A stretch of DNA of 64,000 nucleotides, from sequence record NC_042013.1; one strand, written 5' to 3'. The notes below the pieces were generated by a model, which worked only from the letters and a program-made list of their open reading frames with translations, did no database searches and was not told where the DNA came from. This document shows, in pieces, positions 1-64,000 of this stretch. A program made the translations under genes and the position numbers. How positions within the stretch are numbered: position 1 is the first letter of the stretch; each line of letters starts with the position of its first letter.

Positions 1-1
1 T

Positions 2-241
2 GAATCCGGTCAACCAGAAGGTATGGGAATCATTTTCTATAACGACGAGCCGGTGGCAAGTTTCGAGGTTGAGGTATATAGCGATCTTACTATTACCGGA
101 TGGTTTGATAAAAAATACCACCAACTTTTTTATGTTTCAGTTCGTGATTCGATGATGCCTGTCTATCAAGAACCGAACGTGATTAGTATCAATGAAACAG
201 TTGCCATAGATGATTCAACGTCTACTATGAAAGGTAGTTGA
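2..241 (+). CDS. hypothetical protein, 5'-truncated by window edge
   Basis: Frame is open from base 2 through the track ORF 23..241. Confidence 0.5.
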   Translation, partial: ESGQPEGMGIIFYNDEPVASFEVEVYSDLTITGWFDKKYHQLFYVSVRDSMMPVYQEPNVISINETVAIDDSTSTMKGS

Positions 242-739
242 CGTTTTATTGACATCAAAAAGATACCACGCACAGTTGTCTTTTCCAGACATGTTCGTGG
301 TTTCGTCCCATTTCATTCGGCCAATTGCAACTATCTCTTTGAGATATTTGTCGATAATTGGTGCTGACGATACATTGAACAACCAATCGCTATCAAATAA
401 AAACCACGTTGGTACAAATTCGGCATAATGTGAAATCAATGGATGAAGTAATTTTCTATCCCAAGGCGGATTTGAAATGCAATAGTCTACGCCTATAAAA
501 TCATCAGCGGTATAATCAAACGCGTCACGTTGAATGATATCCTCCCGTTGTGGTTCAATATCTGTCATACCAACGCATTTCAAAAACGTCAATTGATCAA
601 CTAAGTCCCCACGACCAGCAAACGGTTCAATGTATGTTGAACGTTCTTTAATATGCGGTTCTAAGGCTTTACCTGCACGCAAATCAAAGGTGCGGTAATA
701 ATCTCGTGGCTTACGCTCAAAATCTGATCTTTTTCCCAT
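215..739 (-). CDS. DNA amino (N6-adenine/N4-cytosine) methyltransferase
   Basis: SAM-binding motif I EPFAGRGDL, catalytic motif IV SNPPW; start set at MGKRSDF. Confidence 0.85.
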   Translation of the reverse strand: MGKRSDFERKPRDYYRTFDLRAGKALEPHIKERSTYIEPFAGRGDLVDQLTFLKCVGMTDIEPQREDIIQRDAFDYTADDFIGVDYCISNPPWDRKLLHPLISHYAEFVPTWFLFDSDWLFNVSSAPIIDKYLKEIVAIGRMKWDETTNMSGKDNCAWYLFDVNKTSTTFHSRR

Positions 740-790
740 AATGTTTTTCTCTATTGACTTTATGTTACTATAATATATGATATAAATTGG

Positions 791-1258
791 ATGCAATATA
801 AAAGGACGCCGTTCGTGATTTATGATCTAACAGACGATATTAAGACTATGCTTATTTTAAATAATATAAACTCAGAAAAGATGATTACTGAGTACGCGGA
901 AAATTATGAAAAAAAGGTATCCAACATAAATCATGGAGTAATTTTCTTTCAAGACAAACTATTTCCTAATAAAGTACATTCTGCCTTTTCTATGAACAAT
1001 TCGTATGATGGATTCACAAAGTACCCTATTACATTTGAATGGGAAATGGGAGACATGGTGGTTAGTTTAGTAACTACCTCAATAAGCACCACCCCGTTTG
1101 TTGGAGAAAGTCTTCAGTCAAATATGGACACTAAAAAACATCGTTATATGGTGGATATTAGCCTCGACGGTGACGTGAATTTAACATTTCGATTTCCATC
1201 ACCAGATGAAAGAAACGTGTTTCTTGATTTCATTAATAGTAACACTGTAGAATTTTAA
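791..1258 (+). CDS. hypothetical protein, paralogue family A
   Basis: N-term LTDDIKTML and C-term DISLDGDVNLTFRFPS resemble the next two ORFs. Confidence 0.65.
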   Translation: MQYKRTPFVIYDLTDDIKTMLILNNINSEKMITEYAENYEKKVSNINHGVIFFQDKLFPNKVHSAFSMNNSYDGFTKYPITFEWEMGDMVVSLVTTSISTTPFVGESLQSNMDTKKHRYMVDISLDGDVNLTFRFPSPDERNVFLDFINSNTVEF

Positions 1259-1268
1259 AGAGATATCG

Positions 1269-1751
1269 ATGTTATATAGCTTAAAAGACGATTCGAACAA
1301 ATTAATGTTTATGTTCCAACCTTGGTGGAAATATATGGAGGAAATTTCATATGTGCACGGGGAATCGTACAAAGATATAGATTACGAATATTTTTTACTA
1401 TTTGTGGAAAAAGAAAATTTCAAAAAAGACGTATTTTTTGAAACATTTCTCCCATATATTAAAAATATTAGTTATATGCTTAGTAGTAATAAAACGGCTA
1501 ATAAGAAAACGATAAAGTCAGTTTTGCAAGAAATGGACACCATAGAAACAGCAGATTACAATATCCTACCAGTCGTAATATCATATAATGAGACCTTATA
1601 CGAAAACGAGGAGTCGTATACTGGCCGGGGGGATTTTTGTATCGATATTCTTTCGACAGAAGGGGCCGAGGAGTTCGCCTTTAGATTTGAAACCGAACAA
1701 AGTCGTCAACAGTTGATTGATGAATTGTCAAAAATTGGAATGGAGTTTTGA
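1269..1751 (+). CDS. hypothetical protein, paralogue family A
   Basis: LKDDSNKL...IDILSTEG..FAFRFETE. Confidence 0.65.
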   Translation: MLYSLKDDSNKLMFMFQPWWKYMEEISYVHGESYKDIDYEYFLLFVEKENFKKDVFFETFLPYIKNISYMLSSNKTANKKTIKSVLQEMDTIETADYNILPVVISYNETLYENEESYTGRGDFCIDILSTEGAEEFAFRFETEQSRQQLIDELSKIGMEF

Positions 1752-1752
1752 T

Positions 1753-2253
1753 ATGCTGTTTCGCATGAAACGAGACGAAGATTATTTGCAAATGATCATG
1801 ACGTCTTACTTCTCTCAATACAACAGTACGTTACAATACTATTATGCATTGTATGATATTCATGATATTAGAAAACATCTTAATATTTTGAGGTTCCCTA
1901 TTTCTAATAAAAATTTTAATAAAATAGGGGAATGTCTGTTTCCATATCAAAAAAATCTCACTTTTTGGCAAGATGCAATCGATCCCCAACATTCGGAAGT
2001 GTCTTTTATTAAATTAATGTCCAAACTAGAACCTTTTTATATAGATGAAGATTTTGGACTAATTGCGTTTATTAGTAACGTGAACTCAGAAATATTCTCA
2101 TCCGAGGATACTACCTATGCAGGTGGAAGCCATACTATCGATATTATTAGTTTGGATAGTAGAGGGGACACTTATGAACATGCCACTTTTCGTTTTGAAA
2201 CTGATGAGGAGGCTGAGAAGTTATATGAAAATCTTGAGAAAACGTTTAGCTAA
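1753..2253 (+). CDS. hypothetical protein, paralogue family A
   Basis: IDIISLDSRG...ATFRFETDE; start set at MLFRMK, just after the upstream stop. Confidence 0.65.
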   Translation: MLFRMKRDEDYLQMIMTSYFSQYNSTLQYYYALYDIHDIRKHLNILRFPISNKNFNKIGECLFPYQKNLTFWQDAIDPQHSEVSFIKLMSKLEPFYIDEDFGLIAFISNVNSEIFSSEDTTYAGGSHTIDIISLDSRGDTYEHATFRFETDEEAEKLYENLEKTFS

Positions 2254-2264
2254 AAAGGTACAAT

Positions 2265-3005
2265 ATGTATAAGGTTTTTACTGAGAAAAATGGGGTAGGC
2301 ACTTTGTTGTTTGATTTTTCCTTTGTAAAGGATGATAATAAAACACGGGCGTTAATATTGAAAAATAGAGCTAATGATTATCTTATAGGGAAAACGTCTA
2401 TTTTAGATATCAGTGATATAGGTCATCACACTTTCACTGTTACAATTCCAGCAGGAACAAAAGTATATTTTGAGGTTCAGGATTTCGATTGTTATTTATA
2501 TCCGTTGGATCAACCAGATGTTTCTTTTGAACGTGTGCATGTTGATTTATACGATTATAATAAAAATTTCGCGATTGACTCTCATAGAGGGATGGTACTT
2601 GGTTCAGAAACAAAAATTAAAATAGTCAACGATGTTAATATAAAATCACCTTGTTATACCAGCAGCGAGGAAAACGACGCTATATTTGAGGAATTCGCGG
2701 AGATCGCAAAAATAGAGCTTGAGAAGGGTCTCGACAATTTGCGCAAATCATCCTTTAAAGAATTAAATCGCGTGTTGTCAGGAATTAAAGGCGGGATGTA
2801 TTCTTTTGATGATGTTAAACATATTGGGTTTGATATGTTAACGCTTGATAAAAAAGAAATAGAATTGAGTAGGTTGTTTGGATCATCCGCTAATGGAGAA
2901 ATTTTTACATATTGGAGTGAGTTGTTTTTTGATAGCAATAATGACAGTATTGTGTTAGATATCCCTAATGACGAGGTAAGGTTTGAATTGGTGGATCATG
3001 TATAA
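2265..3005 (+). CDS. hypothetical protein (tandem paralogue of 2998..3669)
   Basis: Shares MYK...GVGT and IP(A/K)GTKVYFE with the next ORF; SD AAGG. Confidence 0.7.
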   Translation: MYKVFTEKNGVGTLLFDFSFVKDDNKTRALILKNRANDYLIGKTSILDISDIGHHTFTVTIPAGTKVYFEVQDFDCYLYPLDQPDVSFERVHVDLYDYNKNFAIDSHRGMVLGSETKIKIVNDVNIKSPCYTSSEENDAIFEEFAEIAKIELEKGLDNLRKSSFKELNRVLSGIKGGMYSFDDVKHIGFDMLTLDKKEIELSRLFGSSANGEIFTYWSELFFDSNNDSIVLDIPNDEVRFELVDHV

Positions 3006-3669
3006 ATTAGATTTTTCTGAAGAAGGTGTTGGAACCACCTTAAATGATATGATTGTAAAACCATCCGTTAGAAAATGGCATACAACGTCACGCGTCGTTA
3101 TACCCAAAGGAACCAAAGTTTATTTTGAACGCCATAATGGAAGTTCAAACCGTCAATTTGTTAGTAAAATCATTCCGTTAGATTCAGAACTTAAAACAAC
3201 AGAATATACGCTTGGTATGGTTTCTACTGGAGGGATTCGTACGGCATCTGGTGTGGTTCTGGTTGGATTGACGAGGTATAAAATTGTAAATGAGGTATAT
3301 GGAATGTCTAACGATGTTCCTTATACGGATACCCCTGAAAATAACAAAATTTTAAAAGATTTTGAGGATAGATCAAAAGCCAGTATTGAAAAATGGCAAC
3401 AATATATGACAAAAATGTATTTTGAAGAAATAGAAGAAGATATTTCCAAAATACGTAGTGGGACGGTTGGTAAAGATTTGTATGAATATCCCCTTCCGCC
3501 ATGTCCACCCATGAAAGAGAATTTAAGATTTAAAGCGGATTTGCGAGATTATGAATTTATATGGGATTTTAATCTGGATGGAATGTTTAAGACAATATCA
3601 GAAAACTATATAAAAGTAGAGGGTGAACCTGACATATATGTGGAGATTGTAGATGATACCTTTGTCTGA
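2998..3669 (+). CDS. hypothetical protein (tandem paralogue of 2265..3005)
   Basis: MYKLDFSEEGVGT...IPKGTKVYFE. Confidence 0.7.
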   Translation: MYKLDFSEEGVGTTLNDMIVKPSVRKWHTTSRVVIPKGTKVYFERHNGSSNRQFVSKIIPLDSELKTTEYTLGMVSTGGIRTASGVVLVGLTRYKIVNEVYGMSNDVPYTDTPENNKILKDFEDRSKASIEKWQQYMTKMYFEEIEEDISKIRSGTVGKDLYEYPLPPCPPMKENLRFKADLRDYEFIWDFNLDGMFKTISENYIKVEGEPDIYVEIVDDTFV

Positions 3670-4075
3670 TGATAATAAACTAATTTACCTGCTTGGTTCT
3701 AAAGATTTCGATGATACATATAATTTTCATATGAAAAATAATATGGACGGATGCTTTAATGTATCAGAATATGTTTTTCATACTGACTATGACGATTTTA
3801 ATTTCGGATATCTGGAATCTGTTTTTAGTTATCATATGCATAATAATTGTCCAGTTTCACCGTTCATTGTTAACGATGAAAAATTTGTATTATTATTAAC
3901 ATTTGATGTTAAATTTAATACAGCAATGCCGGTTAAACACGGTTATGAGGTTGTTGGGTCTGATGAACGTAGAATGTTTATAATTTTTGACACAAAAGAA
4001 GAATATGAATACCAACTAGAAATTATTAAAAGCTACCTTAAAAAACCATTTGACATTGAAGACGAGGTTGTATAA
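3653..4075 (+). CDS. hypothetical protein, family A-like
   Basis: N-term LSDDNKLIYL, C-term FIIFDTKEE. Confidence 0.6.
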   Translation: MIPLSDDNKLIYLLGSKDFDDTYNFHMKNNMDGCFNVSEYVFHTDYDDFNFGYLESVFSYHMHNNCPVSPFIVNDEKFVLLLTFDVKFNTAMPVKHGYEVVGSDERRMFIIFDTKEEYEYQLEIIKSYLKKPFDIEDEVV

Positions 4076-4078
4076 TAT
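4050..4078 (+). promoter_or_regulatory. sigma70-type promoter for the lipoprotein and tRNA(UCA)
   Basis: TTGACA-17 nt-TAATAT. Confidence 0.6.
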
Positions 4079-4106
4079 GTATTCATAACAAGAGGAAAGG
4101 AAAATT

Positions 4107-4325
4107 ATGAAGAACGTAATTCTTGCAATTATCGGAACGGTTGTTCTTTCTTCTTGTACTGTTTATGTAGACGGCGTTGAACCAGTATATGATCACCGTG
4201 TTTACGTAAACCGCTATGAATACCGTCCTTATGTTAATCGTGAGTATGGTCCGCGTTATGGTTCTTATGGTAATCCGTATCAGCGTCGTTATTTTGAACG
4301 TTGCGGATACCATTGCGTTCGATAA
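4107..4325 (+). CDS. small Tyr/Arg-rich lipoprotein
   Basis: Signal peptide with lipobox LSSC; SD AAGGA. Confidence 0.7.
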   Translation: MKNVILAIIGTVVLSSCTVYVDGVEPVYDHRVYVNRYEYRPYVNREYGPRYGSYGNPYQRRYFERCGYHCVR

Positions 4326-4332
4326 CAAATAT

Positions 4333-4407
4333 GGGAGTGTGGCTGACTGGTAAAGCAGATGCCTTCAAAACATTGAGATGCGGGTTCGATTCCTGTCACT
4401 CCCACCA
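4333..4407 (+). tRNA. tRNA with UCA anticodon (opal-suppressor / Trp-like, atypical)
   Basis: Acceptor GGGAGTG/CACTCCC, D arm, loop CT-TCA-AA (TCA 4365-4367), T loop TTCGATT, encoded CCA; C31xA39 mismatch. Confidence 0.85.
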
Positions 4408-4426
4408 TTTATTCAGGTAAATCAAA

Positions 4427-4966
4427 ATGGAAATGTATCATTTAAAACATCAATCTAAAGGATTTGTGAAACAAAACGGAACCTTTGGTAGTGATGATCG
4501 CCTTTATAAAACCCCGAAAAAAGTTTCGTGGGCGGCGAAGATACATTATGCCAATACTTTCAAATATGCAACTTGTCGTGTTCGCTTTCGTGATCTTATC
4601 GACACTGTCTTGGTTGACGCGAATTCCAACGTGATTAGCCAACAAAAGCCGTCCGTTGAAATTCTTCGACAAATAGCATTTACATATGGATATTTTAGTC
4701 CTAATCAAATATCTGCGTATGATGTTTATAACTATGCGAAAAATGTTTTAGGCGTTGTTGTAGACGAGTACCTGTATAGTAGAGAACCGTTGCATATAAA
4801 CGCAGACCCCGGTGACTATTATTCTCAAAACGGGTATCGATTTTTTAAAAATGACGAGGATGCCCTTATGACATCTCTCGCTAATCCTTCTGTTGAACTT
4901 TTTAAAATTTCAACAATAATAGATACAGTTGATAATTACATACTAAGGGAGCTTGAAGGTGTTTGA
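4427..4966 (+). CDS. hypothetical protein
   Basis: 179-aa ORF in operon; C-term FFKNDEDAL motif. Confidence 0.65.
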   Translation: MEMYHLKHQSKGFVKQNGTFGSDDRLYKTPKKVSWAAKIHYANTFKYATCRVRFRDLIDTVLVDANSNVISQQKPSVEILRQIAFTYGYFSPNQISAYDVYNYAKNVLGVVVDEYLYSREPLHINADPGDYYSQNGYRFFKNDEDALMTSLANPSVELFKISTIIDTVDNYILRELEGV

Positions 4967-5261
4967 TGTACTGGTGTCCGAGGGTGTGTTTCTTAAAAAC
5001 ACCTATTATAGAGTTTCATTTCTCTTAACAACTACGTATAACAAAATGGAAGAATTTAAAAAACTTCGTTCACGTTTCGAGGACGAAATGACCGACATGA
5101 TTGGCGAAAAAATAGCATTTACCGAAATAGATACGTATGACTTGAATACGTCACGATCAGCAACGTGGTTTAGGATTGGCGGTACTTATTATTTTACAAA
5201 TAAAGAATACGCGGTCCACGCCAATTTTATAGCAGGGATTATCAAAAATGAATTTAGCTGA
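4953..5261 (+). CDS. hypothetical protein
   Basis: ORF in tightly packed operon. Confidence 0.6.
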   Translation: MKVFDVLVSEGVFLKNTYYRVSFLLTTTYNKMEEFKKLRSRFEDEMTDMIGEKIAFTEIDTYDLNTSRSATWFRIGGTYYFTNKEYAVHANFIAGIIKNEFS

Positions 5262-5661
5262 TTTTTACATTGATGATTTTGTAGTATTTGACGCACCGAG
5301 TCTTACTAAAGAAACGGTTGTAGGATATATTGAGGAAAACATTTTATCAAAACTTTTTTCCGAGTGGGAACTGGTAGAATTGAATGAGATGTTTGAAGTT
5401 CAAGAAAGCGACCGTATAGTTGAGTGGCATAATGATTCCAAATGGGGAATGAATGTAACGTTCTTATATTATATGTCAGATATGTCTCCTGAAGTTGGTG
5501 GATCGATTAGTATCAGAAATGGTGTTGATGAAACAAAAATTTATCCAAAAAAAGGTACATTGATAATGATGAGCCAAAAGAAACATGTTGAACACAAGGC
5601 AGAATATGCTAAAGTGAAAAGACATATGTTCAATATTGATTTTGATGTGAAAGGTTATTAA
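5248..5661 (+). CDS. 2OG-Fe(II) oxygenase superfamily protein
   Basis: WHND (HxD), LYY...GG, YPKKGTLI, distal H and R of the jelly-roll. Confidence 0.8.
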   Translation: MNLADFYIDDFVVFDAPSLTKETVVGYIEENILSKLFSEWELVELNEMFEVQESDRIVEWHNDSKWGMNVTFLYYMSDMSPEVGGSISIRNGVDETKIYPKKGTLIMMSQKKHVEHKAEYAKVKRHMFNIDFDVKGY

Positions 5662-5662
5662 T

Positions 5663-5905
5663 ATGAAAACGGTTGGTACACCATCTAAAAGATTTAAAGG
5701 GTATCATTACTTCTTCGGTGTGAAAGACGATCTTCTTGACTGGTTCAAGGAATCCGATTTTAATATGGGCGAGGTTGATACGCTTGATAACTTCAAACCT
5801 AATGATGAGGACTTGGTTCTTGTTAAAGATGGTAACATGTATATTATTAAAGAAGAGCATGTACCTACCATTATTCTTAAATCGGTGGATGTTGTTGTAG
5901 AATGA
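5663..5905 (+). CDS. hypothetical protein
   Basis: Operon packing. Confidence 0.55.
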   Translation: MKTVGTPSKRFKGYHYFFGVKDDLLDWFKESDFNMGEVDTLDNFKPNDEDLVLVKDGNMYIIKEEHVPTIILKSVDVVVE

Positions 5906-6150
5906 CGGTAAAACTATCGGATAATATGTTTGCAAAAAATTTTCCATATCTTGTGGAAACTACTAAAGATGTATCGGAAAGTATTTTGGAATCAATCGAT
6001 TCTGGAATAGAACTTAATGAATTCTGGCGTATTAATGCAAACGCAGACGATTATATGTGGATGTATTATTATAACACGTTATCCGGTGAATACATCTATA
6101 TGTTTAAATCTAAGGATGATGCTCTTATTGCGTCAATGTATGCGTCTTGA
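5902..6150 (+). CDS. hypothetical protein
   Basis: ATGA overlap; C-term MFKSKDDAL motif. Confidence 0.6.
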   Translation: MTVKLSDNMFAKNFPYLVETTKDVSESILESIDSGIELNEFWRINANADDYMWMYYYNTLSGEYIYMFKSKDDALIASMYAS

Positions 6151-6359
6151 ATTTTAATAAAGATGATTTCACGATAGATTTGTCTTTTGAAACTGCTGAC
6201 AAAATAATTGACGTTGGGATGTACTTAACAATGACGGTTGATTATACGATTAGTTGGTCTGTTCATTCTAAAAAGATATATTGTTACAGTGAGGACGCTC
6301 TATTAGAATGTGTGTTGAAATTGTCAGGAGGCATTGACAATATTCCAGAAATAGGTTAA
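6147..6359 (+). CDS. hypothetical protein
   Basis: Overlapping start/stop. Confidence 0.5.
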   Translation: MNFNKDDFTIDLSFETADKIIDVGMYLTMTVDYTISWSVHSKKIYCYSEDALLECVLKLSGGIDNIPEIG

Positions 6360-6362
6360 ACA
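6334..6362 (+). promoter_or_regulatory. sigma70-type promoter
   Basis: TTGACA-17 nt-TAAACA; spacer resembles that of the 11163 promoter. Confidence 0.45.
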
Positions 6363-6395
6363 TAAATCATCGAAACGCATTTATAGGAGATAAAA

Positions 6396-6602
6396 ATGAT
6401 CGTAGCTTCTTCTCATTTCACCCGTAACGGCAACACCTTTGAAGCCTACCTCGGTGATCTTCCGTTTACCACACGTGAGGAATCCGAATATGTTTTTGTA
6501 GAAGTTGAAAAGCATCGCATTCCGTTTAAGCGAGTTTATGGTGACACTTTCGTGTCAATTGACGCACGTTTTGAGGATGTAAAACTTCGGATTATCTCCT
6601 AA
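6396..6602 (+). CDS. hypothetical protein
   Basis: SD AGGAG, own promoter. Confidence 0.65.
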   Translation: MIVASSHFTRNGNTFEAYLGDLPFTTREESEYVFVEVEKHRIPFKRVYGDTFVSIDARFEDVKLRIIS

Positions 6603-6925
6603 TGATATCTGATCAGGATAATACTTTCCTGATTTTGTCAGGAAAGTATTATATTTTTGATATTGGGGTAAAGGCGGTTGGACATTGGAAGCTTCGAGGT
6701 ATATATTATGTTGATAAATCCAGTACTACTGGAAAATATATCTTAGAATTGTTCGAAGATGACGTTACTTATTCCATCGATGATTCTAACAACATAATTG
6801 TATCAATATATCAGCTTGGTGAACTTAATTATTTGTGTGCCTTTGACATGGACGATTATCGTCAGGATGATTTGCAAGTATCTATAAGTAAAATATGGGA
6901 AACCGTGTTTAATGATATCAGATGA
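6602..6925 (+). CDS. hypothetical protein, family A-like
   Basis: MISDQDNTFLIL, shared with the next ORF. Confidence 0.6.
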   Translation: MISDQDNTFLILSGKYYIFDIGVKAVGHWKLRGIYYVDKSSTTGKYILELFEDDVTYSIDDSNNIIVSIYQLGELNYLCAFDMDDYRQDDLQVSISKIWETVFNDIR

Positions 6926-7292
6926 CGATAAACTATATCTCATATTGAAAGACGATCTACAGCACGTTGAACAATTTTGCAACGAGTATTTTGATTATGC
7001 TGGATTGTTTTATGTTGATCGCAAAGACGAGATATACACATCAATTGTTGATAGAACGGGTACGGATAATTTAGTTACCTCAGCCGATGGGGAACCTGTT
7101 TGCGGGGTATATATTAGAAAGTATGACAAATCATTCTTTATAAAAATGTCTCGCGTGGAAGATGAGATGCATATGATAAATTCTCTTTTTTATTATATCC
7201 GTTTAAACGATGACGTTGACCTTAGCGATAAAACGCATATTAATATTGATATGCTTGGTTCATTTGACGCTAGTTCGGGGGATTTATTTTGA
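6912..7292 (+). CDS. hypothetical protein, family A-like
   Basis: MISDDDKLYLIL. Confidence 0.6.
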   Translation: MISDDDKLYLILKDDLQHVEQFCNEYFDYAGLFYVDRKDEIYTSIVDRTGTDNLVTSADGEPVCGVYIRKYDKSFFIKMSRVEDEMHMINSLFYYIRLNDDVDLSDKTHINIDMLGSFDASSGDLF

Positions 7293-7498
7293 ACAACATA
7301 ATGATTATGGAACGAGTACGTTATAATTCATTAATGGGTAGCAACCGTTACTTATCATCAATGATGATGCTTGATCTATTTCTGATAAAAGAGGAAGATG
7401 GCACGTATACCGTTATGAAATCACGATATAGTGACTTATGGCCGAACGACCGTGTAGATCGTATTAAAGTTATGGAATTCTTGTTTCTAAATCAGTAA
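7289..7498 (+). CDS. hypothetical protein
   Basis: Overlapping start/stop. Confidence 0.5.
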   Translation: MNNIMIMERVRYNSLMGSNRYLSSMMMLDLFLIKEEDGTYTVMKSRYSDLWPNDRVDRIKVMEFLFLNQ

Positions 7499-7767
7499 CG
7501 ATTAGAATCTTTTTCGCATTTGTGCCATTTCATTTCATACATTTCTTGATCAATCTTTCCATAGCAAATACCTTCTTGATCAAGACGCTTGGCAACAACA
7601 TCTCGAGACTCACACGCAAGTTCAACAACTGGATTGTCATCGCCAACAGTTCCGCGACAAATAGAGTTATACGCCGCATATTGACCAAGGAAATTTTCTA
7701 CTTTTGCAGAAAATGCGTAAGCAGGAGTAGAAATAAGAACTATTGAAATAGCTATGATAGATTTCAT
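7492..7767 (-). CDS. secreted Cys-containing protein
   Basis: Signal peptide ending AYA, 4 Cys, SD AAGGAGG. Confidence 0.7.
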   Translation of the reverse strand: MKSIIAISIVLISTPAYAFSAKVENFLGQYAAYNSICRGTVGDDNPVVELACESRDVVAKRLDQEGICYGKIDQEMYEMKWHKCEKDSNRY

Positions 7768-7821
7768 TATAACCTCCTTGGTTAAATCATAAAATCCATC
7801 ATAGCTTATTTTTTTAAAAAG

Positions 7822-8724
7822 TCAAGAGAGTATTCCGCCAACTTTACTCATAACTTTGTTTGCACCATTGGTCATTAGACCGCCAATGATAGATTGCAAA
7901 CAAGGATCATTTGGTAAAAATGACATTAGTGCTGCAAGACCCATCTTTGCCATATTCAACATACCCATTACGAAATTCATAATTTCTTGTTGAATTTTAG
8001 CAAGAATCTGTTGTGCCATTTGCATAAGCTGTGCCATAGCTTGCTGAATCATTGCCATAGCTTGCTGAACCATTCCTTTAAGGTTGTTCAACGCACCCAT
8101 AAGCTGACCAAGAAGTTGCTGACCTGCCTGAAGTAATGACCCTAAGAAATCACCAAATGGAATACAAGGCGAGCCACCTCCAGCGCCGCCGAGACCGGTT
8201 CCTTGACCTAAGCCGTTAACAGCAGAATTATTACCGATGGAGTTTTGAATCATTCCAACCATAGAAGGGAAATTAGCAATAATTCTATCTGTGTGTTCAT
8301 GATATTGGTCTAAAATGTTTCCAACTGTTCCAATATCAGTGCTTAAGCCGGGATAGTTATTATTCCAATTTTCAAGATCAATGATTTGGCCCGGTGTTGG
8401 ATTTCTACCGTCGCCGGGTGTACCTTGGTTGATTATTTCTTGATATCTGTCATCAATTTCTTTAGCGACTTCCTCGAGTTCTGTTTTAATCGCATCAACC
8501 TCACACGCACGCGGGTTGTATAAAACTCCGGTGTACGGATTGTTAGTTGGCATGCTTGTAAACACATCTTGAAAATCTGTTATAACACCAGCATCAGGTT
8601 CATTGTCCATTAGCTTGTATAGGGATACTGTTGTATCATCTAAAGATGGGTTATAAACAGGGCTATCAAGAAGACTCGCTGTGTATACGCCATCAAGGGG
8701 ATTTACATCCACATTCTCTGCCAT
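7822..8724 (-). CDS. probable virion/baseplate-associated protein
   Basis: In late operon; Gly-rich linker and long Q/M/L amphipathic helical C-term. Confidence 0.5.
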   Translation of the reverse strand: MAENVDVNPLDGVYTASLLDSPVYNPSLDDTTVSLYKLMDNEPDAGVITDFQDVFTSMPTNNPYTGVLYNPRACEVDAIKTELEEVAKEIDDRYQEIINQGTPGDGRNPTPGQIIDLENWNNNYPGLSTDIGTVGNILDQYHEHTDRIIANFPSMVGMIQNSIGNNSAVNGLGQGTGLGGAGGGSPCIPFGDFLGSLLQAGQQLLGQLMGALNNLKGMVQQAMAMIQQAMAQLMQMAQQILAKIQQEIMNFVMGMLNMAKMGLAALMSFLPNDPCLQSIIGGLMTNGANKVMSKVGGILS

Positions 8725-9061
8725 CTATATGCTCCAGACCACAATCGCATCCAGATTCGTGATCGCAACAATCACAGTCGTGCGAGTGGATTTCTATGTT
8801 TTGTTCGATTGCACCATTGCTATTTAGATAAATGTTACCGTCTTCTTGACCGTTCCATTTACCACTTGTAATAGTAATATCTTTTAAAGATGAAAATGTC
8901 ACGTTGCCTTCAAAATGAATATCTATATCACTATGAACAGTGATTTTTCCATTTTCATCAACGCTTGTCCAAAATGGTAAGAAAGAATTCTTACCACTCT
9001 GAACTGAATTGGTAGACGGGGTTTTAAACCCGTCTATAATTTTTTTGATTGCTTTAATCAT
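8693..9061 (-). CDS. short spike-like beta-helix protein with His/Cys-rich tail
   Basis: Alternating beta repeats ending IYLN, then HSH and 7 Cys. Confidence 0.45.
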   Translation of the reverse strand: MIKAIKKIIDGFKTPSTNSVQSGKNSFLPFWTSVDENGKITVHSDIDIHFEGNVTFSSLKDITITSGKWNGQEDGNIYLNSNGAIEQNIEIHSHDCDCCDHESGCDCGLEHIDGRECGCKSP

Positions 9062-9414
9062 CCACGACCACCTCGTGACGCATTAAGAATTTCGGGAACC
9101 GCGCCAGCAGCACTTGTATGTGATGGGTCATTGGTGACCTGAGCATAGTGGGTTGCCACGTCTTTACTAACTTCGCTATATGCAATGATAGCGGACTTGC
9201 GAATAGGAATTCGTTTCGTTTCAGGTGCACCAATAATCCAAGGAGCAAATGCTACCATTCCCTGACCGGATTGTTCATCAGGAATCATAACCATCAAAAG
9301 AGGAGTCTTTACGAGAAGCTCGTCTGTAGATGCGTCAACCGCGTGCGCCACAACCTCTTCGCCGGTAATGATCTTAAGGGTTACTACTTTGTTAACTAAA
9401 TTTGATAAATCCAT
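9058..9414 (-). CDS. Sm/SH3-like beta-barrel protein
   Basis: VVTLKIITGEEVVA pattern; SD AAGGA; late promoter upstream. Confidence 0.55.
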   Translation of the reverse strand: MDLSNLVNKVVTLKIITGEEVVAHAVDASTDELLVKTPLLMVMIPDEQSGQGMVAFAPWIIGAPETKRIPIRKSAIIAYSEVSKDVATHYAQVTNDPSHTSAAGAVPEILNASRGGRG

Positions 9415-9439
9415 TGTACGTGTCCTTTTATGGTAAGTG

Positions 9440-9445
9440 TATTTA
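9440..9445 (-). promoter_or_regulatory. T4-type late promoter core TAAATA
   Basis: TAAATA about 25 nt upstream of 9414. Confidence 0.55.
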
Positions 9446-9470
9446 GAATACCATAAAAGGTGGTAGTTTA

Positions 9471-9797
9471 TCAATAAAACATATGCGTAAATTTCAAAGG
9501 AAACGGCACAAAGGTGTCACTTTCACTTGTATAAATGGTAATGTCAATTAGACCAGAGTAGTTCTTTTTATCATTAACGATGCCGTGGACAAATATCGAG
9601 AACACAAATAGCTCGTCAAGATTTTCGCAGTATTCAACCACCTCTTTGATTTGATCAGCGGTTCCCGCCATCTTAATAGATGCGGTGAACTTGTTATAAA
9701 GAAGACAAGGGCTTTTATATTCAAACTTTGCCTTATCCTCGACCGTCGATTCGTAAACTATCATTTTTATTCTCCTATTTTGTGTATAGTATGACAC
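9471..9797 (-). CDS. hypothetical protein
   Basis: 108-aa ORF. Confidence 0.55.
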   Translation of the reverse strand: MSYYTQNRRIKMIVYESTVEDKAKFEYKSPCLLYNKFTASIKMAGTADQIKEVVEYCENLDELFVFSIFVHGIVNDKKNYSGLIDITIYTSESDTFVPFPLKFTHMFY

Positions 9798-9916
9798 ATT
9801 GATAGTAGATAGTCAAGTGGTCTTAAAAATGACGATCCGGTATTCCTTAAACGCATAACTTTTAGGCATATTTTTATGATAAGTAATAGTGGTATGCAAA
9901 TTTGGAGATACTTACA

Positions 9917-10066
9917 ATGTTAAGAGTTATGAATTATTGGATGAAAAGAAATACTGAAAATCGTGCGATTCGCGAATTGCATCGTATGACTGACCGTGAA
10001 TTGTTTGATATTGGCATTCCGCGTCATAGCATCGAACAAATTATTAGACATTCATCTGAAACTTGA
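9917..10066 (+). CDS. DUF1127 (YjiS-like) small protein, 49 aa, absent from ORF track
   Basis: MLRVMNYWMKRNTENRAIRELHRMTDRELFDIGIPRHSIEQIIRHSSET; SD GGAG; R..R.L..(L/M).D..L.DIGI.R motif. Confidence 0.85.
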   Translation: MLRVMNYWMKRNTENRAIRELHRMTDRELFDIGIPRHSIEQIIRHSSET

Positions 10067-10093
10067 GTACAATATGCCCCTTAACAGGGGCAT

Positions 10094-10360
10094 TTGTTTA
10101 TGTTGTATAAAACACATCCGTATATGATTATGATCGGTGTAGACACGCCGCATTCATATTTTTTTACTAAGTACAAAATATGGCATATTTCTGATTTCGA
10201 AAATCTTAACAACAAGATAATGGAATTTGAACCCGGCACAGTGTATTTTTCTTGGAGGAATAGAACTGCCCGTATATCAGACGACGAGATTGTTGTTGGT
10301 CCTGTTATATTTTTCAAGAATGAAGTTGATAAATTAACGTTCGTTCTTAGTTGTTTATAA
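10094..10360 (+). CDS. hypothetical protein
   Basis: C-term FFKNEVDKLTFVL motif. Confidence 0.55.
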   Translation: MFMLYKTHPYMIMIGVDTPHSYFFTKYKIWHISDFENLNNKIMEFEPGTVYFSWRNRTARISDDEIVVGPVIFFKNEVDKLTFVLSCL

Positions 10361-10372
10361 GGAAATGGCACG

Positions 10373-11161
10373 ATGGGCGTGAATTGGTATATTGATAAAA
10401 ATATTATAGATGAAAAATACGGAACCTCAAAACTGATCGAGGCTATTGATCTTCTTAAGCAAAATCCAATAGTAGTTGAGAAGCCATATACCAGCATTAA
10501 GACAGATAATGATTCACCCGGTATCATTTATGGAACCGTGCAATTTTGTAGTACATTTGGTTCAAACGTTTGTCCCGGCGTATTTGGTTACTTTGACATG
10601 GATGTAACGCGATACTATCCACGATACGGTGATTATTTGTTGAATTCAGAATACATTTGTCTTCCATACGGTTCATTGCGTCATAGTAAGAATATGATTT
10701 TTGATGTGTTTGGAGACGAAATTTTTATCAGACCAAACTCTGGAAAGAAAGTATTTACAGGGTTTACTATACATAGAGATGATTTCGATTTTGAAATCAA
10801 AGCACTTCAACACACCTCCCATATATATCTGGATACTCTTTGTGTTATCTCTTCGTCAAAAGTGTTCGGTAAAGAGTATCGTTTTTTTGTAAGCGACGGT
10901 GATATTGTAACGTATTCGTCTTATTCTTGGAACAAAGACGAGCCATACACATATGATGCACCCAAAGAAATGCTGGATACTGTAATTGAAATAGCTAACA
11001 ATGATTTTAGACCGGCTGATATATTTGTTGTTGATATGACAATGTATCAAGGAAAACCAAAAATAATTGAAATAAATTCGGCGTCATCATCTGGTTTATA
11101 TGGTTGCGACATTTTTGAATTTGTTAATGCTATGGGTAAATCAGCTATCCGCGAATATTGA
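10373..11161 (+). CDS. ATP-grasp domain protein (DUF4343/R2K-like)
   Basis: FIRPNSGKK, EYRFFV, FVVDM, IIEINSASSSGLY. Confidence 0.8.
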   Translation: MGVNWYIDKNIIDEKYGTSKLIEAIDLLKQNPIVVEKPYTSIKTDNDSPGIIYGTVQFCSTFGSNVCPGVFGYFDMDVTRYYPRYGDYLLNSEYICLPYGSLRHSKNMIFDVFGDEIFIRPNSGKKVFTGFTIHRDDFDFEIKALQHTSHIYLDTLCVISSSKVFGKEYRFFVSDGDIVTYSSYSWNKDEPYTYDAPKEMLDTVIEIANNDFRPADIFVVDMTMYQGKPKIIEINSASSSGLYGCDIFEFVNAMGKSAIREY

Positions 11162-11162
11162 G

Positions 11163-11212
11163 TTGACATTATTCCAAATTCAGTTTAAGCTTTTTTCAAA
11201 TGAAAGGAGCTT
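11163..11212 (+). promoter_or_regulatory. sigma70 promoter overlapping an SD-sequestering hairpin
   Basis: TTGACA-17-TAAGCT; 11187-11197 pairs with 11202-11212 (GAAAGGAGCTT), two G-U pairs. Confidence 0.7.
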
Positions 11213-11217
11213 TACGA

Positions 11218-11718
11218 ATGGTAACAAAATTTTCTGGAAAAATTTCTGGTCACTTGTTTGAAAAGTATAACGGCGACACTGTTCGTATTGAATCTTGGTA
11301 TTCGCGATTTACCAAAGTTCGCCGTGCCAAATTGTTGTTCCTTTCTGGTTGTCAGGGACACCGTTGTGCGATTTGTTCTGTAAAGACGTGGCATCCATCA
11401 TTTGGCGAACGTGGCCCGCATAAGCGTCGTGCTACCCTTGAACATGTTATTGCACAAGCAAATGGTGGTGGAGAACATCTAAGCAATCTTCTTATGACTT
11501 GTTTGGATTGCAATTCCCGCCGAGGTGATGGTGATATTTTTCTGTACGAATCTGTACTTAGATTTCTACCCCGCGAGAAGACTCGTTCTCCTGAACAAAT
11601 TGCAAAGAAACAAAATCGAAATGATCTGTTTATTTTGAACACTGCATATATGTGCGCGACGAATAAAAATATTTCGGTTATGATCGATTATTTTATTGAC
11701 CGGTTACGCACAGTTTGA
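11218..11718 (+). CDS. HNH endonuclease
   Basis: CAIC...TLEHVIAQANGG...NLLMTCLDCNSRRG. Confidence 0.85.
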   Translation: MVTKFSGKISGHLFEKYNGDTVRIESWYSRFTKVRRAKLLFLSGCQGHRCAICSVKTWHPSFGERGPHKRRATLEHVIAQANGGGEHLSNLLMTCLDCNSRRGDGDIFLYESVLRFLPREKTRSPEQIAKKQNRNDLFILNTAYMCATNKNISVMIDYFIDRLRTV

Positions 11719-11780
11719 TATAAAGGTTTTGTTAGCCGGGAATTGGAACAAACAATTCCTTAATAAAACTCTAATCCAAA

Positions 11781-11969
11781 ATGGATTTTTACATGACTGA
11801 AGAAAAGAAAGTTTCCATCAATCTCTGGTATGACGCATATAGCAAGCGTACGTCCGAAGGTTCCCTCAGTTCAATTTCGGTTTTTTATGACCGTTTTGAA
11901 AAGACCCCCCTTGAGGAAATTGATGAAGATCGGGACCGTCTCCTGCATCTTGTCAAGATTGGTGTATAA
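11781..11969 (+). CDS. hypothetical protein
   Basis: 62-aa ORF followed by terminator. Confidence 0.5.
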   Translation: MDFYMTEEKKVSINLWYDAYSKRTSEGSLSSISVFYDRFEKTPLEEIDEDRDRLLHLVKIGV

Positions 11970-11970
11970 T

Positions 11971-11998
11971 AAAAAGGGCGCTTAAAGCGCCCTTTTTT
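11971..11998. terminator. bidirectional intrinsic terminator
   Basis: AAAAAGGGCGC-TTAAA-GCGCCCTTTTTT between convergent genes. Confidence 0.85.
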
Positions 11999-12396
11999 CA
12001 TGGATGAGTTTTATATGGTAACTGGAAGTGTGGTCCATCCTTAAATGTCTTCCAATCTCCACCCCATTCAATAGGGACGTGAAGTTCTTTTGCTGCCTGC
12101 TTCATAGCATCTGAAATCATTTTGTAATATTTCATATCCCAACTAACAGATGTTCCAATATACGCGACAACGTCAACGGCTTTAGAGAAGCCATCTTTTC
12201 CCGGTATATGACGTGAATTCAAGGTGGTTGTTGCACCTTCAGCCAATAGTTTCTTCTGTTCGGTTAACGTTCTCACGCCGCACGTAATACCGAAATCGAC
12301 CTCAGTGATTTGAATAGCTCTTTTAACCACTTTTACTAAATCAGGATGAACACCTGAAAGACGGTCAAGGCTTCGTTTGCTTAGATTGTATCCCAT
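11998..12396 (-). CDS. endolysin, peptidase M15 (L-Ala-D-Glu peptidase, T5-like)
   Basis: SRH...AVD and DGPHFQL zinc motifs. Confidence 0.9.
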   Translation of the reverse strand: MGYNLSKRSLDRLSGVHPDLVKVVKRAIQITEVDFGITCGVRTLTEQKKLLAEGATTTLNSRHIPGKDGFSKAVDVVAYIGTSVSWDMKYYKMISDAMKQAAKELHVPIEWGGDWKTFKDGPHFQLPYKTHP

Positions 12397-12399
12397 GAG

Positions 12400-12436
12400 A
12401 AATACCTCCGAAAAAGTTAATCTTCGAAGGTATTTA
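12400..12436 (-). promoter_or_regulatory. late promoter embedded in SD-occluding hairpin of the endolysin
   Basis: TAAATA at 12431-12436; 13-bp stem 12400-12412/12423-12435 covers GGAGG. Confidence 0.8.
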
Positions 12437-12459
12437 TTGGATATTTATATATTTTTGAT

Positions 12460-12786
12460 TTAGGCCAGAATGTCCTTTGCCATAACGAACTGTGCCGTCA
12501 CAATGTCGTCTTCGTCATCAAACACCATATTAACAACATAGTGCTTGTCAAGAATGAGACCCTCATCCTTAACGTCCTTGAACGAAATCTGTTCACCCTC
12601 ATTAACTGGCGGAACGAACATAGAACGCAGAGCAACGCGGACCAGCTTATAATTAACAATTTCACGGTCCTTGAGGAGTTTAACATATTCCTTTCGAAGG
12701 AAAATATTTTCTGCAAGATCAACACCGCGATGCTTTTCGTCAGTAGTAAACCAACGGTCAAACGGGATACGAAGGGCATTTTCCAT
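12460..12786 (-). CDS. hypothetical protein
   Basis: SD AAGGAGAG. Confidence 0.65.
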   Translation of the reverse strand: MENALRIPFDRWFTTDEKHRGVDLAENIFLRKEYVKLLKDREIVNYKLVRVALRSMFVPPVNEGEQISFKDVKDEGLILDKHYVVNMVFDDEDDIVTAQFVMAKDILA

Positions 12787-12826
12787 AATATTCTCTCCTT
12801 TTCAATTTCAACAATGCAACTTAACT

Positions 12827-13405
12827 TTAGTTTAGTTCGATGTCAATATATTCTAGTTCATTCAGGCAAATAAATCTGGTTCCATTGATGATGTAATCAA
12901 ACGACTTATGATAATGACCAAAGAACCAAACTTTAGGCTGATGCTCTTCAAAAAGCGCCTGTAACGTTTGCTGCGTGCGCGTGTGGCGATGATCGAAGTA
13001 CCCAAGCAAATACGCCTGCGCTTCAATAGGAGCATCGTGTGTGAACATATATGACGGCTTGGTATCGATATATTTTCCACCAATGTCATACAATTCAATG
13101 TTGGAGAGTTCTTCATCCTCCCACCAATCAACGTCCTTAGTTCTCATATGAATATCGGTTGAACGTGCGCCGCCAATAAAGAACATACCATTCTCAAAAT
13201 GACCATCTGGAATCCAGTTTGGATGTTCTTTGCACTTTGCTGGATCATCGTGATTGCCGCGAATAAATCGATCTTTTTTGTCCATTGGGGGGATATCGCC
13301 AAACCCTACGCCAAAATCACCAACTTGAATTGTTGGATGATTTACGTTGATAACTTCTCGATATTTTTCGTCTTTGCCATGACGATCACCAATTACCCGT
13401 AGCAT
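12827..13405 (-). CDS. calcineurin-like metallophosphoesterase
   Basis: GDRHG, VGDFG, RGNHD, THDAP, FGHYH. Confidence 0.9.
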   Translation of the reverse strand: MLRVIGDRHGKDEKYREVINVNHPTIQVGDFGVGFGDIPPMDKKDRFIRGNHDDPAKCKEHPNWIPDGHFENGMFFIGGARSTDIHMRTKDVDWWEDEELSNIELYDIGGKYIDTKPSYMFTHDAPIEAQAYLLGYFDHRHTRTQQTLQALFEEHQPKVWFFGHYHKSFDYIINGTRFICLNELEYIDIELN

Positions 13406-13536
13406 AATCAAACTCCATTTGAATTAATCATTCTGGTAGTTTATTTGTATTTACAAAAATGTCAACAGATAAATACCGTTACCTTGAACTAAACCCTCAA
13501 GATAATTTCAACATCCAATTAAGTTAGGATAACACT

Positions 13537-14271
13537 ATGACTACTATCTCACGCTACGACTGTCTCTTGACGACTATAAATTACGGCAAATCACCAACGG
13601 TTGATGATTTAATTACCGATTCTGAAAAAATTTATCAATATCTTAATCAGTTAGGCGAAACTCGCTCCATTAGAGATTTTTATCAATCTCTGCCCTCTAT
13701 TACCCATTATAAATTTCAAGAAGAAACCCTTACGCAGATAGATGGTGACTATCATAAAAATTATCTAATCACAGGACGCCAAGTTGGATCGTCTACTATC
13801 GGTGCAATATTTGCATTGCATCGCGCCGTTAACAAAGGTGATAACGTTTATATCGTATGCGCAAATGCCGCAGCTTGTAGTAACTTGGAAAGCTTGGTGA
13901 GTAATTTATATTCTCACATTTCAGAAAGTTACAACGGACATTCTATTAATCATTATAAGGGAGGCGGAAACATACATTTTGTTAGTTCGTCACATAGTAT
14001 ACCAAATGGTTCGGTGATTATTATAAACGATCTTACAAATGTGAGATATGCTGATTTTTCGGCAATGTCTGATTCAATCAATAAGTCTAAGAAATTTCTT
14101 GCTTATGGATGCTTGTCAAAGGATGATAACAACCCAATCAATCAACGTTTAACGTGCGGCGAAAAGGACACCTTTGATAAAATCCTACCTTCTCACTTAA
14201 GAGTTGATACCTCCAAGATCAGAAATACGGTTGATCCTGAAACTTTCAAAAGAGAATACTGTGAATTTTAA
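13537..14271 (+). CDS. degenerate terminase-large-subunit ATPase paralogue (no nuclease domain)
   Basis: RQVGSSTIGAIFALH vs T4 gp17 RQLGKTTVVAIFLAH; YKFQ Q-motif; ends TFKREYCEF. Confidence 0.7.
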   Translation: MTTISRYDCLLTTINYGKSPTVDDLITDSEKIYQYLNQLGETRSIRDFYQSLPSITHYKFQEETLTQIDGDYHKNYLITGRQVGSSTIGAIFALHRAVNKGDNVYIVCANAAACSNLESLVSNLYSHISESYNGHSINHYKGGGNIHFVSSSHSIPNGSVIIINDLTNVRYADFSAMSDSINKSKKFLAYGCLSKDDNNPINQRLTCGEKDTFDKILPSHLRVDTSKIRNTVDPETFKREYCEF

Positions 14272-14277
14272 AAATAA

Positions 14278-14299
14278 AAAGCCCCTTTTTAGGGGCTTT
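14278..14299. terminator. bidirectional terminator
   Basis: AAAGCCCCT-TTTT-AGGGGCTTT. Confidence 0.8.
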
Positions 14300-14693
14300 G
14301 TTTTGTCTTATTATGGATATTTTTCCAGTTCAAAATAACATCTTTGTATACCGCCGAATGAGAAAATGTCCATTCGTACATATCGTCTTGTTTTTCAAAG
14401 CCAGTCTCGTATCGAAGGCGCATAATGGTATATTGTTTTGCTTGTGCTTCCAGCCAAGCCGTAAATGAATCATAATCAGTTACGTCACGAGAAATTTTAT
14501 ATGAATCAGTTGGTAATTCGCCATTTAGCAATTCCGCAACAGTGTACATTCCACGTGCAATCAATGCCTCATTAATATCAATCTCAGATGCCTCGGTAAA
14601 AACTTTTTCAGCATCAGTTACGTTTGGATCAGTTGTACCATCTACATAGACCCATGCACCATCATTTTTATATCGCCATCCAACGTGAATCAT
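14289..14693 (-). CDS. hypothetical protein
   Basis: SD GAGGA. Confidence 0.65.
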   Translation of the reverse strand: MIHVGWRYKNDGAWVYVDGTTDPNVTDAEKVFTEASEIDINEALIARGMYTVAELLNGELPTDSYKISRDVTDYDSFTAWLEAQAKQYTIMRLRYETGFEKQDDMYEWTFSHSAVYKDVILNWKNIHNKTKQSP

Positions 14694-14702
14694 TTTAAAT
14701 CC

Positions 14703-15335
14703 TCAGCAACTTACAGTGCGCTTTTCAAAATCTTCTTGCGCGAATTTTTTGGCTTGTTCGTAAGATGTATAATATTCTTGAAAATAGATAGATTGACTAT
14801 CCTCAAGTTGTAAAATAACATCAAATTTGTTCTTACTCAAATGACGTACAACATACGTCATAAAAGAATTCGGGCGCGCTCGAATATCATGACCGGGTTC
14901 ACCACCATCGCTGTCCCATACCAATTCTTTTGATAGTGACTTGATAATTTCGTCCTTAATAATCACGAACTCAGCAATCGTTTCAGCATTGCGAACTCGC
15001 TCGATGATGTTTTCGTCTGGATTATATCTCTTTATGAATTTTTTTGCTTTAATATCATAAAACTCACCGTTCAACATTTTGAAAATGTAACCTTTACGAA
15101 TATCAATATAGCCGTCTATACCAGAAACAATAAGATCATCGTCTTCATTAATAGAAATTACGATATAATACTTATCATCGATGACCATAGCATTTTCATA
15201 AGGGGCAACCTCAATATACCCGAGAATAATATCCTCATTTGGGACGTTCGTAAAAAACAAATCCCATTCCCTTTTAGAATATCGAATACCGGCTGCAAGT
15301 TTCGAAGATTCATCAAATTCACGAATTAATGTCAT
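14703..15335 (-). CDS. hypothetical protein (paralogue of 15335..15667 plus extra C-term)
   Basis: GY(I/V)EVAPYE shared. Confidence 0.7.
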   Translation of the reverse strand: MTLIREFDESSKLAAGIRYSKREWDLFFTNVPNEDIILGYIEVAPYENAMVIDDKYYIVISINEDDDLIVSGIDGYIDIRKGYIFKMLNGEFYDIKAKKFIKRYNPDENIIERVRNAETIAEFVIIKDEIIKSLSKELVWDSDGGEPGHDIRARPNSFMTYVVRHLSKNKFDVILQLEDSQSIYFQEYYTSYEQAKKFAQEDFEKRTVSC

Positions 15336-15667
15336 TATTGTCCCTCACTGGTATCGGCAACGAAGAGTTCGTTCTCTACATCAAAAATTTCACCTTGAAG
15401 CATTCTAAATACAATATCATTGCTAATATTAATGACGCCATTGGCATCTGCGGCATATAGACTACAAGAGTTATTATGTGATAAAACAGTTACTACGATA
15501 TAATGTTTGCCATCAACGCGTAATGCAAATTCATAAGGTGCGACCTCGACGTACCCTATGATATAATCATCTCCGGTAACTCCAAAAAAAATTTCATATG
15601 ACTCTTTCGACAATGATAACAATGCTTGAATCTTTATACTGTCATCAAATTGTCGAACAGTTACCAT
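15335..15667 (-). CDS. hypothetical protein
   Basis: GYVEVAPYE shared with neighbour. Confidence 0.7.
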   Translation of the reverse strand: MVTVRQFDDSIKIQALLSLSKESYEIFFGVTGDDYIIGYVEVAPYEFALRVDGKHYIVVTVLSHNNSCSLYAADANGVINISNDIVFRMLQGEIFDVENELFVADTSEGQ

Positions 15668-15687
15668 TTCATTTTGCCTTTTAATGA

Positions 15688-16158
15688 CTAAGAATATTCT
15701 ATTTCGGTATCGATTGTAATAGGCCGAATTACATATTTCAAATCGATACGTGACGAGATTTTTTCATAATCGTCTTTCGTCAATTCATACGTATCGTATT
15801 TTTTCTTAACACGTTCATATTCTTGTTTGATAATTTCAAGACGAGAAACATTATATTCTTCCAACTTATTTCTAAGTTCATTATATTGAGAATATTCCGG
15901 TTCGGTTTGCATAATTATTTTATCGATATGGGTATTATAAAACCCAATCAATTCATTTTGCATTTCTTTAAAAGAATTTTCAGGTTCTTTCATTTCAGCC
16001 GAAATCAAAACCAGTTCGATGTATGTTTCTTTGGAATGTTCAAAATATTCCATCAAAATAGAACCAAGTGCCTCTGACGCCTTGGCCTCGGAGGAATAAA
16101 CACCAACTATTTTTGGAGAAAGATAACTTTCGTATGCTGTTTCCTCAAGAATGAACAT
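15688..16158 (-). CDS. hypothetical coiled-coil protein
   Basis: Start set at MFILEE. Confidence 0.6.
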   Translation of the reverse strand: MFILEETAYESYLSPKIVGVYSSEAKASEALGSILMEYFEHSKETYIELVLISAEMKEPENSFKEMQNELIGFYNTHIDKIIMQTEPEYSQYNELRNKLEEYNVSRLEIIKQEYERVKKKYDTYELTKDDYEKISSRIDLKYVIRPITIDTEIEYS

Positions 16159-16385
16159 TAGGAAACCTTCCGAAGGCAATGTTCGGTCATCGTAATGGCG
16201 GATACGGTGATTTCCGTATCCTTTACGATTTCGTAAGTATGTGGTTCATCAAGGCTGATGATATAAAAAGCCATTTCGGCAAAAACAGACGAAACACCAA
16301 CAACGGTGGCCTGTTTACCATCCAATGTTGAGTCGTTAGTCGAATGAATTTCAACGCGATCATTCATTTCAAATGTAAGTGCCAT
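16158..16385 (-). CDS. small SH3/KOW-like protein
   Basis: DRVEI...GKQATVVG...YIISLD. Confidence 0.5.
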   Translation of the reverse strand: MALTFEMNDRVEIHSTNDSTLDGKQATVVGVSSVFAEMAFYIISLDEPHTYEIVKDTEITVSAITMTEHCLRKVS

Positions 16386-16396
16386 TATATAACCTT

Positions 16397-16615
16397 TCAC
16401 CAAAATCTAAACGGGTCTTTTTTGAATGTCGGTATACAATCATACCGATAAACAGTGTTGTTCTTTAATTCATAATTTAATTCAGTCTGCTTGTCAACAC
16501 ACTCTGGCAAACTATCAAAACGAATTGTTTCACGTTGTAATGACAATGGTATGTCCATTGGATGACCACTTACATTCACCAAAATTAAAATTGCACCAAC
16601 TACATCAACGCTCAT
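16397..16615 (-). CDS. hypothetical protein
   Basis: Operon packing. Confidence 0.55.
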   Translation of the reverse strand: MSVDVVGAILILVNVSGHPMDIPLSLQRETIRFDSLPECVDKQTELNYELKNNTVYRYDCIPTFKKDPFRFW

Positions 16616-16938
16616 ATCAAGTCCTTTAAAATCTCTGGTAGTTTTCTATGAAATAATATTTCTATCAATTGTTCTTGTTTTACATATTTGATATTATAAC
16701 GTTCCCCATCCGTAAGCTCTACTACCCAACGTCCAGAGGTTGCGTGGGTAATTCGTAAAATTTGTGGATGAATATCGAATTTCATGTTGGCTGGAAATAA
16801 ATCAGATATATCGACTGATATTAGATCATACCCATATGTGAATGATTCATTACTATCAATAGTAAAATTATGAACATTAGGATAACCCAATAGTTGGGTC
16901 CAAACATTCAAATAGTATTCGTTCGATTGTATTTTCAT
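16612..16938 (-). CDS. hypothetical protein (paralogue of 16877..17239)
   Basis: D(I/L)S...P...MKFDI.P...RI shared. Confidence 0.55.
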   Translation of the reverse strand: MKIQSNEYYLNVWTQLLGYPNVHNFTIDSNESFTYGYDLISVDISDLFPANMKFDIHPQILRITHATSGRWVVELTDGERYNIKYVKQEQLIEILFHRKLPEILKDLI

Positions 16939-17239
16939 TAAAATCACCATGATAAGCAACATATTCATATTTGTTATAATAACAGCTAACGTAGCCCTCA
17001 GGCGATATATGTATTCTATTAAAAATTGGATTAATGTCAAATTTCATCACCCAATCTGGATGTATCTCAGAAAGGTCATAAACATAATAACTTCCACCAT
17101 TAACACGCACGTAAAATCTATAATCGCATTCATTTGGTAAGTTATTGTTAAAGTCTCTCCATTTAAAAGACCAATGTGGTAACAATTCCGCATTTGGCGG
17201 AATTATGATTATTTGACAATGTTGTTCCCAAATTTTCAT
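16877..17239 (-). CDS. hypothetical protein
   Basis: MKFDINP motif shared with neighbour. Confidence 0.55.
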   Translation of the reverse strand: MKIWEQHCQIIIIPPNAELLPHWSFKWRDFNNNLPNECDYRFYVRVNGGSYYVYDLSEIHPDWVMKFDINPIFNRIHISPEGYVSCYYNKYEYVAYHGDFNENTIERILFECLDPTIGLS

Positions 17240-17485
17240 TTCATTCCAAACATTCAGTTGACTTTTTTAAATACTAAGGTAAACTGGTGACAAGTTAACA
17301 AAGAGGAGATTTCAAATGTATTGCACTTGTCGCGATTGTAAAGCAATGAAACGTAAAGGTAAGGTTCTTGGTTCTGTACTTCTTAAACACCTCGGTCCAC
17401 GTGCCTATCACGTTTCTGCTTATGTTGATTATCCTAAATTTGCCAAGGGGCGCGTTCGTAAAGAGAAGAACACGCCTCTTGACGA

Positions 17486-17953
17486 TCAATAAACAATCTT
17501 ATTGACATCCTCCAAACTTGCAAAGAAACGAAGTCTGTTTTTCTTTGTAATATTTGGTAGCTTGTTAATATTAAACGTAAGGGATGAAAAATCGTTCATA
17601 CCCTTACGAATATAAATCCGGTCAATTGTAAGTTCAGTTCCTAATGGCAACGTTACGGGGTATTCAATTTCAGTACGGGTTATTTCATAACCATCCCATA
17701 AACTCTTGCGTTTAGACCGTTCCTCTGGAGAAAGTTGTTCATACTCTTCCATCGCGTTTTTCAAGTATTGCTTTTCTTTTTTTACCTCAATTTCTATTGC
17801 TTTTTCGTGTTCTTTAACCAAACGCTCATTAGTTTCAGAATCGACCATCAAATCCCATAGCGAAGTATTGCGATACTCTTTCATCAACATGAAAGTCCAA
17901 TCACTCGCCAACGTGAATTTAAATCCAACTTCAGGTATATTAAAAAACATCAT
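17486..17953 (-). CDS. hypothetical phage protein
   Basis: TLPLGTELTIDRIYIRKG. Confidence 0.7.
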   Translation of the reverse strand: MMFFNIPEVGFKFTLASDWTFMLMKEYRNTSLWDLMVDSETNERLVKEHEKAIEIEVKKEKQYLKNAMEEYEQLSPEERSKRKSLWDGYEITRTEIEYPVTLPLGTELTIDRIYIRKGMNDFSSLTFNINKLPNITKKNRLRFFASLEDVNKIVY

Positions 17954-17987
17954 TTACTCCACTTGAAATAACTATTGTATCACGCGA

Positions 17988-18104
17988 TCATTTCTTTTTC
18001 AATGGCCGTATTTTACGAGAAAGCCAGAATGCAATAGAAATGGCGACAGGCGCTAAAAACAGCGGTATTAACACGGTAGCCATCGTATACAATTCTTCTA
18101 ACAT
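17988..18104 (-). CDS. small single-TM protein (38 aa)
   Basis: MLEELYTMATVLIPLFLAPVAISIAFWLSRKIRPLKKK. Confidence 0.45.
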   Translation of the reverse strand: MLEELYTMATVLIPLFLAPVAISIAFWLSRKIRPLKKK

Positions 18105-18106
18105 AA

Positions 18107-18415
18107 TTAGTCCGTTTCTACTGGATTAAACCACGGGCGCGTAATATCACGTTCCGCTTGTACCGTTGTTAGCCCCTTAGCAATAAGAATGCCTTGGATG
18201 AACCCAACCCATCGCGAAAATTTATCCACGGAAAATCCAGTTCCCGTATAAGGAACAATCTTTTTTTCTAATTCTTTACACATCCACAACAGATGATTCA
18301 AACAAGTAGGATCACCATTTTCAATTACGGTATTGTTTACCGGCTTTGCATTTTTAGACTCCAAAAGTTCAACGTATCTTTTTACTGCTTTTAGGGTTCC
18401 TAATTCGATTGACAT
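18107..18415 (-). CDS. hypothetical phage protein
   Basis: KFSRWVGFIQG...ERDITRP. Confidence 0.7.
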   Translation of the reverse strand: MSIELGTLKAVKRYVELLESKNAKPVNNTVIENGDPTCLNHLLWMCKELEKKIVPYTGTGFSVDKFSRWVGFIQGILIAKGLTTVQAERDITRPWFNPVETD

Positions 18416-18507
18416 TGTTTTACCTTTATGATATTTCATTGTAATTAACCAAGTGTTGATTTTATCAAATTACTGGTTATATTTTCAATTTAAAAAAAGG
18501 TAACCGC

Positions 18508-18873
18508 ATGGTACATTTTGTAAACGATAAAGAAAAAGAAACATATGAACGTCTTTCTAATATGACAGAAAGCGACCGACTTGATCATCTTAAAAAGAAC
18601 GACGATGATCTTAAGGTATGGAACTCCTATTACATCCGTAGAAATTGGCCCGATAATGTCAGACCTATGCTATGGGACGACTTTGAGAGAGTTGAGAGTC
18701 TTGGGATTAATGTTGATACCAATGAGGTTGTCGTTATGCCAACAGTTGACAAAAGCGAACGCATTGTTTTTGAGAATAACAAATCACCACTTCTTAGCGG
18801 CTTCATATGGGGTATCGCAGTAGTTGTCGTGGCAGGTGGAACCCTGAGTATTCTTGATTATTTCTTGAATTAA
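18508..18873 (+). CDS. C-terminally membrane-anchored protein
   Basis: Hydrophobic C-term helix. Confidence 0.6.
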   Translation: MVHFVNDKEKETYERLSNMTESDRLDHLKKNDDDLKVWNSYYIRRNWPDNVRPMLWDDFERVESLGINVDTNEVVVMPTVDKSERIVFENNKSPLLSGFIWGIAVVVVAGGTLSILDYFLN

Positions 18874-18884
18874 ATGAGTTTTAC

Positions 18885-19016
18885 ATGGATCAGCATGAAT
18901 TAAACGAGCGAATGAAAGCCCAAGACCGCAGGGCGACACGGGACTTTTTTATAATGATTGGCCTTATCTTACTTCTAATAGGAGTATGGCTTGGTGTTTT
19001 TTATAACATAAGTTAA
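18885..19016 (+). CDS. small single-TM protein (43 aa)
   Basis: MDQHELNERMKAQDRRATRDFFIMIGLILLLIGVWLGVFYNIS. Confidence 0.45.
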   Translation: MDQHELNERMKAQDRRATRDFFIMIGLILLLIGVWLGVFYNIS

Positions 19017-19381
19017 AGTTTGCCGTGTTCAAGATATATTCCCGCGAGGTTTTTATCACGCGGGACATACAATATGTTTGCCTTAACTTTTGAACGAATA
19101 CGATCAGCTTCCGTTTTAAAAAGATTAAATTCATCTTTTTTTATTTTCCAAGTACCCATTGCCTGATTAACAACAAGCTTGCTATCCCCATAGATGGTTA
19201 CGTTGGTATATCCTTTTTCCTCGCAATGTAGAAGCGCGTCTATCAACGCAGACCATTCAGCCACGTTGTTAGTTCCCATTCCGAAGTTTCGTCTGTCGTA
19301 AACCTCTTTGCCGTTTACAACATAACACGTTTCCATCATACCGGGGTTTGGGTTACAACCACCATCAAAATATATAATCAT
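19013..19381 (-). CDS. ribonuclease HI-family protein
   Basis: YFDGG..PNPG, TNNVAEWSAL, GDSKLVVNQ, VPRDKN. Confidence 0.9.
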   Translation of the reverse strand: MIIYFDGGCNPNPGMMETCYVVNGKEVYDRRNFGMGTNNVAEWSALIDALLHCEEKGYTNVTIYGDSKLVVNQAMGTWKIKKDEFNLFKTEADRIRSKVKANILYVPRDKNLAGIYLEHGKL

Positions 19382-19405
19382 AATAGCCTCGTTTGATTAC
19401 AAGGC

Positions 19406-19411
19406 TATTTA
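19406..19411 (-). promoter_or_regulatory. late promoter core TAAATA
   Basis: 25 nt upstream of RNase H start. Confidence 0.45.
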
Positions 19412-19423
19412 GTTGTTTATTTT

Positions 19424-19852
19424 TTACTTGTAGTCATTCGTGGTTGTAGGAATATTTGCTCTAACTTCCTTCAACGGGCCGATGATATAAAATCTTTCTG
19501 AAGGATAGGCTGCTGCAACTTGCCGTGCGACCTCAATCGCTTCTTCCTCTGTAGAATATCCTCGAGATTTCAAAAATACCCCATCACGCTTTCGAACGAT
19601 CTCAAACCAATTATTTTCGTTCGCGGACATCGTTAGAGACTTGGTAAGAAATTCAAACCCGTCGACATTCTCAACTGGTTCAGGTACAGACTCCCTGATA
19701 TTAAGGCGCGCAATAATAGAGTCGAGTTTGTTGTGTAGTTTCACACTGTCATTAAACAGATATTCATTTCTAGCTTTGATAGATGAAATATTACCAGTTA
19801 GGATTTCCATCGTACGTGTCATACGATTCATAAAATCTTTAAGACCAAACAT
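19424..19852 (-). CDS. hypothetical protein
   Basis: 142-aa ORF with SD. Confidence 0.65.
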   Translation of the reverse strand: MFGLKDFMNRMTRTMEILTGNISSIKARNEYLFNDSVKLHNKLDSIIARLNIRESVPEPVENVDGFEFLTKSLTMSANENNWFEIVRKRDGVFLKSRGYSTEEEAIEVARQVAAAYPSERFYIIGPLKEVRANIPTTTNDYK

Positions 19853-19865
19853 TTATTAATCCTTT

Positions 19866-20051
19866 TTAAAATTTGACGGTAGGATACTTTGCCTCAATAT
19901 CGGCAATCTGTTTCTTTGCAAACATAAGGGTGTTTACACTACCAACTTTTTCGGCAAGGTCAACCATTCGTTTCCAACGATAGTACGAATCGACGTCGTA
20001 TGCCCACGTACGGTTGTCTGACTGATTTTTATATTCACGCACGTCGAACAT
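19866..20051 (-). CDS. hypothetical protein
   Basis: SD GGAGG. Confidence 0.65.
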   Translation of the reverse strand: MFDVREYKNQSDNRTWAYDVDSYYRWKRMVDLAEKVGSVNTLMFAKKQIADIEAKYPTVKF

Positions 20052-20247
20052 GTTGCACCTCCGTTAATTATAAAACTAGAATGATTTGAAGATGTATTCA
20101 AAAATGGCAATCAAACCACAATACGTAACCAGATTCCCAAATTCAGATGGTACGTGCGGGAAGATAATTGCAATTCTGTCGTCCATTTGAATAACTCCTT
20201 TTTGTTTCATATTCAATAGTTATACATCGAACTATAAAAATGTCAAC

Positions 20248-20275
20248 AAAAAAACCAGCCTTTCGGCTGGTTTTT
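20248..20275 (-). terminator. intrinsic terminator closing the tRNA/ncRNA operon
   Basis: CCAGCC-GAAA-GGCTGG plus U tract on minus strand. Confidence 0.85.
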
Positions 20276-20338
20276 CAAAGCAAGGAGTGCTAATCGGGTT
20301 TTTTCTATTCCAAAGATAACCAAAAAGCTTCGGCTTTG
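20276..20338 (-). ncRNA. 63-nt repeated small-RNA element, copy 1
   Basis: CAAAGCCGAAGCTTTTTGGTTATCTT-variable-ATTAGCACTCCTTGCTTTG; second copy at 40642..40705. Confidence 0.65.
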
Positions 20339-20341
20339 TAG

Positions 20342-20426
20342 CGTTACAGATGGCATTCGAAGCCAAACCATCCCCACCATCAAAGTGCTATCGTATGCCG
20401 GTCTTCTACGATAGTGGTCTGTAACG
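20342..20426 (-). ncRNA. tRNA-like structured RNA abutting tRNA-Cys
   Basis: 9-bp closing stem CGTTACAGA/TCTGTAACG, T arm TGGC-TTCGAAT-GCCA, 8-bp internal hairpin. Confidence 0.7.
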
Positions 20427-20502
20427 TGGAGGCGCGGGTCAGGGTCGAACTGACATAAATCTCCTTTGCAGGGAGCTACCTAACCATTCGGTGCACCGCG
20501 CC
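20427..20502 (-). tRNA. tRNA-Cys (GCA)
   Basis: GGCGCGG/CCGCGCC acceptor, loop CT-GCA-AA, U73, encoded CCA. Confidence 0.95.
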
Positions 20503-20511
20503 AATGAAGGT

Positions 20512-20553
20512 AATGTACTATATAACGACATTACCTGTCAACTACTATTTATA
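20512..20553 (-). promoter_or_regulatory. tandem late (TATAAATA) and sigma70 (TTGACA-18-TACATT) promoters
   Basis: TATAAATA 20546-20553; TTGACA 20536-20541; TACATT 20512-20517. Confidence 0.65.
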
Positions 20554-20857
20554 AAAATTTTACAAGAGAACCAGATGGTGGATTAGGCTCGACGTCATTT
20601 CCTGCCATATTAATGCAGTTGACCATATGGGCAATGCAAGAAAGAATAGCAATGTGGCGCTTATAAGCCTCGCTGGCGGTGTTTCTATTAAAGGTACGTG
20701 GTAGCTTCTTCAGTGACTGCAATCGATCAAGAGTAGCCTCTACGTCAAGCATACGGCGTTTTTTAGAACGCTTACGGCTTTCTTGTTCTTCTTGTGCTCG
20801 AAATTCCAGAGTACGGCGTCTTGCTTCGAGTAGTGCTTGGATATTTTCTACTTCCAT
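20549..20857 (-). CDS. hypothetical basic protein
   Basis: Start set at MEVENIQ; SD AGGA. Confidence 0.55.
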   Translation of the reverse strand: MEVENIQALLEARRRTLEFRAQEEQESRKRSKKRRMLDVEATLDRLQSLKKLPRTFNRNTASEAYKRHIAILSCIAHMVNCINMAGNDVEPNPPSGSLVKFL

Positions 20858-20873
20858 TATTATCTTCCTTGTT

Positions 20874-21218
20874 TCAAATGTTGATGTATTTTGCCAAATC
20901 AGAACTGATCTTTTCAATATTTTCTTTTGTTTTTTCTTTATTTTTTATGTAATCGTTTTGGCGTGTTGTGTACATGGCGTCTGATTTCTTTGCAAAATCA
21001 CGATGTGACGATTGACATACCGACCACGCAACATTCGCCTCACGCGCATTCTGTAACGCGTACTTCTCGATTAGCTTTGCCATTTCGGTTGCAAAGAAAA
21101 ATGCACGCAAACCACCGGGATAATCATCCGGCATTCGTTTTTCTAGATCGGTCATCTTATCTAATTCACTTGGATGAATGGACCACATCCTATAAGCCAA
21201 GTCGTCTACGTCCTTCAT
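20874..21218 (-). CDS. hypothetical protein
   Basis: Operon packing. Confidence 0.55.
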   Translation of the reverse strand: MKDVDDLAYRMWSIHPSELDKMTDLEKRMPDDYPGGLRAFFFATEMAKLIEKYALQNAREANVAWSVCQSSHRDFAKKSDAMYTTRQNDYIKNKEKTKENIEKISSDLAKYINI

Positions 21219-21516
21219 TTTCAATATACTCCAATGTTTCAAGTAGCGTTGTTACAGGAATTTCAGATGTAAGTTCGGATTTATACTCAACTGTATCTCT
21301 TACCTCTACATCACCAGCAAAGCGACGATCAATATAAATCGTACTACCCTCGTATAATAAATGTTCAGGACAGGAAATCCATTTTTTAGTCAAATGGTGA
21401 ATAGCTAAAATTATCAATTCGTCTACGGTGAGGTTTATATCATATACTGAAACGGTATCACCACCCTCGTAAATATGGCGAAGCATCAGGTCGTATTCTG
21501 GAGTGTATTTGTTCAT
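21190..21516 (-). CDS. hypothetical protein
   Basis: 108-aa ORF. Confidence 0.55.
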   Translation of the reverse strand: MNKYTPEYDLMLRHIYEGGDTVSVYDINLTVDELIILAIHHLTKKWISCPEHLLYEGSTIYIDRRFAGDVEVRDTVEYKSELTSEIPVTTLLETLEYIENEGRRRLGL

Positions 21517-21520
21517 TGAA

Positions 21521-21561
21521 AAAGCCTTGATTTACGTTTTACCGTAACATATCAAGGCTTT
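21521..21561 (-). terminator. long hairpin / terminator
   Basis: 11-bp IR AAAGCCTTGAT/ATCAAGGCTTT with an inner TTACG/CGTAA stem, followed by U tract. Confidence 0.6.
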
Positions 21562-21566
21562 AAAAA

Positions 21567-22331
21567 TCAATTTACTTTTTCAAGGATCAACTGAATATGA
21601 GTGTTATCCTGAAGATCAATGTTGAAATCTTCTCTCACCTTTTTCCTGACGTACGGCAGAGTGTAATGATGAAACAATACTGGTTCAAAATTACGTGGAA
21701 TCATTCGAAGCATCGCCTCGAGATTGATCGGAAGATAATTTTCATTAACTTCTCGGTCCCAATTATCGGTATATCGATATTTCAAAAGAAAATGAATAAG
21801 AGGCCAGTTTTGATCAATTTTACCGTGGAGGTGTTCAAATTCACGTAGCTTTGTTTCCTCAAATATTTTACGAACTTTGAGTACATTGTTAGTGTCACTT
21901 TGACGAACCGATGTTTCCGAAAGCATCATGTCTCGTATACAAATATAATCAAAGTTATCAAACACATTACTCCAAAATGTTTTGATATCATTCGGAGAAC
22001 CATACGAATAAACTTCGTGGATCAAGCTGTTACAAACAACCGCCTTTTTACCGGTAAGTGTATCCAGATATTTTTTCAATTCTTTGAAATCGGTGAAGAT
22101 TTTTGCATACGGTGCCTTTTGACGGGCAAGGTTTGCCTGTTCTTCAGAAATATCAAAGCCGATATAGGTCCATTCTGGAAACAGATGATATAGGAATGCG
22201 ATAGTTGTCCCATCAGCACATCCATAATCAACGATAATAGACGCGTCAATTTTGTCGGCAAAGAAAATCTTATCGATCATCGACTTTGCCATTTCCGAAT
22301 TGTAAAGCTGAATGTTGTTAAAATCGATCAT
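21567..22331 (-). CDS. class I SAM-dependent methyltransferase
   Basis: IVDYGCADG motif I, GFDIS motif II. Confidence 0.8.
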   Translation of the reverse strand: MIDFNNIQLYNSEMAKSMIDKIFFADKIDASIIVDYGCADGTTIAFLYHLFPEWTYIGFDISEEQANLARQKAPYAKIFTDFKELKKYLDTLTGKKAVVCNSLIHEVYSYGSPNDIKTFWSNVFDNFDYICIRDMMLSETSVRQSDTNNVLKVRKIFEETKLREFEHLHGKIDQNWPLIHFLLKYRYTDNWDREVNENYLPINLEAMLRMIPRNFEPVLFHHYTLPYVRKKVREDFNIDLQDNTHIQLILEKVN

Positions 22332-22376
22332 TGCTCGTCCCCATTGAAATTAAATGGATCATAGCATTTAATCGTA

Positions 22377-22658
22377 TTATGTCAACTGAAATTTCAAAAT
22401 ATTAATCATCCCCTTATAATCGATGGTTATATGATTATATAAGTGATGTTTAAAACTTCCGCTAAATCGGATTTCCTTTTTGTATATTTCAATAATCAAA
22501 TATTTTATGTAATTATCCTCGGGAATGACAAATGGAAACAAGTCAGTAAAACTACCCGTATATTCTTCAAAAACAACACCAGACTTATTCATATATTGAA
22601 TAGTATAGTTATCATCTCTATAATCATTACCGGCTTTTAATACTATTCTGGCGTGCAT
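22377..22658 (-). CDS. hypothetical protein
   Basis: SD GAGGA. Confidence 0.6.
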   Translation of the reverse strand: MHARIVLKAGNDYRDDNYTIQYMNKSGVVFEEYTGSFTDLFPFVIPEDNYIKYLIIEIYKKEIRFSGSFKHHLYNHITIDYKGMINILKFQLT

Positions 22659-23188
22659 CTATATTCCTCAAAATCATCAAATTCTAAAAAATCTTTTAAA
22701 ATAATGTTTGTATCAATAACTCTCTTAACGAAACCTGCAAGAATTAATGTAAGGGAGTCAGCTTCATTGACAAGCATTGCACCGGGGAGCATTGGAATAT
22801 CATTGTCTTTACAATATTGTTCTAATCCATCCTCAGTTTCGCGCTTTGGATAGATATAATATCGTTTTGTTTTTAATTCTTTAAAAAAGACATCAGCAAC
22901 AACATTATTTTTCATCATTCTTACGTTCGCCATTGGATCAATTTTATTGATTACCATTTGGCGAAGTGTTGTCGTCGTTATCAATGGTGTATTTTGGATA
23001 GATACCCTGTCACCGAAATACACCCTAATGTCTTTGCATTCTTTTAAAAAATATAATCCGGTATACACTATTTTAGAACGTATCTCTTTTAGAGTATGAT
23101 TACTAATAAAAACGCGGGTTGCCGCCTTTTTAATGGCTGTTGAATCATACATATAGTTCTGCTTAGCAACTGGATCATATAAAAACAT
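22643..23188 (-). CDS. hypothetical protein
   Basis: 181-aa ORF; SD GGGAG. Confidence 0.65.
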   Translation of the reverse strand: MFLYDPVAKQNYMYDSTAIKKAATRVFISNHTLKEIRSKIVYTGLYFLKECKDIRVYFGDRVSIQNTPLITTTTLRQMVINKIDPMANVRMMKNNVVADVFFKELKTKRYYIYPKRETEDGLEQYCKDNDIPMLPGAMLVNEADSLTLILAGFVKRVIDTNIILKDFLEFDDFEEYRCTPE

Positions 23189-23694
23189 TACAATCTCCCG
23201 AGACTTTTAGCATAACTCTCTACTGTTGCTACAATATCAATGTTGAAATACTTATGCGAACTTATCATCATCGCAAACTGTAATGCAGTAGATTCGTCCT
23301 CGAGGAGAATTATACCCTCGGGTGCCACTGTATATGGCGGTAATGAATCAAAAAATTCACCAACCCTATATGCCAATGTATGGCTTGTAAGAACAATTGC
23401 GGCGCAATCTGGATTGCGGTTAAGGTAGTTGTCAAATTTTTCAGAAATCATAGATGCCTCGGTACGTCTGGTCATACCGTTTTTAAAAATCCATCTATTC
23501 ATTGCGGCGTCTGTTATAGGATGGCGCTTGTCTTTAGAATCATATATATAAGCTGTTTCTACTTCAGTTATATAAGTAACCTCACGATCAAGGTGATTTT
23601 TGAAAATATCCCACATTGGAAATGTGAGCTTTTCAGTTCCCCACTTTCCATCATAATAATATTTTCCATCTTGCCGTTTGATATAGAAATTCAT
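23188..23694 (-). CDS. hypothetical protein
   Basis: TAATG overlap; EDESTALQFAM motif. Confidence 0.65.
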   Translation of the reverse strand: MNFYIKRQDGKYYYDGKWGTEKLTFPMWDIFKNHLDREVTYITEVETAYIYDSKDKRHPITDAAMNRWIFKNGMTRRTEASMISEKFDNYLNRNPDCAAIVLTSHTLAYRVGEFFDSLPPYTVAPEGIILLEDESTALQFAMMISSHKYFNIDIVATVESYAKSLGRL

Positions 23695-24026
23695 CTATAT
23701 GCCTCTCTAATTTTTTCAAAAACAGAATTATAGTCGTCTGTATAATTATACAACTCATTAGAAACAGTCAAATCACGATTATGAAATTCTTGAACGTACG
23801 CATCAAAATATTTTGGATTATAATATGCATACGTTTCGCCATCGATGTCCAATGATGCATTAAACAGAGTGTCAGTTTTACCATTGTACACGATATAAGC
23901 GCCCACAGAATCATCAACAAATTCAGCATCGTAATATCTGGCATCTGGCCAACAACTCCATAAAAACTCGGTTGAACGGCTTAGTTTGTAATCAATTGCT
24001 CGCAAAAAATCATTTAGTTTTGACAT
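23691..24026 (-). CDS. hypothetical phage protein
   Basis: MSKLNDFLRAIDYK..STEFLWSCW. Confidence 0.65.
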   Translation of the reverse strand: MSKLNDFLRAIDYKLSRSTEFLWSCWPDARYYDAEFVDDSVGAYIVYNGKTDTLFNASLDIDGETYAYYNPKYFDAYVQEFHNRDLTVSNELYNYTDDYNSVFEKIREAYR

Positions 24027-24273
24027 TCTTATCACCAGACATAAATTTAAGAATAAATGCTGCTTCCATATCCTCATTCATAATGAGAGTGTTTGATGGC
24101 ATAGGATCACGCCAGTCGTCCTCAAATATATCTTCTGCAATTTGTTTCCATCCAGCAGAATTCTCATCTAACCAATCCGAGACCTCTTTTGGAAGTCTCG
24201 GTTTGTATGTGTTAAACATGAAACCACCCGCATTATAATATGTATAAAACGGGGCTTTCCACAAATCAATCAA
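24010..24273 (-). CDS. hypothetical protein
   Basis: EVSDWLDEN...AAFILKF. Confidence 0.6.
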   Translation of the reverse strand: MIDLWKAPFYTYYNAGGFMFNTYKPRLPKEVSDWLDENSAGWKQIAEDIFEDDWRDPMPSNTLIMNEDMEAAFILKFMSGDKNVKTK

Positions 24274-24749
24274 AATCTAAACTCCACACCGGTTGTAAAG
24301 ATATGATCGTCACCACCCTTTGAGATACCATCCTGATAACGATAACGAATATCAAAATCTACCGTTGGTGTATAATGAATCTTAGTTCCAACGCCGATAG
24401 CGTAAATGGAACGATCTACGTCACCCCATTCATAACCAACACCTGCGTGAACGTATGGCTTAAATACACCGAGTTCGTTGCCGACAAGAACGCTACCAAG
24501 AACGCGGTCTGACTGCTTTTCGTCAATGATACGTTCATATCGTCCGTCAAGAGTAATATTCGGCGTTACGTCATAACCAACTGCCGCACCGAGTGAAACA
24601 TCGCCGTCAGCACTAATGTTCGCATTACCACCGATATACCACATAGTTTCAGGTGCTGGTACAACCATTTCAACTGGTTCCAGAGTTAAATCTGCTGCAA
24701 ATGCAGAGATAGGAAGGAAGAAGATGCTGGATAGAAGAATAGCTTTCAT
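24270..24749 (-). CDS. outer-membrane 8-stranded beta-barrel (Omp25/RopB-like)
   Basis: Signal peptide then AADL..P..WYIG, alternating beta strands, PYVHAGVGY, terminal Phe. Confidence 0.85.
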   Translation of the reverse strand: MKAILLSSIFFLPISAFAADLTLEPVEMVVPAPETMWYIGGNANISADGDVSLGAAVGYDVTPNITLDGRYERIIDEKQSDRVLGSVLVGNELGVFKPYVHAGVGYEWGDVDRSIYAIGVGTKIHYTPTVDFDIRYRYQDGISKGGDDHIFTTGVEFRF

Positions 24750-24760
24750 TTGTTGTTTCC

Positions 24761-25120
24761 TTATATTGTAAATTCAGATGGTGGTTCCCCATAATGGTCC
24801 TCGACCATTTTGCGGATGTTATCGTATGTTTTCATTACTTCAAAGCAAGAGTTACATTCAATTTCGATAATTGGTTTTGACGGAAAATGTAAACATATAC
24901 GCCACGGAGTCCAATAACTCCATCCTCTACGCGGTTTAACCAATGGCATCCCAACCAGTTTTCTAAAGAAATTTTTCACGGGAAATTTGTCAATTTTACT
25001 CCCATGAAATTTTCTTCCGCCATCTTTAATTTCAACAACCGTTATCCCTTCAATGTTGATCAACGGAATGAATGTATCACTTGAAGAAATTTTAAGAATA
25101 CGAAACGGGTTATTTGTCAT
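24761..25120 (-). CDS. hypothetical protein (paralogue of 25110..25442)
   Basis: FP..NFFRKL..M...KP.R...YW shared. Confidence 0.7.
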   Translation of the reverse strand: MTNNPFRILKISSSDTFIPLINIEGITVVEIKDGGRKFHGSKIDKFPVKNFFRKLVGMPLVKPRRGWSYWTPWRICLHFPSKPIIEIECNSCFEVMKTYDNIRKMVEDHYGEPPSEFTI

Positions 25121-25442
25121 TTAGCGCATTCCTAATAGTATCATATGCCTCTTTTGCTTCAGCATAAGTATTAAATGAATGGTTATGATTTGTTTCATCA
25201 TTATAATGAATGATTAATAGTGGGTTAATCCAATAGTTACTATTTCTTACTGGCTTTTTAGTTTTCATAAAAAGAAGTTTACGAAAAAAGTTTGACAGCG
25301 GAAATGTCTTAATACGTGGAGTATCGTATACTCTGCGTCCAGAAACAATAGAAATGTTATTAATATTTTCTGGAAATACTTTAAACGCCTGCGTAAATTT
25401 TCCTATTCGTTGATCAATAACGATGAATTTCTTATTTTCCAT
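25110..25442 (-). CDS. hypothetical protein
   Basis: NFFRKL motif; start MENKK. Confidence 0.7.
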   Translation of the reverse strand: MENKKFIVIDQRIGKFTQAFKVFPENINNISIVSGRRVYDTPRIKTFPLSNFFRKLLFMKTKKPVRNSNYWINPLLIIHYNDETNHNHSFNTYAEAKEAYDTIRNALNDK

Positions 25443-25598
25443 TTTTTCCCTCTCGGTATACAAACAATTACTAGACACAAAAAATATGAAAACAGTATAG
25501 CAAATTCGATAGTTAGGGTCAATACGAAACAACCGCAAAAAATCTTAAACCATAAGAAAACAATTTTCCAAACGTCATCTGCATCCGTTTGTTTTTTA

Positions 25599-26027
25599 CT
25601 AGGCATTATTTTTGCCTGTTAATTCCCTGATAACAATGAGTTCTTTGCGAAGGTCAACAATCTGCATCTTAGTGTCATTACAATCAACACCAAGGAAACA
25701 TTGACGATTGCCAAGTCTTTCAAGATGGTCCAAGCGTTCCAATATATCTTGTTCCAGTTCATTCGATCTATCATTAGTGATAATATTAAAATCGAACTCT
25801 GGTGCCTCCCCCTCATTGCTATGAAATTCTTCAAATCTCTGAGTTACGTAGTCTTTTGCAGTTATAATACTTTTTACAAATCTCATTTTTCCATGAAATT
25901 TTTCATAGTACAACGGCTTGATCTCGTTTAGAAAAATAGGATATACCCCATTCAAATAAAGGATAACTGCAAAATTTTTACGCCGTTTTCGTTTACGAAA
26001 AATACGCAACCCACGAGTTGTGATCAT
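25599..26027 (-). CDS. hypothetical protein
   Basis: 142-aa ORF. Confidence 0.6.
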   Translation of the reverse strand: MITTRGLRIFRKRKRRKNFAVILYLNGVYPIFLNEIKPLYYEKFHGKMRFVKSIITAKDYVTQRFEEFHSNEGEAPEFDFNIITNDRSNELEQDILERLDHLERLGNRQCFLGVDCNDTKMQIVDLRKELIVIRELTGKNNA

Positions 26028-26218
26028 TTATCAATGTCCTGTAGCGTTACCCCATAGGGGCCGGTTGTTACCAAATGCTTGATGATGTCGATAGTATCAT
26101 CAACAACTTTTACATCATTCAGCAAACCATTATCCTCCATACGATTTTTTAATTTGTTTAAACGTTCAATGGTGTCAAGGATTGTTTCTTCCTCGCCAAT
26201 GGTGGTTTTGTTATGCAT
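26024..26218 (-). CDS. hypothetical protein
   Basis: ATGA overlap. Confidence 0.55.
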   Translation of the reverse strand: MHNKTTIGEEETILDTIERLNKLKNRMEDNGLLNDVKVVDDTIDIIKHLVTTGPYGVTLQDIDK

Positions 26219-26496
26219 TCTTTTTTCTCTTCTATTACATCATTGTTAATCAGCAGGTTATATAACCACGCCGAATAATATTTACCAAACATAAGATTAA
26301 TTTCAATGTTTTCAATATGTTGGCGGCGATATCTTGCTACCCTCCCATAGTTTTCATTGTAATGATGTTCACCGAAATGTTCATCTATCCCGGTTGATAC
26401 GCTATCACCCAATTTGTCAATGACATACCGAATGGTGGCGTCCTTGAAAGGAAACCACCAAGTAGAATTATAAATTTTTTGATATGGTGTCAGCAT
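26158..26496 (-). CDS. hypothetical protein
   Basis: 112-aa ORF. Confidence 0.5.
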   Translation of the reverse strand: MLTPYQKIYNSTWWFPFKDATIRYVIDKLGDSVSTGIDEHFGEHHYNENYGRVARYRRQHIENIEINLMFGKYYSAWLYNLLINNDVIEEKKECITKPPLARKKQSLTPLNV

Positions 26497-26753
26497 CCAA
26501 GATAATCCATGACAATCTGACGGTCCTCATCGGTAACTACCAGATGTTTATCATCAAACGATGTTGGCTTGTAATCTACCTCGCCACTAAGAACAATCTC
26601 ACGAAGACGTTCTTTGTTTACATTAAAGAAATCATCCGATTCAATCTGTTCTTTCATAATAGCGTCATTTGCCATAACGTGGTGCATATGAAGAAAAGTC
26701 ATAACGATCTCCTTTAATTGTTTCGATGAAATGGTTATATCCCATCGAAACAA
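26490..26753 (-). CDS. hypothetical protein
   Basis: 87-aa ORF. Confidence 0.55.
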   Translation of the reverse strand: MFRWDITISSKQLKEIVMTFLHMHHVMANDAIMKEQIESDDFFNVNKERLREIVLSGEVDYKPTSFDDKHLVVTDEDRQIVMDYLGC

Positions 26754-26766
26754 TTAAGTCAAGAGT

Positions 26767-27225
26767 TTATTCCTTAGGCGCGGTTACTTTAGCGATTTCA
26801 CGCTGAATGATTTCGTTGGCAAGCTTTCGGTCAAGAGAATTGCCAAATTTTTCACCAAGCGCTTTCATAAGAACGCCGATAGCCTTTTTCGGTTCAGACA
26901 GCGTTGGGAGAATTCCAACCACTACTGCTTGAATAGATTCAGCCGAAGCCTGTTCAGGGAGAATAGAATTCAGAAAATGAACCTCCTCTCCAGTGCGCAC
27001 ATAAGCGTCCGTATCTTCCTTCAAGAGGTTTAGTGTTTCTTCAGACTTTTTCAGTGCCTGACGAACCGCCTTAATAGCATCATCATCAGTTACTTCCGGC
27101 TTAAGAGCATCGCGCTCTTTTGCAAAATCATTTGCACGAGAAAGAACCATCTGCGCAAATGGTGCCAATTCTGAACGTTCCTTGCGAAGACGTAGAGTTT
27201 CAGACTTCAGTTTTTCAATAGACAT
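26767..27225 (-). CDS. GatB/YqeY domain protein
   Basis: All-helical; VTDDDAIKAVRQ..KK..E, E...L...LPEQ.S..I, G.LMK.L. Confidence 0.8.
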   Translation of the reverse strand: MSIEKLKSETLRLRKERSELAPFAQMVLSRANDFAKERDALKPEVTDDDAIKAVRQALKKSEETLNLLKEDTDAYVRTGEEVHFLNSILPEQASAESIQAVVVGILPTLSEPKKAIGVLMKALGEKFGNSLDRKLANEIIQREIAKVTAPKE

Positions 27226-27249
27226 TTTACTTTCCTTTTTCGTGTTTTA

Positions 27250-27636
27250 TCAGAGATTGGTCACGTCAACGATTTTGATATTTTTAGAAATCTTACCATA
27301 AACCTTAATTAGATGTTTGTAAACCGTTTCCGCTGATTTTTTAGTTGAAAAAAGTTTGGCTTCTGAAACGTCCTCAACAAATTCGTGAATCGGTTTAGAG
27401 AAATCAACAACTTTTTTCTTTCGCTTTTTTTCTTCCTCTATGTCGTCATTTAATTGTTTTATTCTTCTGTCATAATGACTTAATGTTAAAGGTTTTTTTC
27501 TACTCTTTTTCAATGACGCACGTAGACGCTTGATATGCTCGAGATTGTTGATCAAATCGTCGGTTTTATCTTTATCGACGTATACCGTTGGTGAAACGCC
27601 TTTAAACCATAATTTTTCAATTTTAATCGCGAACAT
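27250..27636 (-). CDS. hypothetical basic protein
   Basis: 128-aa ORF. Confidence 0.6.
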   Translation of the reverse strand: MFAIKIEKLWFKGVSPTVYVDKDKTDDLINNLEHIKRLRASLKKSRKKPLTLSHYDRRIKQLNDDIEEEKKRKKKVVDFSKPIHEFVEDVSEAKLFSTKKSAETVYKHLIKVYGKISKNIKIVDVTNL

Positions 27637-28075
27637 ATGGTACTTTCCCTATTGTCATATGCGGATGATGGCTTGTTCTTACGCCAAACTCATCACGAAT
27701 TGTATGTAGCATATCACACTTAACTCGAAGATACAAGAAGGTGTCTTCGGAGTATGCGGTAGGGTTATTGGTAATACCCACGTCAACCGAATATTGAAAT
27801 TTTACAATTTGGCCGTGGTATTTTTTCCAAAGATGCATTTTATCAGCTTTAGGTTTTTCACCTCGGATAACACTGATGTGTGCACCCCACGATTGCTTGA
27901 TAATAGGGTCATCATAAACTTTGAATGGATTAAAATGAGTATTCGCGAGTCTACGATAGTAGGACGCAATGTTTTCGTCCACCTCAATAACGCACCACCA
28001 CTCATTTCTTGTTTTCAAACCGGTTCTTTTCGGATCATAAATGATCTTACCAGTTCCTTCAAATTCAAAGTTCAT
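27623..28075 (-). CDS. 2H phosphoesterase family protein
   Basis: Two H-x-[ST]-h motifs: HISV and HMTI. Confidence 0.75.
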   Translation of the reverse strand: MNFEFEGTGKIIYDPKRTGLKTRNEWWCVIEVDENIASYYRRLANTHFNPFKVYDDPIIKQSWGAHISVIRGEKPKADKMHLWKKYHGQIVKFQYSVDVGITNNPTAYSEDTFLYLRVKCDMLHTIRDEFGVRTSHHPHMTIGKVPYVRD

Positions 28076-28437
28076 AGTAACTCCATCAACTCCTTATAGG
28101 CATAATACACTATATCTTTTCCAGAAAACCTGCCACGGTCCATTGCCAATCGGAAAATAATATCACGCTTAGGATGATTTGTCATTCCAAATTCTTCCTC
28201 GATATCGTGACGAAAATTGTCCTCAAGATTTTGACAAGCCTCGTTGTATTTCGAAAGATCATCTTGAAACTGTTCAACGTCTTTATGATATTGCTTCATG
28301 ATCTTTTCATAATAAGCAATATTTTCAACGTTATTAAAAGATGGCTTCATTGGTTCCAGCGGTCGAGCAGGGACGCCACGATGCGACCTATAATGACCAT
28401 CACGGGCTTTTTCGATAACTGACTTAACCATTGGCAT
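28072..28437 (-). CDS. hypothetical protein
   Basis: 121-aa ORF. Confidence 0.6.
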   Translation of the reverse strand: MPMVKSVIEKARDGHYRSHRGVPARPLEPMKPSFNNVENIAYYEKIMKQYHKDVEQFQDDLSKYNEACQNLEDNFRHDIEEEFGMTNHPKRDIIFRLAMDRGRFSGKDIVYYAYKELMELL

Positions 28438-28645
28438 TAGCCTCTTCAGTTGCCTTCTGATTCAGCCAATTACGGGCCTCAAGCTTACCAAAAAACCAAG
28501 GCTGTTGGGAAACCATCGCGTTAGCATTACGCCATTGATATTTGTTATTGAGGGGATGGTTAGTCCTGCAAGAATGAAGAGCATTGAGTGTTTCAGCAGT
28601 ATGAATAAGCTGACAAATTTGATCAAGGCGTTCGTTATCAGTCAT
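28424..28645 (-). CDS. hypothetical protein
   Basis: SD AAGGAG, own promoter. Confidence 0.65.
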   Translation of the reverse strand: MTDNERLDQICQLIHTAETLNALHSCRTNHPLNNKYQWRNANAMVSQQPWFFGKLEARNWLNQKATEEANANG

Positions 28646-28706
28646 ATGCTAATCTCCTTTGATTAATTGATTATCTGGAGATTAGCATATCTTATAATAA
28701 TGTCAA
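28644..28706 (-). promoter_or_regulatory. sigma70 promoter whose -10 lies in a 14-bp anti-SD/anti-AUG stem
   Basis: TTGACA-16-TAATCT; 28644-28657 pairs with 28677-28690. Confidence 0.75.
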
Positions 28707-28709
28707 CTC

Positions 28710-29117
28710 TTATTTCCAGTTAACACGAACACCATATTTACCGGGCATCGCGTGACATGCCGCAGCTTTCTTCGGATTGTTACCAACTTTATTAACACAA
28801 AGTTTTAAATGACGAAGACCGTATTTTAGACCAGCGTTGCAACTGTTTAGAGCACCCTCTGAATCTTTGTAACCCAATGCCTTTGCCGATTGTTTAGAAA
28901 CTTGCAATGGTCCGTGGTAACGTGGATTTCCCGGTTTACAACGAAATCCCGATTCTTTCTTAGCGACGTGTAATATAACCTCGCGTGGAATACCATATTC
29001 GGCGGCTTTATGAAGAATGATATCTTTTTCAGAACGCGGAATAGATGCTTGTGTTGTGGTTGAAGTTGTTGCACACCCCGTCAATACGACGAGAAATAAA
29101 ATAAGTAAAAATTTCAT
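28710..29117 (-). CDS. lipoprotein with lytic transglycosylase (SLT) domain
   Basis: Lipobox LTGC; AKKESGF (catalytic Glu), GPLQV. Confidence 0.8.
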   Translation of the reverse strand: MKFLLILFLVVLTGCATTSTTTQASIPRSEKDIILHKAAEYGIPREVILHVAKKESGFRCKPGNPRYHGPLQVSKQSAKALGYKDSEGALNSCNAGLKYGLRHLKLCVNKVGNNPKKAAACHAMPGKYGVRVNWK

Positions 29118-29127
29118 ATTTGTTTCC

Positions 29128-29514
29128 TTAATGAGACCAATGGCGTGACGGACCAATGTCGACGTGATACATACCGGGTTTACGGCGATATGTACCGTAT
29201 CCTCCGATTTCTGGAATATTTTTGAAAATATGGATCATTTTTGAACGTGAAACGTTAAAGACACGAAAGTCAACGGCTTTGCACGTGGCGTGCATAGACC
29301 TTTTTGATCCTTTTCTAAAACCAGACGTTATGATGACGTTTTGCCGAAGTTTATGCTGAACCTTCTTGATGATGGTTATCAGTTTTTTAGGGAAACAAGA
29401 AATTTGAACATTCTTGTGTTGAACTACGAGTCGGTCTAATTGTGACGCGTGTGTAATTCCTACTGCTGCTATATTGATACTCAATGTGAGCAAGACGAGT
29501 TTAAAAATCGCCAT
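29128..29514 (-). CDS. secreted peptidase M15A (YcbK/DUF882-like)
   Basis: Signal peptide; TSGFR, SMH, AVD, HVDIGP. Confidence 0.8.
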   Translation of the reverse strand: MAIFKLVLLTLSINIAAVGITHASQLDRLVVQHKNVQISCFPKKLITIIKKVQHKLRQNVIITSGFRKGSKRSMHATCKAVDFRVFNVSRSKMIHIFKNIPEIGGYGTYRRKPGMYHVDIGPSRHWSH

Positions 29515-29702
29515 TGGGCTGTATTCCTTTCTAATAGGATATTGTTATATCCTGTTATGAGGCAGACAAGCTTACTGGTGTTTCAGTATATTAAGCTTTA
29601 TACGGGACGTTGTTCACATCCCTTACCTTCGTTTAAAATTAAATTAATTCAGGATTGAATTAATTTGATATGGCGTATCCATATCTTTCAACTAAGTAGT
29701 CG

Positions 29703-29732
29703 AAAAAATACAAGGGCGATTAAGCCCTTGTA
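29703..29732 (-). terminator. intrinsic terminator
   Basis: TACAAGGGC/GCCCTTGTA plus U6 on minus strand. Confidence 0.75.
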
Positions 29733-29752
29733 GCAGTCATAAGGTATTTACC

Positions 29753-30271
29753 TTATAGTACCATAATGAAACCAAAAACGAGTGCGGTAAAAAGAGATAT
29801 CGCAAACATCATAACCATATACATATATGTTGTTTCATTAATCTTCTTTTGGATTTCATCACTGAAATCCGACTTATCCTTTAACAAATCGTCAAAGAAA
29901 ACTTGCTTATCAGCACTAAATTCATCAAGTGCTATTTCATAAAAATCATTTATACCGTCTATCACAAACCAACGATATTTTGGATTTTCATTATAAAATT
30001 TCTTAAGTTCGTTATATACGTTTTTATAATTTTGTTTTTCTGTTTCTTCGAGAATCACTTTAACACGATTTCGAATATTTGGATATGGTTGTGAACTTTC
30101 GACTCCAAGTGTAACAAACGCCGTATCTTTAGACATTGCGTGCGATGCACAGTAAGCCAGAATTATAAATGCAAAACCAAAGGCTAACAATATCCTCACT
30201 GTTGATGCCGTATGTTTACACTTTTTCGAAGGTGGTTGTTCCTTCATTCCAAACATATTCAACTCCCCCAA
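29753..30271 (-). CDS. two-TM membrane protein (start uncertain)
   Basis: Hydrophobic helices at both ends. Confidence 0.55.
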   Translation of the reverse strand: MGELNMFGMKEQPPSKKCKHTASTVRILLAFGFAFIILAYCASHAMSKDTAFVTLGVESSQPYPNIRNRVKVILEETEKQNYKNVYNELKKFYNENPKYRWFVIDGINDFYEIALDEFSADKQVFFDDLLKDKSDFSDEIQKKINETTYMYMVMMFAISLFTALVFGFIMVL

Positions 30272-30521
30272 GTTTTACAGATTTGATGTTTTTAAGGTCC
30301 ACATTACGATATCCAGACTTTTCAACGTCATATACCGTAAATAGACCCTTTTCTTCAGGAGAATACGTCTGCCCTACGCCCTTAAGACCTTCCGTTACGC
30401 CGCGCTTGCAACGCATGGTTCGGAGTTCTCCGGTAGAACGCTTTGTAAATGTAACTTCGAATTCCTCGCCCTTGTTGGCAAACTCTTTAAATTCCATAAG
30501 ATTCATTTTATATCTCTCCAT
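30216..30521 (-). CDS. SH3/Sm-like beta-barrel protein (WYL_2/DUF2693-like)
   Basis: FEVTFTKRSTGELRTM..VYDVEKSGYRN. Confidence 0.7.
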   Translation of the reverse strand: MERYKMNLMEFKEFANKGEEFEVTFTKRSTGELRTMRCKRGVTEGLKGVGQTYSPEEKGLFTVYDVEKSGYRNVDLKNIKSVKLGGVEYVWNEGTTTFEKV

Positions 30522-30535
30522 TTTTACATTTCGGA

Positions 30536-30694
30536 TTATACGATATTTCCAGCGAATAGTCCAGCTAAAATTAAAATAACAGATAGACCAGCCAAATAAT
30601 CTGCAATGGCAGGTGTTTCTTGGTTTCTATAATACAACATCATACCCATTGATGTTGCAAGCATAGCAAGCCCGATTACGGTTACATAAATCAT
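30536..30694 (-). CDS. small two-TM protein (52 aa)
   Basis: MIYVTVIGLAMLATSMGMMLYY...LAGLSVILILAGLFAGNIV. Confidence 0.5.
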   Translation of the reverse strand: MIYVTVIGLAMLATSMGMMLYYRNQETPAIADYLAGLSVILILAGLFAGNIV

Positions 30695-30828
30695 TAAATG
30701 GTATCCTCTTTTGAAAAGATTTTCCTGTACATAAAGATAGCAATCCCAAGACAGATACCAACAAGAAAGGTGATGCCAAAAAATTGAATAAGAACAGTTT
30801 CAAATGATGTCATATTTTATTCCTTAAG

Positions 30829-31098
30829 TTAAAGTTTCAATCCCCAAGTTAGGCTATATTCTTCTTTAGTCAATTCTAGGGGAACAGTCAATGTACCGTC
30901 GCCATTGATTTTTTGAATATAAAATGTAACTTTTGGATAAAACAACACTGATACTACAAAATGACCGTCCTTCTTAAAACGGACACCGGTTTCGATGCCA
31001 TACTTTTGTTCAGTCTTTGTTAGCTTAGATGTTAGTTTGGAATCGTTTAACATCTCCACCGTCGCTTTTGTGTGGCCTTTTGGGGTATACTTGTCCAT
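30829..31098 (-). CDS. hypothetical protein
   Basis: SD AAGGAG; start MDKYTP. Confidence 0.6.
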   Translation of the reverse strand: MDKYTPKGHTKATVEMLNDSKLTSKLTKTEQKYGIETGVRFKKDGHFVVSVLFYPKVTFYIQKINGDGTLTVPLELTKEEYSLTWGLKL

Positions 31099-31162
31099 TC
31101 GCCGTCTCCTTAAAAGTATCTTAAAATAAAAAGGCCCGTCTATGTAACGGGCCTTGGTTGCT

Positions 31163-31705
31163 TTAGAATTTAATTCCCGTGTCAATTCCAGTCTTATACG
31201 TTTCTGACGTATGTTGGGAAATAATCGGCTTATACTTGGCTAGATCGATCTTCGGATATCCGGCAAAACCAAGCCACAAACCTGACCAGAAATATTCCAG
31301 ATTATTCTGATAAATCTGTACCTTACTGATAAGAAACTTCTGTTCGTTTTCAAAATCCTTTCGGCCAGCCTCGATAGAGTTCGAAACCTTTAGGTACAAT
31401 TCAGGAGAAAGCTGTGCAGGATATGCTTCCGTAAACGCCTGAAGGAGTGCATTTGAACCACCTGCACCAAAACGTCCCTCAATACCCTGCTTGATTACGT
31501 CCTGAACAGCTTCTTTGTATTGCTTGGCAACACCCATCTGCTCAACAACACGAAGGGAGAGAGAACTCAGAACGTTCTGGTTTTGGTCATACTGCGCCTT
31601 GATATCATTCTCAAGGCGAACACCGAGATTTTTATATGTGACATATTGCATAAACAGGAAACCTGCGGCCAATACGACAATACCAATAGAAATAAGCCAC
31701 TTCAT
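31163..31705 (-). CDS. LemA-like membrane-anchored helical protein
   Basis: N-term TM, helical body, IEAGRKDF. Confidence 0.6.
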   Translation of the reverse strand: MKWLISIGIVVLAAGFLFMQYVTYKNLGVRLENDIKAQYDQNQNVLSSLSLRVVEQMGVAKQYKEAVQDVIKQGIEGRFGAGGSNALLQAFTEAYPAQLSPELYLKVSNSIEAGRKDFENEQKFLISKVQIYQNNLEYFWSGLWLGFAGYPKIDLAKYKPIISQHTSETYKTGIDTGIKF

Positions 31706-31757
31706 TTTTTAGTCCTTTCATTAAGTTTCGATACGTTTTTTGTATAAAAAATTGATA

Positions 31758-32903
31758 TCACTTTATAATTCTAATGTCAACCTTGCAGAAAAATATCAAC
31801 AAAGAAATACTTAGAATTACGCTTAGGATAAATCCAGATACAATAAGCCAAGTTGGAACCGGAATAGCATTTTTAAGATATTCAAATTCTTTCATAGACC
31901 TACGTTCAAACGAATTCATGCCAATTGTTTCTACATTTTTGATCAATGTCGAATATTCAATAGGCTTACCCATTCCACCAATAATGGAGTCGCGAAGTTC
32001 AATATCAAACAAGCTTTTTTTACTCCAAGAAAAAACGTTTGCCCATTTGATGTTATTATTATCAAGGCCAATGATTGCAACCGCATCATTTTTCTTGAAA
32101 CCATACCACTTCTTACGAATAGCATAGGCAATATTGTCGCCATATTGGTTAGCATCAACCAATACAAGAACAAAATTCATTTGTCTTTCTGGACCAAGCT
32201 TTTTGAGAACAACAGAAATGTCATTATTAAGTGTTTCTGGATACGTGACGTTACCAATGGGGACAACACGATCAACTTTGATCTTATCATAAATTTTAAT
32301 AGGGTATGAGGGAATAACGTTAGAATACTGTTCTTCAACAACCCCATCCTCATGATAAAGATTTTCAGATGCGGCACGCACCCAATTGCTATAAGGTTGC
32401 ATACTTGACGCCGGATCGCCAACCTTCTTTTCCGTGTATTTTGGAGGTTCATTAACCCCCTGACGATCAACACGTTTGATTTCAAAATCATATTTCACGT
32501 TAGTCCAAACGAAATAGCGACGTTCCCAATCGAAAACATAATTATACTCTGTCGTATAGATGGGAGTGCACGTGGTATTACCTTTATCATCGGTTGAACA
32601 CATTTCACCGGACTTTACGGTACGTGTACGATGTTCAGTGCAAAAATCATCTTGATAGCTTTGCCATCCGATAGGACATCCTCTGGTGATTGCTTGTTTT
32701 CGAACAATCTCACCGTTCCACAATTCATAATCATCTGCACTGGAATATCGTCCAGCATACCATACACCGGATACGATGAAGGCCGTTCCTACAAAAAGAA
32801 GAACCCCCTCGGTAATCGATACTGAATGGGAAAGCATTGTGACCGCAAAAATAGCAACAGTTAGCGGTACAAGAAAGATTAACAGAAGGGTAATGTCCAC
32901 CAC
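31758..32903 (-). CDS. membrane protein, partner of LemA-like (TPM-like periplasmic region)
   Basis: 2 N-term TM, Cys-containing periplasmic region, C-term TM; GTG start after AAGGAG. Confidence 0.6.
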   Translation of the reverse strand: MVDITLLLIFLVPLTVAIFAVTMLSHSVSITEGVLLFVGTAFIVSGVWYAGRYSSADDYELWNGEIVRKQAITRGCPIGWQSYQDDFCTEHRTRTVKSGEMCSTDDKGNTTCTPIYTTEYNYVFDWERRYFVWTNVKYDFEIKRVDRQGVNEPPKYTEKKVGDPASSMQPYSNWVRAASENLYHEDGVVEEQYSNVIPSYPIKIYDKIKVDRVVPIGNVTYPETLNNDISVVLKKLGPERQMNFVLVLVDANQYGDNIAYAIRKKWYGFKKNDAVAIIGLDNNNIKWANVFSWSKKSLFDIELRDSIIGGMGKPIEYSTLIKNVETIGMNSFERRSMKEFEYLKNAIPVPTWLIVSGFILSVILSISLLIFFCKVDIRIIK

Positions 32904-32957
32904 GATCTCCTTAATTAGAATAATTATCGTGATGGATATCACACCTCATAAAATAAA

Positions 32958-33395
32958 TCAACTGATATTATAGACCGTAAAAGAAACATCAAAACGTTGT
33001 TCGATTATATATAAAAGAGGTTTAACCTCATCTTCCCAAGATAATCCACCAAGACCGGTCCCTATACGTGGAATAGCAATTGTCTTAATAGATGGATGAT
33101 CAGTAATAAAGGACACTATAGACGCCGCTATTGCCTCCAGCGATGCATATACACCACCATTACCGTATGCCTCTTGTGTAAAGAAATTTATGATATGTTT
33201 ATTATTTGAAAAAACTACTTGGTACGTACCAATAATGTCTTGTTTTTTACAATATTCAGCGTATTCCCTGAAGACGGTAGGATGTGATGAGGCAACAAGT
33301 TTTGCAATTCCTTTGCCCATTTTGCCTTTACAGTTGACGCCGTGGCCGATATATTCTTCTTTAGCCGATAAAAGATTTCCTTTAATTTCAATCAT
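32958..33395 (-). CDS. macrodomain (ADP-ribose hydrolase, T4 tk.4-like)
   Basis: GNLL, HGVNC.G.MGKGIA, IAIPRIGTGLGGLSW. Confidence 0.9.
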   Translation of the reverse strand: MIEIKGNLLSAKEEYIGHGVNCKGKMGKGIAKLVASSHPTVFREYAEYCKKQDIIGTYQVVFSNNKHIINFFTQEAYGNGGVYASLEAIAASIVSFITDHPSIKTIAIPRIGTGLGGLSWEDEVKPLLYIIEQRFDVSFTVYNIS

Positions 33396-33453
33396 CTTTA
33401 ATCTTCCATTAAGGTTTATAGGTGACTATGATTATACACGAAAGGAGGTTCAC

Positions 33454-33747
33454 ATGATACATTTAGTTTCTCTTTACATAGAAATGGCTGAAAAATTAAA
33501 AGATGCTCATAAGAATAATGGCGACATCGTGTTATATCGCCATTTGATTAATCGTATTAATGAGAAATTTTTTGATCTTGTTGAGGAAGAATTCGGAATC
33601 TCATTTACTCCAAAATCAAGAGATTTGCTTTGGTATATAAATGAAAATGAGCAGGCCGGTTTCTTCCTCATTAGGTTCAAGGATGTCTTAAATCGTCTTG
33701 TAACGTCCAAGCATGTCGATGGTTTCCTTGACTGCACGACCTGTTGA
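33454..33747 (+). CDS. hypothetical protein, counter-oriented
   Basis: Strong SD AAGGAGG before ATG 33454. Confidence 0.5.
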   Translation: MIHLVSLYIEMAEKLKDAHKNNGDIVLYRHLINRINEKFFDLVEEEFGISFTPKSRDLLWYINENEQAGFFLIRFKDVLNRLVTSKHVDGFLDCTTC

Positions 33748-34479
33748 GATTTCACCCTTGATTTTGGTAACGAGTTCGTCGGTTGCGACATTTGGTGGTA
33801 AGAACCAAACACGGTTCACACCATCCCATTGACAACCATTAACTTTGAGAATGTCTTTTTCCGAAAAAGCAGTCCCCTCAAAATTAACTCGGAATTGTTC
33901 TTCAAACGTATTTGTTAGAAGTTCCTCGAGGTTCCCATCAAGAGAAAGAATTCTAAGCAACGCAAGGCAATCTTCTTCTGCACGATGGGCATTGAACCAG
34001 AAACCATATTTGAATGCGATATAGTCGAGAGACCTGCTTGTAAAGAATTTTGATTGCCAATCAATATCGGTAATAGAGCATCCCCATACCATATCAGCTA
34101 AATGGAAATCCTTTTCGAGGTAAGAACGATCAAACTTAGCATTATGTGAAATTACAATCATTGAATCACGCAAGATAGGATCAAGCTGACCCTTCTGAAT
34201 AGCGTGGCCCTCAACCATCTCATTTGTAATTCCATTGTACTTAGTTGTCTCTTCTGGAATTGGAAAACTTGGCTGGTTTAAAAGAGTGATAGGTGAATCA
34301 ATATCGGTGATTTCGAATTTGTCATTGAAATAAAAATGCAATGCAGTAAATTCAACGATTTCGTCATCAGGACCAATACCGGTCGTTTCGGTATCAATGA
34401 TAGTACCTTTATTATCGTTTTCTGAGCGACCTACTAATTCAATAGCGGGCAAATATTTAATGATTTTGTCTTCGTTCAT
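33688..34479 (-). CDS. DEDDh 3'-5' exonuclease (DnaQ/epsilon-like)
   Basis: IDTETTG, SHNAKFD, HRAEEDC. Confidence 0.9.
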   Translation of the reverse strand: MNEDKIIKYLPAIELVGRSENDNKGTIIDTETTGIGPDDEIVEFTALHFYFNDKFEITDIDSPITLLNQPSFPIPEETTKYNGITNEMVEGHAIQKGQLDPILRDSMIVISHNAKFDRSYLEKDFHLADMVWGCSITDIDWQSKFFTSRSLDYIAFKYGFWFNAHRAEEDCLALLRILSLDGNLEELLTNTFEEQFRVNFEGTAFSEKDILKVNGCQWDGVNRVWFLPPNVATDELVTKIKGEISTGRAVKETIDMLGRYKTI

Positions 34480-34535
34480 TGGGTTAATCCTTATTAATTT
34501 AACCCATCATATCACGCACGTTATTTCATTTTCAA
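34480..34535 (-). promoter_or_regulatory. promoter adjoining an RBS-blocking hairpin
   Basis: TTGAAA-18-TATGAT, then 8-bp stem TGGGTTAA/TTAACCCA with SD in loop, directly before ATG. Confidence 0.55.
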
Positions 34536-35116
34536 TTTTTAATTATAAAAAGCTTTGTATGTGCAGCATCTGCTTTATTACGACTCCATCCCCTCTTTTC
34601 TTCTATCCAATCGAAAAGATTTCCGCCATCAAAAGTTTCAATATTACCACCCTCATAATATTGAATGGTTTTGCCCATGCTATTAGCCTTGTCCATTAGA
34701 CGATACCACATTGTTCTACCTTTTTCAGATTGAACGATATCTGAAATAACACCGGTATGTGAAGGTAATATATAATCAAAGAACGTCTTAAAAACTATAT
34801 TGTTAGGCGTATTTCCTTTGCTACGCCATATCATTGCTTGAGTAACATAATCACCAGACAATTTAAAATGTGTAGGATATTCCAATTCACATAAGAAGGA
34901 AGTAAGGCCGGTTTCCTTGTCGATCACCATATAATTTTCATTAGAATTAAGGATGAAAAGATATTTGTCAGTTTCTTCCAAAACATCATAACCGGCATTC
35001 ATAACAGATTTTGTAAAAGATTTATTAGATTCCAGTCTGTCAAGATGTGTAGAAAAATCAGAAATGAGACGCGGCATCTCTGTTAAAGTATGTTCTAAAA
35101 GATCGATTAGTCTCAT
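34532..35116 (-). CDS. hypothetical late protein
   Basis: TAAATA at 35138-35143; N-term MRLIDLLE..L.EMP. Confidence 0.65.
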   Translation of the reverse strand: MRLIDLLEHTLTEMPRLISDFSTHLDRLESNKSFTKSVMNAGYDVLEETDKYLFILNSNENYMVIDKETGLTSFLCELEYPTHFKLSGDYVTQAMIWRSKGNTPNNIVFKTFFDYILPSHTGVISDIVQSEKGRTMWYRLMDKANSMGKTIQYYEGGNIETFDGGNLFDWIEEKRGWSRNKADAAHTKLFIIKN

Positions 35117-35140
35117 GGTAAATATCTCCTATGGAAATAT

Positions 35141-35677
35141 TTACCATTTTTTATTAACATCATATACACCAGAAACCATATCGTCTCTAACCCGTGTAAT
35201 GACCTCGCCAAGCCAGTTAGTGCCTTTCCAGTTAGATGGATTATTTAGAACATTTTTAGGAGTCTTCATACCGAGTTTAATCCCCCAAATATCGTCATAG
35301 GGAGAAGCCTCAACAAACAAATCAGCCGTTTCATTCATTATTGTATTCTTCATATAATCGTTATGTAAAAATTTATGATAGATACCAATATACATTACAT
35401 CACGAGATACTGCATCCCATTCTACACGATTGAAATTTTTAACCTCACGTCCAAACTGTTTCTGTTCAGATGGTTCTCTGGTAGTCATTATGTTATTAAG
35501 CTGAACAAAATCGTTAAACAACAATGCCTTATGAAACATCATATACTGTTCACTGGTATCAAATTCTAAAACATCATTAGATACAGTAAAGCCGTTATTA
35601 AATTTTATGATTGGGGCAGAATATTTCATTCCGAACCAGTTACTGTAAACACCACCATAAAAAAATTTGTATTTCAT
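35141..35677 (-). CDS. NADAR (YbiA-like) hydrolase
   Basis: SEQYMMFHKA, GREVKNF, VEASPYDDIWG, GTNWLG. Confidence 0.9.
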   Translation of the reverse strand: MKYKFFYGGVYSNWFGMKYSAPIIKFNNGFTVSNDVLEFDTSEQYMMFHKALLFNDFVQLNNIMTTREPSEQKQFGREVKNFNRVEWDAVSRDVMYIGIYHKFLHNDYMKNTIMNETADLFVEASPYDDIWGIKLGMKTPKNVLNNPSNWKGTNWLGEVITRVRDDMVSGVYDVNKKW

Positions 35678-35798
35678 TGTGTATACCTTTATTTTGATGC
35701 TATAGATAATTTCATTATACTTGACATTGATTCTGAATTGTATATGTTTTATGCAACTTTTTATAGTTGATTTTCGTTGATAAGTAGGAGGTATCAAA

Positions 35799-35882
35799 AT
35801 GACCAAAATTCTATCTTATAGTGTTGACGTGATTGCGACGATCCTAGCTGTTAGCTTCGTTCTTTATACGTTAACGTTTTAA
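35799..35882 (+). CDS. 27-aa hydrophobic micropeptide
   Basis: SD TAGGAGGT; MTKILSYSVDVIATILAVSFVLYTLTF. Confidence 0.5.
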   Translation: MTKILSYSVDVIATILAVSFVLYTLTF

Positions 35883-36271
35883 TTTCCAATAGCCATTACA
35901 TCAATAACCGTGCCAGCAGGGGCGTGGGTAAGAATATAAACCAACAATACACCGGTTGTTGTTGATGTATTGGCACGGCCAGTTATAGTAGTATTGGTAA
36001 CGGACGTTACAGAAGCATACACTGCCCCTCCTTGCGTATCAGTACCTCTGCCAGTTACAAATACTTTTGGAGGATTGGTAAATGTTCCCGCTGGAATATT
36101 AACAGTGAATAATCCGGTTGATCCAGTAACGGTTGCTTGACCGGACCAAATCGTAGGCATCGTTACGTTTTGCCATTTTTGGCTTGTAGAGTTGTATCGA
36201 AGATATTGTCCATTGGACGGACTTGTAATTAAAAAGTCAAATAGCTGTTTTATTTTGATACGAAGTGCCAT
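35879..36271 (-). CDS. virion fibre/lectin-like beta protein
   Basis: Thr/Gly-rich, FTNPPKVFVT, terminal MAIG. Confidence 0.6.
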   Translation of the reverse strand: MALRIKIKQLFDFLITSPSNGQYLRYNSTSQKWQNVTMPTIWSGQATVTGSTGLFTVNIPAGTFTNPPKVFVTGRGTDTQGGAVYASVTSVTNTTITGRANTSTTTGVLLVYILTHAPAGTVIDVMAIGN

Positions 36272-36340
36272 CAACTAATTCCGAAATCCGAGTTATTATT
36301 GTTCGATACAATACAAAAAGAAAATCGGTTTGTCAAATAA

Positions 36341-36367
36341 TAATGGCGAGAATTAATCTCGCCATTA
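36341..36367 (-). terminator. hairpin terminator
   Basis: 11-bp IR TAATGGCGAGA/TCTCGCCATTA. Confidence 0.7.
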
Positions 36368-36396
36368 AAGTTTATCCAAGTATATCTTAATAAAGA

Positions 36397-37113
36397 TTAA
36401 GAAGCTACAGGGAAATATTCGAATACAACAGAGTCCGTTGCGTCAAGAGCAAAGCCTGCACCTGCTGCTGACCAAGTAATAACCTTACCTGCAACGGTGT
36501 AAGCGCCTGTGCCGTTAGCGATAACCATTGAGTTAACGATAAGACGGTTAGGACGGGTTGTGTCAACATCGAACGTAGAATTAGGAAGGGTATTTGCACC
36601 GGTTGGTACAAGAATGTCCTGAACGAGTGATGTTGGAATTTCTGGTGTTGGAATGATAGGATCATTCACAACATAACGGCTTTCGATACCAACGATAGAG
36701 TCTGTAGGTAGCTGATCAAAACCGAACTTGTAGATTGCTGCAAACTTAAGGGTTTCAGCAGCGGTTGCTTCATATGCGGTTTCAACACCAGCGATAAGAA
36801 CGAAAAGGTTAGCGGTGTATGCGCCAGCCGCTTCAGTGATACGTGCGTAAACTTCGTTACCTTCTGCATCACCGATCTTAAGACCATTTTCATCATAAAC
36901 GTTTGCAATGTTGTTACCAGTAGTTACAACACCGATACCGTTAGCGGTAGACACCTGAAGAGGAACTTCCGTGCCATTATCACCAGCAGTTTCAAGAGCA
37001 GTTGTAAGTGCAGCAGTTACGTCAATTGTATCCTCTCCAATTGTAGTATCCGCGTCGAAGAATACTAGACCTGCAAGTACCTTCTGAATCTGTTTGGACT
37101 TAACTTTTACCAT
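36397..37113 (-). CDS. probable virion structural/decoration protein
   Basis: Late promoter TAAATA 37174-37179; acidic Ala/Thr/Gly-rich; K.KQ(I/L) start shared with 35879 gene. Confidence 0.6.
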   Translation of the reverse strand: MVKVKSKQIQKVLAGLVFFDADTTIGEDTIDVTAALTTALETAGDNGTEVPLQVSTANGIGVVTTGNNIANVYDENGLKIGDAEGNEVYARITEAAGAYTANLFVLIAGVETAYEATAAETLKFAAIYKFGFDQLPTDSIVGIESRYVVNDPIIPTPEIPTSLVQDILVPTGANTLPNSTFDVDTTRPNRLIVNSMVIANGTGAYTVAGKVITWSAAGAGFALDATDSVVFEYFPVAS

Positions 37114-37204
37114 AATATTACACCTCAAAATAACATCAAAGTCACCATGACTTTAAAAATGTTTATACAACTATATTTACCATAATTGAGGGGTAAGATG
37201 TCAT

Positions 37205-37232
37205 AAAAAAAGGTGGGAACACCCACCTTTTT
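37205..37232 (-). terminator. clpP terminator
   Basis: AAGGTGGG/CCCACCTT with A/T tracts on both sides. Confidence 0.8.
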
Positions 37233-37254
37233 ATTTTTTTATTCTTTTTTATTA

Positions 37255-37869
37255 TTAAGCCTTAATATCTGCGCGGTTTGCAATAATCTGATCACAAAGA
37301 CCGTATTCAAGTGCTTCTTCTGCGCTCATGAAATTATCGCGTTCCATATCAACAATCATCTGTTCATAGGTCTTACCCTTACTGTTATGCTTTACATAAA
37401 TCTCAGTAAGGTTCTTCTTCATCTTCAGGATTTCCTGTGCCTGAATCTGAATATCTGTTGCCTGACCACGTGCACCACCAGATGGCTGATGGATCATATG
37501 GCGAGCCTGAGGAAGCATATAACGGTGACCGGGAGCGCCAGCATTTGCCAAGAACGAACCCATCGAACAAGCCTGACCCATAACAACGGTGTAAACCGGG
37601 CAGGAAACGAATTGCATTGTATCATAAATGCTCATACCCGCTGTGACGACACCACCGGGAGAATTAATATACATATAAATAGGCTTCTTATTGTCCTCAG
37701 CCTCGAGAAACAGAAGCTGTGCGCAAATAGAAGTAGCCATATTATCCTCAACCGCATCGGTAAGGAACACAATACGTTCCTTGAGCATACGCGAGAAAAT
37801 ATCAAAAGACCGTTCGCCTCGCGAGGTCTGCTCAATTACCATTGGGATGAGTGCATTAGTAGTCGTCAT
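37255..37869 (-). CDS. clpP: ATP-dependent Clp protease proteolytic subunit
   Basis: [33 protein letters not shown] (Ser), MIHQP (His), ERDNFM (Asp). Confidence 0.97.
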
Positions 37870-37904
37870 TCATAAATCTCCTTTATGTGTTATTAACAAG
37901 AGCA

Positions 37905-37931
37905 ACATACCCGATTTAACGGGTATGTCAA
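37905..37931 (-). promoter_or_regulatory. clpP promoter with a 9-bp inverted repeat in the spacer
   Basis: TTGACA-16-TATGTT; ACATACCCG-N6-CGGGTATGT. Confidence 0.55.
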
Positions 37932-37940
37932 TTCAAAAAA

Positions 37941-39065
37941 TCAGAAAACAAATGATTTATTAGCTTTCATAATTTGAATTTCAACCGTGTACTGATCATT
38001 TTCCAGAACAACATTCTTACCATTTACACCACGAACATTGTTTTGATAAAAATGAATAGAGTTGTTATTATTCGGTGTTGAATCGTCTTCAATACCAAAA
38101 TCCTCGGCAGAAATAGATGTACTATTAGAACCGGACGAGTTGATAGGAGTATCCGTTTTAAACGAAATACTAATAGAACAATATTCATCCGTTATATCGA
38201 TAGGGTATCCGCTAGATACAACACCATTGGTATACTGAATTGGCATATTCGTTGTTTTATCAAAAATGCTTACCAATTTATAAACGGCACGTTCATTCAT
38301 AAACTTTTTAACATTAAGATGCTTGATAACCTGTGCAGGGGTTTCATCAAAACGATTAACCTCCTCGACAACCGCTTGAATGATATCGAAATTCATAGTC
38401 GCATAATCACGACCAAGGGCAACGATATCTTCGATGTATTCAGTTTTGGTGATGAGGTTAATTTCGCAATACTCGCGAATAGTTGCCTCGTCAATATTAT
38501 CATAATGATAATGATAATAAATTCTACCGGGACGGTTTAGCAAAAATGGAGAAATCGATCCAACGCTATTGGAAGTAAAAACGAACATTTTCTTAATCGA
38601 ATTCAGGCCGTCAAAAAGATTAAGAAGTTTTTCTTGATCATTGTTACGGAACACTTTTTCAAATTCGTCAAAAACCAAAAGAGATTCCGACAATTCAGAA
38701 AGGAACGTAACCAGTTTTTCCACATCAACGCCATTTGAAACGATGATTGTAGGAAGACCAGCCCTTCTAAATTCGCTTGAAATTAGCTTACAGAGCATTG
38801 TTTTTCCAGAACCCTTCGTTCCAGTCAACAAAATACCAGTACTGTTGCCCCTATCGTTATAGGTAGTCATAATACGCGTTACGCGATGTATTGGATTTGT
38901 ACCATAAATTTTGGATGGTACTACCATATCCTCCGTCTCGGTAAGAAACAGACCCTGTTGGTCTTGTTGTACCACAAATGTTTTTGGTGGAAGATTTGTA
39001 ATAATAGATTGGCTATTACCAACCGGTCTAAAAACGTTACCAACGCGTGTAAATGCAGTCGTCAT
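37941..39065 (-). CDS. AAA+ ATPase
   Basis: Walker A GTKGSGKT, Walker B VFDEFEK, NRPGR arginine finger. Confidence 0.9.
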   Translation of the reverse strand: MTTAFTRVGNVFRPVGNSQSIITNLPPKTFVVQQDQQGLFLTETEDMVVPSKIYGTNPIHRVTRIMTTYNDRGNSTGILLTGTKGSGKTMLCKLISSEFRRAGLPTIIVSNGVDVEKLVTFLSELSESLLVFDEFEKVFRNNDQEKLLNLFDGLNSIKKMFVFTSNSVGSISPFLLNRPGRIYYHYHYDNIDEATIREYCEINLITKTEYIEDIVALGRDYATMNFDIIQAVVEEVNRFDETPAQVIKHLNVKKFMNERAVYKLVSIFDKTTNMPIQYTNGVVSSGYPIDITDEYCSISISFKTDTPINSSGSNSTSISAEDFGIEDDSTPNNNNSIHFYQNNVRGVNGKNVVLENDQYTVEIQIMKANKSFVF

Positions 39066-39068
39066 TAT

Positions 39069-39120
39069 TAACTCCTTTGTTATCGTATGATTAGTAACAA
39101 AGGAGTTATGGATTTGTCAA
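39069..39120 (-). promoter_or_regulatory. promoter containing a 14-bp anti-SD arm
   Basis: TTGACA 39115-39120; 39069-39082 pairs perfectly with 39095-39108, covering AAGGAG. Confidence 0.75.
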
Positions 39121-39123
39121 CCG

Positions 39124-39534
39124 TTATTCACAAATAATTTTAGTGGCGCATTCTGGTCCAAAACCAGATTCAATACTGGATGGGACCGTAAGGCGGCGAG
39201 CGCATCGTGCACACTTCCCCTCGTGATAAAATTCCATGTTTGCAGGAATACGAGTTTGACCATAAACGCGATCAAACATCCAACCGAAAGAAACCGTGCG
39301 AACATCCGTTACCGGATAATTTTTATTGGATGGGGTAAACTTACCATCTTTAATGAAGCCAATATATGCAAAAAAGCTATTCGATTCCGCGAACATTACG
39401 CCAACGAACCAAACGTCGTTTTCTTTATGTTTACGAACACGGTAGGTGTAACGCGTTTCCTTACCTTTAACGGTAAAAATAGCGTTACCACCAAGGATGA
39501 ATGTTTTAGCAAGTTCGGCGTTCTGAATTTGCAT
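39124..39534 (-). CDS. DUF6011-like zinc-ribbon protein
   Basis: CARCARRLTVPSSIESGFGPEC. Confidence 0.75.
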   Translation of the reverse strand: MQIQNAELAKTFILGGNAIFTVKGKETRYTYRVRKHKENDVWFVGVMFAESNSFFAYIGFIKDGKFTPSNKNYPVTDVRTVSFGWMFDRVYGQTRIPANMEFYHEGKCARCARRLTVPSSIESGFGPECATKIICE

Positions 39535-39601
39535 GATAATCTCCTTTACCGTTTCGATGATATAGTTATACATCATCAAAAAATAAAGTCAACACTTTAT
39601 T

Positions 39602-39931
39602 TCACAAATATCCTACGTTATCTGCAACCAGTGCGAATAAAGATGCACCGGATTCGTGTTTCTCAAACCAGCACCCGCCATTCGAATCGGACCAATAAAA
39701 TTTCTTAACCTGACCGTCAATATTGATGGCTTCAACATTAATGGTTTTCATACCATCAAACCATCCATCACGTTTCATTTCAAGTTTGGAAATAACAGAG
39801 AAACCACGTTCCTCGAGAACAAATATATTTCGTTCTGCGGCTTGGCGATGAATTTCAATGTAATCGTCTGGAAGACCATATCCTTGACGAAATAGATGCA
39901 TATCTTTCTTAAGTTTTGCCATATCAATCAT
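39602..39931 (-). CDS. hypothetical protein
   Basis: SD TAAGGAG. Confidence 0.65.
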   Translation of the reverse strand: MIDMAKLKKDMHLFRQGYGLPDDYIEIHRQAAERNIFVLEERGFSVISKLEMKRDGWFDGMKTINVEAINIDGQVKKFYWSDSNGGCWFEKHESGASLFALVADNVGYL

Positions 39932-39936
39932 GAAAA

Positions 39937-39991
39937 AATCTCCTTAAACGTTTCGATTTAAGGAGATTATCACAATCAGAAATAATGTCAA
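39937..39991 (-). promoter_or_regulatory. sigma70 promoter whose -10 lies in a 12-bp anti-SD stem
   Basis: TTGACA-16-TAATCT; 39937-39948 pairs with 39957-39968. Confidence 0.75.
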
Positions 39992-39997
39992 CTATTA

Positions 39998-40465
39998 TTA
40001 AAGTAGTTTTAGATCGCCAGTAATTGGTTCTAGATTTTTATCGATATCAGGACCAATAGCCATTGCTGTCCACGTTGGAACACCTTTGAATTCCGTTTTT
40101 CCAGCATCTTGAATGGCACTTACAAGCAAACCAGCCTCAATTGCTTTTCGTTCAATTTCAAAGAATTCTTCCTCAGAATCAACAGAGACGCAAATCTTCG
40201 TAAATGGACCACGTAGCCATCTTTTGACACGGTAATCATCGCCATACTTGATATAAGTAAGCTGGCTTGCATGAGAAACTTGTGCAGCAATTTTGCCTTT
40301 TCTCATATTCAAATCTTTTCTAACTACGATGATTTGTTTGTAATAAAGATTTCTAAATCGGTCTAAAAACGCATCGATCTTTTCAAAAACGAGATTACCG
40401 ATATGATAAAATCCGATGAGCATCAAAACCATCATAGAAAATTTAATCAATCCGTCAATGTCCAT
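39998..40465 (-). CDS. pth2: peptidyl-tRNA hydrolase, Pth2 type, with N-terminal hydrophobic extension
   Basis: VVRKDLNMRKGKIAAQVSHA, DAGKTE, TAMAIGP, ITGDLKLL. Confidence 0.93.
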   Translation of the reverse strand: MDIDGLIKFSMMVLMLIGFYHIGNLVFEKIDAFLDRFRNLYYKQIIVVRKDLNMRKGKIAAQVSHASQLTYIKYGDDYRVKRWLRGPFTKICVSVDSEEEFFEIERKAIEAGLLVSAIQDAGKTEFKGVPTWTAMAIGPDIDKNLEPITGDLKLL

Positions 40466-40606
40466 TTCAACCTCACATATTATTTCTAATCAAACCGTAA
40501 ACGTACAAGCACGCGGCAATTATCATAAACGAATATGCTACGATATCCATATTGTTTAAGATTAAATCATCAATGTTGTATAAAAAATTCATTAAAGCTA
40601 CCTATC

Positions 40607-40632
40607 AAAAAATAGCCGCATTAAGCGGCTAT
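40607..40632 (-). terminator. intrinsic terminator after repeat copy 2
   Basis: TAGCCGC/GCGGCTA plus U tract. Confidence 0.8.
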
Positions 40633-40641
40633 CTAAAAAAT

Positions 40642-40705
40642 CAAAGCAAGGTTTGTTAATTGGATGTTTCATAAGCAATAAGATAACCAAAAAACTTCGG
40701 CTTTG
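40642..40705 (-). ncRNA. 64-nt repeated small-RNA element, copy 2
   Basis: 25/26 identity at the 5' end and 16/19 at the 3' end with 20276..20338. Confidence 0.65.
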
Positions 40706-40722
40706 AAATTACATATTACCCG

Positions 40723-41019
40723 TTAAAGGGTAGTATTGTCAATAATTTTATATCGAATAATGTCATTTTCTGAACCATAATGATCCCAAGGAACCTCATT
40801 TGATCTTACGATGATAGGGGTATCATTTCCACGCCGCACAATCATCACCGTTTTTCCACTAACGTTAGCAGGATAATTAGACGTATCACAACCACACCAC
40901 CAGCGCCAGCCGTCCTCGGCTTCTCTCGTCAACTTTAGAATATATTCGGCCAAAGCATTTGCGGACGAGGAGTTAATATCGTTTGCAATTTCATTAATTT
41001 TTTTATTTAAGTAGTCCAT
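40723..41019 (-). CDS. hypothetical protein
   Basis: C-term W.H.GSENDIIRYK. Confidence 0.6.
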   Translation of the reverse strand: MDYLNKKINEIANDINSSSANALAEYILKLTREAEDGWRWWCGCDTSNYPANVSGKTVMIVRRGNDTPIIVRSNEVPWDHYGSENDIIRYKIIDNTTL

Positions 41020-41467
41020 TGTATTCCTTTTGGTAGAGAGCATCGATGGTGATTACAGGTGTTTCTTTCATGTTTTCGCAAATTTCACTAAGGGTATTTT
41101 GAAGTGTAGCAATACCGCTACTATCAAGAGGTCTAGATGTGTTGTTAATCTCATATGCTATAGCATAAATGGCCGCTTGGAATTCCTCAATTGATCGACC
41201 GGTTTGATCAATATAACTCTTTCCGATGTCAATCATGACATCATATGAAACTTTTGTTCCAGTGGACATTTTATAGTCACCCTGCGAAACAAAATAACGA
41301 TTCATTTCATAGTAATAAACCACACAAGATGCAATTCTTACAAATCCATATGTAGATTTAGTTGGAACGACCTCATTTGCTTGAAGAGAAACCGGTTCTT
41401 GTAGAACGGATAGTGCATAAGATGGTGTGGAGGCCAACAAGCACATTAGAAATGAAATCGCCTTCAT
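41003..41467 (-). CDS. secreted protein
   Basis: Signal peptide ending SYA. Confidence 0.65.
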   Translation of the reverse strand: MKAISFLMCLLASTPSYALSVLQEPVSLQANEVVPTKSTYGFVRIASCVVYYYEMNRYFVSQGDYKMSTGTKVSYDVMIDIGKSYIDQTGRSIEEFQAAIYAIAYEINNTSRPLDSSGIATLQNTLSEICENMKETPVITIDALYQKEYNGLLK

Positions 41468-41476
41468 TATGTCTCC

Positions 41477-41830
41477 TCATCGGTAATGGGTGAATTTAAC
41501 CCATTTGAATTCTTTGTCATAAGATGTTGGATACATAATATCTACTTTCAACATTATGTCAAGTTTTTCTTGTTCAGTCAGATTAAAGTTGAACACTTTA
41601 TTGTTGAAATAGGTAATGTCTTGATACACGTGTGATTTGTAGAATAGCTTTCCTAAAAATACATATTCCGCACCCATCCCGTCACCAATAACAGAGATGT
41701 CATCAATAGCTACGATTTTGTTATCATATGCCGAATCGTAATAATCATCAAAATGTTCCATAATTTCATATGGCCTTGGATAATCCAACATTGTACCAAA
41801 GCCAACATAATTATTAGTTTGAACTGACAT
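41477..41830 (-). CDS. hypothetical protein
   Basis: 117-aa ORF. Confidence 0.6.
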   Translation of the reverse strand: MSVQTNNYVGFGTMLDYPRPYEIMEHFDDYYDSAYDNKIVAIDDISVIGDGMGAEYVFLGKLFYKSHVYQDITYFNNKVFNFNLTEQEKLDIMLKVDIMYPTSYDKEFKWVKFTHYR

Positions 41831-41833
41831 TAT

Positions 41834-42127
41834 CTAATCCTTATAAACTGTTTCTGAATAATTCTTTTTCCATTTTTCACATTTACGAATCATAATTTCG
41901 TCAATTTCAGCAATAGTGATATCAGGTTTATGAATAAAGATCATATCCAATGCACAAGCAATAATATCGATAGATTCGCCAACAATACCGTCTTCGTTTT
42001 CATCATTAACGTATTCGACCTCAACGTCCAATTCTTTAACTTCGCCTTTTAGATGCTTAAGAATAGATTTGATGTTTCTATTGTTTTTGATTTCGGTAGA
42101 ATATTTCTTAACGATTTCATCGATCAT
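41834..42127 (-). CDS. MazG-like NTP pyrophosphohydrolase
   Basis: GEVKEL...GESIDII acidic helical motif. Confidence 0.65.
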   Translation of the reverse strand: MIDEIVKKYSTEIKNNRNIKSILKHLKGEVKELDVEVEYVNDENEDGIVGESIDIIACALDMIFIHKPDITIAEIDEIMIRKCEKWKKNYSETVYKD

Positions 42128-42450
42128 TTATGCAATTCCTTTAGCATTTCTGTATATGTCATTTCTATATCGGTAGTTGAAAGATATTCTCCCCCAACGG
42201 TATATATATTTTTCACCCGATCAATGTGAATGTAAAACACATCTTGAGTAGGCTCATTTACGTCGACCGGTAAAAAATCATAATGATTGGTGGATAATTT
42301 TATATAATACCCACACATATATCTCCATATAATTCCACCATATTTGGTAAAATGTTGCTGATGATCTTTTGTTATCCAGTTATTGGAATTAGACAGGTAG
42401 TTCCAGTCATCTGAACCAAAATCAACTTTAAGACAAGTGATATTAGGCAT
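42124..42450 (-). CDS. hypothetical protein
   Basis: ATGA overlap. Confidence 0.55.
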   Translation of the reverse strand: MPNITCLKVDFGSDDWNYLSNSNNWITKDHQQHFTKYGGIIWRYMCGYYIKLSTNHYDFLPVDVNEPTQDVFYIHIDRVKNIYTVGGEYLSTTDIEMTYTEMLKELHK

Positions 42451-42463
42451 GCGGCGATTCCTT

Positions 42464-42733
42464 TTACGGAATCCATCTCGTCTTTTCTGGATTTTCTGTA
42501 TAACCTCTATAAATGAGATTTTCTGTCAGCCTTTCATATTCGTCGGTCGTAACTTTCAACATAACCGCGATATTACCAGACCATAGATTGGGATTACTAT
42601 TATAAAGTTCGATCATCCCATTAGTTTTTTCAATCCACCGTGATTCTTTTTCCTCATCGGTCATTTCTGGTTCATAGACCAAAATGTAATTGTAATATGC
42701 ATTTTGCCAATCGGTAATAATCTTATTTGTCAT
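42464..42733 (-). CDS. hypothetical protein
   Basis: SD AAGGTGG. Confidence 0.55.
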   Translation of the reverse strand: MTNKIITDWQNAYYNYILVYEPEMTDEEKESRWIEKTNGMIELYNSNPNLWSGNIAVMLKVTTDEYERLTENLIYRGYTENPEKTRWIP

Positions 42734-42817
42734 GTATGCCACCTTTCATATTTCCATATAACTATTATCAAAATGTCAGGGGTTAGTCAATCTAAAAAGT
42801 ATGAGTTAATGATATGA

Positions 42818-42823
42818 TAAATA
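42818..42823 (+). promoter_or_regulatory. late promoter core TAAATA
   Basis: 30 nt upstream of gp26. Confidence 0.6.
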
Positions 42824-42853
42824 ATCGTACAACGATAAACTATAGGTTTAATT

Positions 42854-43696
42854 ATGACAAATCCAAACAACCCATTGTCCCAATATTTCCGCATTCCCGG
42901 CATGCACGTTGAACTTCCAAGTAAAGGAAATTTCAATGATCCTTCGGAGTTCAAGCGTAGTATGAACGGTGATTTTGAGGTGTTCCCGATGACGGCTGCT
43001 GATGAAACCTACGCCAAGAATCCAGATGGGTTGCTAAACGGGCATTCAATCGAACGTATTCTTAAAAGTTGCGTACCCGGTGTAGCAGACCCTAAGAAAC
43101 TTCCGACGCAAGATGTCGACTACTTACTCTTAGCTATCAAAAAATGTAGTTATGGTCGTGAATTAAAGTTAGAGGTTAGCTGTCCTAAGTGCAACAAGGA
43201 ACACGCGTTTTCTTGTGATATCGATGAATTGCTATCGGATGTAAAGCCATTTGAAGAATCATATGAGGTTCGTATTTCCGATGAAATGGTTATTAATTTA
43301 CGTCCATATACCTATGAGTCATCTACTAAATTAAATATGGCTGCGTTTGAGGAAGCTAAATTATTTGCTTCTGTTTTAGATGTTGAATTTACCGAAGAAC
43401 AGAAAGGTGAATTGTTTTCAAATAGTCTCGAGCGTATTACTGACCTTAACCTTGAACGATTGGCAGATTGTGTAATATCTGTTTCAGTGCCGAATGGTGT
43501 TGTTACAGACTATGAAAATATCAAGGAATTTATTAAGAATACAGACCGTGTTACTATTAACAAAATTAAAGAAGTATTAAAAACTTCGGCGGATTGTGGC
43601 CTTAATAAAAAGATAGATGTTACTTGTCCGACAGAAGGCTGTGGCCATGAATATCAAACTGATCTTATTTTTGATCCAGCACATTTTTTCGCATGA
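42854..43696 (+). CDS. gp26: baseplate hub subunit (T4 gp26-like)
   Basis: LPSKG, PMTAADE, D.DYLLLAI...SYG, CPKC and C-term CPTEGC. Confidence 0.85.
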   Translation: MTNPNNPLSQYFRIPGMHVELPSKGNFNDPSEFKRSMNGDFEVFPMTAADETYAKNPDGLLNGHSIERILKSCVPGVADPKKLPTQDVDYLLLAIKKCSYGRELKLEVSCPKCNKEHAFSCDIDELLSDVKPFEESYEVRISDEMVINLRPYTYESSTKLNMAAFEEAKLFASVLDVEFTEEQKGELFSNSLERITDLNLERLADCVISVSVPNGVVTDYENIKEFIKNTDRVTINKIKEVLKTSADCGLNKKIDVTCPTEGCGHEYQTDLIFDPAHFFA

Positions 43697-43920
43697 GGCT
43701 CTTTGTACTAGAACCGGAGGAAATTCCGGTTCTATTGAAAACGATGGAAACAGAACAAAGAGCCATCATAGATCAAGTTATTGAAATAAGTTGGTATATG
43801 CGAGGCGGCGTTGGCCGTGAGGAAGCTTGGACATTAAGTCCATATGAACGATCAAAAATAGTAAAAATGATCGACAAAAAAATCGAGAGTATAAATAAAA
43901 CAGGTATACCAATTTTGTAA
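43693..43920 (+). CDS. gp51: baseplate hub assembly protein (T4 gp51-like)
   Basis: ISWYMRGG...LSPYER; position after gp26. Confidence 0.7.
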   Translation: MRLFVLEPEEIPVLLKTMETEQRAIIDQVIEISWYMRGGVGREEAWTLSPYERSKIVKMIDKKIESINKTGIPIL

Positions 43921-43931
43921 GGTAAAATAAA

Positions 43932-44426
43932 ATGACTTCGAAGAGTAAGGGAAATACTTTTGAAAGAAAAATTTCAAAACTTCTTTCAGAACGTTTTTCT
44001 GAACATACCGGAATTGAACAAGCGTTTCGTAGAAACATAGATTCCGGTAGTTTTTTTGGCGGATCGAACCAACGCAGAACGGCGACACATAATCTCGAAA
44101 CGGCGTGTTTCGGTGATATCATTTGCCCATCTGATTTCAAATACAGCATCGAATGCAAACATTACAAGTCCCCGCCAAGCTTTAAAATGGTTATTCAAGA
44201 GAATATAAAGCAATGGGATACTTGGCTTGAACAGGCCAAACAGGACAGCGCTAATTCTAATAAAGAAATGCTGGTAATCGTTAAGTACAACGGAATTGAT
44301 GAAATTGTAATTACAGACTTAGAGGTTCCTTTGAAACCATTATATGTTTACAAAGGATATAAGGTATATCTTTTAGAGACATACCTTACTCTTGATAATT
44401 CTTATTTCTTTATGCAAGTTCCTTGA
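43932..44426 (+). CDS. Holliday junction resolvase-like PD-(D/E)xK nuclease
   Basis: KGNTFER, GDI, IECK. Confidence 0.8.
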   Translation: MTSKSKGNTFERKISKLLSERFSEHTGIEQAFRRNIDSGSFFGGSNQRRTATHNLETACFGDIICPSDFKYSIECKHYKSPPSFKMVIQENIKQWDTWLEQAKQDSANSNKEMLVIVKYNGIDEIVITDLEVPLKPLYVYKGYKVYLLETYLTLDNSYFFMQVP

Positions 44427-44748
44427 ACGGAATATCCGCGTCGTGGATTTCGATTTTAGTAATCCGATCCACGATTGGAAGGTATTCCTCATTCAATCGA
44501 ATCTGAAATACAGGTTTTGTATCGATCAGATATACCTCAAACTTACCGTGAGGGAAATCTGGAATCATATAATCTTCAGAATGAAGACCTAGCTTGGTGG
44601 TTAGAAGTTCCTCGAATTCATCCTTGAAATCAAGATTTGCGATAACGTCATTTGTCATCTTGAAAATGATACGAGCTTTATGCTCCGAATAGTAGGTTTC
44701 CAAATCCCACCCATTGTGATCCTGCTTATTAAGATTTACGATTTCCAT
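44410..44748 (-). CDS. hypothetical protein
   Basis: SD AAGGAG. Confidence 0.65.
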   Translation of the reverse strand: MEIVNLNKQDHNGWDLETYYSEHKARIIFKMTNDVIANLDFKDEFEELLTTKLGLHSEDYMIPDFPHGKFEVYLIDTKPVFQIRLNEEYLPIVDRITKIEIHDADIPFKELA

Positions 44749-44807
44749 ATGGTTACACTCCTTTCAATTAGAATGTAACCATATATCATCTTTGGAAATT
44801 TTGTCAA
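44747..44807 (-). promoter_or_regulatory. promoter overlapping an 11-bp start-codon-blocking stem
   Basis: TTGACA 44802-44807; 44747-44757 pairs with 44774-44784. Confidence 0.7.
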
Positions 44808-46579
44808 TCCTCGTTATCGATATAACTCGTAAAGTCGTTTTCTTTTTGTGCATAGATTATTCTATCAACCCTATTAGTCAGAATGTCTTTATGCGAAATC
44901 AAGAAAATATCTTTATTATGTTCACGAACGAATGACTTTAGTACGTCAAGTGCTGCTTCTGTTCCGGCATTATCCATACCAGAGTCTACCAACTCATCAA
45001 TGATCATAACGTTTAGTTTACCATACATAATTTCCCAACAATCTCTAAATGCCCACGTCAATGATAGAATCAAACGATTTTGTTCGCCGTTCGACAACTG
45101 TTCAAAATCGTATTCCCTACCGTGCTTAATGATGTCAACACTCAAGTCATTACGGAAAATAACCTCGTGGGGCAAATTAAGCTTTTCAAGATATACACCA
45201 AGGCGAGTATTCAAAAATGCAATATTTTGATCTATAATCTTCTTACGAATAAATGAATCTTTACTCGTTAACAGTTTTAGCAAGAAATCCTGATGTTCTT
45301 TGATCTCTGTAAGATTGTTAATCATATCATATGACAATTCCTGAAGACCGTTAGTTGCCAACGTTTCTATTTGTTCAATATACGGGTTAACGGTTTCTTC
45401 CTCACGGGTTATGTCTTTTTGCATCGTGTCTATTTTGTTTTTCTGATTGATAGCTTCCTCAATAGATGAATAAACACACGCCGGAACATCACCAATTTTT
45501 AAAATATCATCTGCAATGATTTTTGCGGCATTTTCATATACATCAATCTCACCAACGATTTCGTCTGAACGTTCAGTAATTGAAATCAAATTAGAACCAA
45601 GATCGTTTAGCATTTGTTCATTAATGTTGTCGTGAATATCTTGACCGCAAGCATGGCATTTATGGTCTTGTGCCATTTGAATCTTTTCAACCAGCATATC
45701 GGATTGTGATTTTAAAGACGCCTGTTCACGAATTAAGCTTTTGAGTTGTTTTTCAATTAAAGCATATTCACCTGAAAGGCGATTTAATTCCTGCTGCTTT
45801 TTATGGCTTTCTATTTCTGCCTCGATATCGAATGTAGAAATCTGAAGAAGCTTTTCGGTTAAAGTAGCAACTCTTTTTGAATGCTCTCTATCCCATAGAT
45901 TCTTTTTCGCTTTCAAACCATTAATAGCACTTTCAACGCGTTCATTACTAGACTTAATAGTAGATATTCTGACATCTTCGGCTTTGATTTCATCTTTAAC
46001 AACTTTGATGTTTTGACGAAGGGTATCCGCTTTTCTTGAAAGTTGCGTAATACTAATTAATTCTTCGATGATTTCACGTTGCGCTGCTGCACCTAATGAC
46101 AAAAACGGTGTTGTTCTTGTATGAAGAGCAACAATATGCTTGAAAAGAGTATGTGACATTCCAACGACTTTTTCAATTTCGTTTTGTGTCCATTTGCTTT
46201 CACCGAGTGATTCATCTACATCAGGTGCGTTGATTTCGGTATTATTAACCGTATATTTCATGTAATTTGGTTTGCGGCCACGCTCGACACGATATTCAAC
46301 CCCATTCTTTTCAAATTCAATAATAACAACCATATCTTTCTGATTGATATTATTAATTAGATTGTCTTTTTTAATCTGTGAAAGGGGAGTTCCGAACAAA
46401 CCAAAAGATACCGCCTGAATGCCTGTAGATTTTCCTGCACCGTTACGGCTGTCAGCATCACTTTGATCTAAGTTGTTACCTAGCATTAGTGTCAAGTCGA
46501 TGTTATTGAAACGCAAAGTCTGTGGAACATTACCAACAGACAAAAAGTTTTTCATAGTTACTTGTTTGATTTTAATCAT
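44804..46579 (-). CDS. gp46: recombination endonuclease ATPase subunit (Rad50/SbcC-like)
   Basis: NGAGKST, zinc hook CHACG, LSNGE signature, IIDE. Confidence 0.95.
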   Translation of the reverse strand: MIKIKQVTMKNFLSVGNVPQTLRFNNIDLTLMLGNNLDQSDADSRNGAGKSTGIQAVSFGLFGTPLSQIKKDNLINNINQKDMVVIIEFEKNGVEYRVERGRKPNYMKYTVNNTEINAPDVDESLGESKWTQNEIEKVVGMSHTLFKHIVALHTRTTPFLSLGAAAQREIIEELISITQLSRKADTLRQNIKVVKDEIKAEDVRISTIKSSNERVESAINGLKAKKNLWDREHSKRVATLTEKLLQISTFDIEAEIESHKKQQELNRLSGEYALIEKQLKSLIREQASLKSQSDMLVEKIQMAQDHKCHACGQDIHDNINEQMLNDLGSNLISITERSDEIVGEIDVYENAAKIIADDILKIGDVPACVYSSIEEAINQKNKIDTMQKDITREEETVNPYIEQIETLATNGLQELSYDMINNLTEIKEHQDFLLKLLTSKDSFIRKKIIDQNIAFLNTRLGVYLEKLNLPHEVIFRNDLSVDIIKHGREYDFEQLSNGEQNRLILSLTWAFRDCWEIMYGKLNVMIIDELVDSGMDNAGTEAALDVLKSFVREHNKDIFLISHKDILTNRVDRIIYAQKENDFTSYIDNED

Positions 46580-46624
46580 TAGTTACACCATAAGTTCATT
46601 AGGTATAATCTAACATTTTAACAT

Positions 46625-47011
46625 TTACGATTTCAATAAAAATGTATTGATTTTTTTAGTTTCGTATTCAATTTCGCCTTTGATAAGGTGTTGTAACGGA
46701 ATAGACTCGTCACAATAATTGCGAATAATTATGGACACCCGCTTGTTAACGGTGTGTACCAAAAACCGATGATCGCCGGTATCACGGTCCTCAACATCTT
46801 GAGAATTAAAAATTATTTTTGATGTTTCATTAGGCGAATACATTTCATTTAATAATGTAGCCATATCAATACAGTGGTGATCTATTAGGCGAACATAATC
46901 AATACACAACGTCTCATAGGAGTGATTGAAATATTCCAACGTTTTAATGCTGGCATATCTCAACACTCCTAATAGATAGTTTTCATCGAAATTATCTTCA
47001 AATACGCTCAT
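46625..47011 (-). CDS. hypothetical protein
   Basis: Between gp47 and gp46. Confidence 0.6.
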   Translation of the reverse strand: MSVFEDNFDENYLLGVLRYASIKTLEYFNHSYETLCIDYVRLIDHHCIDMATLLNEMYSPNETSKIIFNSQDVEDRDTGDHRFLVHTVNKRVSIIIRNYCDESIPLQHLIKGEIEYETKKINTFLLKS

Positions 47012-48030
47012 AGGTCCGAAAAAAGTTTGATTAACACGTCCGTTTTCATGGTTTTGCTTTCAATACTTTTTAACCCATCAATAACGATTTGGTCAATAGA
47101 CAAAACGTCAATATTTTGATCAGAAAAATCATGATCATTAGTATCGCGTATACCGCTGGTTATATCAAACTTGCGGGCTTTAAATTGCGCAATAAATGTA
47201 TCCTTGATGAAATGAATTTCTTCATAATTCAAATCAATGTCGGTTGCTATTTTAGCATAGCTTTGTTCTGGCAATTTCCCAAGAGGATCATCTAACAATT
47301 CTGTTAATGACATCGTTCTGTAACGAGGACCATCAAAATCAACAAATCTTGGTTCTTGACCCCATTCGAGGATCATAAATCCGCGCTCGTCGTCCCACGC
47401 GTCCGCATATGTATGTGGAAACGGTGATCCAACATAACATACTTTTTTACGTACTTGGCGTTTGTGGAAGTGACCTGTAAACGTCATATACACTACCTCA
47501 TCAAAGTGATCTGCGGACAATCCACCGTGATCAGGCATTTCAACCATAGCATTCATTTGGAAATGTGGTAATTCAAAATGACCAAAGACGTAACTTTTTC
47601 CCTTAACGCGATCTTTGATAGTAGTCCAATCTTCATTCACCAACCAAGGACAGAATAGGCAGTTTCCTACCTCCAAAAAGTCATTGATAATGACAATGTT
47701 ATCAAGGGAGTCGCCTACTATGATACTATTAACATCGCGTCGGTCTTTGTAATATATGTCGTGGTTTCCCATAATCATATATACTTTATCGAAGTTGTCA
47801 TTTAGTTTCTTTAAATTTTCAATGGAATATTTCAAAGTTGAAACGTGGAGTGACTGGCGATTGTCATGCCAGTCACCGAGGAAGATGATTGTATCAACTC
47901 CCTCTTTCTTGCATTCGGCAATGAAAAAATCAATAAAATTGTTACAATCTTCATTGAACAATCGTTCGTTATTTTTCTTACCAAAATGGATATCGGCAAA
48001 CACCGCTGCCTTTTCGAATAGATTAATCAT
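47008..48030 (-). CDS. gp47: recombination endonuclease nuclease subunit (Mre11/SbcD-like)
   Basis: ADIHFG, LGDWHD, GNHD, GHFH. Confidence 0.95.
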   Translation of the reverse strand: MINLFEKAAVFADIHFGKKNNERLFNEDCNNFIDFFIAECKKEGVDTIIFLGDWHDNRQSLHVSTLKYSIENLKKLNDNFDKVYMIMGNHDIYYKDRRDVNSIIVGDSLDNIVIINDFLEVGNCLFCPWLVNEDWTTIKDRVKGKSYVFGHFELPHFQMNAMVEMPDHGGLSADHFDEVVYMTFTGHFHKRQVRKKVCYVGSPFPHTYADAWDDERGFMILEWGQEPRFVDFDGPRYRTMSLTELLDDPLGKLPEQSYAKIATDIDLNYEEIHFIKDTFIAQFKARKFDITSGIRDTNDHDFSDQNIDVLSIDQIVIDGLKSIESKTMKTDVLIKLFSDL

Positions 48031-48090
48031 AGCATACCTTTTTATGTTTCTATTCAAGCTATCATATCGAATTTTACGGTTTCAATATTT

Positions 48091-48924
48091 TTATAGGTGC
48101 CAATCATCCATTGCACGTGCATGTGACGGGCGATGCCCATCTCTCATCAACAATTCGTCTCGAATAAGCTGATTTTTCTTTTCCTCGTGCAAAATTCGAA
48201 GAAATGAGTTTTTCATCGTTGACGTATAATAAGCAAACGGGTTTTGACTTTTGCTTTCTTCGAATTTCAAACCAGCGTGTGAAAGTTGAATAAGAGCTTG
48301 TGCTTGCATTTCTTCAAGGTAGCTATAACCTCTCCAGTTTGGTTTCTGTCCATACTTGTCAACAAGTTTAAGATACATCGCACCCAAACGATCAGTTGTA
48401 CGCCCGTGTGTTACACAAAATTCACCATTCTCTAATGCATTTCGCCAATGCGATCTACCGACCTCACGCAGCACCAGTTCATTTGCATCAAAATCTTCGG
48501 TGTTTTCAATGTCAGTTTCGATAACATAATGCTTGTATGGAGCGAAATTTAGTGTATGATGGAAATCCTTTTCCTTTTTGGGATTGCCACGAAGTTCGTG
48601 TTCCTCGAGGCGAGGAATATGTTCATATGTCATAATACGAACGACCATACCATTAATCGGTATCGTTTTAGGATCGGTTGCCTCAAAGTCTGGAATGACT
48701 TTAACTTTGTGGGTTTTCTTATATTCCTCGCGTATTTTACGATCAAGACGCATAGCCTTGGTTACGCGAGTTGCATTGATGAGTTCTGTGGTTAATAACG
48801 ACCTGTCTGCAATGATTATATCATAATTTGCATATTGCGGTTCGGTGTAGTATGAATACGTGTTCTTGCTTAGATGAATCTCTTTGAGCAATTCACGGTT
48901 GGATAGAAAATTTACTTTTGCCAT
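48091..48924 (-). CDS. gp55: late-transcription sigma factor
   Basis: NWRGYSY.EEM, KF...KSQNPFAYYT...F.R.L.EEKK; upstream of 47-46 as in T4. Confidence 0.9.
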   Translation of the reverse strand: MAKVNFLSNRELLKEIHLSKNTYSYYTEPQYANYDIIIADRSLLTTELINATRVTKAMRLDRKIREEYKKTHKVKVIPDFEATDPKTIPINGMVVRIMTYEHIPRLEEHELRGNPKKEKDFHHTLNFAPYKHYVIETDIENTEDFDANELVLREVGRSHWRNALENGEFCVTHGRTTDRLGAMYLKLVDKYGQKPNWRGYSYLEEMQAQALIQLSHAGLKFEESKSQNPFAYYTSTMKNSFLRILHEEKKNQLIRDELLMRDGHRPSHARAMDDWHL

Positions 48925-49009
48925 TGGTAGTTCCTAAAAATCTGTTTACATTTTTAATATAAACATTTTTAACTAAAATTGCAATTAAATTAGTAGTTAA
49001 TTTGTCAAC

Positions 49010-49015
49010 TAAATA
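49010..49015 (+). promoter_or_regulatory. late promoter core TAAATA
   Basis: Heads the baseplate operon. Confidence 0.6.
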
Positions 49016-49031
49016 TTTGAAAGGACAAAAT

Positions 49032-49586
49032 ATGGATATCGTTATAGGTTCTGGACGTTTTAATCCTCCTACTGATGGTCATTACAAATTGTTCAAAATG
49101 ATTGAAAACACAGCTATATCTGACGGTGTGCGCGGTGAAGTATTTATAGTTGACGGTATAGGAAGTTCACAAGATGTTGGTAAAAATCCATTATCAATAT
49201 CTGAAAGGCAAAAAATCATTAAGAGATGGGTTCCATCTTTGCGGGTTGATTTTGTAAATTCTGCATATGATTTATTCGATGTTTTAGACGTTCAAAATAA
49301 GAATGTTACTAAATGGTTTATCGGAAAAGATCGTGAAAAAAGTTACAAAAGTCTTTTAAAGCAAATGAATTCCATGCATATAGAATTGATGATTTTGGAA
49401 AGAACCGATGAAGATGTTTCAGCAACCAAAGCTCGTCAATTCGCAATTGAAGGTGACATTGAACAGTTTTGTAAAATGATGCCTACTATAAATACCCTCG
49501 AAGATAACTTGTCAGTTATTAACCTTATTCGGGGTAAAAACAACTTATGTCATATGACCTTAAAACATTTACCATTGTTGAAGTAG
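49032..49586 (+). CDS. cytidylyltransferase-like (HIGH) nucleotidyltransferase
   Basis: GRFNPPTDGH, KNPLS, VSATKAR. Confidence 0.85.
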   Translation: MDIVIGSGRFNPPTDGHYKLFKMIENTAISDGVRGEVFIVDGIGSSQDVGKNPLSISERQKIIKRWVPSLRVDFVNSAYDLFDVLDVQNKNVTKWFIGKDREKSYKSLLKQMNSMHIELMILERTDEDVSATKARQFAIEGDIEQFCKMMPTINTLEDNLSVINLIRGKNNLCHMTLKHLPLLK

Positions 49587-50953
49587 GCGAGGATTCGTGG
49601 GGCATTCAATATACTGGTGGACCTCTTGAGCGTGGTTTTGCGTCATACGAAGACGCATTGTATACTGCCAATCAAGCAGCAATTAATTACCATTCCACCG
49701 ACACTGACGCGGTTCCGAGAAATCTTGATCAAGCTATTTTAAAAGCGCAAGAAGCTCGAGACAATTATATCACTTTCATTAGCGAAAATCCATCAGCTAC
49801 GGAAGAAGAAAAAAACGAGGAAATAGCAAAAATTGCTGCCGCCGAGGCATACGTAAGTGAATATCAATTACAACTTGATACAGCACGTTTACAAGCAACC
49901 GCGAAAGATAGTTTCGAAAATCAAAGCATCGATATTGCTATTGCAAATGCAGATGCTCGTCGCTCGGAATTGTCACAGGCGGCGGCGAACTTACGATCTT
50001 CAAGTGACGCTACTCCTGAACAAATACAGGCCGCAGACCAATCTGCGTTTGAGGCCGAGCTATATTACCAATCCCTTATAAAAGAAGAACAGTCCGCTAT
50101 AGATGTTGCTAACCCTACCGCCTTTGGTCTTGGTAGCTTGTTTTCAAGCGTTTCATCATCTATAGGAAATGTTTTTAATGGTGCAAATAATGCATTAGGA
50201 AATTTAACAAATCCGCTTAATGGATTGCTAAGCAATGTAACTTCCGGCCTTGGAAATCTATCTGGTGGTTTGGGTAGTGTTAATAGTAATTCGACAGGTG
50301 GAACCGCTGTTTCTGGAAATGTTGTATACGATAGTGCAACTGGAGGTATGACTAATACCGTTTCCGACCAACGTGTTAGACTTACTCCTAAACCGTCACA
50401 ACGTGGAATGTTGTCTGGTGTTCTGGCTCCATTGGCTACAACGTCTGGTTTGGTATTTCCTTATACTCCTACTATTACTTACCAAGCGGGTGTCGCATAT
50501 AATAAAATCGATGTTGTTCACACGAACCAAGATTGGAACGTGTATAAAAACACCGAATCCATTGCCCTTGATATTAATGGCACTTTCACCGCACAGAATG
50601 AAACTGAAGCAGCATATTTTCTAGCGGCTATTCATTTCCTTCGTGCTTTGACCAAAATGCATTTTGGTGATAGTAGCGAAAACAAAGGTCTCCCACCACC
50701 GCAAGTTTTGTTGGATGGTTACGGGACACATATGTTCAATTCCCTATCTGTTATAGTTGTAAATTATAGCGTTGATCTTAATCCTAATGTTGATTACGTC
50801 GCGGTCAGGGGTGACGGTGGTACTTCGTGGGTTCCTGCTGTTGCTGATTTAAGAGTTAACGTAATTGTTCAGCAGACACCTAAACAAGCAAGATCATTCA
50901 ATTGGGAAAGTTTCGCTACAGGCGAGTTAATGTCTAACGGAGGTTGGCTATGA
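49547..50953 (+). CDS. baseplate/tail-tube initiator (gp48/gp54-like, CIS tube N-term domain) with helical N-extension
   Basis: FPYTPTI, GTFTAQN, GLPPP..LL.GYG..MF. Confidence 0.7.
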   Translation: MSYDLKTFTIVEVGEDSWGIQYTGGPLERGFASYEDALYTANQAAINYHSTDTDAVPRNLDQAILKAQEARDNYITFISENPSATEEEKNEEIAKIAAAEAYVSEYQLQLDTARLQATAKDSFENQSIDIAIANADARRSELSQAAANLRSSSDATPEQIQAADQSAFEAELYYQSLIKEEQSAIDVANPTAFGLGSLFSSVSSSIGNVFNGANNALGNLTNPLNGLLSNVTSGLGNLSGGLGSVNSNSTGGTAVSGNVVYDSATGGMTNTVSDQRVRLTPKPSQRGMLSGVLAPLATTSGLVFPYTPTITYQAGVAYNKIDVVHTNQDWNVYKNTESIALDINGTFTAQNETEAAYFLAAIHFLRALTKMHFGDSSENKGLPPPQVLLDGYGTHMFNSLSVIVVNYSVDLNPNVDYVAVRGDGGTSWVPAVADLRVNVIVQQTPKQARSFNWESFATGELMSNGGWL

Positions 50954-51264
50954 CAGAAGTTAAATATCGTAGTGGTTCGCCATATGCGGCAACCCCGCAG
51001 ACGAGTTGGTATCTCGAGAATTTGGTGTTGCGCCAGATTGATCGTGCACCGTCTGATAAAAAAATAACATTACATCCAAAATATGAAAACCGTCCTTATA
51101 ATCTTTCATATGATTTATACGGAACAAGAGATTTTTGGTGGGTTTTTATGGTGCTAAATATCGATATCATTCGTGATCCAATTTACGATTTCAAAGCTGG
51201 AATCGAAATTTACGTTCCAACAAGGGAACGTGTATTAGGTAACACTGGACAGGCAAGAAATTAA
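50950..51264 (+). CDS. gp53: baseplate wedge subunit (gp53-like, LysM fold)
   Basis: RP..LSYDLYG...WWVF...N. Confidence 0.8.
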   Translation: MTEVKYRSGSPYAATPQTSWYLENLVLRQIDRAPSDKKITLHPKYENRPYNLSYDLYGTRDFWWVFMVLNIDIIRDPIYDFKAGIEIYVPTRERVLGNTGQARN

Positions 51265-53255
51265 TGGCAAGACTTTCATCATCACAAAAAGTTTTACTTA
51301 GTAACAATTATGTGGATATCGCACGACCTACGTCAGCAACTGGAGAACTAAGCGGAGCAGGTGCTGTGACGATGGGGCAAACTGCCGCTCAAGTAGCATC
51401 AGATATTGGTGCGGCAGAAAATCCTCTATCTGCAATAGAACAACCTTCATATCATTGGAAATTTTATGTAACTCCTGATATTTCGCGTTCAGGTGGTAGT
51501 ACGGAAGGTAACGTTTCTCAAAGTGTTATTCTTGGTTCTGTAAATGCTTCACAATGTATTATTACCGAGACAGGTGTAACTACGTTTAACCTTTTCGATA
51601 TGGAACTTGACACTATAACAGGTCCAAACTTCTTATCAAGAAATGCGGGTGGTCAAAAATTTACATTTAAAATTTCAGAGCCATATGGATGTACGTTGCC
51701 AGATAAAATGTATCTTGCTGCGAAGTCTGTAGGCGTTCGTAACTTTATGAAATGTCCTTATCATTTAAGTGTTGACTTTTTAGGTTATGATCCAGTGTCA
51801 GGCGCTCCGGTTAGACCGATTGAAAAATCGTGGGTTTGGAGAATCATGATTACCAAACTTACTACTAAATTTGATGAAACCGGATCGATCCATACATTTG
51901 AAGCAATTGGTTATAATGAACTTGGAAACCAAGATCAGTTCAGTTTGGTAGACGTTCCAATGAACGTTGATATTGCCAATGAAACAGGTAAAGTCGGTGA
52001 TATCTTAAAGAAACTGCAAGATAAGATCAATGAAAACATTGCAAAACGTTCTAACGTAAAAGGCGGTGGAACTGTACCATATAAGATCGTTATTAAAGAT
52101 GAGCCTTATGACGCATCCGTTGGTGCTTCAGTTTCATCACCATTCGAACATAAAATTATTCGTAATGAAAAATTCAAAGATTCATCTCGTAACCAAGAAA
52201 AAATGCAAATTTCACGTGGTACTGATATCGCTAAAATCATCGACTATTTGATGGGAAAAAGCGAAGATGCTACGAAAATGATCAACCCTGCAAATGACGC
52301 GGAAAAAATGGATGCGGCGGCGAAACCACAATCTGCTATCCATAGAGTTGATTGTGAGGTTACAAATGACAATTTCGACCTTAAAACAAATGAATACATT
52401 AGAACTATCACGTTTACCGTCCGTGGAACAGTTAACGTTCGCGCTGTAGGTTCCGCTAAAATTGAATCTGATGCTGCGGCTAATGGTGGTGCAGATAAAT
52501 TACAATACGCGCTATCCAATCTTCTGTTAAAAAAGCAGTATGATTATTTGTTTACTGGTACAAACACAGAGGTTATAAACTTAGACATAAACTTTAATTT
52601 CATGTTTAACGTTGCGGCTTCAATGTATGACGGTCATATTTTCTCTGATATGGCTTCCGGTGGTAGAGAACACGACGAAGTTCATTTCCCACGCCAAACA
52701 GAGAATACCAACTTTATTCCTCGTGATGACGGTACAGTTGTTGGAGGTATGGGTTTTAGTCCCGGCAACGGTTACGCTGAAGATTTGGAATTTTCCAACT
52801 CCCTATTGCCAATGAGCTTTATGCAGGATGGTAAAGACCCTCGTTATAATATCGCTCCAAGCGTTGAAAGTACCAACCTACGTAGTGGTTCGGTATACGC
52901 GATGATTCTAAATCAGCTTTATGGGACGTTTGACGGAAACTTGCAAAACATCGAACTTGAAATTCGCGGAGACCCTTATTGGCTTGGGCTAACAAATACA
53001 GAAAGCCCAAGTTCTAAAAGTTCTGAAATAGTTCCTAACTTTATAAATGGCGAGCATATGTTCCTTCTGAAGTTTTTCATACCTCAGGGTATCGATGATG
53101 AAGGACAACCGATTCTTCGCTTAACAGATATGTATAGTGGATTTTATGCGGTTATGCGTGTTGTTAGTAAATTTAGCGGCGGAAAGTTTACACAAACACT
53201 TATTAGTACAAGAATACCTGTTATGTCCGTTACTAAATTACTTGGTGGTCAGTAA
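51264..53255 (+). CDS. baseplate hub protein (gp27-like)
   Basis: Position between gp53 and gp5; LEIRGDPYWL, FSGGKFTQ.L. Confidence 0.7.
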   Translation: MARLSSSQKVLLSNNYVDIARPTSATGELSGAGAVTMGQTAAQVASDIGAAENPLSAIEQPSYHWKFYVTPDISRSGGSTEGNVSQSVILGSVNASQCIITETGVTTFNLFDMELDTITGPNFLSRNAGGQKFTFKISEPYGCTLPDKMYLAAKSVGVRNFMKCPYHLSVDFLGYDPVSGAPVRPIEKSWVWRIMITKLTTKFDETGSIHTFEAIGYNELGNQDQFSLVDVPMNVDIANETGKVGDILKKLQDKINENIAKRSNVKGGGTVPYKIVIKDEPYDASVGASVSSPFEHKIIRNEKFKDSSRNQEKMQISRGTDIAKIIDYLMGKSEDATKMINPANDAEKMDAAAKPQSAIHRVDCEVTNDNFDLKTNEYIRTITFTVRGTVNVRAVGSAKIESDAAANGGADKLQYALSNLLLKKQYDYLFTGTNTEVINLDINFNFMFNVAASMYDGHIFSDMASGGREHDEVHFPRQTENTNFIPRDDGTVVGGMGFSPGNGYAEDLEFSNSLLPMSFMQDGKDPRYNIAPSVESTNLRSGSVYAMILNQLYGTFDGNLQNIELEIRGDPYWLGLTNTESPSSKSSEIVPNFINGEHMFLLKFFIPQGIDDEGQPILRLTDMYSGFYAVMRVVSKFSGGKFTQTLISTRIPVMSVTKLLGGQ

Positions 53256-53323
53256 TTAATTAATTGTATTTAAACAGCTTAAAATGTTAATATTTAATAT
53301 TACAAAAAAGTCAAGGAATAATT

Positions 53324-55921
53324 ATGGCTAGAGCAACAGACGGTTATAATCGTTCAGTGGACACGCCATCTGGTTATACACAGCAACCAGATGGCCGTGC
53401 AACATTGTTTGATCAAACATATATCGGCTTCGTTAGAAAATCAGAAGATGAAATTCGTATGGGGCGACTTAAAGTATGGATTCCCGATCTTGGCGGCGAC
53501 TCTGACGTTGAGGACACTTGGTACACAGTTAACTATTGTTCACCATTTGCTGGCGCAACACCTATTGCAAAATATGATAATCAAGACCCTAGTCGTCATC
53601 CAGACGGAAATAAACGCGATGGAAAGACTATGGAGGATACGCAAATATCATACGGTTTCTGGATGGTTCCACCTGACATGGATACCGAAGTTATTGTTAT
53701 GTTTATTAATGGCGATCCAAACAAAGGTATTTGGATTGGATGTTTATATAAACAGTATATGAATCATATGGTTCCCGGTATTCCCCGTAACAATTCATTC
53801 CAAGACGGGGAAAGTGGTGAATTACCTCCTGTTGTTGAATACAATAAACGTTCTGATATCGGTAATAACGATGACCCTACTCGTGCGCGTTATGATCCTC
53901 TTCATTACGGTCTTAAAATGCAAGGTCTTTATACCGACCCACAGCGCGGTCCAGCATCATCCGGTGCTCGACGTGAATCGCCATCAAAAGTTTTTGGGTT
54001 CCTAACTCCTGATGGTTCTCAAATTTATGCGGACGATCTTGAATGTAACCAGTTCATTCGTCTTAGAACAAAATCTGGAGTGCAGGTACTCATTCACGAA
54101 ACCGATGGTTACATATATATGAACTCCAAGAGAGGTAACTCGTGGTTACAGATTTCTGACGATGGGATTGATATGTACTCAACCAAGGGTGTAAACTTAC
54201 ACTCAACAGGTGGTTACAATTTCCATACCGATAAAGATTACAATCTTCATATTGGTGGTAACTTCAACGTTTTTACCGAAGGTGACTTTAAGGTTTCTAC
54301 TGTTGGCAACGTCGACATGCTATCTGGTAAAGATATGCGTCAGGACGTTGGTGGTGCATTCCATAGCACTATCAAAGCTAACAGAAACATTAAGATTGAG
54401 GGTTCCGATAATTTAAAGATTACTGGTAATCAATCAATACATTCGGACAAAGTTGTTACTTTTAGCGGTGGTCAGTTGATTGTTTTGAAAGCTCCATCTA
54501 TCACACAAAATAATTCAGGTGATGCTAATCAACCAGAAGAACCAGCAACAGCGGAAGGTAAAGAACCAACCGATACTCCTGATCGTGAGTTGAAAGAAAC
54601 ATATCCCGGCGATGAACGCAAATCTATTACCGAGCGTATGCCTACTCACGAGCCTTTTGATCAACATGCAGACCAACCACCAGTAAACAAGGATGATCCT
54701 TCCGGTGCAGGAGCAACACAAGGCGATACCCCTGCAAGTGAAAAAGAAATTGCTGAACAAGAAAAAGAGAATGCAAATAAAACAGACGCGAGTGGTGGAA
54801 AAACGCAGGCTGCTCCAAACGAAAAGGGAACCAAACCTATGCTTGACCTTATCGGTAAAACCGAGGGGACCGACAAAGGTGACGGATATAATGAAACCCT
54901 TGCATATGGTAAGTTTACCGGTGGCGATGTTAATCTAACAGGTATGACACTTGGAGAAATTGACCGTTTGCAAACTAATATGCTTAATCATCCTGATAAT
55001 AACTGGAATTCGTCTGCGGTAGGTCGCTATCAGATTGTAAGAACAACTCTTCGTGGACTTAAGTCTGAAATGGGATATTCTGATAGTACTCTGTTTACTC
55101 CTGCGGTTCAAGATGCAATGGCAAACAAACTTCTTGAGCGCCGTGGTCTTAATAGCTGGCAAAATGGAAAAATTTCAGACGCACAGTTTATGAATAACTT
55201 GAGTAAGGAATGGGCATCACTTCCTAAATCAAACGGTAGAGGTACATACGCAGGTCAAGGTGTCGGGGCATCTGCTGGAACGGTGGTTCAGACATTGGAT
55301 CAAATGCGTGCTAACCCAGTATCAGTACAGTTCGAAGATGAACAATATGACACCGGGTTAGAAGATGCTGAACGCTCATCATATATGAACGTTGGTAAAG
55401 TAATTAACGGTACATCGGTTGGTACTTGCGTACTTACAGATAATTCCGGTACACTTATAACCAATGCGCACGTAGTCGGTGTTAAATCAACTATTGGAAC
55501 TACTTATGAAGTTCAAATTGGTAGGTCTTCACGAAGAGCTACTTTGATTCGAATTAATGCTGAGAAAGACATCGCGCAATTAAGACTCGTTGAATATAGC
55601 GATCTAGTTCCTATTACCACGGGCGGTGAAATGAAAGCCAATGATACCATATACAGTTTTGGATATGCTCTTGGTAAAACGTTTACTCGTATTGAAGCAG
55701 TATATACGGGTGAAAATAACCGTAAAAGTAAATATTCAGACCCCGGTGGGGAGTCAGATGGCCTTATTGTTTCAGGTCTTAGTGTTATGAAAACAATAGG
55801 CGTAGCTGGTTTGAAACCCGGTATGTCAGGTGGTCCTGTTCTTGATAAGTATGGTCGTCTAATAGGTATTAATGCCGCGACTATACCGGGACAAGCTGAA
55901 GCAAGATTTATACCATTATAA
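53324..55921 (+). CDS. gp5: baseplate central spike gp5-like: OB fold, beta-helix, lysozyme, trypsin-like protease
   Basis: GRLKVWIP/SPFAG/PPD OB fold; beta repeats; EG..GYN..AVGRYQ..EWASLP muramidase; TNAH/DIA/GMSGG triad. Confidence 0.9.
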   Translation: MARATDGYNRSVDTPSGYTQQPDGRATLFDQTYIGFVRKSEDEIRMGRLKVWIPDLGGDSDVEDTWYTVNYCSPFAGATPIAKYDNQDPSRHPDGNKRDGKTMEDTQISYGFWMVPPDMDTEVIVMFINGDPNKGIWIGCLYKQYMNHMVPGIPRNNSFQDGESGELPPVVEYNKRSDIGNNDDPTRARYDPLHYGLKMQGLYTDPQRGPASSGARRESPSKVFGFLTPDGSQIYADDLECNQFIRLRTKSGVQVLIHETDGYIYMNSKRGNSWLQISDDGIDMYSTKGVNLHSTGGYNFHTDKDYNLHIGGNFNVFTEGDFKVSTVGNVDMLSGKDMRQDVGGAFHSTIKANRNIKIEGSDNLKITGNQSIHSDKVVTFSGGQLIVLKAPSITQNNSGDANQPEEPATAEGKEPTDTPDRELKETYPGDERKSITERMPTHEPFDQHADQPPVNKDDPSGAGATQGDTPASEKEIAEQEKENANKTDASGGKTQAAPNEKGTKPMLDLIGKTEGTDKGDGYNETLAYGKFTGGDVNLTGMTLGEIDRLQTNMLNHPDNNWNSSAVGRYQIVRTTLRGLKSEMGYSDSTLFTPAVQDAMANKLLERRGLNSWQNGKISDAQFMNNLSKEWASLPKSNGRGTYAGQGVGASAGTVVQTLDQMRANPVSVQFEDEQYDTGLEDAERSSYMNVGKVINGTSVGTCVLTDNSGTLITNAHVVGVKSTIGTTYEVQIGRSSRRATLIRINAEKDIAQLRLVEYSDLVPITTGGEMKANDTIYSFGYALGKTFTRIEAVYTGENNRKSKYSDPGGESDGLIVSGLSVMKTIGVAGLKPGMSGGPVLDKYGRLIGINAATIPGQAEARFIPL

Positions 55922-55931
55922 GGATTATGAC

Positions 55932-56132
55932 ATGACAAATAAAGAAAAATTAGTATCAGACCTTATAGCAAGTAAGATTAACATTACGTCTTTCGAGTAC
56001 GAAATGGGTAAATTAGGCGTGCACGTTGTTAAGCCACAGGAGGCAGCGGTAGCTGCTTTCTATACGGATGAACGAAGATATTTTCCAACGGTAAACGAAT
56101 TTGATGTTGTTGTTGGGGGGTATTTCGGATGA
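55932..56132 (+). CDS. hypothetical protein
   Basis: SD AAGGA; between gp5 and tail lysozyme. Confidence 0.55.
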   Translation: MTNKEKLVSDLIASKINITSFEYEMGKLGVHVVKPQEAAVAAFYTDERRYFPTVNEFDVVVGGYFG

Positions 56133-56746
56133 GTTGCGATCCAAAAATGACGGGTGCTGGAAAATCATCCGGCAACTCATCTGGCTCTGGTGGTTCAGGT
56201 GGTTCAGAATCGAACGGAAGTGGCGGAAATAATGGATCAGGTGAAGGCGGTTCTAATGAGAAGTTAGCTAATGATACAACTGAGGCTAATATTAAGTTTA
56301 ATAAACAACGCGTAGACGAAATTACAGCAGAGATGCGAAAAAAAGGTTATAACGATATACAAATTGCGGCTGCACTTGGTCATTGGAAAAATGAATCTGG
56401 ATTTAGACTTGATGCTCTTAATAGAGGCGACGGTCGTGATGGTTCAGATTCCATTGGTCTTGCACAATGGAATAGTTCACGCGCTGCTGGACTTAAAAAT
56501 TACGCTGCTCAAAATGGATTACCCGTTAATTCTGTTGCAGCACAAGTTGGATGGTTCGATTATGAAATGAAAAATACTGAAAAAGGCGCTGGATATGCTT
56601 TTAAAAATGCGACTACAGTTGCTGAAGCAAGTTGGGCAATGAACAAGTATGAAAGATTTCAAGGTTATAACTCAACCACAAGTTCACAAACGATTAGTCG
56701 CTTGCAAAATTCGAATACCTTCTACTCGTATATAACCAAAAAATAG
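56129..56746 (+). CDS. phage tail lysozyme (Phage_lysozyme2-like) with N-terminal Gly/Ser linker
   Basis: AALGHWKNESG, SIGLAQW, AQVGWFDYEM. Confidence 0.8.
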   Translation: MSCDPKMTGAGKSSGNSSGSGGSGGSESNGSGGNNGSGEGGSNEKLANDTTEANIKFNKQRVDEITAEMRKKGYNDIQIAAALGHWKNESGFRLDALNRGDGRDGSDSIGLAQWNSSRAAGLKNYAAQNGLPVNSVAAQVGWFDYEMKNTEKGAGYAFKNATTVAEASWAMNKYERFQGYNSTTSSQTISRLQNSNTFYSYITKK

Positions 56747-56769
56747 CATAGCTATGTCAAATTTTAATC

Positions 56770-56798
56770 TTGACGTTGCTGTTTCAACCTGATACATT
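56770..56798 (+). promoter_or_regulatory. sigma70 promoter of candidate sRNA
   Basis: TTGACG-17-TACATT. Confidence 0.6.
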
Positions 56799-56885
56799 GG
56801 TGTCATCGATACTGAATACAACCGACTGCTTGATAGTTCGTGTGCTTAACCGGTTTGCTTCAACCGCGTATTCAGTATCGACACC
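56799..56885 (+). ncRNA. structured sRNA candidate with repeated UGCUU loops
   Basis: Perfect 14-bp closing helix 56806-56819/56868-56881, two inner hairpins. Confidence 0.65.
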
Positions 56886-56890
56886 CCCTC

Positions 56891-56942
56891 TTGACTCCAT
56901 ATACCAACCGAGATAATATCCCATATGAAGGAGATACATATG
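56891..56942 (+). promoter_or_regulatory. promoter plus start-codon hairpin
   Basis: TTGACT-17-TAATAT; CATATG-AAGGAGATA-CATATG. Confidence 0.6.
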
Positions 56943-57224
56943 TGGTATTTTAAACATGACGCAATTCCGAATACATTTATTGATCGTTATTTTTCAATAA
57001 GGGTTGATTCAATGTGGTGGTCTTATGAACACAACAAATTCGTAGAAACTATTGGGGACGTTGGTAAAAAAGGTGCTGCTTCATCAAAAAGCATTGGATC
57101 ATTCAAAGCCTTCAAGAGATTTTTGAGAAAGCATTCGTATCTTAAAGGAAAAACGGTATTGTTAGAATCGAGGTGGTCACATAATAACGTAGTTGCAAAA
57201 TGGATTGATCATGAAAATAGGTGA
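56940..57224 (+). CDS. hypothetical protein
   Basis: SD AAGGAG. Confidence 0.65.
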   Translation: MWYFKHDAIPNTFIDRYFSIRVDSMWWSYEHNKFVETIGDVGKKGAASSKSIGSFKAFKRFLRKHSYLKGKTVLLESRWSHNNVVAKWIDHENR

Positions 57225-57498
57225 AATGTATAAACACAGAAATGCTGTTATTCAAATTCACAGCATTCAAGAGGAAACTGTCAGCATTAAATTATTCTCC
57301 AATGAAATATATCTGGATACCGTAGTAAAGTCTGAGTTACTAGAAGACATAAATGATGGCTTTTATAAGCCTATGTCATCAACCGAAATCAAGTATTTCA
57401 TTGATGATAAAGTCGATTTTTACGAAAATGCTATTACCAAAAATTTCAAAAATTATAATAGCATCATAGAGACACTGAAATTATCAAGAAACCAGTGA
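57211..57498 (+). CDS. hypothetical protein
   Basis: Operon packing. Confidence 0.55.
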   Translation: MKIGEMYKHRNAVIQIHSIQEETVSIKLFSNEIYLDTVVKSELLEDINDGFYKPMSSTEIKYFIDDKVDFYENAITKNFKNYNSIIETLKLSRNQ

Positions 57499-58191
57499 TT
57501 TCATCAAATAATTATCCAACTCTTGATGTGTTGGGAATACAACCCCGTACATTCTTTGTAAGTTATAAATTTTATCGTTATTTATTACAGAGATAGGTTC
57601 AACTCGTAAAATTTTAAAGCTAGATCCTATCTGACCAACAGCATTAACATTCGGCCCTTTACACAAGTCCCACCAAGAACCCTGTGAATAAGTTATCACA
57701 TCATTTCCAGATGGAATTCCGTCGAGGATTTGAATTTTGTAAGGTTCATCTACAGTTGTGAAATATTCACGTAATTCGTCTCGATTGTTAACAAAACGTT
57801 TGAATTTAGCGTTACGTTCTACCAATTCTAACATCTTAGAGGTTACTTCATTTATACATATAAAGCCGTCATATTCAAAGTCATAGAAAAATTCAACATT
57901 TTCAGTGCAGCAATTTGCAGTTTTTAGGTCTGGATACAATAGCATAACGGCTTCAGACATAACTCGTGATGTTGAATTTCGCAAAGCTCTCGCAGCTATC
58001 GGATCATGTTTTGAGATATAGCGTATATGGGAATCTGATGTTATGGGGGTTGATAAATCAGACAATACGCCATTGATTTCGATGAGAATTATGTTCTCGT
58101 CAAAAATGTTCAAATGTTTAAGTATATCCTCGCCCGATGAATTGCGTGGATATGTAGTAATTGTACCGTTATCCAATGTCAACATTATCAT
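57484..58191 (-). CDS. stand-alone ThrRS N-terminal (TGS + editing) domain, catalytic His substituted
   Basis: FFYDF, YKIQILD, DLCKGP, LQRMYG align to ThrRS N1/N2; ends at TGA TAA where the catalytic core would begin. Confidence 0.85.
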   Translation of the reverse strand: MIMLTLDNGTITTYPRNSSGEDILKHLNIFDENIILIEINGVLSDLSTPITSDSHIRYISKHDPIAARALRNSTSRVMSEAVMLLYPDLKTANCCTENVEFFYDFEYDGFICINEVTSKMLELVERNAKFKRFVNNRDELREYFTTVDEPYKIQILDGIPSGNDVITYSQGSWWDLCKGPNVNAVGQIGSSFKILRVEPISVINNDKIYNLQRMYGVVFPTHQELDNYLMKSLVS

Positions 58192-58249
58192 CTTTTGTAC
58201 TCTTTGAAAAATAATACCTTATACTCTAATTTATCTCTTTAAAAGATAA

Positions 58250-58275
58250 AGGCCGGTTGCCCGGCCTCTTTTTTT
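58250..58275. terminator. intrinsic terminator
   Basis: AGGCCGG-TTGC-CCGGCCT plus T tract. Confidence 0.75.
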
Positions 58276-59065
58276 ATTTTTTCCAATTCGGAGGTGGTGT
58301 ACAACCAGTTAACGGGAAAGGATTAGGAAGGTTCCGTGAAATAGTTGGTTTTTTATCAAAAACAATACCAAGCTTCTCAAGGTTCTTACGCGAATCGTAA
58401 AAGAGAACTAGTGTATCTTTCTTAGCGCCCTTGTCAAAAGTATTTGTAGAAAAGTCAGAAGAAACACTTTCCCCCCACGTAACGCCTAGTTCATTACCAC
58501 TTGCTTCATATTCTTGAGTATTGCTTGATAAACTAGAAGACGCATTACCAACCAGCATATTATTCTGACAAGTAGAATACCAAATGGGATTTGTCCAAGG
58601 CTCATTCGGATATGATCGTTTCCAAGGATACGGATCAGTTACTGGAGGGGTATTGATATAGATATAGCGATCTACATATTTTACCTTTTCTTCTTTTACC
58701 AATTCCTCAAAAACCATCGCGCCGATGACGCCTACGTTTTTAGATTCGGTTCCAGCATATGATTTATCAATAGAATCGAACTTAAAACGTGCAGACTCAC
58801 TGTTCGAAACAACCCAACCCGGCACCATATAAGAACTATGTGGTTCAACTATAAACCCAATAGAATCTGGCCCTGCTGGTTTTCCGTCTGTTACGGATAA
58901 CCCATCAACGCTAACTACGAACAAAGATCGTTTATTGCTCCAGTTATAAAGTTTGATAGAGAATTCCGAACCTGCTCGACCCTCGATATAGGTTGCTTCA
59001 TTTAGCTTATATTCGGGAATTTTTTTATTCCCTACAATAATCTCCATCGTATACTTACTTGCCAT
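58274..59065 (-). CDS. hypothetical Ig-like beta protein
   Basis: VVSVDGLSV..G, NVGVIGAMVFEE. Confidence 0.7.
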   Translation of the reverse strand: MASKYTMEIIVGNKKIPEYKLNEATYIEGRAGSEFSIKLYNWSNKRSLFVVSVDGLSVTDGKPAGPDSIGFIVEPHSSYMVPGWVVSNSESARFKFDSIDKSYAGTESKNVGVIGAMVFEELVKEEKVKYVDRYIYINTPPVTDPYPWKRSYPNEPWTNPIWYSTCQNNMLVGNASSSLSSNTQEYEASGNELGVTWGESVSSDFSTNTFDKGAKKDTLVLFYDSRKNLEKLGIVFDKKPTISRNLPNPFPLTGCTPPPNWKK

Positions 59066-59735
59066 TTTCGTCTCCTTCATCAAAGAATGACTTGACGGAG
59101 CCTACAACACCAGCACTACGTATAGAACGATATGACATAGTAGCACTTGATAGGGTTGACATCATATTATCCATATTAGACGTGCTATACGTCATAGTCT
59201 GGCCTTTAGAAAGACCGAGTGATTGCCCGACAGACCACGCGTCTTGGTTCGCGCCTAGATATACAAAAGTCCAGCCATCTGCCGTCTTTTTTGATATAAT
59301 GTCCTTGATGGATTGCTGATTGTATTCCTTTGACATATTATCATGGCCATCAGTAATGATAACAATCAACGGATTTAAAACACCAAGATTTTCAACTTTA
59401 GCAATAGTAGAACCGATTGAGTCATATAGATTAGTCATACCATCCGGTTTATAAGTTTCATTCGTAAGGTCGCTAACTGAATTTAAATCTTTGTTAACGA
59501 AAATATCACGAACGGCATTTACAGACGGGCTAATATAGCTCGACGCTGAAAAAGTCGTCAAACTTACATTACATTTACCCTCTTGTTTCTTCTGTGTTGA
59601 AATGAATTCGTTGAAGCTACTAATTGTAGCCGCTTTTGACGAACCCATTGAACCGGTTTCATCAAGAATGATATGAATATAGGTATCTGAAGAGATAGGC
59701 GTGCTTCCGCCAGAGATAGCAGTTACTTTGGTCAT
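59055..59735 (-). CDS. von Willebrand factor A domain protein
   Basis: MIDAS-like LDETGSM, LYDSIG, IITDG. Confidence 0.9.
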   Translation of the reverse strand: MTKVTAISGGSTPISSDTYIHIILDETGSMGSSKAATISSFNEFISTQKKQEGKCNVSLTTFSASSYISPSVNAVRDIFVNKDLNSVSDLTNETYKPDGMTNLYDSIGSTIAKVENLGVLNPLIVIITDGHDNMSKEYNQQSIKDIISKKTADGWTFVYLGANQDAWSVGQSLGLSKGQTMTYSTSNMDNMMSTLSSATMSYRSIRSAGVVGSVKSFFDEGDENGK

Positions 59736-59749
59736 TTGATTTATCCTTT

Positions 59750-59829
59750 GAAGGTCTTACCTGCCCGAAAACTATCAGGACTTATCTGCCTTCCGCTTGA
59801 ATAACACCATTGTCATTCAAAGCTATTTA
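59750..59829 (-). promoter_or_regulatory. late promoter and structured, pseudo-symmetric 5' leader of the vWA gene
   Basis: TAAATA 59824-59829; 9-bp hairpin; stem with twin GGCAG(A/G)TAAG loops. Confidence 0.55.
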
Positions 59830-59834
59830 TGCAG

Positions 59835-59868
59835 AAAAGGGACAGCCCATTTCTGAACTGTCCCTTTA
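59835..59868. terminator. hairpin terminator
   Basis: AAAGGGACAG/CTGTCCCTTT. Confidence 0.75.
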
Positions 59869-59890
59869 TATCATAGTTAATTAGTAAAAG

Positions 59891-60193
59891 TCAATGTTTT
59901 TGTTTATCACATTTAAAATCGTTGAAACCGAAACTTTTTGCCAATGAAAGAACGTCATCTACCTTGATATCAGCAACTTCGGAGGTATACGTACCTGCAA
60001 CAGCCTTACCAGCAGATTCGATTTCAGAAATAATTTCGATTGCTTCTGCTTCAGTCTTGCCGAAAATATTAATCAGAACCGCACCTACGAATTCGAGAGG
60101 TGTCTTCTGATCATCATGCAAAAGAACGTCATATAGTGACGGTTCTGCGATTTCAACACGCTCAAGAACCATAGTATCGTTATAGGCCGTCAT
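59891..60193 (-). CDS. clpS: ClpS adaptor homologue, altered N-degron pocket
   Basis: YDVLLHDDQKTPLEFV, GKAVAGTYTSEVA; SD AAGGA. Confidence 0.85.
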   Translation of the reverse strand: MTAYNDTMVLERVEIAEPSLYDVLLHDDQKTPLEFVGAVLINIFGKTEAEAIEIISEIESAGKAVAGTYTSEVADIKVDDVLSLAKSFGFNDFKCDKQKH

Positions 60194-60252
60194 TAAGTTT
60201 CCTTTCATACTGTTGAATTTCATAAATGTTATAAAGAGTATAACGATCAATG

Positions 60253-60801
60253 TCAATAGGTATTCCAATGATTATCACAACGAGCCTCATATTCTCTTGT
60301 TGTTCCCAATTCAACTGAGCCGCCTTCCTGTGACACTTTATAAGTTTTTGATGCAGGATGGCCGCATACTGTGCAATTAGCCTTTAATTTAAAATGATCA
60401 TTTGCCATAGAACTTAACGCGGAAACAACAGGGAAAGGGTTTCCTTGCCAATCCATGTCCAATCCAGCAACAACCACCTCTATTCCCTTTTCGAGCATAG
60501 ATTTGATCCACGCAATCACATCACCATTAAAATTTTCACCATAGAAAAATTGTACCTCATCGAAAAATACAATAGTATTCCCGGTATTAATTATCTCTAC
60601 TGGTTCTCTAATACTGGTAGCAGTAGTTTTCAAACCATCGTGACTTACTATTTCCGTTGTAGAATATCTATCATCAAATTCTATTCGAAATACGTGTACA
60701 TCACGAAATGTACCATTTTTTGCCCAAAGTATTCTTTTCAATAGTTCGGACGTTTTTGAAGAAAACATCGGGCCGCTTATTGTTGTTAATTTACCGTACA
60801 T
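60253..60801 (-). CDS. tk: thymidine kinase
   Basis: GPMFSSKT, FDEVQF, AGLDMD, CTVC, YEARC. Confidence 0.95.
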   Translation of the reverse strand: MYGKLTTISGPMFSSKTSELLKRILWAKNGTFRDVHVFRIEFDDRYSTTEIVSHDGLKTTATSIREPVEIINTGNTIVFFDEVQFFYGENFNGDVIAWIKSMLEKGIEVVVAGLDMDWQGNPFPVVSALSSMANDHFKLKANCTVCGHPASKTYKVSQEGGSVELGTTREYEARCDNHWNTY

Positions 60802-60808
60802 CTAAAAA

Positions 60809-60855
60809 TCTCCAATAAAAATTTAATTATAAATCATTGGAGACTGTATATTCAA
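60809..60855 (-). promoter_or_regulatory. tk promoter with anti-SD arm in the spacer
   Basis: TTGAAT-18-TATAAT; TCTCCAAT 60809-60816 / ATTGGAGA 60836-60843. Confidence 0.65.
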
Positions 60856-60857
60856 AT

Positions 60858-60886
60858 AAAAAAAGGGTTGGAAAACCAACCCTTTT
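60858..60886 (-). terminator. hsp20 terminator
   Basis: AAAAGGGTTGG/CCAACCCTTTT. Confidence 0.85.
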
Positions 60887-60893
60887 CAATCCA

Positions 60894-61295
60894 TTAAAGG
60901 ATTTCAATTTTCCTTGGCTTAAGGGCCTCTGGTAATTCGCGATGCATTTTAACACGAAGAATACCATCCGCCAAATCAGCGCTATCTACTACAAGGTATT
61001 CAATGAGTTTGAAGTCTACCGTAAAATCACGCTTTGCAATTCCCTTGCGAACGTAATTAGGTTCCTTTTCATCCTCAGTTTTTTTACCGGTGATTGTCAA
61101 TTTTTCTGATTCAATAGAAACATCGATTTCATCACGTTTGAAACCAGCAACAGCAATATGGATTTCGTATGTATTTTCATCATCCGAAATAATGTCATAG
61201 GGAGGATATTTGACTTGATTGGTTGCCGCTCCATAGAGTTCTTCGATAAAACGAGCAGGGGAATAATCATAGTAGAAATTTGTAGGAAGTGTCAT
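60894..61295 (-). CDS. hsp20: small heat-shock protein Hsp20 (IbpA-like)
   Basis: YPPYDI, AVAGF, KGIAKRDF, DGIL. Confidence 0.95.
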   Translation of the reverse strand: MTLPTNFYYDYSPARFIEELYGAATNQVKYPPYDIISDDENTYEIHIAVAGFKRDEIDVSIESEKLTITGKKTEDEKEPNYVRKGIAKRDFTVDFKLIEYLVVDSADLADGILRVKMHRELPEALKPRKIEIL

Positions 61296-61356
61296 TGTTA
61301 ATCTCCAAAAAGCAAGATTGTTAAAATTAACGGACCTTTAATAAGCATCCGTTAAT
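61296..61356 (-). promoter_or_regulatory. ROSE-like RNA thermometer
   Basis: 5' 9-bp hairpin, then AAUCUUGCU-UUUU-GGAGAUU with bulged G opposite the SD. Confidence 0.7.
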
Positions 61357-61367
61357 CTTAGATAATG

Positions 61368-61982
61368 TCAGTACCCAACAATTTCAAGTCTTTGTTTCAA
61401 AAAATTTTTAAAAATCTCATTGATATCATATGATTCTTTAGAATGTAATTTCATTACTGGTTTATCAACGAGCACTTCTAAATTGTCGATTTTATACAAA
61501 TAGTCATCATCGTTTATTTGTTCTATTTTGTACGGAAGACCACCAATCAAATCAATACCTTCAATCATATTATAAATTCGAATCGTTTTATAAAAGTTTT
61601 CACGTTGATTAATATTATGATCAAGTTCATCAAAAACGCCAATTCTTTCGAAATTTGGCCCAAATGATGATATTTCATAATGATCATTTTTGATAAGGGA
61701 ATCATATGTTTTCCATACGATATAAAAATCGGTATCTCTAATAATTTTTTTGTTATCAATCAAACCGTCCAGTATTTTATGTTCATCTACAAATATTCCC
61801 AAAAAATGAACAGGTGGATCACTTTCATTAAAAGACATGAAATTAACAAAAGAATTCAAATGAACTTTATAATCTTCACGTATATAATCAAATTCTTCAG
61901 CGTAATTGGTATCACACAATAGGGTAGTTATCAGGCCGCCCTCGGTTAAAAACCCATACTTATCTGTTTCGAACATACTCAT
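61368..61982 (-). CDS. hypothetical protein (N-term paralogue of 61960..62559)
   Basis: MFETD..GFLTE.GL.T. Confidence 0.65.
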   Translation of the reverse strand: MSMFETDKYGFLTEGGLITTLLCDTNYAEEFDYIREDYKVHLNSFVNFMSFNESDPPVHFLGIFVDEHKILDGLIDNKKIIRDTDFYIVWKTYDSLIKNDHYEISSFGPNFERIGVFDELDHNINQRENFYKTIRIYNMIEGIDLIGGLPYKIEQINDDDYLYKIDNLEVLVDKPVMKLHSKESYDINEIFKNFLKQRLEIVGY

Positions 61983-62559
61983 ATGCCTTTTTTATGGTTC
62001 GTTTTACGTTTGAATGAGTTCCTGACATTAACGCAAACTCGGAAACTATCCAATTGTTTTTTGCGGTCCTTTTTCCAGAAAAAGCATACGTCGAATCAAT
62101 CGAGGACTGATACTCTGCTACTTGAGTAATAGTCCCAAGAGAAAATTCCATTTGACCCTTATTATCAGAAGTGTATTCGTGATATACCATCAATTCATGT
62201 AACGCACTAATATAAATCGATGTACAAATTTCGGCACGAGTTGGTTTTTTCCATTCATGCGTGGCATCCATAAAAATCATTCTCGACGCGTTTTTGACAT
62301 TAACATAAACAATCGATCCACGACGCTCAATGGGATATAAAGACACGTCATTTACGTTATATGCTCTAAAGTCAGAAATGATATTATCGTAATCAACAAA
62401 AATACCATGATATGAATAACGACCATCATAGTTTTGTTCGGATGTTACCTTATCCATACGGGTATTATCCTTCAAAAAATCTACAAATTTCGAATCCCTT
62501 AGAATAACAGTCATTAGACCATTTTCAGTTAAAAACCCATGACGATCTGTTTCGAACAT
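61960..62559 (-). CDS. hypothetical protein
   Basis: MFETDRHGFLTENGL. Confidence 0.65.
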   Translation of the reverse strand: MFETDRHGFLTENGLMTVILRDSKFVDFLKDNTRMDKVTSEQNYDGRYSYHGIFVDYDNIISDFRAYNVNDVSLYPIERRGSIVYVNVKNASRMIFMDATHEWKKPTRAEICTSIYISALHELMVYHEYTSDNKGQMEFSLGTITQVAEYQSSIDSTYAFSGKRTAKNNWIVSEFALMSGTHSNVKRTIKKAYEYVRNR

Positions 62560-62578
62560 ATTAAAATTCCCTAAAATA

Positions 62579-62602
62579 TTAAAGGGGCCTAAGCCCCTTT
62601 AA
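62579..62602. terminator. hairpin terminator
   Basis: TTAAAGGGGC/GCCCCTTTAA. Confidence 0.8.
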
Positions 62603-62603
62603 A

Positions 62604-62714
62604 TTACTTACCAACGGTGTCCTTGGTCTTGGAAACTGCGTCCTTAAACCACTGTGGGGAAGGGATAAGCCAACCAACAGCAACGCCAATAACCAATGCA
62701 ATTACATAACCCAT
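62604..62714 (-). CDS. 36-aa single-TM protein
   Basis: MGYVIALVIGVAVGWLIPSPQWFKDAVSKTKDTVGK; SD AAGGA. Confidence 0.6.
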   Translation of the reverse strand: MGYVIALVIGVAVGWLIPSPQWFKDAVSKTKDTVGK

Positions 62715-62715
62715 G

Positions 62716-62967
62716 TTAAATATCCTTCTTTAGTTTCTTGTTTCTACGAACTGCTTCATTACGCTTCTTACGACGAATTTGGCCTTTCGTTTCGTGGTAC
62801 TCATTTTGACGAAGGTCTTTGACAAGACCCTCTGACGAAACACGACGCTTCAAAGCTTTGATTGCTTTTTCCAAATTCGATTTCGCTTCGTTTTCATTAT
62901 TAGCTAGACGAACAGGGACTGTCAACCCTTTTTTGTTCAATCTATCGCCATAACTATGTGCACTCAT
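62716..62967 (-). CDS. rpsU: ribosomal protein bS21 homologue
   Basis: LEKAIKALKRR..SEG..K..R..EYHE....RRKKR.EA.RR. Confidence 0.85.
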   Translation of the reverse strand: MSAHSYGDRLNKKGLTVPVRLANNENEAKSNLEKAIKALKRRVSSEGLVKDLRQNEYHETKGQIRRKKRNEAVRRNKKLKKDI

Positions 62968-62999
62968 ATGTATATCCTTAATTTTTTTTATAATTGCCT

Positions 63000-63046
63000 T
63001 ATTTATACGAGATTCAACCTTTATTTGTCAATACCTATTGACAAAT
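63000..63046. promoter_or_regulatory. back-to-back TTGACA palindrome plus perfect late promoter TATAAATA toward bS21
   Basis: ATTTGTCAATA-CC-TATTGACAAAT 63023-63046; TATAAATA (minus) 63000-63007. Confidence 0.7.
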
Positions 63047-63114
63047 TTTAGGAAACCAGTAAAACTGAGGTGAAATTCATAATGTAGTATTATTTATCAT
63101 AAAAGGATGATTCC

Positions 63115-63402
63115 ATGTTCAAAACTGAAATCGAATTCAAAACTGAAAGTGATCGGGATGAATTTAACGCTCTCCTAGAAGCATATACGAACAAATACCA
63201 TGACGATGGAGTACACGATGAAATTCAGAAGCTCTCACGTGTATATGGATCAGACGATAACGTTCATTTTAATGGTAATTTTATCAATGAGGAAAACGCA
63301 ATTCCTGATTCGAGCAAAGACTGCATCATTATTGATGTTAATATTCCTAAAGCAACATCAGGTGATGCACTTCGTTTTGCTCTAATAAACCAGCTAACAT
63401 AA
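63115..63402 (+). CDS. hypothetical protein
   Basis: SD AAGGA. Confidence 0.6.
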   Translation: MFKTEIEFKTESDRDEFNALLEAYTNKYHDDGVHDEIQKLSRVYGSDDNVHFNGNFINEENAIPDSSKDCIIIDVNIPKATSGDALRFALINQLT

Positions 63403-63419
63403 AGACACAGATATCCATA

Positions 63420-63692
63420 AAAGGCATAAAGCATAATCCTTTATAAAATCTATATAGATTTTTAAGGAGTTGATAGTCAATAGCAAACGCTAACGCTTAC
63501 TTGCTATTGCTATCTTCAGGAAAACAAAACGCTTACGCTTATCTGTTTTCCTTTTTTTAAAATACTGAATATTAGATTTTTTGATAATTTTAATTATCTA
63601 TAAAGAATAAGAATATAATCTTTATATTCATAGATCAAGTTTTTATCCCCCCGCTATCAAAACGTAAAAAAAATATTTGATAGCAGGGGGAT
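63420..63692. other. AT-rich non-coding hairpin cluster (candidate replication origin)
   Basis: 18-bp palindrome, two hairpins with ACGCT(A/T)ACGCTTA loops, 17-bp IR. Confidence 0.45.
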
Positions 63693-63700
63693 TTTAATCT

Positions 63701-64000
63701 TTGACATTCATGAGTCGCGGTAGTAAACGAGAATATTCGTGGCGGTTGTCCTGTACCCTTCAAATTCTCGGAAAATCTGCATTTCTGCAACAACGGGTTT
63801 GTACGGCATTTGTACATTATATAGCGTCTGCTTTACTACGCAACACACGCTATACAGAAGTTTTCACTTTCGGAAAGAGCTTCTTCATTTCACTTGCCAT
63901 CAGCAAGGTGAATCTTTCATTATCTTACTAGGAGATAATACGGCGTTCCATCGTTTTAGGAAATCCTGCCTACGGGCCTAAAACGAACTACATTCCGGTC
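63701..64000 (+). ncRNA. candidate large structured RNA, truncated by window edge
   Basis: TTGACA-17-TAAACG promoter followed by at least 6 contiguous hairpins with plus-strand G-U pairs. Confidence 0.5.

Follow-up and report, generated by a model that had tools for sequence, protein, structure and literature searches.

The 64-kb window analysed here is the terminal 64 kb of the genome of Atu_ph07, an Agrobacterium jumbo phage and T4-like myovirus. An earlier note on this DNA had named ten inverted repeats in which the 3' arm would cover the SD or start codon of a gene and the 5' arm would lie within a promoter for that same gene. Our helix finder recovers eight of the ten intervals almost base for base. 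Each locus was compared with 1000 dinucleotide shuffles of its 5' part that left SD and start codon in place. Seven of the repeats stood out as strong, with helices of 11-16 bp, energies of -10.5 to -19.6 kcal/mol and P ≤ 0.006; one proved modest and two no better than chance. Promoters and transcription start sites (TSSs) are, throughout, predictions from sequence alone.

On the plus strand, the leader of the HNH endonuclease gene gp622 (11163..11212) carries a predicted -35 element TTGACA (11163-11168) and -10 element TAAGCT (11186-11191), and its hairpin (11187-11212; 11 bp, 4-nt loop) takes AGGAG into the 3' arm (-10.5 kcal/mol, P = 0.006); with the TSS predicted at -20, the gene's own transcript would retain none of the 5' arm. 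The other strong loci are on the minus strand. In the gp660 leader (28644..28706; predicted TTGACA 28701-28706, TAATCT 28679-28684), a 14-bp hairpin with a 19-nt loop (28644-28690) holds both SD and AUG in its 3' arm (-18.4 kcal/mol, P < 0.001). The AAA ATPase gene gp677 (leader 39069..39120; predicted -35 TTGACA 39115-39120) pairs a 5' arm in the promoter spacer (39095-39108) with a 3' arm containing AAAGGAG (39069-39082; -15.5 kcal/mol, P < 0.001). The gp679 leader (39937..39991) is a variant of the promoter cassette described below (predicted TTGACA 39986-39991, TAATCT 39964-39969), and its 13-bp hairpin (39937-39968; -13.9 kcal/mol, P < 0.001) presents the predicted TSS motif ATCGAAAC in its loop; the 3' arm includes AAGGAGATT, and TTTTTT comes next. 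The most stable of the named hairpins, at gp690 (44746-44785 in leader 44746..44807; 16 bp, 8-nt loop, SD and AUG in the 3' arm; -19.6 kcal/mol, P < 0.001), contains the -10 element (44778-44785) within its 5' arm, downstream of a predicted TTGACA (44802-44807). The spacer of the thymidine kinase (tk) gene gp709 (60807..60887) contains a canonical terminator (60860-60887), after which come a predicted promoter (TTGAAT 60850-60855, 18-nt spacer, TATAAT 60826-60831) and an SD hairpin (60807-60845; 12 bp, then TTTTT; -12.4 kcal/mol, P = 0.001); it is the sole spacer to carry both hairpin classes.

The endolysin gene gp624 (minus strand, leader 12400..12449) has a strong hairpin of a different setting (12400-12435; 15 bp, 6-nt loop, CGGAGG in the 3' arm; -17.5 kcal/mol, P < 0.001). 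No TTGACA-type promoter was found in this leader, only T4-late-type motifs preceding the hairpin, namely a perfect TATAAATA at 12442-12449 and an imperfect AATAAATA at 12431-12438. The perfect motif is predicted to start RNA at the hairpin base and thus to retain the entire hairpin; only the imperfect one would be expected to place the RNA start inside the 5' arm. The modest case is the DNA polymerase exonuclease subunit gene gp671 (minus strand, leader 34480..34535; predicted promoter TTGAAA 34530-34535, TATGAT 34506-34511), whose helix (34480-34506) has just 8 bp and lies between SD and AUG (-7.2 kcal/mol, P = 0.007). The remaining two named repeats, at gp703 (56922..56942, plus strand; 7 bp, -3.1 kcal/mol, P = 0.56) and gp645 (22340..22360, minus strand; 6 bp, -2.5 kcal/mol, P = 0.34), are at chance level despite good promoter-like sequences in both leaders (TTGACT-N17-TAATAT and TTGACA-N16-TATGAT, respectively).

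At least eight further hairpins were absent from the earlier list (gp615, gp617, gp620, gp638, gp644, gp655, gp669 and gp672); the following are all on the minus strand. The gp615 leader (7756..7825; predicted promoter TTGACT-N16-TATGAT) pairs a 5' arm at 7789-7800 with 7756-7767, a segment comprising the AUG and the first codons, giving a 12-bp core of -9.5 kcal/mol that extends to an 18-bp helix of -21.1 kcal/mol. At gp617 (9424..9474; predicted promoter TTGATA-N18-TATTCT) the 3' arm of a 12-bp hairpin (9424-9460; -13.8 kcal/mol) extends to the SD. The gp655 leader (26714..26762; predicted TTGACT 26757-26762, TATAAC 26734-26739) forms an extended, 19-bp cassette hairpin (26714-26757; -20.4 kcal/mol) with a 3' arm that ends 1 nt before GGAG, and an 11-bp hairpin at gp669 (32896..32936; -13.7 kcal/mol) lies over the annotated GTG start. 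In the gp638 leader (19382..19409), the 3' arm ACGAGGCTATT of an 11-bp hairpin adjoins the AUG (-13.7 kcal/mol); no sigma70-like promoter was found there, and a TAAATA-like sequence opens the 5' arm. The gp672 hairpin (35115..35147; 15 bp, 3-nt loop, -17.0 kcal/mol) covers SD and AUG in a spacer of only 24 nt in which no promoter was found and the stop codon of gp673 falls within the 5' arm, making gp672 a candidate for translational coupling rather than promoter control.

Hairpins of this kind are real and recur non-randomly. Across the window, 15 of the 116 annotated genes, about 1 in 8, form a helix of ≤ -10 kcal/mol with a 3' arm overlapping positions -16 to +3. The same count averages 0.57 (maximum 3) with shuffled 5' parts, 1.1 when 5' parts are swapped among genes and 3.5 at random window positions. 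Restricting the comparison to promoter-bearing leaders leaves 12 hairpins, against 1.8 after swapping of 5' halves. The SD core lies within the 3' arm in approximately 19 of 24 start-proximal hairpins, and its complement is visible in the leaders as an anti-SD motif: CTCC occurs between -50 and -18 in 13 of 115 co-directional leaders, a 3.5-fold enrichment over the 3.2% expected from composition, compared with 1/115 for GGAG and with 2/48 for CTCC in divergent leaders. That the repeats are chance palindromes, or operators bound by protein at the DNA level, would suit the two named loci at chance level and the overlap of inverted repeats with promoter elements, but it is very improbable given that the real leaders exceed the shuffle and swap controls 15- to 25-fold. 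Outside the SD/anti-SD core each locus has its own arm sequences, which leaves no common operator; the position of the 3' arm is tied to SD and AUG, and G-U pairs (28 of 318, in a biased sample) fit RNA and not DNA.

The hairpins are also confined to genes that follow a co-directional upstream gene, from which read-through could arrive (25/115 versus 0/48 for divergent genes, P = 8e-5). Their density per kb per strand reaches 3.8 between co-directional genes, compared with 0.34 between divergent genes and 0.49 inside coding sequence.

Promoters receive no mention in the Atu_ph07 genome paper, and a generic sigma70 scan gave no gain over shuffles in this AT-rich phage DNA. The motif TTGAC[AT] recurs in the window ahead of 22 genes, at a distance of 49-69 nt, and is followed after 16-18 nt by TAnnnT. 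A search of 214 kb identified at least 20 copies of a conserved cassette of ~70 nt, TTGAC(A/T)TTATTTTT..GTATAAC..CATCGAAAC..AGGAGA..ATG, mostly ahead of small genes of unknown function, and the promoters it contains can credibly be regarded as such, though they are predicted only. At least five copies (class C) form a hairpin over the -10 element without touching the SD. One of this form is gp678 (39552..39581, minus strand; TTTTGATGATGTATAACTATATCATCGAAA), which places the -10 at the hairpin apex and, because its 3' arm stops 17 nt upstream of the start codon, leaves the SD unpaired. Hairpins in the same place that do not reach the SD suggest some other purpose than masking it. At two SD-hairpin loci, gp679 and L050 gp052, the leader is a variant of the cassette in which free spacer bases have turned anti-SD.

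The earlier note's placement of the 5' arm in the promoter spacer or -10 element holds, for predicted promoters, at eight of the ten named loci, the endolysin gene lacking such a promoter. Its further claim, that locally initiated mRNA lacks the 5' arm, agrees with all 12 genes that have both promoter and hairpin, where the transcript from the predicted TSS would retain 0-3 nt of the arm and where the arm contains or precedes both the conserved -10 and the CATCGAAAC start motif; the claim would fail for the perfect endolysin motif, from which the whole hairpin would be kept. In read-through RNA the SD/AUG has a predicted probability of 0.01-0.19 of being unpaired, which increases to 0.25-0.72 for RNA from the predicted TSS (0.01 to 0.72 at gp690). 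Since predicted leaders are only ~25 nt long, any stem that closes the SD must begin upstream of the TSS; the overlap between arm and promoter is therefore a matter of geometry and no evidence of design. Nor are hairpins coupled to promoters, being present at 12 of 69 genes with a recognisable sigma70-like promoter (17%) and 13 of 94 without (14%), and the strong hairpins of gp672, gp638 and gp701 have no promoter at all, so that these would need another opening mechanism.

The 13 hairpin genes without a recognisable promoter bring in the idea that the TSS lies upstream and the hairpin is present in all transcripts, serving to set a low translation rate, to stabilise the 5' end or to make translation depend on ribosomes from the upstream gene. 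The promoterless gp672, with the upstream stop in its 5' arm, is what this would predict, as is RNA initiated by the perfect endolysin motif at the hairpin base, and in about one third of cases the hairpin begins no more than 12 nt from the upstream stop. Most 5' arms, however, start 15-30 nt past the stop, out of reach of a terminating ribosome; divergent genes, which would need tuning equally, have none in 48; and for none of the 12 promoter cases does it account for where -10 and start motif lie relative to the 5' arm. As a general explanation, promoter-independent tuning or coupling thus seems improbable to us.

A role in termination or attenuation is a live alternative, as a T-run comes after the stem in one third of hairpins (TTTT in 8 of 24 hairpin genes versus 10 of 127 others, P = 0.002). 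Promoter-early stem-loops (PeSLs) of the T4-type phages RB49/phi1, PST/T4 and nt-1/KVP40 combine a sigma70 promoter with a stem-loop that lies between the -35 and -10 elements or covers the latter; for one of them, terminator activity has been demonstrated (PMC2839356, PMC4122927). With this precedent, the Atu_ph07 elements could be composite terminator/attenuator-promoter cassettes in which the stem stops or destabilises upstream transcripts or guards 3' ends, masking of the SD being a by-product of 55-65-nt spacers that leave no alternative position. The class C cassettes, the absence of a link between hairpins and promoters, the limitation of hairpins to co-directional and convergent spacers, as for terminators, and the gp679 hairpin, which was called terminator-like in a terminator scan, all agree with this reading. 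Yet SD hairpins are a class distinct from canonical terminators, which in this phage are GC-rich, have 4-5-nt loops and A-run/T-run flanks and directly follow the stop codon, whereas SD hairpins are AT-rich and have a mean loop of 11 nt and an anchor at the start codon; two thirds lack a T-run and have AT-rich stems (GC 0.36 against 0.47), the scan flagged only one of the six SD hairpins in 28-48 kb, and the tk spacer holds one element of each class. Where the spacer is longer (82-92 nt), the hairpin remains at the SD or AUG and 48-65 nt separate it from the stop codon; in short spacers it is closer to start than stop in 22 of 31 cases by our count. With the enrichment of CTCC in 5' arms also against it, we regard termination with incidental SD masking as a minority reading, though the weightiest of the alternatives.

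Among three relatives at ~97% identity, the arms of SD hairpins are variable at 2 of 166 positions, compared with 4.7% in spacers and 14.7% at third codon positions. The gp660 arms are unchanged in all three and the gp677 arms likewise invariant in relatives, and the gp677 hairpin is absent from homologues at ~40% identity. Two uncompensated changes break the gp669 stem in relative L054, two more occur in the gp678 cassette hairpin in L055, and no compensatory changes in stems were observed among the three relatives. PeSL-mediated gene shuffling was not seen at the one indel among them.

On balance, we lean towards the view that RBS-sequestering hairpins at co-directional gene junctions insulate genes from upstream transcription. 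In read-through RNA, the 5' arm with its anti-SD, often CTCC, would pair with the SD and/or AUG, and the 30S subunit would in consequence be unable to bind; the untranslated gene might additionally be open to Rho-type polarity and decay. At most of these loci a promoter belonging to the gene itself appears to lie 55-62 nt ahead of the start codon; as a rule it copies or varies the conserved early-promoter cassette, and a few are TATAAATA motifs of the T4 late type. A leader of ~25 nt would place the 5' arm within the spacer or -10 element and thus before the start site, so that locally initiated mRNA would lack the arm and be translatable. Insulation of translation from read-through is plausible on these grounds, where we infer promoter activity, TSS positions, actual read-through and the translational effect alike. 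The third of hairpins bearing a U-run probably also attenuate read-through transcription, and both effects would insulate the gene from transcription upstream.

The arrangement is a variant of known tricks and introduces no new principle. RBS-sequestering hairpins with an internal promoter are documented for e, soc, 49 and I-TevI of T4, which bears out the precedent (e, soc, 49) cited in the earlier note, and for mobE of Aeh1 and segB (PMC3014915). Atu_ph07 shares with these T4-like myoviruses a helix that pairs SD/AUG on upstream-derived RNA, a promoter in or just past the 5' arm, and gene types such as endolysin, HNH endonuclease and nucleases. The documented T4 promoters are late (TATAAATA) or middle (PMC3014915), so that their effect is delayed expression, whereas those of Atu_ph07 are mostly predicted, sigma70-like early-type cassettes, which would instead let a gene be translated only from the early transcript of its own promoter. 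That the design has been generalised here to sigma70 promoters is nevertheless overstated: the identical pipeline applied to the first 50 kb of T4 recovers the proven cases 49, soc and I-TevII at a hairpin rate of 5/84 (6%), versus 24/303 (7.9%) in Atu_ph07 (P = 0.65), and T4 modB likewise has an early (sigma70-type) promoter with its -10 within the SD-blocking arm.

Like PeSLs, which the gp678 element resembles, the Atu_ph07 cassettes are repeated, conserved intergenic units of ~70-100 nt with promoter and stem-loop, then SD and ATG, mostly preceding small genes of unknown function. In PeSLs the stem is described as a terminator, with the SD outside it, whereas a subset of stems in Atu_ph07 spans SD and AUG, mostly without a U-run. 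Intrinsic (Rho-independent) terminators are similar in forming a stem-loop in co-directional spacers, with at least four T after one third of the Atu_ph07 stems, and the clear terminators of this phage differ from SD hairpins in composition, loop length and anchoring, as above. Closest in concept to the earlier note's proposal are bacterial sigma54 promoters, which encode anti-SD insulator motifs: a CT-rich anti-SD within ~25 nt of the SD silences read-through RNA, while the promoter's own RNA is translated (Levy et al. 2017, bioRxiv 10.1101/086108). Those insulators are bacterial motifs of 3-5 nt, compared with 11-19-bp helices at sigma70-like phage promoters here, and the CT-rich motifs reported in that study to be generally depleted upstream of RBSs stand against the CTCC enrichment in Atu_ph07 leaders.

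The window is 100% identical to record positions 426381-490380, the final 64 kb, of Agrobacterium phage Atu_ph07. This phage infects A. tumefaciens C58 and is a T4-like jumbo myovirus (Polybotosvirus) of 490,380 bp; its genome paper contains nothing on promoters, terminators or hairpins, and the AP-J-162 paper nothing on promoters or hairpins. Gene coordinates were taken from the RefSeq table (116 complete CDS in the window, mostly on the minus strand), and record positions 1-149,600 (L050-L052) were added to give a wider sample of 303 genes in 214 kb. The analysed portion is 214 of the 490 kb of Atu_ph07 and 50 of the 169 kb of T4. SD hairpins, in which the 3' arm pairs the Shine-Dalgarno sequence (SD) and/or the AUG and the 5' arm is the upstream strand carrying the anti-SD, were located with a helix finder (Watson-Crick and G-U pairs, ≥6 bp, loop of 3-30 nt, 3' arm overlapping -16..+3), and each of the ten loci named earlier was tested against 1000 dinucleotide shuffles of its 5' part.

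An earlier note had named ten inverted repeats masking the SD or AUG of a gene from within its own promoter, and the helix finder reproduced their positions almost exactly. At many of these loci the sense-strand leader contains TTGACA and, after a spacer of 16-18 nt, a hexamer TAnnnT, and a perfect 11-16-bp inverted repeat follows or overlaps this promoter, with GGAG and sometimes ATG in its 3' arm. Seven of the ten repeats are strong by the shuffle test, namely those of the HNH gene gp622 (P = 0.006), tk (gp709, P = 0.001) and the endolysin gene gp624, gp660, gp677, gp679 and gp690 (each P < 0.001); the 8-bp helix of gp671 is modest (P = 0.007), and those of gp703 (P = 0.56) and gp645 (P = 0.34) are no better than the 1000 shuffles. 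A stable helix pairing the SD or AUG reaches -9.5 kcal/mol or lower at the seven strong loci and at least eight others; gp615, gp617, gp620, gp638, gp644, gp655, gp669 and gp672 had been overlooked. Hairpins of -10 kcal/mol or lower occur at 15 of 116 genes window-wide; the controls yield 0.57 with shuffled 5' parts, 1.1 after exchanging 5' parts among genes and 3.5 for positions chosen at random. For the most part, then, the original observation is real, and it has a solid statistical basis. Such hairpins are unusually frequent in the window, as only 9 of 187 genes elsewhere carry one at the same threshold (P = 0.015).

A reading of the repeats as operators or other DNA palindromes was rejected because the arm sequences are locus-specific. 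Sense-strand stability exceeds antisense stability in 21 of 24 cases, a biased sample because the hairpin set was picked on the sense strand, and unbiased counts (55 sense versus 40 antisense hairpins) differ weakly.

In jumbo phages, co-directional genes are packed by the hundred and terminators are scarce. SD hairpins are found at 25 of 115 genes with a co-directional upstream neighbor but at none of 48 divergent genes (P = 8e-5). Per kb and strand, coding sequence has a hairpin density of 0.49, compared with 3.8 for co-directional spacers on the sense strand, 6.8 for convergent ones and 0.34 for divergent ones. A canonical terminator intervenes before the hairpin gene only at tk. This gene arrangement would be compatible with upstream transcripts running through the hairpins.

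A generic σ70 consensus scan is uninformative in this AT-rich DNA (37% GC; 81 sites versus 77.7 in shuffles), and we therefore relied on positional enrichment and on a conserved cassette. In 22 window genes, exact TTGAC[A/T] with a correctly spaced TAnnnT precedes the gene in the sense orientation at a distance of 49-69 nt, with a mode of 55-62; across the sample, 65 of 303 genes have an exact -35 and -10 in that slot, where background frequency predicts ~7, and TTGAC[AT] is ~10-fold enriched at -75..-45. Many of the predicted promoters are copies of a ~70-nt cassette, aaaataatNtgTTGAC(A/T)TTATTTTT-N7-8-GTATAAC-T-N4-CATCGAAAC-N5-7-AGGAGA-N6-8-ATG, of which the 214 kb hold at least 20 copies sharing the -35, TTATTTTT, GTATAAC, CATCGAAAC and AGGAGA. 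The conserved CATCGAAAC is located 7 nt after the -10, the position expected of a start site. Copies in the window lie at 6323-6395 (+), 26703-26762 (-), 31706-31780 (-), 39535-39592 (-) and 39932-39991 (-), with many more in L050-L052, and they mostly precede small hypothetical genes. The positional signal and the conserved cassette both support these as real promoters, as predicted from sequence. The cassette resembles the promoter-early stem-loops (PeSLs) of T4-type phages and is apparently undescribed for Atu_ph07.

Among genes with a spacer of at least 40 nt, hairpins of -8 kcal/mol or lower occur at 12 of 69 with a recognizable σ70-like promoter and at 13 of 94 without one, a difference that is not significant, and for this reason we do not retain "coupled design" as a statistical claim. 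Thirteen hairpin genes thus have no recognizable promoter; gp638 and gp701 are cases without one. For each of the 12 genes where a promoter was called alongside a hairpin, a transcript begun at the predicted transcription start (TSS) would keep only 0-3 nt of the 5' arm; the endolysin gene is ambiguous in this respect. In folding calculations the probability that SD and AUG are unpaired is 0.01-0.19 in read-through RNA versus 0.25-0.72 in RNA from the predicted TSS. The median predicted leader is 25 nt, and a stem of 10 bp or more that closes on the SD must therefore begin upstream of the TSS; the overlap of arm and promoter, previously read as design, is a geometrical consequence wherever a hairpin occurs together with a nearby promoter.

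The leaders are also enriched in anti-SD sequence. CTCC is present at -50..-18 in 13 of 115 co-directional leaders, where composition predicts 3.2% (P = 9e-5), compared with 1 of 115 for the GGAG control, 2 of 48 divergent leaders and 6 of 138 leaders with coding sequence upstream, and 8 of the 13 CTCC leaders belong to SD hairpins. In gp679 and L050 gp052, which are cassette variants, the normally variable spacer bases read TCTCCTT, complementary to the gene's own AAGGAGA.

A second promoter type may be represented by the T4-late-type motif TATAAATA, as 10 of its 20 copies precede a start codon by at most 75 nt in the sense orientation, versus ~1 expected. Window copies are at 12442-12449, 49487-49494 and 62749-62756, with further copies in L051 and L052; genes behind placed copies include tail-tube, endolysin and virion-protein genes. 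The motif is likely functional as a late promoter element, and its placement fits the presence of gp694, a gp55-like late sigma factor (48091-48924, RefSeq table). The tail-tube gene gp127, outside the window, is a clean match to the T4 late paradigm. At the endolysin gene, the perfect TATAAATA (12442-12449) has a predicted RNA start at about -40, which is the hairpin base, so that the whole hairpin is retained, and the imperfect AATAAATA (12431-12438) is the sole motif whose start would cut the 5' arm.

Three classes can be told apart among the 55 sense-strand hairpins of co-directional spacers. Class A comprises canonical terminators with GC-rich 9-14-bp stems, 4-5-nt loops and A-run/T-run flanks, which begin 4-30 nt after a stop codon and keep a distance of more than 30 nt to the following start. 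Class B, with 24 members, has AT-rich 11-19-bp stems with longer loops, a 3' arm that either overlaps the start or stops no more than 12 nt from it and contains the SD core in ~19 cases, and 5' arms in the promoter spacer or -10. Class C (TTTCGATGGTGTATAACTACATCATCGAAA, at least five copies) represents the cassette in hairpin form, with the -10 at its apex; it ends 17-18 nt before the start and leaves the SD unpaired. Both of the first two classes occur in the tk spacer (class A at 60860-60887, class B at 60807-60845), and in spacers of 82-92 nt class B still sits on the SD/AUG, 48-65 nt from the stop codon. Canonical intrinsic terminators on the minus strand lie at 29709-29732, 31131-31155, 36341-36367, 37207-37232, 58248-58269, 59836-59867, 60860-60887 and 62579-62602; they have GC-rich stems with tetraloops or pentaloops and mark real transcription-unit ends in the window, and their A-run/T-run flanks suggest bidirectional action.

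The SD hairpins might instead act as terminators or attenuators, a role for which the T-runs behind them speak: TTTT occurs within -12..-1 of 8 of 24 hairpin genes versus 10 of 127 non-hairpin genes (P = 0.002). Judging from sequence, about a third of class B look like terminators that use the SD as 3' arm (gp679, tk and gp644 in the window; gp139, gp150, the terminase gene gp110 and the exonuclease gene gp035 outside it). Canonical terminators, however, form the separate class A, and an independent terminator scan of 28-48 kb flagged class A but, among six class B hairpins, just that of gp679. The arms of SD hairpins have a GC fraction of 0.36, and two thirds of these hairpins lack the combination of GC-rich stem and immediate U-run. 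We regard a terminator or attenuator role as rather unlikely, while transcriptional attenuation and translational masking may be jointly active. A further alternative is that the hairpins tune or couple translation independently of any promoter, for which the gp673/gp672 junction (35115-35147, minus strand) speaks: a 15-bp hairpin covers the SD and AUG of gp672 in a 24-nt spacer without a promoter, and the stop codon of gp673 falls within the 5' arm, a textbook layout that makes gp672 a candidate for translational coupling. As an account of the hairpins, this alternative appears quite improbable.

Three near-complete relatives from public metagenome assemblies (ENA ERZ17807488, 497,883 bp; ERZ929151, 492,394 bp; Logan SRR10034633), found through a protein database, are syntenic in reversed orientation with window ~27,835-49,000 (L053-L055) and 96.6-97.5% identical over 21 kb. 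Variable columns make up 14.7% of third codon positions, 4.7% of spacers, 4.5% of hairpin loops and 2.5% of hairpin arms. Within the six class B hairpins of this region 2 of 166 arm positions vary, both as uncompensated changes in the gp669 stem of one relative. This low variation shows purifying selection, also on spacer bases that the σ70 promoter itself would leave unconstrained. Conservation is thus seen with no compensatory change among the three relatives, because they are too close and the arms nearly invariant. More distant homologues of the gp677 ATPase (IMG/VR and a phage collection, ≤43% identity) have leaders without an equivalent hairpin. The one indel among the three relatives in the 21 kb is an extra 64-aa ORF in one of them (L055 17957-18151, corresponding to window ~31100-31130), which cassettes do not flank; it encodes a hydrophobic N-terminus, and its insertion site has the terminator behind the gp668 homologue on one side and the SD of the gp667 homologue on the other.

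Of two tRNAs that ARAGORN places at 4333-4407 (+) and 20427-20502 (-), one has the anticodon TCA, is labelled SeC and would read UGA, and the other is a tRNA-Cys; both are absent from the feature table shown for that stretch. A UGA-reading tRNA is curious, because TGA is the stop codon of 118 genes in the sample of 303.

The same pipeline applied to T4 positions 1-50,000 (84 genes) finds 5 hairpins of -10 kcal/mol or lower (6%) and 8 of -8 or lower (9.5%), recovering the known cases 49, soc and I-TevII, the last with TATAAATA inside the stem. The Atu_ph07 rate of 24 of 303 genes (7.9%) does not differ from that of T4 (P = 0.65), nor does that of the window alone (13%, P = 0.15). In T4 modB (NC_000866, ~13131-13200, minus strand), the -10 of the early promoter GTTTAC-N17-TATGAT lies within a 14-bp arm that pairs SD and AUG (-17.7 kcal/mol), a layout for which we found no literature description. 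The proposal that Atu_ph07 had generalized such hairpins to σ70 promoters is overstated, since modB and the similar T4 rate show that the σ70-type layout is no peculiarity of this phage and is not commoner here.

For the hairpins themselves, the mechanism proposed earlier, in which read-through RNA would be silent and only locally initiated RNA lacking the 5' arm would be translated, is the best-supported reading given the predicted promoters and geometry, and we lean towards it, if moderately. Doubtful, and offered tentatively, is the broader proposition that T4-like phages including Atu_ph07 and T4 (modB) routinely place the anti-SD arm in the spacer or -10 of early σ70-type promoters, such that for ~10% of genes the own promoter would be the sole source of translated mRNA, and these genes would be silent on the long read-through RNAs presumed to dominate such compact, terminator-poor genomes, a general layer of translational insulation. 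Such a layer would give each gene its own dose and shut it off together with early promoters, bearing on how level and timing are controlled per gene in jumbo phages, which is poorly understood. For about 1 gene in 10 the short own-promoter mRNA would be decisive and RNA-seq read-through would say little on protein, with consequences for phage annotation, transcriptome interpretation and the design of insulated expression cassettes; the T4 e/soc/49 paradigm, "delay until late", would widen to include "own early promoter only". Its value has limits, since publications already exist for the principle, for the cassette type and for the insulation concept, and the T4 frequency is equal.

Sequestration of the ribosome-binding site relieved by an internal late promoter is established for T4 e, soc and 49, as the earlier note had stated, and also for I-TevI with mobE and segB (PMC3014915). 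In T4-type phages, PeSLs are repeated cassettes of a σ70 promoter and a stem-loop, interpreted as terminators; the stem occupies the interval from -35 to -10 or covers the -10, and the SD is left outside (PMC2839356, PMC4122927). Atu_ph07 shares with them a repeated σ70-like cassette and a stem-loop in either of these positions, and terminator activity is hinted at in its sequence by the T-runs (8/24) and the scan (1/6). Levy et al. (bioRxiv 10.1101/086108) demonstrated CT-rich anti-SD motifs, encoded in σ54 promoters, that silence read-through translation, the same concept as the "insulator" of the earlier note. Atu_ph07 likewise has a CT-rich anti-SD within ~25 nt upstream of the SD, inside a predicted promoter, but its arm-overlapping promoters are of the TTGAC[AT]-N16-18-TAnnnT or TATAAATA type rather than -24/-12. 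The Atu_ph07 elements are a combination of these three known systems, being PeSL-like early cassettes, and a few late promoters, in which the stem reaches over the SD.

Follow-up and report, generated by a model that had tools for sequence, protein, structure and literature searches.

Agrobacterium jumbo phage Atu_ph07 (NC_042013.1, 490,380 bp) carries a free-standing gene, gp627, whose product is, as judged from its sequence, a pseudo-ATPase: a homologue of the large terminase (TerL) that is devoid of the catalytic residues and is maintained by purifying selection. The protein appears to be lineage-specific and to descend from the ATPase part of a large terminase of the T4 type. It is not a terminase, since four of the five defining features of a TerL that were looked for are absent, namely the Walker A lysine, the Walker B aspartate together with the catalytic glutamate, the nuclease domain, and a location in the packaging module; the one found is homology to the Terminase_6N ATPase domain, in sequence and in fold. 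The likeliest role, which is put forward tentatively, would be to assist or regulate packaging or head assembly without catalysis. The packaging motors of viruses serve as models for ring ATPases, and among the targets of bacterial pattern-recognition immunity the terminase is a main one.

Resemblance of gp627 to the large terminase

The window analysed is the final 64 kb of the Atu_ph07 record, and a window coordinate is the record coordinate minus 426,380. The gene (YP_009612292.1, 244 aa, computed mass 27,454 Da) is labelled as a hypothetical protein in RefSeq and bears the automatic name 'Terminase large subunit' in its BFVD/UniProt entry. That its resemblance to the TerL ATPase domain is more than chance is confirmed by profile comparison. 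When an alignment of the three known family members was compared by hhalign with an alignment of 25 intein-free TerLs (~530 aa) from the phage's own TerL clade, aa 56-172 matched TerL 55-181 locally with a probability of 88% and E 3e-6, and extended or forced global runs placed gp627 1-244 collinear with TerL 1-278, the entire ATPase domain (E 9e-7 to 9e-6). The identity to T4-type TerL ATPase domains is about 20%. Single searches gave less: the Pfam Terminase_6N match (E 7.6e-4, 19.6 bits) is under the gathering score of 22, PHROGs returned weak TerL families only, NCBIfam and PADLOC yielded nothing relevant, and the profile of the three members had no match among PDB sequences up to E 10.

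The evidence for the fold comes mainly from the ESM Atlas, by model and search, and from Foldseek. The ESM Atlas model of this exact protein has a pTM of 0.75 and a feature score of 0.96, and the structures closest to it belong to ten clusters of Terminase_6N (TM 0.69-0.75 across aa ~30-244); likewise, the most divergent family member, P0003, has a feature score of 0.98 to the same Terminase_6N families. An AF2 model built from the three-sequence alignment was poor (pLDDT 55, pTM 0.60). The Foldseek comparison with terminase structures, which had been proposed as a check on the terminase-like fold, came out in its favour even though it was run with this weak model: TerL structures stood near the top of the PDB matches (E ~1e-3, TM ~0.41), among them 8dgc_E (the Avs3-bound PhiV-1 terminase), 6z6d (HK97), 4znk (P74-26), and 2o0j (T4).

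Loss of the catalytic residues

Table 1. Features of the gp627 locus, in window coordinates
Feature	Position	Strand	Basis or remark
Sigma-70-like promoter TTGACA-16-TAAACT toward divergent gp626 (metallophosphoesterase)	13438..13465	-	consensus match only, 10/12
GATAAATAC, T4-late-promoter-like motif	13468..13476	+	61 nt upstream of the gp627 ATG; 7-mer enrichment
Shine-Dalgarno-like AGGA, 7 nt before the ATG	13526..13529	+	read from sequence; conserved in orthologous loci L004 and L006
gp627 CDS, putative TerL ATPase-domain-only pseudo-ATPase	13537..14271	+	244 aa, 27.45 kDa; ORF, annotation, homology, dN/dS, peptide
Q-motif HYKFQ (aa 57-61), adenine-binding, kept	13705..13719	+	aligns with TerL YPFQ, T4 DYQ143
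P-loop GRQVGSST (aa 80-87), without the Walker A Lys	13774..13797	+	aligns with TerL ARQMGKTT, T4 SRQLGKTT
Degenerate Walker B IIINDL (aa 161-166)	14017..14034	+	aligns with TerL LLYLDEF, T4 IYIDEC
YGC (aa 190-192) at the TerL coupling-motif position (T4 TTT285-287)	14104..14112	+	MAFFT alignment
FKREYCEF (aa 237-244), motif closing the TerL ATPase domain	14245..14268	+	alignment with TerL and T4; stop codon 14269-14271 directly 3'
Bidirectional intrinsic-terminator-like hairpin between convergent gp627 and gp628	14278..14299	.	9-bp stem, 5 G-C pairs, T-runs on both strands

Residue equivalences were taken from an alignment of gp627 with gp17 from the T4 record and the TerLs of the phage's own clade. 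In this alignment gp627 retains the Q-motif and, in the P-loop, the backbone GRQxG..T: Q61 corresponds to Q143 of gp17 and R81 to the P-loop arginine R162, and H57, Y58, F60, and Q61 are invariant across all three family members. Lost are the Walker A lysine (S85 for K166), the Walker B aspartate (N164 for D255), the catalytic glutamate (D165 for E256), and the coupling motif TTT (Y190-G191-C192 for T285-T287), the last in a region outside the confident local hhalign match that was reached by the extended or forced-global runs only. Also missing is a loop of about ten residues in which the TerLs have a conserved Arg-Gly (AGRGLS). The lysine is absent from both family lineages, being replaced with Ser in gp627 and with Gly in P0003 (GRQVGGTT), and the Walker B site reads ND in gp627 as against EE in P0003 (IIVEEA).

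The terminal FKREYCEF aligns with TerL KFxREFECEF (~position 270-278 of 531) and with T4 FRQEHTAAF, so that gp627 ends at about TerL position 278 of 531 and has no RNase-H-like nuclease domain (Terminase_6C). A tblastn search with the TerL nuclease domain found one place in the Atu_ph07 genome, in gp109. The motifs named in the original prediction are all present as described, i.e., a Q-motif YKFQ (aa 58-61), RQVGSST with Lys changed to Ser (aa 81-87), and a degenerate Walker B; the nuclease domain is lacking as it had stated, and its description of a catalytically dead mini-terminase is well supported by homology, predicted fold, and the mutational knowledge of T4.

Packaging by T4 gp17 is abolished by Asp/Glu swaps in these signatures, conservative as they are (PMC9958956). 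We infer that gp627 is incapable of ATP hydrolysis, and it may still hold nucleotide or phosphate. The nuclease-free T4 gp17 ATPase domain engineered with D255E/E256D (2O0H/2O0J) has an altered Walker B/catalytic pair and no hydrolysis, and gp627 looks like its natural counterpart. However, ATP binding persists in the Asp-Glu to Glu-Asp mutant (PMC9958956), which retains Lys166 and binds ATP tightly, whereas in gp627 that lysine is lost too, making nucleotide binding uncertain. The very strong constraint on the invariant GRQxG..T and Q-motif, and the two acidic residues at the Walker B position of P0003, would suit an ATPase that is still active at an unconventional site where R81 or other residues stand in for the lysine. 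This is very improbable, since the T4 signatures tolerate so little while gp627 is altered at four catalytic elements at once and misses the RG loop; moreover, the change of ND to EE between the lineages argues against a conserved catalytic carboxylate.

Purifying selection and narrow distribution

The gp627 family comprises three sequences only. P0002 is an 86%-identical orthologue in the same gene order; it belongs to a phage closely related to Atu_ph07 and represented by seven contigs out of several metagenomic samples, and its reading frame is intact there. P0003 has 283 aa, is 38% identical, and also keeps an intact frame on a contig that otherwise shares almost nothing with Atu_ph07. Between gp627 and the metagenomic orthologue (L004) dN/dS is 0.068 (dN 0.107, dS 1.57) and is similar to or below that of neighbouring genes; synonymous sites are almost saturated along the whole gene (pS about 0.66-0.72). 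Hence, gp627 is a real gene under strong purifying selection.

The constraint is uneven along the protein. It is strongest in the block holding the degenerate P-loop and in the C-terminal block matching the end of the ATPase domain: dN/dS is 0.02 in aa 28-100 (Q-motif, degenerate P-loop, and first helix), 0.13 in aa 101-185, and 0.009 in aa 186-244, which span the last strand and the C-terminal block, match TerL subdomain II by position, and are 98% identical to the orthologue while pS is 0.66. Recent recombination does not explain the conserved blocks, as synonymous sites are near saturation throughout. Two N-terminal helices without a TerL counterpart, ISRYDxLxTxI and VDxLIxDxEKxY, are kept across the 38% identity.

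Degenerate catalytic motifs, a missing nuclease domain, and a very narrow distribution are also what a decaying, functionless remnant of a duplicated or captured terminase gene would display. Such a remnant is essentially excluded by the selection data, that is, by the dN/dS of 0.07 at near-saturated synonymous sites; the frame is moreover intact in Atu_ph07, in the seven-contig relative, and in the 38%-identical homologue, the promoter region, ribosome-binding site, and terminator are conserved, and a peptide has been detected.

Among 1.84 billion representatives, only three protein clusters belong to the family. Scans with family patterns found no member in IMG/VR besides Atu_ph07 itself and none in JGI metagenome contigs or GTDB genomes, and tblastn of gp627 and P0003 against 50,697 phage records returned Atu_ph07 itself and chance-level TerL matches only. 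Similarly, the search found no homologue in Phosso, a Sinorhizobium jumbo phage with a TerL nuclease domain from the same clade. A tblastn match in LR745208 was rejected as spurious, as it sits in an RtcB-like ORF. With so narrow a distribution the motor does not need gp627, which is an accessory factor and not a core motor part, and in so tiny a family any role is lineage-specific rather than general.

Expression signals

The gene is the sole plus-strand gene among minus-strand genes, and its 125-nt upstream intergenic region is conserved. Over the 100 nt preceding the ATG, the two close relatives are ~96% identical, as against 78.5% for coding DNA; the putative gp626 promoter sits in the conserved part of this region. 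Downstream, the hairpin region is 90-93% conserved relative to L004 and the adjoining coding sequence 65-78%. In the 5' UTR no fold reaches significance (z = -0.16). The original prediction that gp627 forms a transcription unit of its own is plausible in view of the lone plus-strand gene, the conserved upstream region, and the hairpin; the public RNA-labelled runs, which contain only 170-250-nt fragments of the gp627 region, are uninformative on transcription.

The T4 late promoter is TATAAATA, and the motif upstream of gp627 is similar. In the upstream intergenic regions of 127 kb of the genome ATAAATA is the most enriched 7-mer (14 occurrences against 1.06 expected), and the orthologous loci L004 and L006 carry GATAAATAC unchanged. 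The form [G/T]ATAAATAC lies 34-63 nt before the starts of the tail sheath gene gp132, the tail tube gene gp127, and the virion protein gene gp696, and 41-52 nt before the endolysin gene gp624; ATAAATA lies 37 nt before the baseplate hub gene gp686. Atu_ph07 also encodes a gp55-like late sigma factor, gp694. Since GATAAATAC also precedes tail sheath, tail tube, virion protein, and endolysin genes, transcription of gp627 probably starts late, at a promoter of the T4 late type, along with that of structural and lysis genes, a call that draws on the statistics of motif enrichment and not on mapped transcripts.

One peptide of ORF 627 (27.46 kDa, 3.69% coverage) was reported from gel slice 8 of a PEG-purified virion preparation (Attai et al., 2018), and this slice is the peak slice of other 25-30 kDa proteins. 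The peptide supports translation. It proves at most expression and gives no virion location, because metabolic enzymes were present in the same preparation.

Proposed role in packaging or head assembly

With the catalytic residues all lost, gp627 would work by binding and not by burning ATP. The protein would occupy, or compete for, a surface used by the ATPase domain of the true TerL, the candidates being the portal, the small terminase, a neighbouring TerL subunit, and DNA, and would in this way be a non-catalytic accessory or regulator of head filling. The concentration of constraint on the Q-motif/P-loop and C-terminal blocks points to retention for what gp627 binds. A role in packaging or the head is favoured because gp627 keeps the entire contour of the domain through which TerL contacts its partners and because the protein is probably made alongside proheads and tails. 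The original prediction had offered a dominant-negative modulator of the packaging motor as one option; a motor poison made permanently would be costly, so any dominant-negative action would require regulation.

The location speaks against a packaging role. The gene stands at record position 439.9 kb, 360 kb from the packaging genes and not adjacent to the portal gene, gp198, or to gp111, the candidate gene of the small terminase (TerS); unrelated genes surround it, ORFans and an endolysin, and the neighbours examined give no clue to function. This isolation among ORFans would agree with an exapted P-loop scaffold having a role outside packaging, either as a nucleotide- or nucleic-acid-binding late protein or as an accessory protein like T4 vs.8, and so would the conserved family-specific N-terminal helices and the fact that T4, too, has a free-standing TerL-ATPase-like protein outside its packaging genes. 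Exaptation of this kind is quite possible, though less likely than a packaging role: the full collinearity with TerL, including the terminal motif, and the extreme C-terminal constraint suggest that TerL-type contacts are kept, homology between gp627 and vs.8 is not demonstrable beyond the P-loop (hhalign probability 3.9%), and the Walker motifs of vs.8 are intact. On the exaptation reading, the loss of the catalytic and the ATP-holding residues might serve simply to take away a feature readable by host sensors.

A bolder form of the binding model is rather unlikely. On this view gp627 would be a 'pseudo-terminase', the first found in nature: a TerL ATPase domain devoid of catalysis and acting as a late competitive mimic, which gates the phage's motor at the portal or TerS or intercepts TerL-targeting proteins. 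If this were true, what it intercepts might be sensors of the host, or else motors belonging to rival phages or to satellites.

Comparison with known terminase-like proteins and immune sensors

The closest known domain is that of TerL itself. The T4 gp17 ATPase domain (residues ~90-356; PF03237) and that of the phage's own TerL have the Q-motif, the P-loop backbone, the strand order, and the predicted fold in common with gp627, while gp627 is without Lys166, Asp255, Glu256, TTT, the RG loop, and the nuclease domain. In architecture the nearest analogue is T4 vs.8 (Evans et al., 2026; PMC13601566), a TerL-ATPase-like protein of 219 aa that is uncharacterised. Like gp627 it is short, free-standing, TerL-like in the ATPase part only, and, within the genome of a T4-superfamily phage, encoded at a distance from the packaging genes; taken as a short ATPase-domain-only protein of TerL-like fold outside the packaging genes, gp627 belongs with it. 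Unlike gp627, vs.8 has an intact Walker A (GGRQSGKS) and Walker B (IIDE), and it is toxic with EcAvs2 (PMC13601566). The hhalign match between the gp627 family and vs.8 covers the P-loop stretch only; the single sequence of vs.8, too, matches the TerL profile only weakly (5.8%). Another example is Ksap2 of phage Bas60, which is restricted to Stephanstirmvirinae (Bechon et al., 2024; PMC11564622). It is likewise a small phage protein with weak structural similarity to the TerL ATPase domain, but it is an activator of KpAvs2; the comparison with gp627 is by description and not by sequence.

These activators bear on the other option of the original prediction, an immune decoy that would soak up Avs1-3 and Upx without triggering them and so shield the real terminase from detection. 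A preserved TerL-like fold with the catalytic residues gone would suit a decoy, gp627 is a rare lineage-specific accessory gene like many counter-defence genes, and it is probably expressed simultaneously with TerL. Avs2 binds the terminase via the ATPase domain, which on its own suffices to activate Upx (PMC13601566). Nevertheless, the decoy is improbable and is disfavoured because Avs2 and Avs3 read the active site and the bound ATP, and because the known mini-terminases activate Avs2. [quoted passage not shown] Both T4 vs.8 (PMC13601566) and Bas60 Ksap2 (PMC11564622), small TerL-ATPase-like proteins, activate Avs2 rather than silence it. Upx activation does not require terminase catalysis and might therefore be set off by a dead copy as well (PMC13601566), and since binding normally drives Avs tetramerisation a silent binder would need an extra, unexplained feature. 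The PADLOC search of gp627 gave no match, and no terminase decoy is reported in the literature searched. We infer that the packaging modulator fits better than the decoy, given the late-promoter-like motif, the constrained blocks, and the peptide from the virion preparation.

As a predicted naturally dead, selected, free-standing paralogue of the terminase ATPase, gp627 would be a ready-made probe of TerL surfaces that are important apart from catalysis, such as those for portal docking, TerS contact, subunit contacts, and sensor recognition. Together with T4 vs.8 and Ksap2 it suggests a recurrent, unstudied class of free-standing TerL-ATPase-like accessory proteins of phages. Atu_ph07 is cultured and its host is tractable, which leaves the role of gp627 open to bench tests.

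The true TerL of Atu_ph07 and its split intein

The true TerL is encoded by gp110 and gp109, two translationally coupled ORFs at record 79.5-81.7 kb. Two arrangements that would join gp627 to a terminase were rejected: it is not a part of the split TerL, as gp110 supplies the true N-extein, and it is not paired with a separate nuclease-domain ORF, as the genome has one nuclease domain only. Since there is no second such domain, gp627 is not half of a second terminase. In the Sinorhizobium phage AP-J-162 'three terminases' have been reported (PMC11242549).

The TerL of Atu_ph07 is interrupted in the P-loop by a split intein, an atypical one such as those of GOS-TerL and AceL-TerL (PMC11766414). 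The gp110 product holds the N-terminal 81 residues up to YDYQ...CGRQLGK and then 42 further residues; that of gp109 begins with 148 residues ending in ...SHN, followed by TTVAAAYLL... and the remainder of the P-loop. Relatives of this TerL occur in an intein-free state of about 530 aa, with a full intein and a LAGLIDADG domain at the same GK|TT site (about 860 aa), and in many split forms of 590-606 aa.

A split intein in the phage terminase

The large terminase (TerL) of Agrobacterium phage Atu_ph07 is encoded by two genes, gp110 and gp109, which the original Atu_ph07 paper described merely as two gp17 homologues. The P-loop of this protein is interrupted by an atypical split intein. The product of gp110 consists of an N-extein of 81 aa, ending in CGRQLGK, followed by an IntN of 42 aa whose first residue is Ser, while gp109 supplies an IntC of 148 aa, ending in SHN, and a C-extein of 454 aa that starts with TT. 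The predicted spliced TerL would have 535 aa, matching its intein-free relatives. Translational coupling of the two genes is suggested because the stop codon of gp110 overlaps an alternative start of gp109 (TGATG).

Among the TerL relatives collected (P0004-P0123, from related, mostly jumbo-phage contigs), the GK|TT site is found in three states: without an intein (~530 aa), with a full intein carrying a LAGLIDADG domain (~855-870 aa), and in split forms (~590-606 aa), in which the start of IntC is conserved (..LLWxLDxDHRxKHE). Taken together, the three states resemble a natural evolutionary series for split inteins.

The annotation of gp627 is inconsistent, being a hypothetical protein in RefSeq and GenBank and 'Terminase large subunit' in BFVD/UniProt (A0A2L0V0U8). 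The latter name is misleading, since gp627 lacks both the catalytic residues and the nuclease domain.

Regulatory DNA and a possible gene exchange

The motif [G/T]ATAAATA(C) is strongly enriched 5' of genes. It marks the structural genes for sheath, tube, baseplate hub, and gp696, as well as the endolysin gene for lysis, and is probably the late promoter recognised by the gp55-like sigma factor gp694. In four regions compared with the metagenomic relative, intergenic DNA (promoters, 5' UTRs, and a terminator) is 90-98% identical, against 63-90% for the flanking coding DNA; therefore, the regulatory DNA is under visible constraint.

The genes gp642 and gp643 share 99% and 95% DNA identity, respectively, with the relative's locus (L004), versus 70-88% for the genes around them, where synonymous sites are saturated, which suggests from sequence comparison that a segment beside a tRNA gene was recently exchanged.

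Features of the window and of the terminase locus (L003, the stretch of NC_042013.1 holding the terminase)
Feature	Position	Strand	Remark
tRNA, anticodon TCA	window 4333-4407	+	ARAGORN, label SeC
gp621, R2K-type ATP-grasp	window 10373-11161		adjoins gp622
gp622, free-standing HNH endonuclease	window 11200-11718	+	1.8 kb upstream of gp627
gp627	window 13537-14271
gp642 + gp643	window 20549-21218	-	adjoin tRNA-Cys, 20427-20502
gp694	window 48091-48924	-
gp110 + gp109	NC_042013.1 79548-81739 = L003 17549-19740	-	outside window
[G/T]ATAAATA(C)	window 12437-12455 (-), 42817 (+), 49488 (+), 13468 (+)
[G/T]ATAAATA(C)	L003 30975, 37449 (-)		outside window
Intergenic regions compared	window 12346-12495, 12736-12885, 13426-13575, 14236-14324

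Other genes and occurrence

The tRNA with anticodon TCA would read UGA and could be of the suppressor type. TGA serves as a stop codon in Atu_ph07, gp110 being one gene that ends with it. Both gp621 and gp622 are conserved in the relative. Near-identical pieces of window 12800-15400 occur in public runs labelled as biofilm, honey, marine sediment, landfill, tobacco, and wastewater metagenomes, and Atu_ph07-like phages seem to be widespread.

Follow-up and report, generated by a model that had tools for sequence, protein, structure and literature searches.

A conserved pair of predicted, paralogous small RNA genes in Agrobacterium phage Atu_ph07

Introduction

Paralogous small RNAs, RNAs that trail tRNAs, and stable phage RNAs have each been described in their own settings. 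OmrA and OmrB are products of adjacent sRNA genes in enterobacterial hosts, depend on Hfq, and have known targets. The 3'ETS of an E. coli tRNA operon serves as a sponge for sRNAs. The tRNA gene cluster of phage T4 encodes stable non-tRNA RNAs, named species 1 and 2. The jumbo phage PA5oct produces unexplained ncRNAs of 236-619 nt, seen by RNA-seq and without relatives outside its close kin (PMC7318152).

This report addresses two paralogous, unannotated and conserved stretches of Agrobacterium phage Atu_ph07, copy 1 and copy 2, that we predict to be non-coding RNA genes, each ending in its own terminator. Like OmrA and OmrB, they form two paralogous sRNA genes with near-identical ends, a diverged middle and terminators of their own. 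They differ from that pair in lying 20 kb apart in a phage, in having unlike terminators, and in showing no sequence relationship to it. Copy 1 resembles the tRNA-trailer sRNAs of the 3'ETS type, as it follows a tRNA within what appears to be one transcription unit and would be freed when the tRNA is processed, whereas copy 2 has its own promoter-like site and no tRNA, and there is no sequence similarity to the 3'ETS. As a phage-encoded small RNA adjoining or co-transcribed with a tRNA, copy 1 is also comparable to T4 species 1 and 2, and both copies resemble the PA5oct ncRNAs in being phage-encoded and without relatives beyond close kin. However, no homology to the T4 or PA5oct RNAs was detected, and unlike the PA5oct RNAs, those of Atu_ph07 are predicted from sequence alone. 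These three groups are the closest functional parallels, none of them being a sequence relative.

The phage genome and its RNA annotation

The window, which is the whole stretch of DNA analysed here (64,000 nucleotides), covers the last 64 kb of Atu_ph07 (NC_042013.1 / MF403008.1; 490,380 bp; genus Polybotosvirus), with 100% identity by megablast, and a window position equals the record position minus 426,380. The RefSeq/GenBank record holds 714 CDS and no annotated RNA genes. The paper on this phage reported 33 tRNAs (PMC6102473), as against the 31 that ARAGORN finds genome-wide, and makes no mention of small RNAs, promoters or terminators. The tRNAs unannotated in the record include a tRNA-Cys at 20427-20502 (-) and a tRNA with a UCA anticodon at 4333-4407 (+), the latter labelled SeC by ARAGORN and named an opal suppressor in the Atu_ph07 paper (PMC6102473).

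Sigma-70 promoter-like sites of the TTGACA type number 84 in the genome, compared with 28 +/- 4.6 in shuffled sequence. This roughly 3-fold, genome-wide enrichment indicates that they are a real promoter class in Atu_ph07, and they are probably promoters for the host polymerase.

Two copies of one element

Two related sequences on the same strand had been claimed in a preliminary description of this DNA, and both are present, as read on the minus strand: copy 1 at 20276..20338 (-; 63 nt) and copy 2 at 40642..40705 (-; 64 nt). Model R1, a covariance model built from the two copies and run over all 490 kb, scores them at 89.9 and 93.3 bits, respectively. They are identical in 51 of 64 aligned columns, with one 1-nt indel, and their similarity stops sharply at both ends of the element, with nothing up- or downstream that aligns. 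There are exactly two occurrences of the 26-nt 5' block in the window, as against none in 100 shuffles, and the 19-nt 3' block is likewise present twice. The degenerate 3'-block pattern, with up to 3 mismatches, is weak evidence when taken alone, as 0.52 matches are expected and at least 2 appear in 7 of 100 shuffles.

The interior of the element had been called a variable core. The lengths of 63 and 64 nt do result from a single 1-nt indel, but the core varies only in part, with roughly half of its positions common to both copies. Because of this indel, the conserved 3' block stands in different frames in the two copies, so that they share no peptide and the conservation is one of nucleotides. 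The element had also been described as dispersed, which is correct in that the two loci are separate, 20.4 kb apart on the strand of all neighbouring genes, but there are exactly two copies in 490 kb. Neither blastn nor model R1 found a third copy in the 490-kb genome, the next R1 match having E>3, and two partial look-alikes, at 45961 and 53718, both lie inside coding sequence and are ascribed to chance. A MITE-like element was considered and rejected, given two copies only, a terminal inverted repeat of 6 bp, and no flank duplication by eye. As regards a CRISPR-repeat mimic, the phage genome has these two copies of the element and no repeat-spacer array.

The copy-1 locus

The transcript carrying copy 1 probably starts at a sigma-70-type promoter-like site at 20512..20541 (-), composed of TTGACA, 18 nt and TACATT, with 10 of 12 matches; the 46 nt before the tRNA-Cys are identical in all relatives. 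The first RNA of this unit is the tRNA-Cys (GCA) at 20427..20502 (-), which has an encoded CCA, is called by ARAGORN, and reaches 45.1 bits with the Rfam tRNA model against a gathering score of 29. Between the tRNA and copy 1 lies an 88-nt hairpin at 20339..20426 (-; -28.4 kcal/mol, z -2.3), whose two ends form some 9 bp in the manner of an acceptor stem, and one arm of which has a 7-nt loop, UUCGAAU, resembling a tRNA T-loop. Only 3 nt separate the end-paired hairpin from the element, and 80 of its 88 positions are identical in the divergent relative L027. The hairpin was tried as a tRNA or tmRNA and rejected, as ARAGORN made no call even with introns and relaxed thresholds, and Rfam gave no match at E<=10. 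It may be a processing handle for tRNA-processing enzymes, or else a tRNA relic.

The unit ends in an intrinsic terminator at 20248..20275 (-), with an 11-bp stem, a GAAA loop and U7 (-16.3 kcal/mol, z -4.7), whose hairpin starts directly after the element and is kept in relatives. Altogether, the 270-nt copy-1 stretch folds into four separate modules, namely the tRNA, the 88-nt hairpin, the element and the terminator.

Just past the U-run of this terminator lies a promoter-like site for gp641, with TTGACA at 20246..20241 and a -10 box at 20224..20219 (-); in L027 the two boxes are conserved and the spacer between them has diverged. Given that gp641 has this site of its own, the copy-1 element is probably not the leader of that gene. 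Within the region 20076-20246 (-), gp641 contains an ATG at 20186 with a strong Shine-Dalgarno sequence, which would yield a 36-aa hydrophobic protein and is probably the real start, shorter than the annotated form. In the same neighbourhood, gp638 (19013-19381, -) is annotated as a 'phosphoglycerate mutase family protein', while its Pfam matches are RNase_H (E 2.6e-11) and RVT_3 (E 4.4e-10), and it looks like an RNase H-like protein.

The copy-2 locus

Copy 2 has a sigma-70-type promoter-like site directly before it, at 40713..40742 (-), with TTGACA, 18 nt and TAATAT (10 of 12 matches). This site overlaps the end of gp681, its -10 box ends about 7 nt before the element, and copy 2 begins at the predicted transcription start. 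The -35 boxes of the two sites, that of the copy-1 unit and that of copy 2, are perfect. In both sites, the -35 and -10 boxes also enclose an inverted repeat, of 8 bp in the tRNA-Cys promoter and 5 bp in the copy-2 promoter, which could be an operator or a matter of chance.

A terminator directly after each copy had been proposed. For copy 1 this is accurate, but copy 2 is followed by a 7-nt U-rich spacer, evident in the sequence at 40635..40641 (-), and then by the intrinsic terminator at 40606..40634 (-), which has a 10-bp stem, a 5-nt loop and U6 (-15.3 kcal/mol, z -4.4) and is kept in L021 and L023 except for one deleted U. A simple terminator scan listed neither terminator, and both were evaluated by hairpin energy and z.

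Between the copy-2 terminator and pth2 sits an unannotated small hydrophobic ORF at 40473-40592 (-), of 39 aa (25 aa if translation starts at an internal ATG, 40550), whose protein is conserved in L021 despite many nucleotide changes. Its stop codon lies just before the Shine-Dalgarno sequence of pth2, which suggests translational coupling of the two. Small hydrophobic ORFs thus follow both terminators and are conserved as proteins in relatives; the two proteins have no detectable relation to each other.

This arrangement raises the question of a cis-acting leader or attenuator, in which the element and its terminator would be a conditional stop for the genes downstream, that is, for the small membrane ORF and pth2 at copy 2 and for gp641 onward at copy 1, with the short RNA as a by-product. 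Such a role is possible at copy 2, where the order is promoter, 64-nt element, strong terminator, small ORF and pth2, and where no convincing conserved promoter lies between the terminator and the small ORF and pth2. A small hydrophobic ORF conserved after each copy would suit it as well, and short RNAs that end early in 5' leaders are, as general knowledge, a known product of phage transcription. However, the promoter-like site of gp641 past the copy-1 terminator argues against a leader role common to both copies, and copy 1 sits behind a tRNA, not in a 5' leader. Additionally, pairing between the element and the arms of the terminator, as an anti-terminator would need, reaches only 4-5 bp by eye, the terminators and downstream genes of the two loci are unrelated, and no riboswitch or leader family matches either locus in Rfam at E<=10. 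We therefore regard attenuation as unlikely.

Relatives and distribution

Relatives were found by protein search with Pth2 (gp680) and gp642 in ENA and Logan assemblies, and the close uncultured ones include contigs of 492-498 kb. Conservation in relatives had been put forward as the point at which the element might fail, and here it held: model R1 places the element at the syntenic position in every relative contig that reaches it, so that both copies are kept at syntenic sites. Both paralogs are found together on single contigs of about 0.49 Mb (L025 with L037, and L028 with L038). Orthologs of copy 1 are identical in L025, L026, L028, L029 and L031 and have 3 differences in L027 and L032, while those of copy 2 have 1 difference in L023, L024 and L037-L039 and 5 in L021 and L022, with 4 of these 5 clustered in the 3' internal loop. 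In all, there are five distinct element sequences, and L021/L022 and L027/L032 represent the more divergent lineage.

A wider search of phage genomes had also been suggested; blastn of each copy against 50,697 phage records returned Atu_ph07 alone. Among 72,556 plasmids the sole blastn match was to the copy-1 terminator, and an exact-pattern scan of IMG/VR gave Atu_ph07 itself alone. Seven pattern matches in GTDB genomes and JGI metagenomes were dismissed as chance, being apparently coding and none having the 3' block, and a gapped pattern of both scaffold ends gave 5 matches in IMG/VR, also dismissed as chance because their interiors are dissimilar. Unrelated pth2-bearing phages are without the element. 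Intermediate relatives were not found in the collections, in which the ATPase gp677 has homologs at 98-99% identity and the next ones at 45%. The phage records matching Pth2 do not include Sinorhizobium phage AP-J-162, which PMC11242549 names.

Some relatives also differ locally from Atu_ph07 near the two loci. When L027 is compared with window 19000-21300, the upstream genes gp642 and gp643 are 95-99% identical to Atu_ph07 and the downstream genes about 75%; this mosaic boundary at the tRNA/sRNA unit suggests that recombination took place within the unit or beside it. A gene of 234-238 aa with a faint NUMOD3 match lies between the homologs of gp637 and gp636 in three relatives (L025:6407-7123, L026:6419-7123, L029:6419-7123) and is absent from Atu_ph07, L027 and L028; it is probably a mobile homing-endonuclease-like gene with a presence/absence polymorphism. 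In L023, a relative otherwise 98% identical, Pth2 matches over 81% of its length (L023:10001-10465 against window 39998-40465), and the DNA alignment of the gene has 69 gap columns and 74.5% identity. A local exchange seems to have replaced part of this Pth2, apparently its membrane-anchor end.

Selection on the element

The genes on either side of copy 2 have 73-80% nucleotide identity in the divergent lineage. The copy-2 promoter is identical in 39 of 40 positions in L021, where the gp681 CDS reaches only 80%, and the element keeps 59 of 64 and the terminator region 36 of 42 positions in this lineage, with identity at 39% in the stretch past the terminator. Likewise, copy 1 in L027 retains 60 of the 63 element positions, with about 76% identity in the downstream genes and 57% in the post-terminator spacer. 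The divergence of the copy-2 element (5/64) compares with 23.5% in the flanking genes (P=0.001), that of copy 1 (3/63) with 24% (P=4.5e-5), and promoter and element together, set against flanking-gene divergence, give P=1.2e-6. The element is under purifying selection, stronger than that on the flanking protein genes, in two independent lineages.

The changes that do occur are unevenly placed. All 8 of the 8 substituted columns among orthologs fall outside the modelled stems and the first 25 columns; each apical region has 1-2 changes, and columns 52-55 change freely. The apical region differs between the paralogs and is conserved among the orthologs of each. An anti-Shine-Dalgarno motif, CUCCUU, had been pointed out in copy 1; it lies within the freely changing columns, copy 2 does not have it, and the orthologs in L027 and L032 have CACCUU in its place. 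By eye, the nearby Shine-Dalgarno sequences show no change that would match that of the motif, and this reading fails.

Selection also bears on whether the element has any function of its own. It might instead be a duplicated 3' trailer, a stability or processing module beside a terminator, or a DNA-level site defined by its 6-bp inverted-repeat ends, and the presence of only two copies, confined to one narrow phage clade, would agree with this, as would the weak folding energy and the lack of a target in the phage that are given below. The strength of the purifying selection in the two lineages speaks against it, as does the copy-2 promoter, which is conserved even where it overlaps wobble positions of gp681. 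Furthermore, the changes between paralogs preserve a base pair, and by eye there is no target-site duplication and no longer terminal repeat. An element without independent function thus seems to us improbable.

RNA structure

The modelled fold consists of a closing 6-bp stem, a 3-bp stem and a 4-bp stem, with an A/U-rich apical region of 22-23 nt. Single-sequence folds return it, and RNAalifold returns it independently. The C/U change between the copies, taken then to fix the strand, and the capacity of the 5' end to pair either locally or with the 3' end, had both been noted before. The C-to-U change is accompanied by a G-to-A change 38 columns away, across the 3-bp stem, and this partner favours the long-range fold, although it is a single event, the only compensatory one among the five distinct sequences, and every sequence is just as compatible with the local 5' hairpin. 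A competing helix of 8 bp is available to most copy-2 orthologs, and the 63/64-nt body does not fold with better energy than shuffles (z -0.8 to -1.7). The three-stem fold is therefore given here as a plausible model.

Searches for families, partners and targets

Comparison with Rfam by Infernal had been recommended, and it was run with Rfam 15 (4227 models) at gathering thresholds and in a lax search at E<=10; neither copy matches a family. Nothing passes the gathering threshold over the elements, and in the window only two tRNAs do. The best lax matches over the elements reach 27.8, 27.7 and 30.2 bits against thresholds of 55, 47 and 50, are carried mostly by the terminator hairpins, and in the 30.2-bit case run into the promoter. 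Neither copy is called as a tRNA or tRNA-like RNA by ARAGORN or the Rfam tRNA model. The sequence does show features expected of an independent sRNA, with promoter-like sites, a putative processing route for copy 1, intrinsic terminators, and an indel that speaks against a coding role.

The preliminary description had proposed an antitoxin mimic of the pseudo-ToxI kind. In common with ToxI and pseudo-ToxI, the element would be a small RNA carried by a phage that might counter a host system, and the small hydrophobic ORF after each copy opens the further option of a type I antitoxin RNA for that ORF. However, ToxI consists of tandem repeats cut by a partner nuclease, whereas each Atu_ph07 locus carries one unit only, lacks a partner gene and matches no family. 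Tandem Repeats Finder detects no tandem array at either locus, ToxI is not among the Rfam matches listed at E<=10 for either locus, and PADLOC finds no defence or toxin family among 10 neighbouring proteins. For duplexes with both small-ORF mRNAs, the fraction of shuffles doing at least as well was 0.34-0.99, that is, complementarity no better than shuffled, and the two small proteins are not detectably related. These results disfavour the pseudo-ToxI proposal, and an antitoxin role of either type is highly improbable.

Target prediction had been proposed too, and within the phage it gave no target above chance. Complementary stretches of at least 13 nt are absent from the phage outside the two loci, and duplex energies of any part of either RNA against 2293 phage start regions are no better than those of shuffled RNA. 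A full-length duplex scan of the phage was discarded, as it yielded only physically meaningless long duplexes.

The lack of a base-pairing target in the phage would suit a protein-binding RNA, acting as a sponge, decoy or handle, whose scaffold is recognised by a host or phage chaperone, nuclease or defence protein; the earlier 'anti-defence decoy' and 'guide-like' readings are both covered by this explanation, and the results speak neither for nor against these two. The 5' 25 nt are invariant in the five variants and in both paralogs, and the folds are thermodynamically weak, which together point to sequence-specific recognition rather than to stable structure. A probable early expression of the host-RNAP type would also suit a function in host takeover. 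Nevertheless, no partner is indicated: the neighbouring proteins scanned have no RNA-binding or defence family match, their only Pfam matches being RNase H/RVT_3 (gp638) and DUF6011 (gp678), and a model of scaffold binding alone does not call for the conservation of the paralog-specific apical region among orthologs. Binding of a protein as the whole explanation is thus rather unlikely in our judgement, if not to be neglected.

Proposed mechanism and significance

A further claim of the preliminary description, that the element acts as RNA from the minus strand, is upheld by the agreement of promoter-like sites, terminators, gene orientation, the frame-breaking indel and conservation. Very probably, the element is a discrete small RNA. 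Our preferred reading, held tentatively and at a little short of even likelihood, is that of a genus-restricted pair of paralogous early phage sRNAs acting in trans.

In this preferred scheme of a trans-acting pair, the mature RNA would be about 95-100 nt long and consist of the 63/64-nt conserved body and its own terminator hairpin. Copy 2 would be transcribed directly from its own host-type (sigma-70-like) promoter, and copy 1 would be cut from the tRNA-Cys transcript as a 3' trailer, with the 88-nt, T-loop-bearing hairpin as a possible cutting handle for its release. These two routes, one by a promoter and the other by cleavage of a tRNA transcript, would reach the same 5' end. Both RNAs would then act in trans early in infection, with the invariant 5' 25 nt and the closing stem as the shared functional or protein-binding part, and with the A/U-rich apical region giving each paralog its specificity for a host or phage RNA, presumably through base-pairing.

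A bolder variant would treat the invariant 5' half and closing stem as a handle bound by one dedicated protein of phage or host and the apical regions as swappable specificity modules, making the pair a small programmable RNA-protein system or an anti-defence decoy. It is speculative and improbable; if true, such a system or decoy would be deployed early, with its own promoter and a tRNA operon as the two sources.

The sRNAs of lytic and jumbo phages are barely charted, and the pair would add a new, genus-restricted RNA family, one that is ordinary in kind. It offers a clean case built from sequence only, with two paralogs, defined ends, purifying selection and two routes to what is perhaps the same 5' end. 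Additionally, the two RNAs are concrete candidates to look for when transcripts of Atu_ph07 on A. tumefaciens C58, a tractable phage-host pair, are mapped. Should they be early trans regulators or decoys, they would represent an extra RNA layer in the host takeover by this group of phages.
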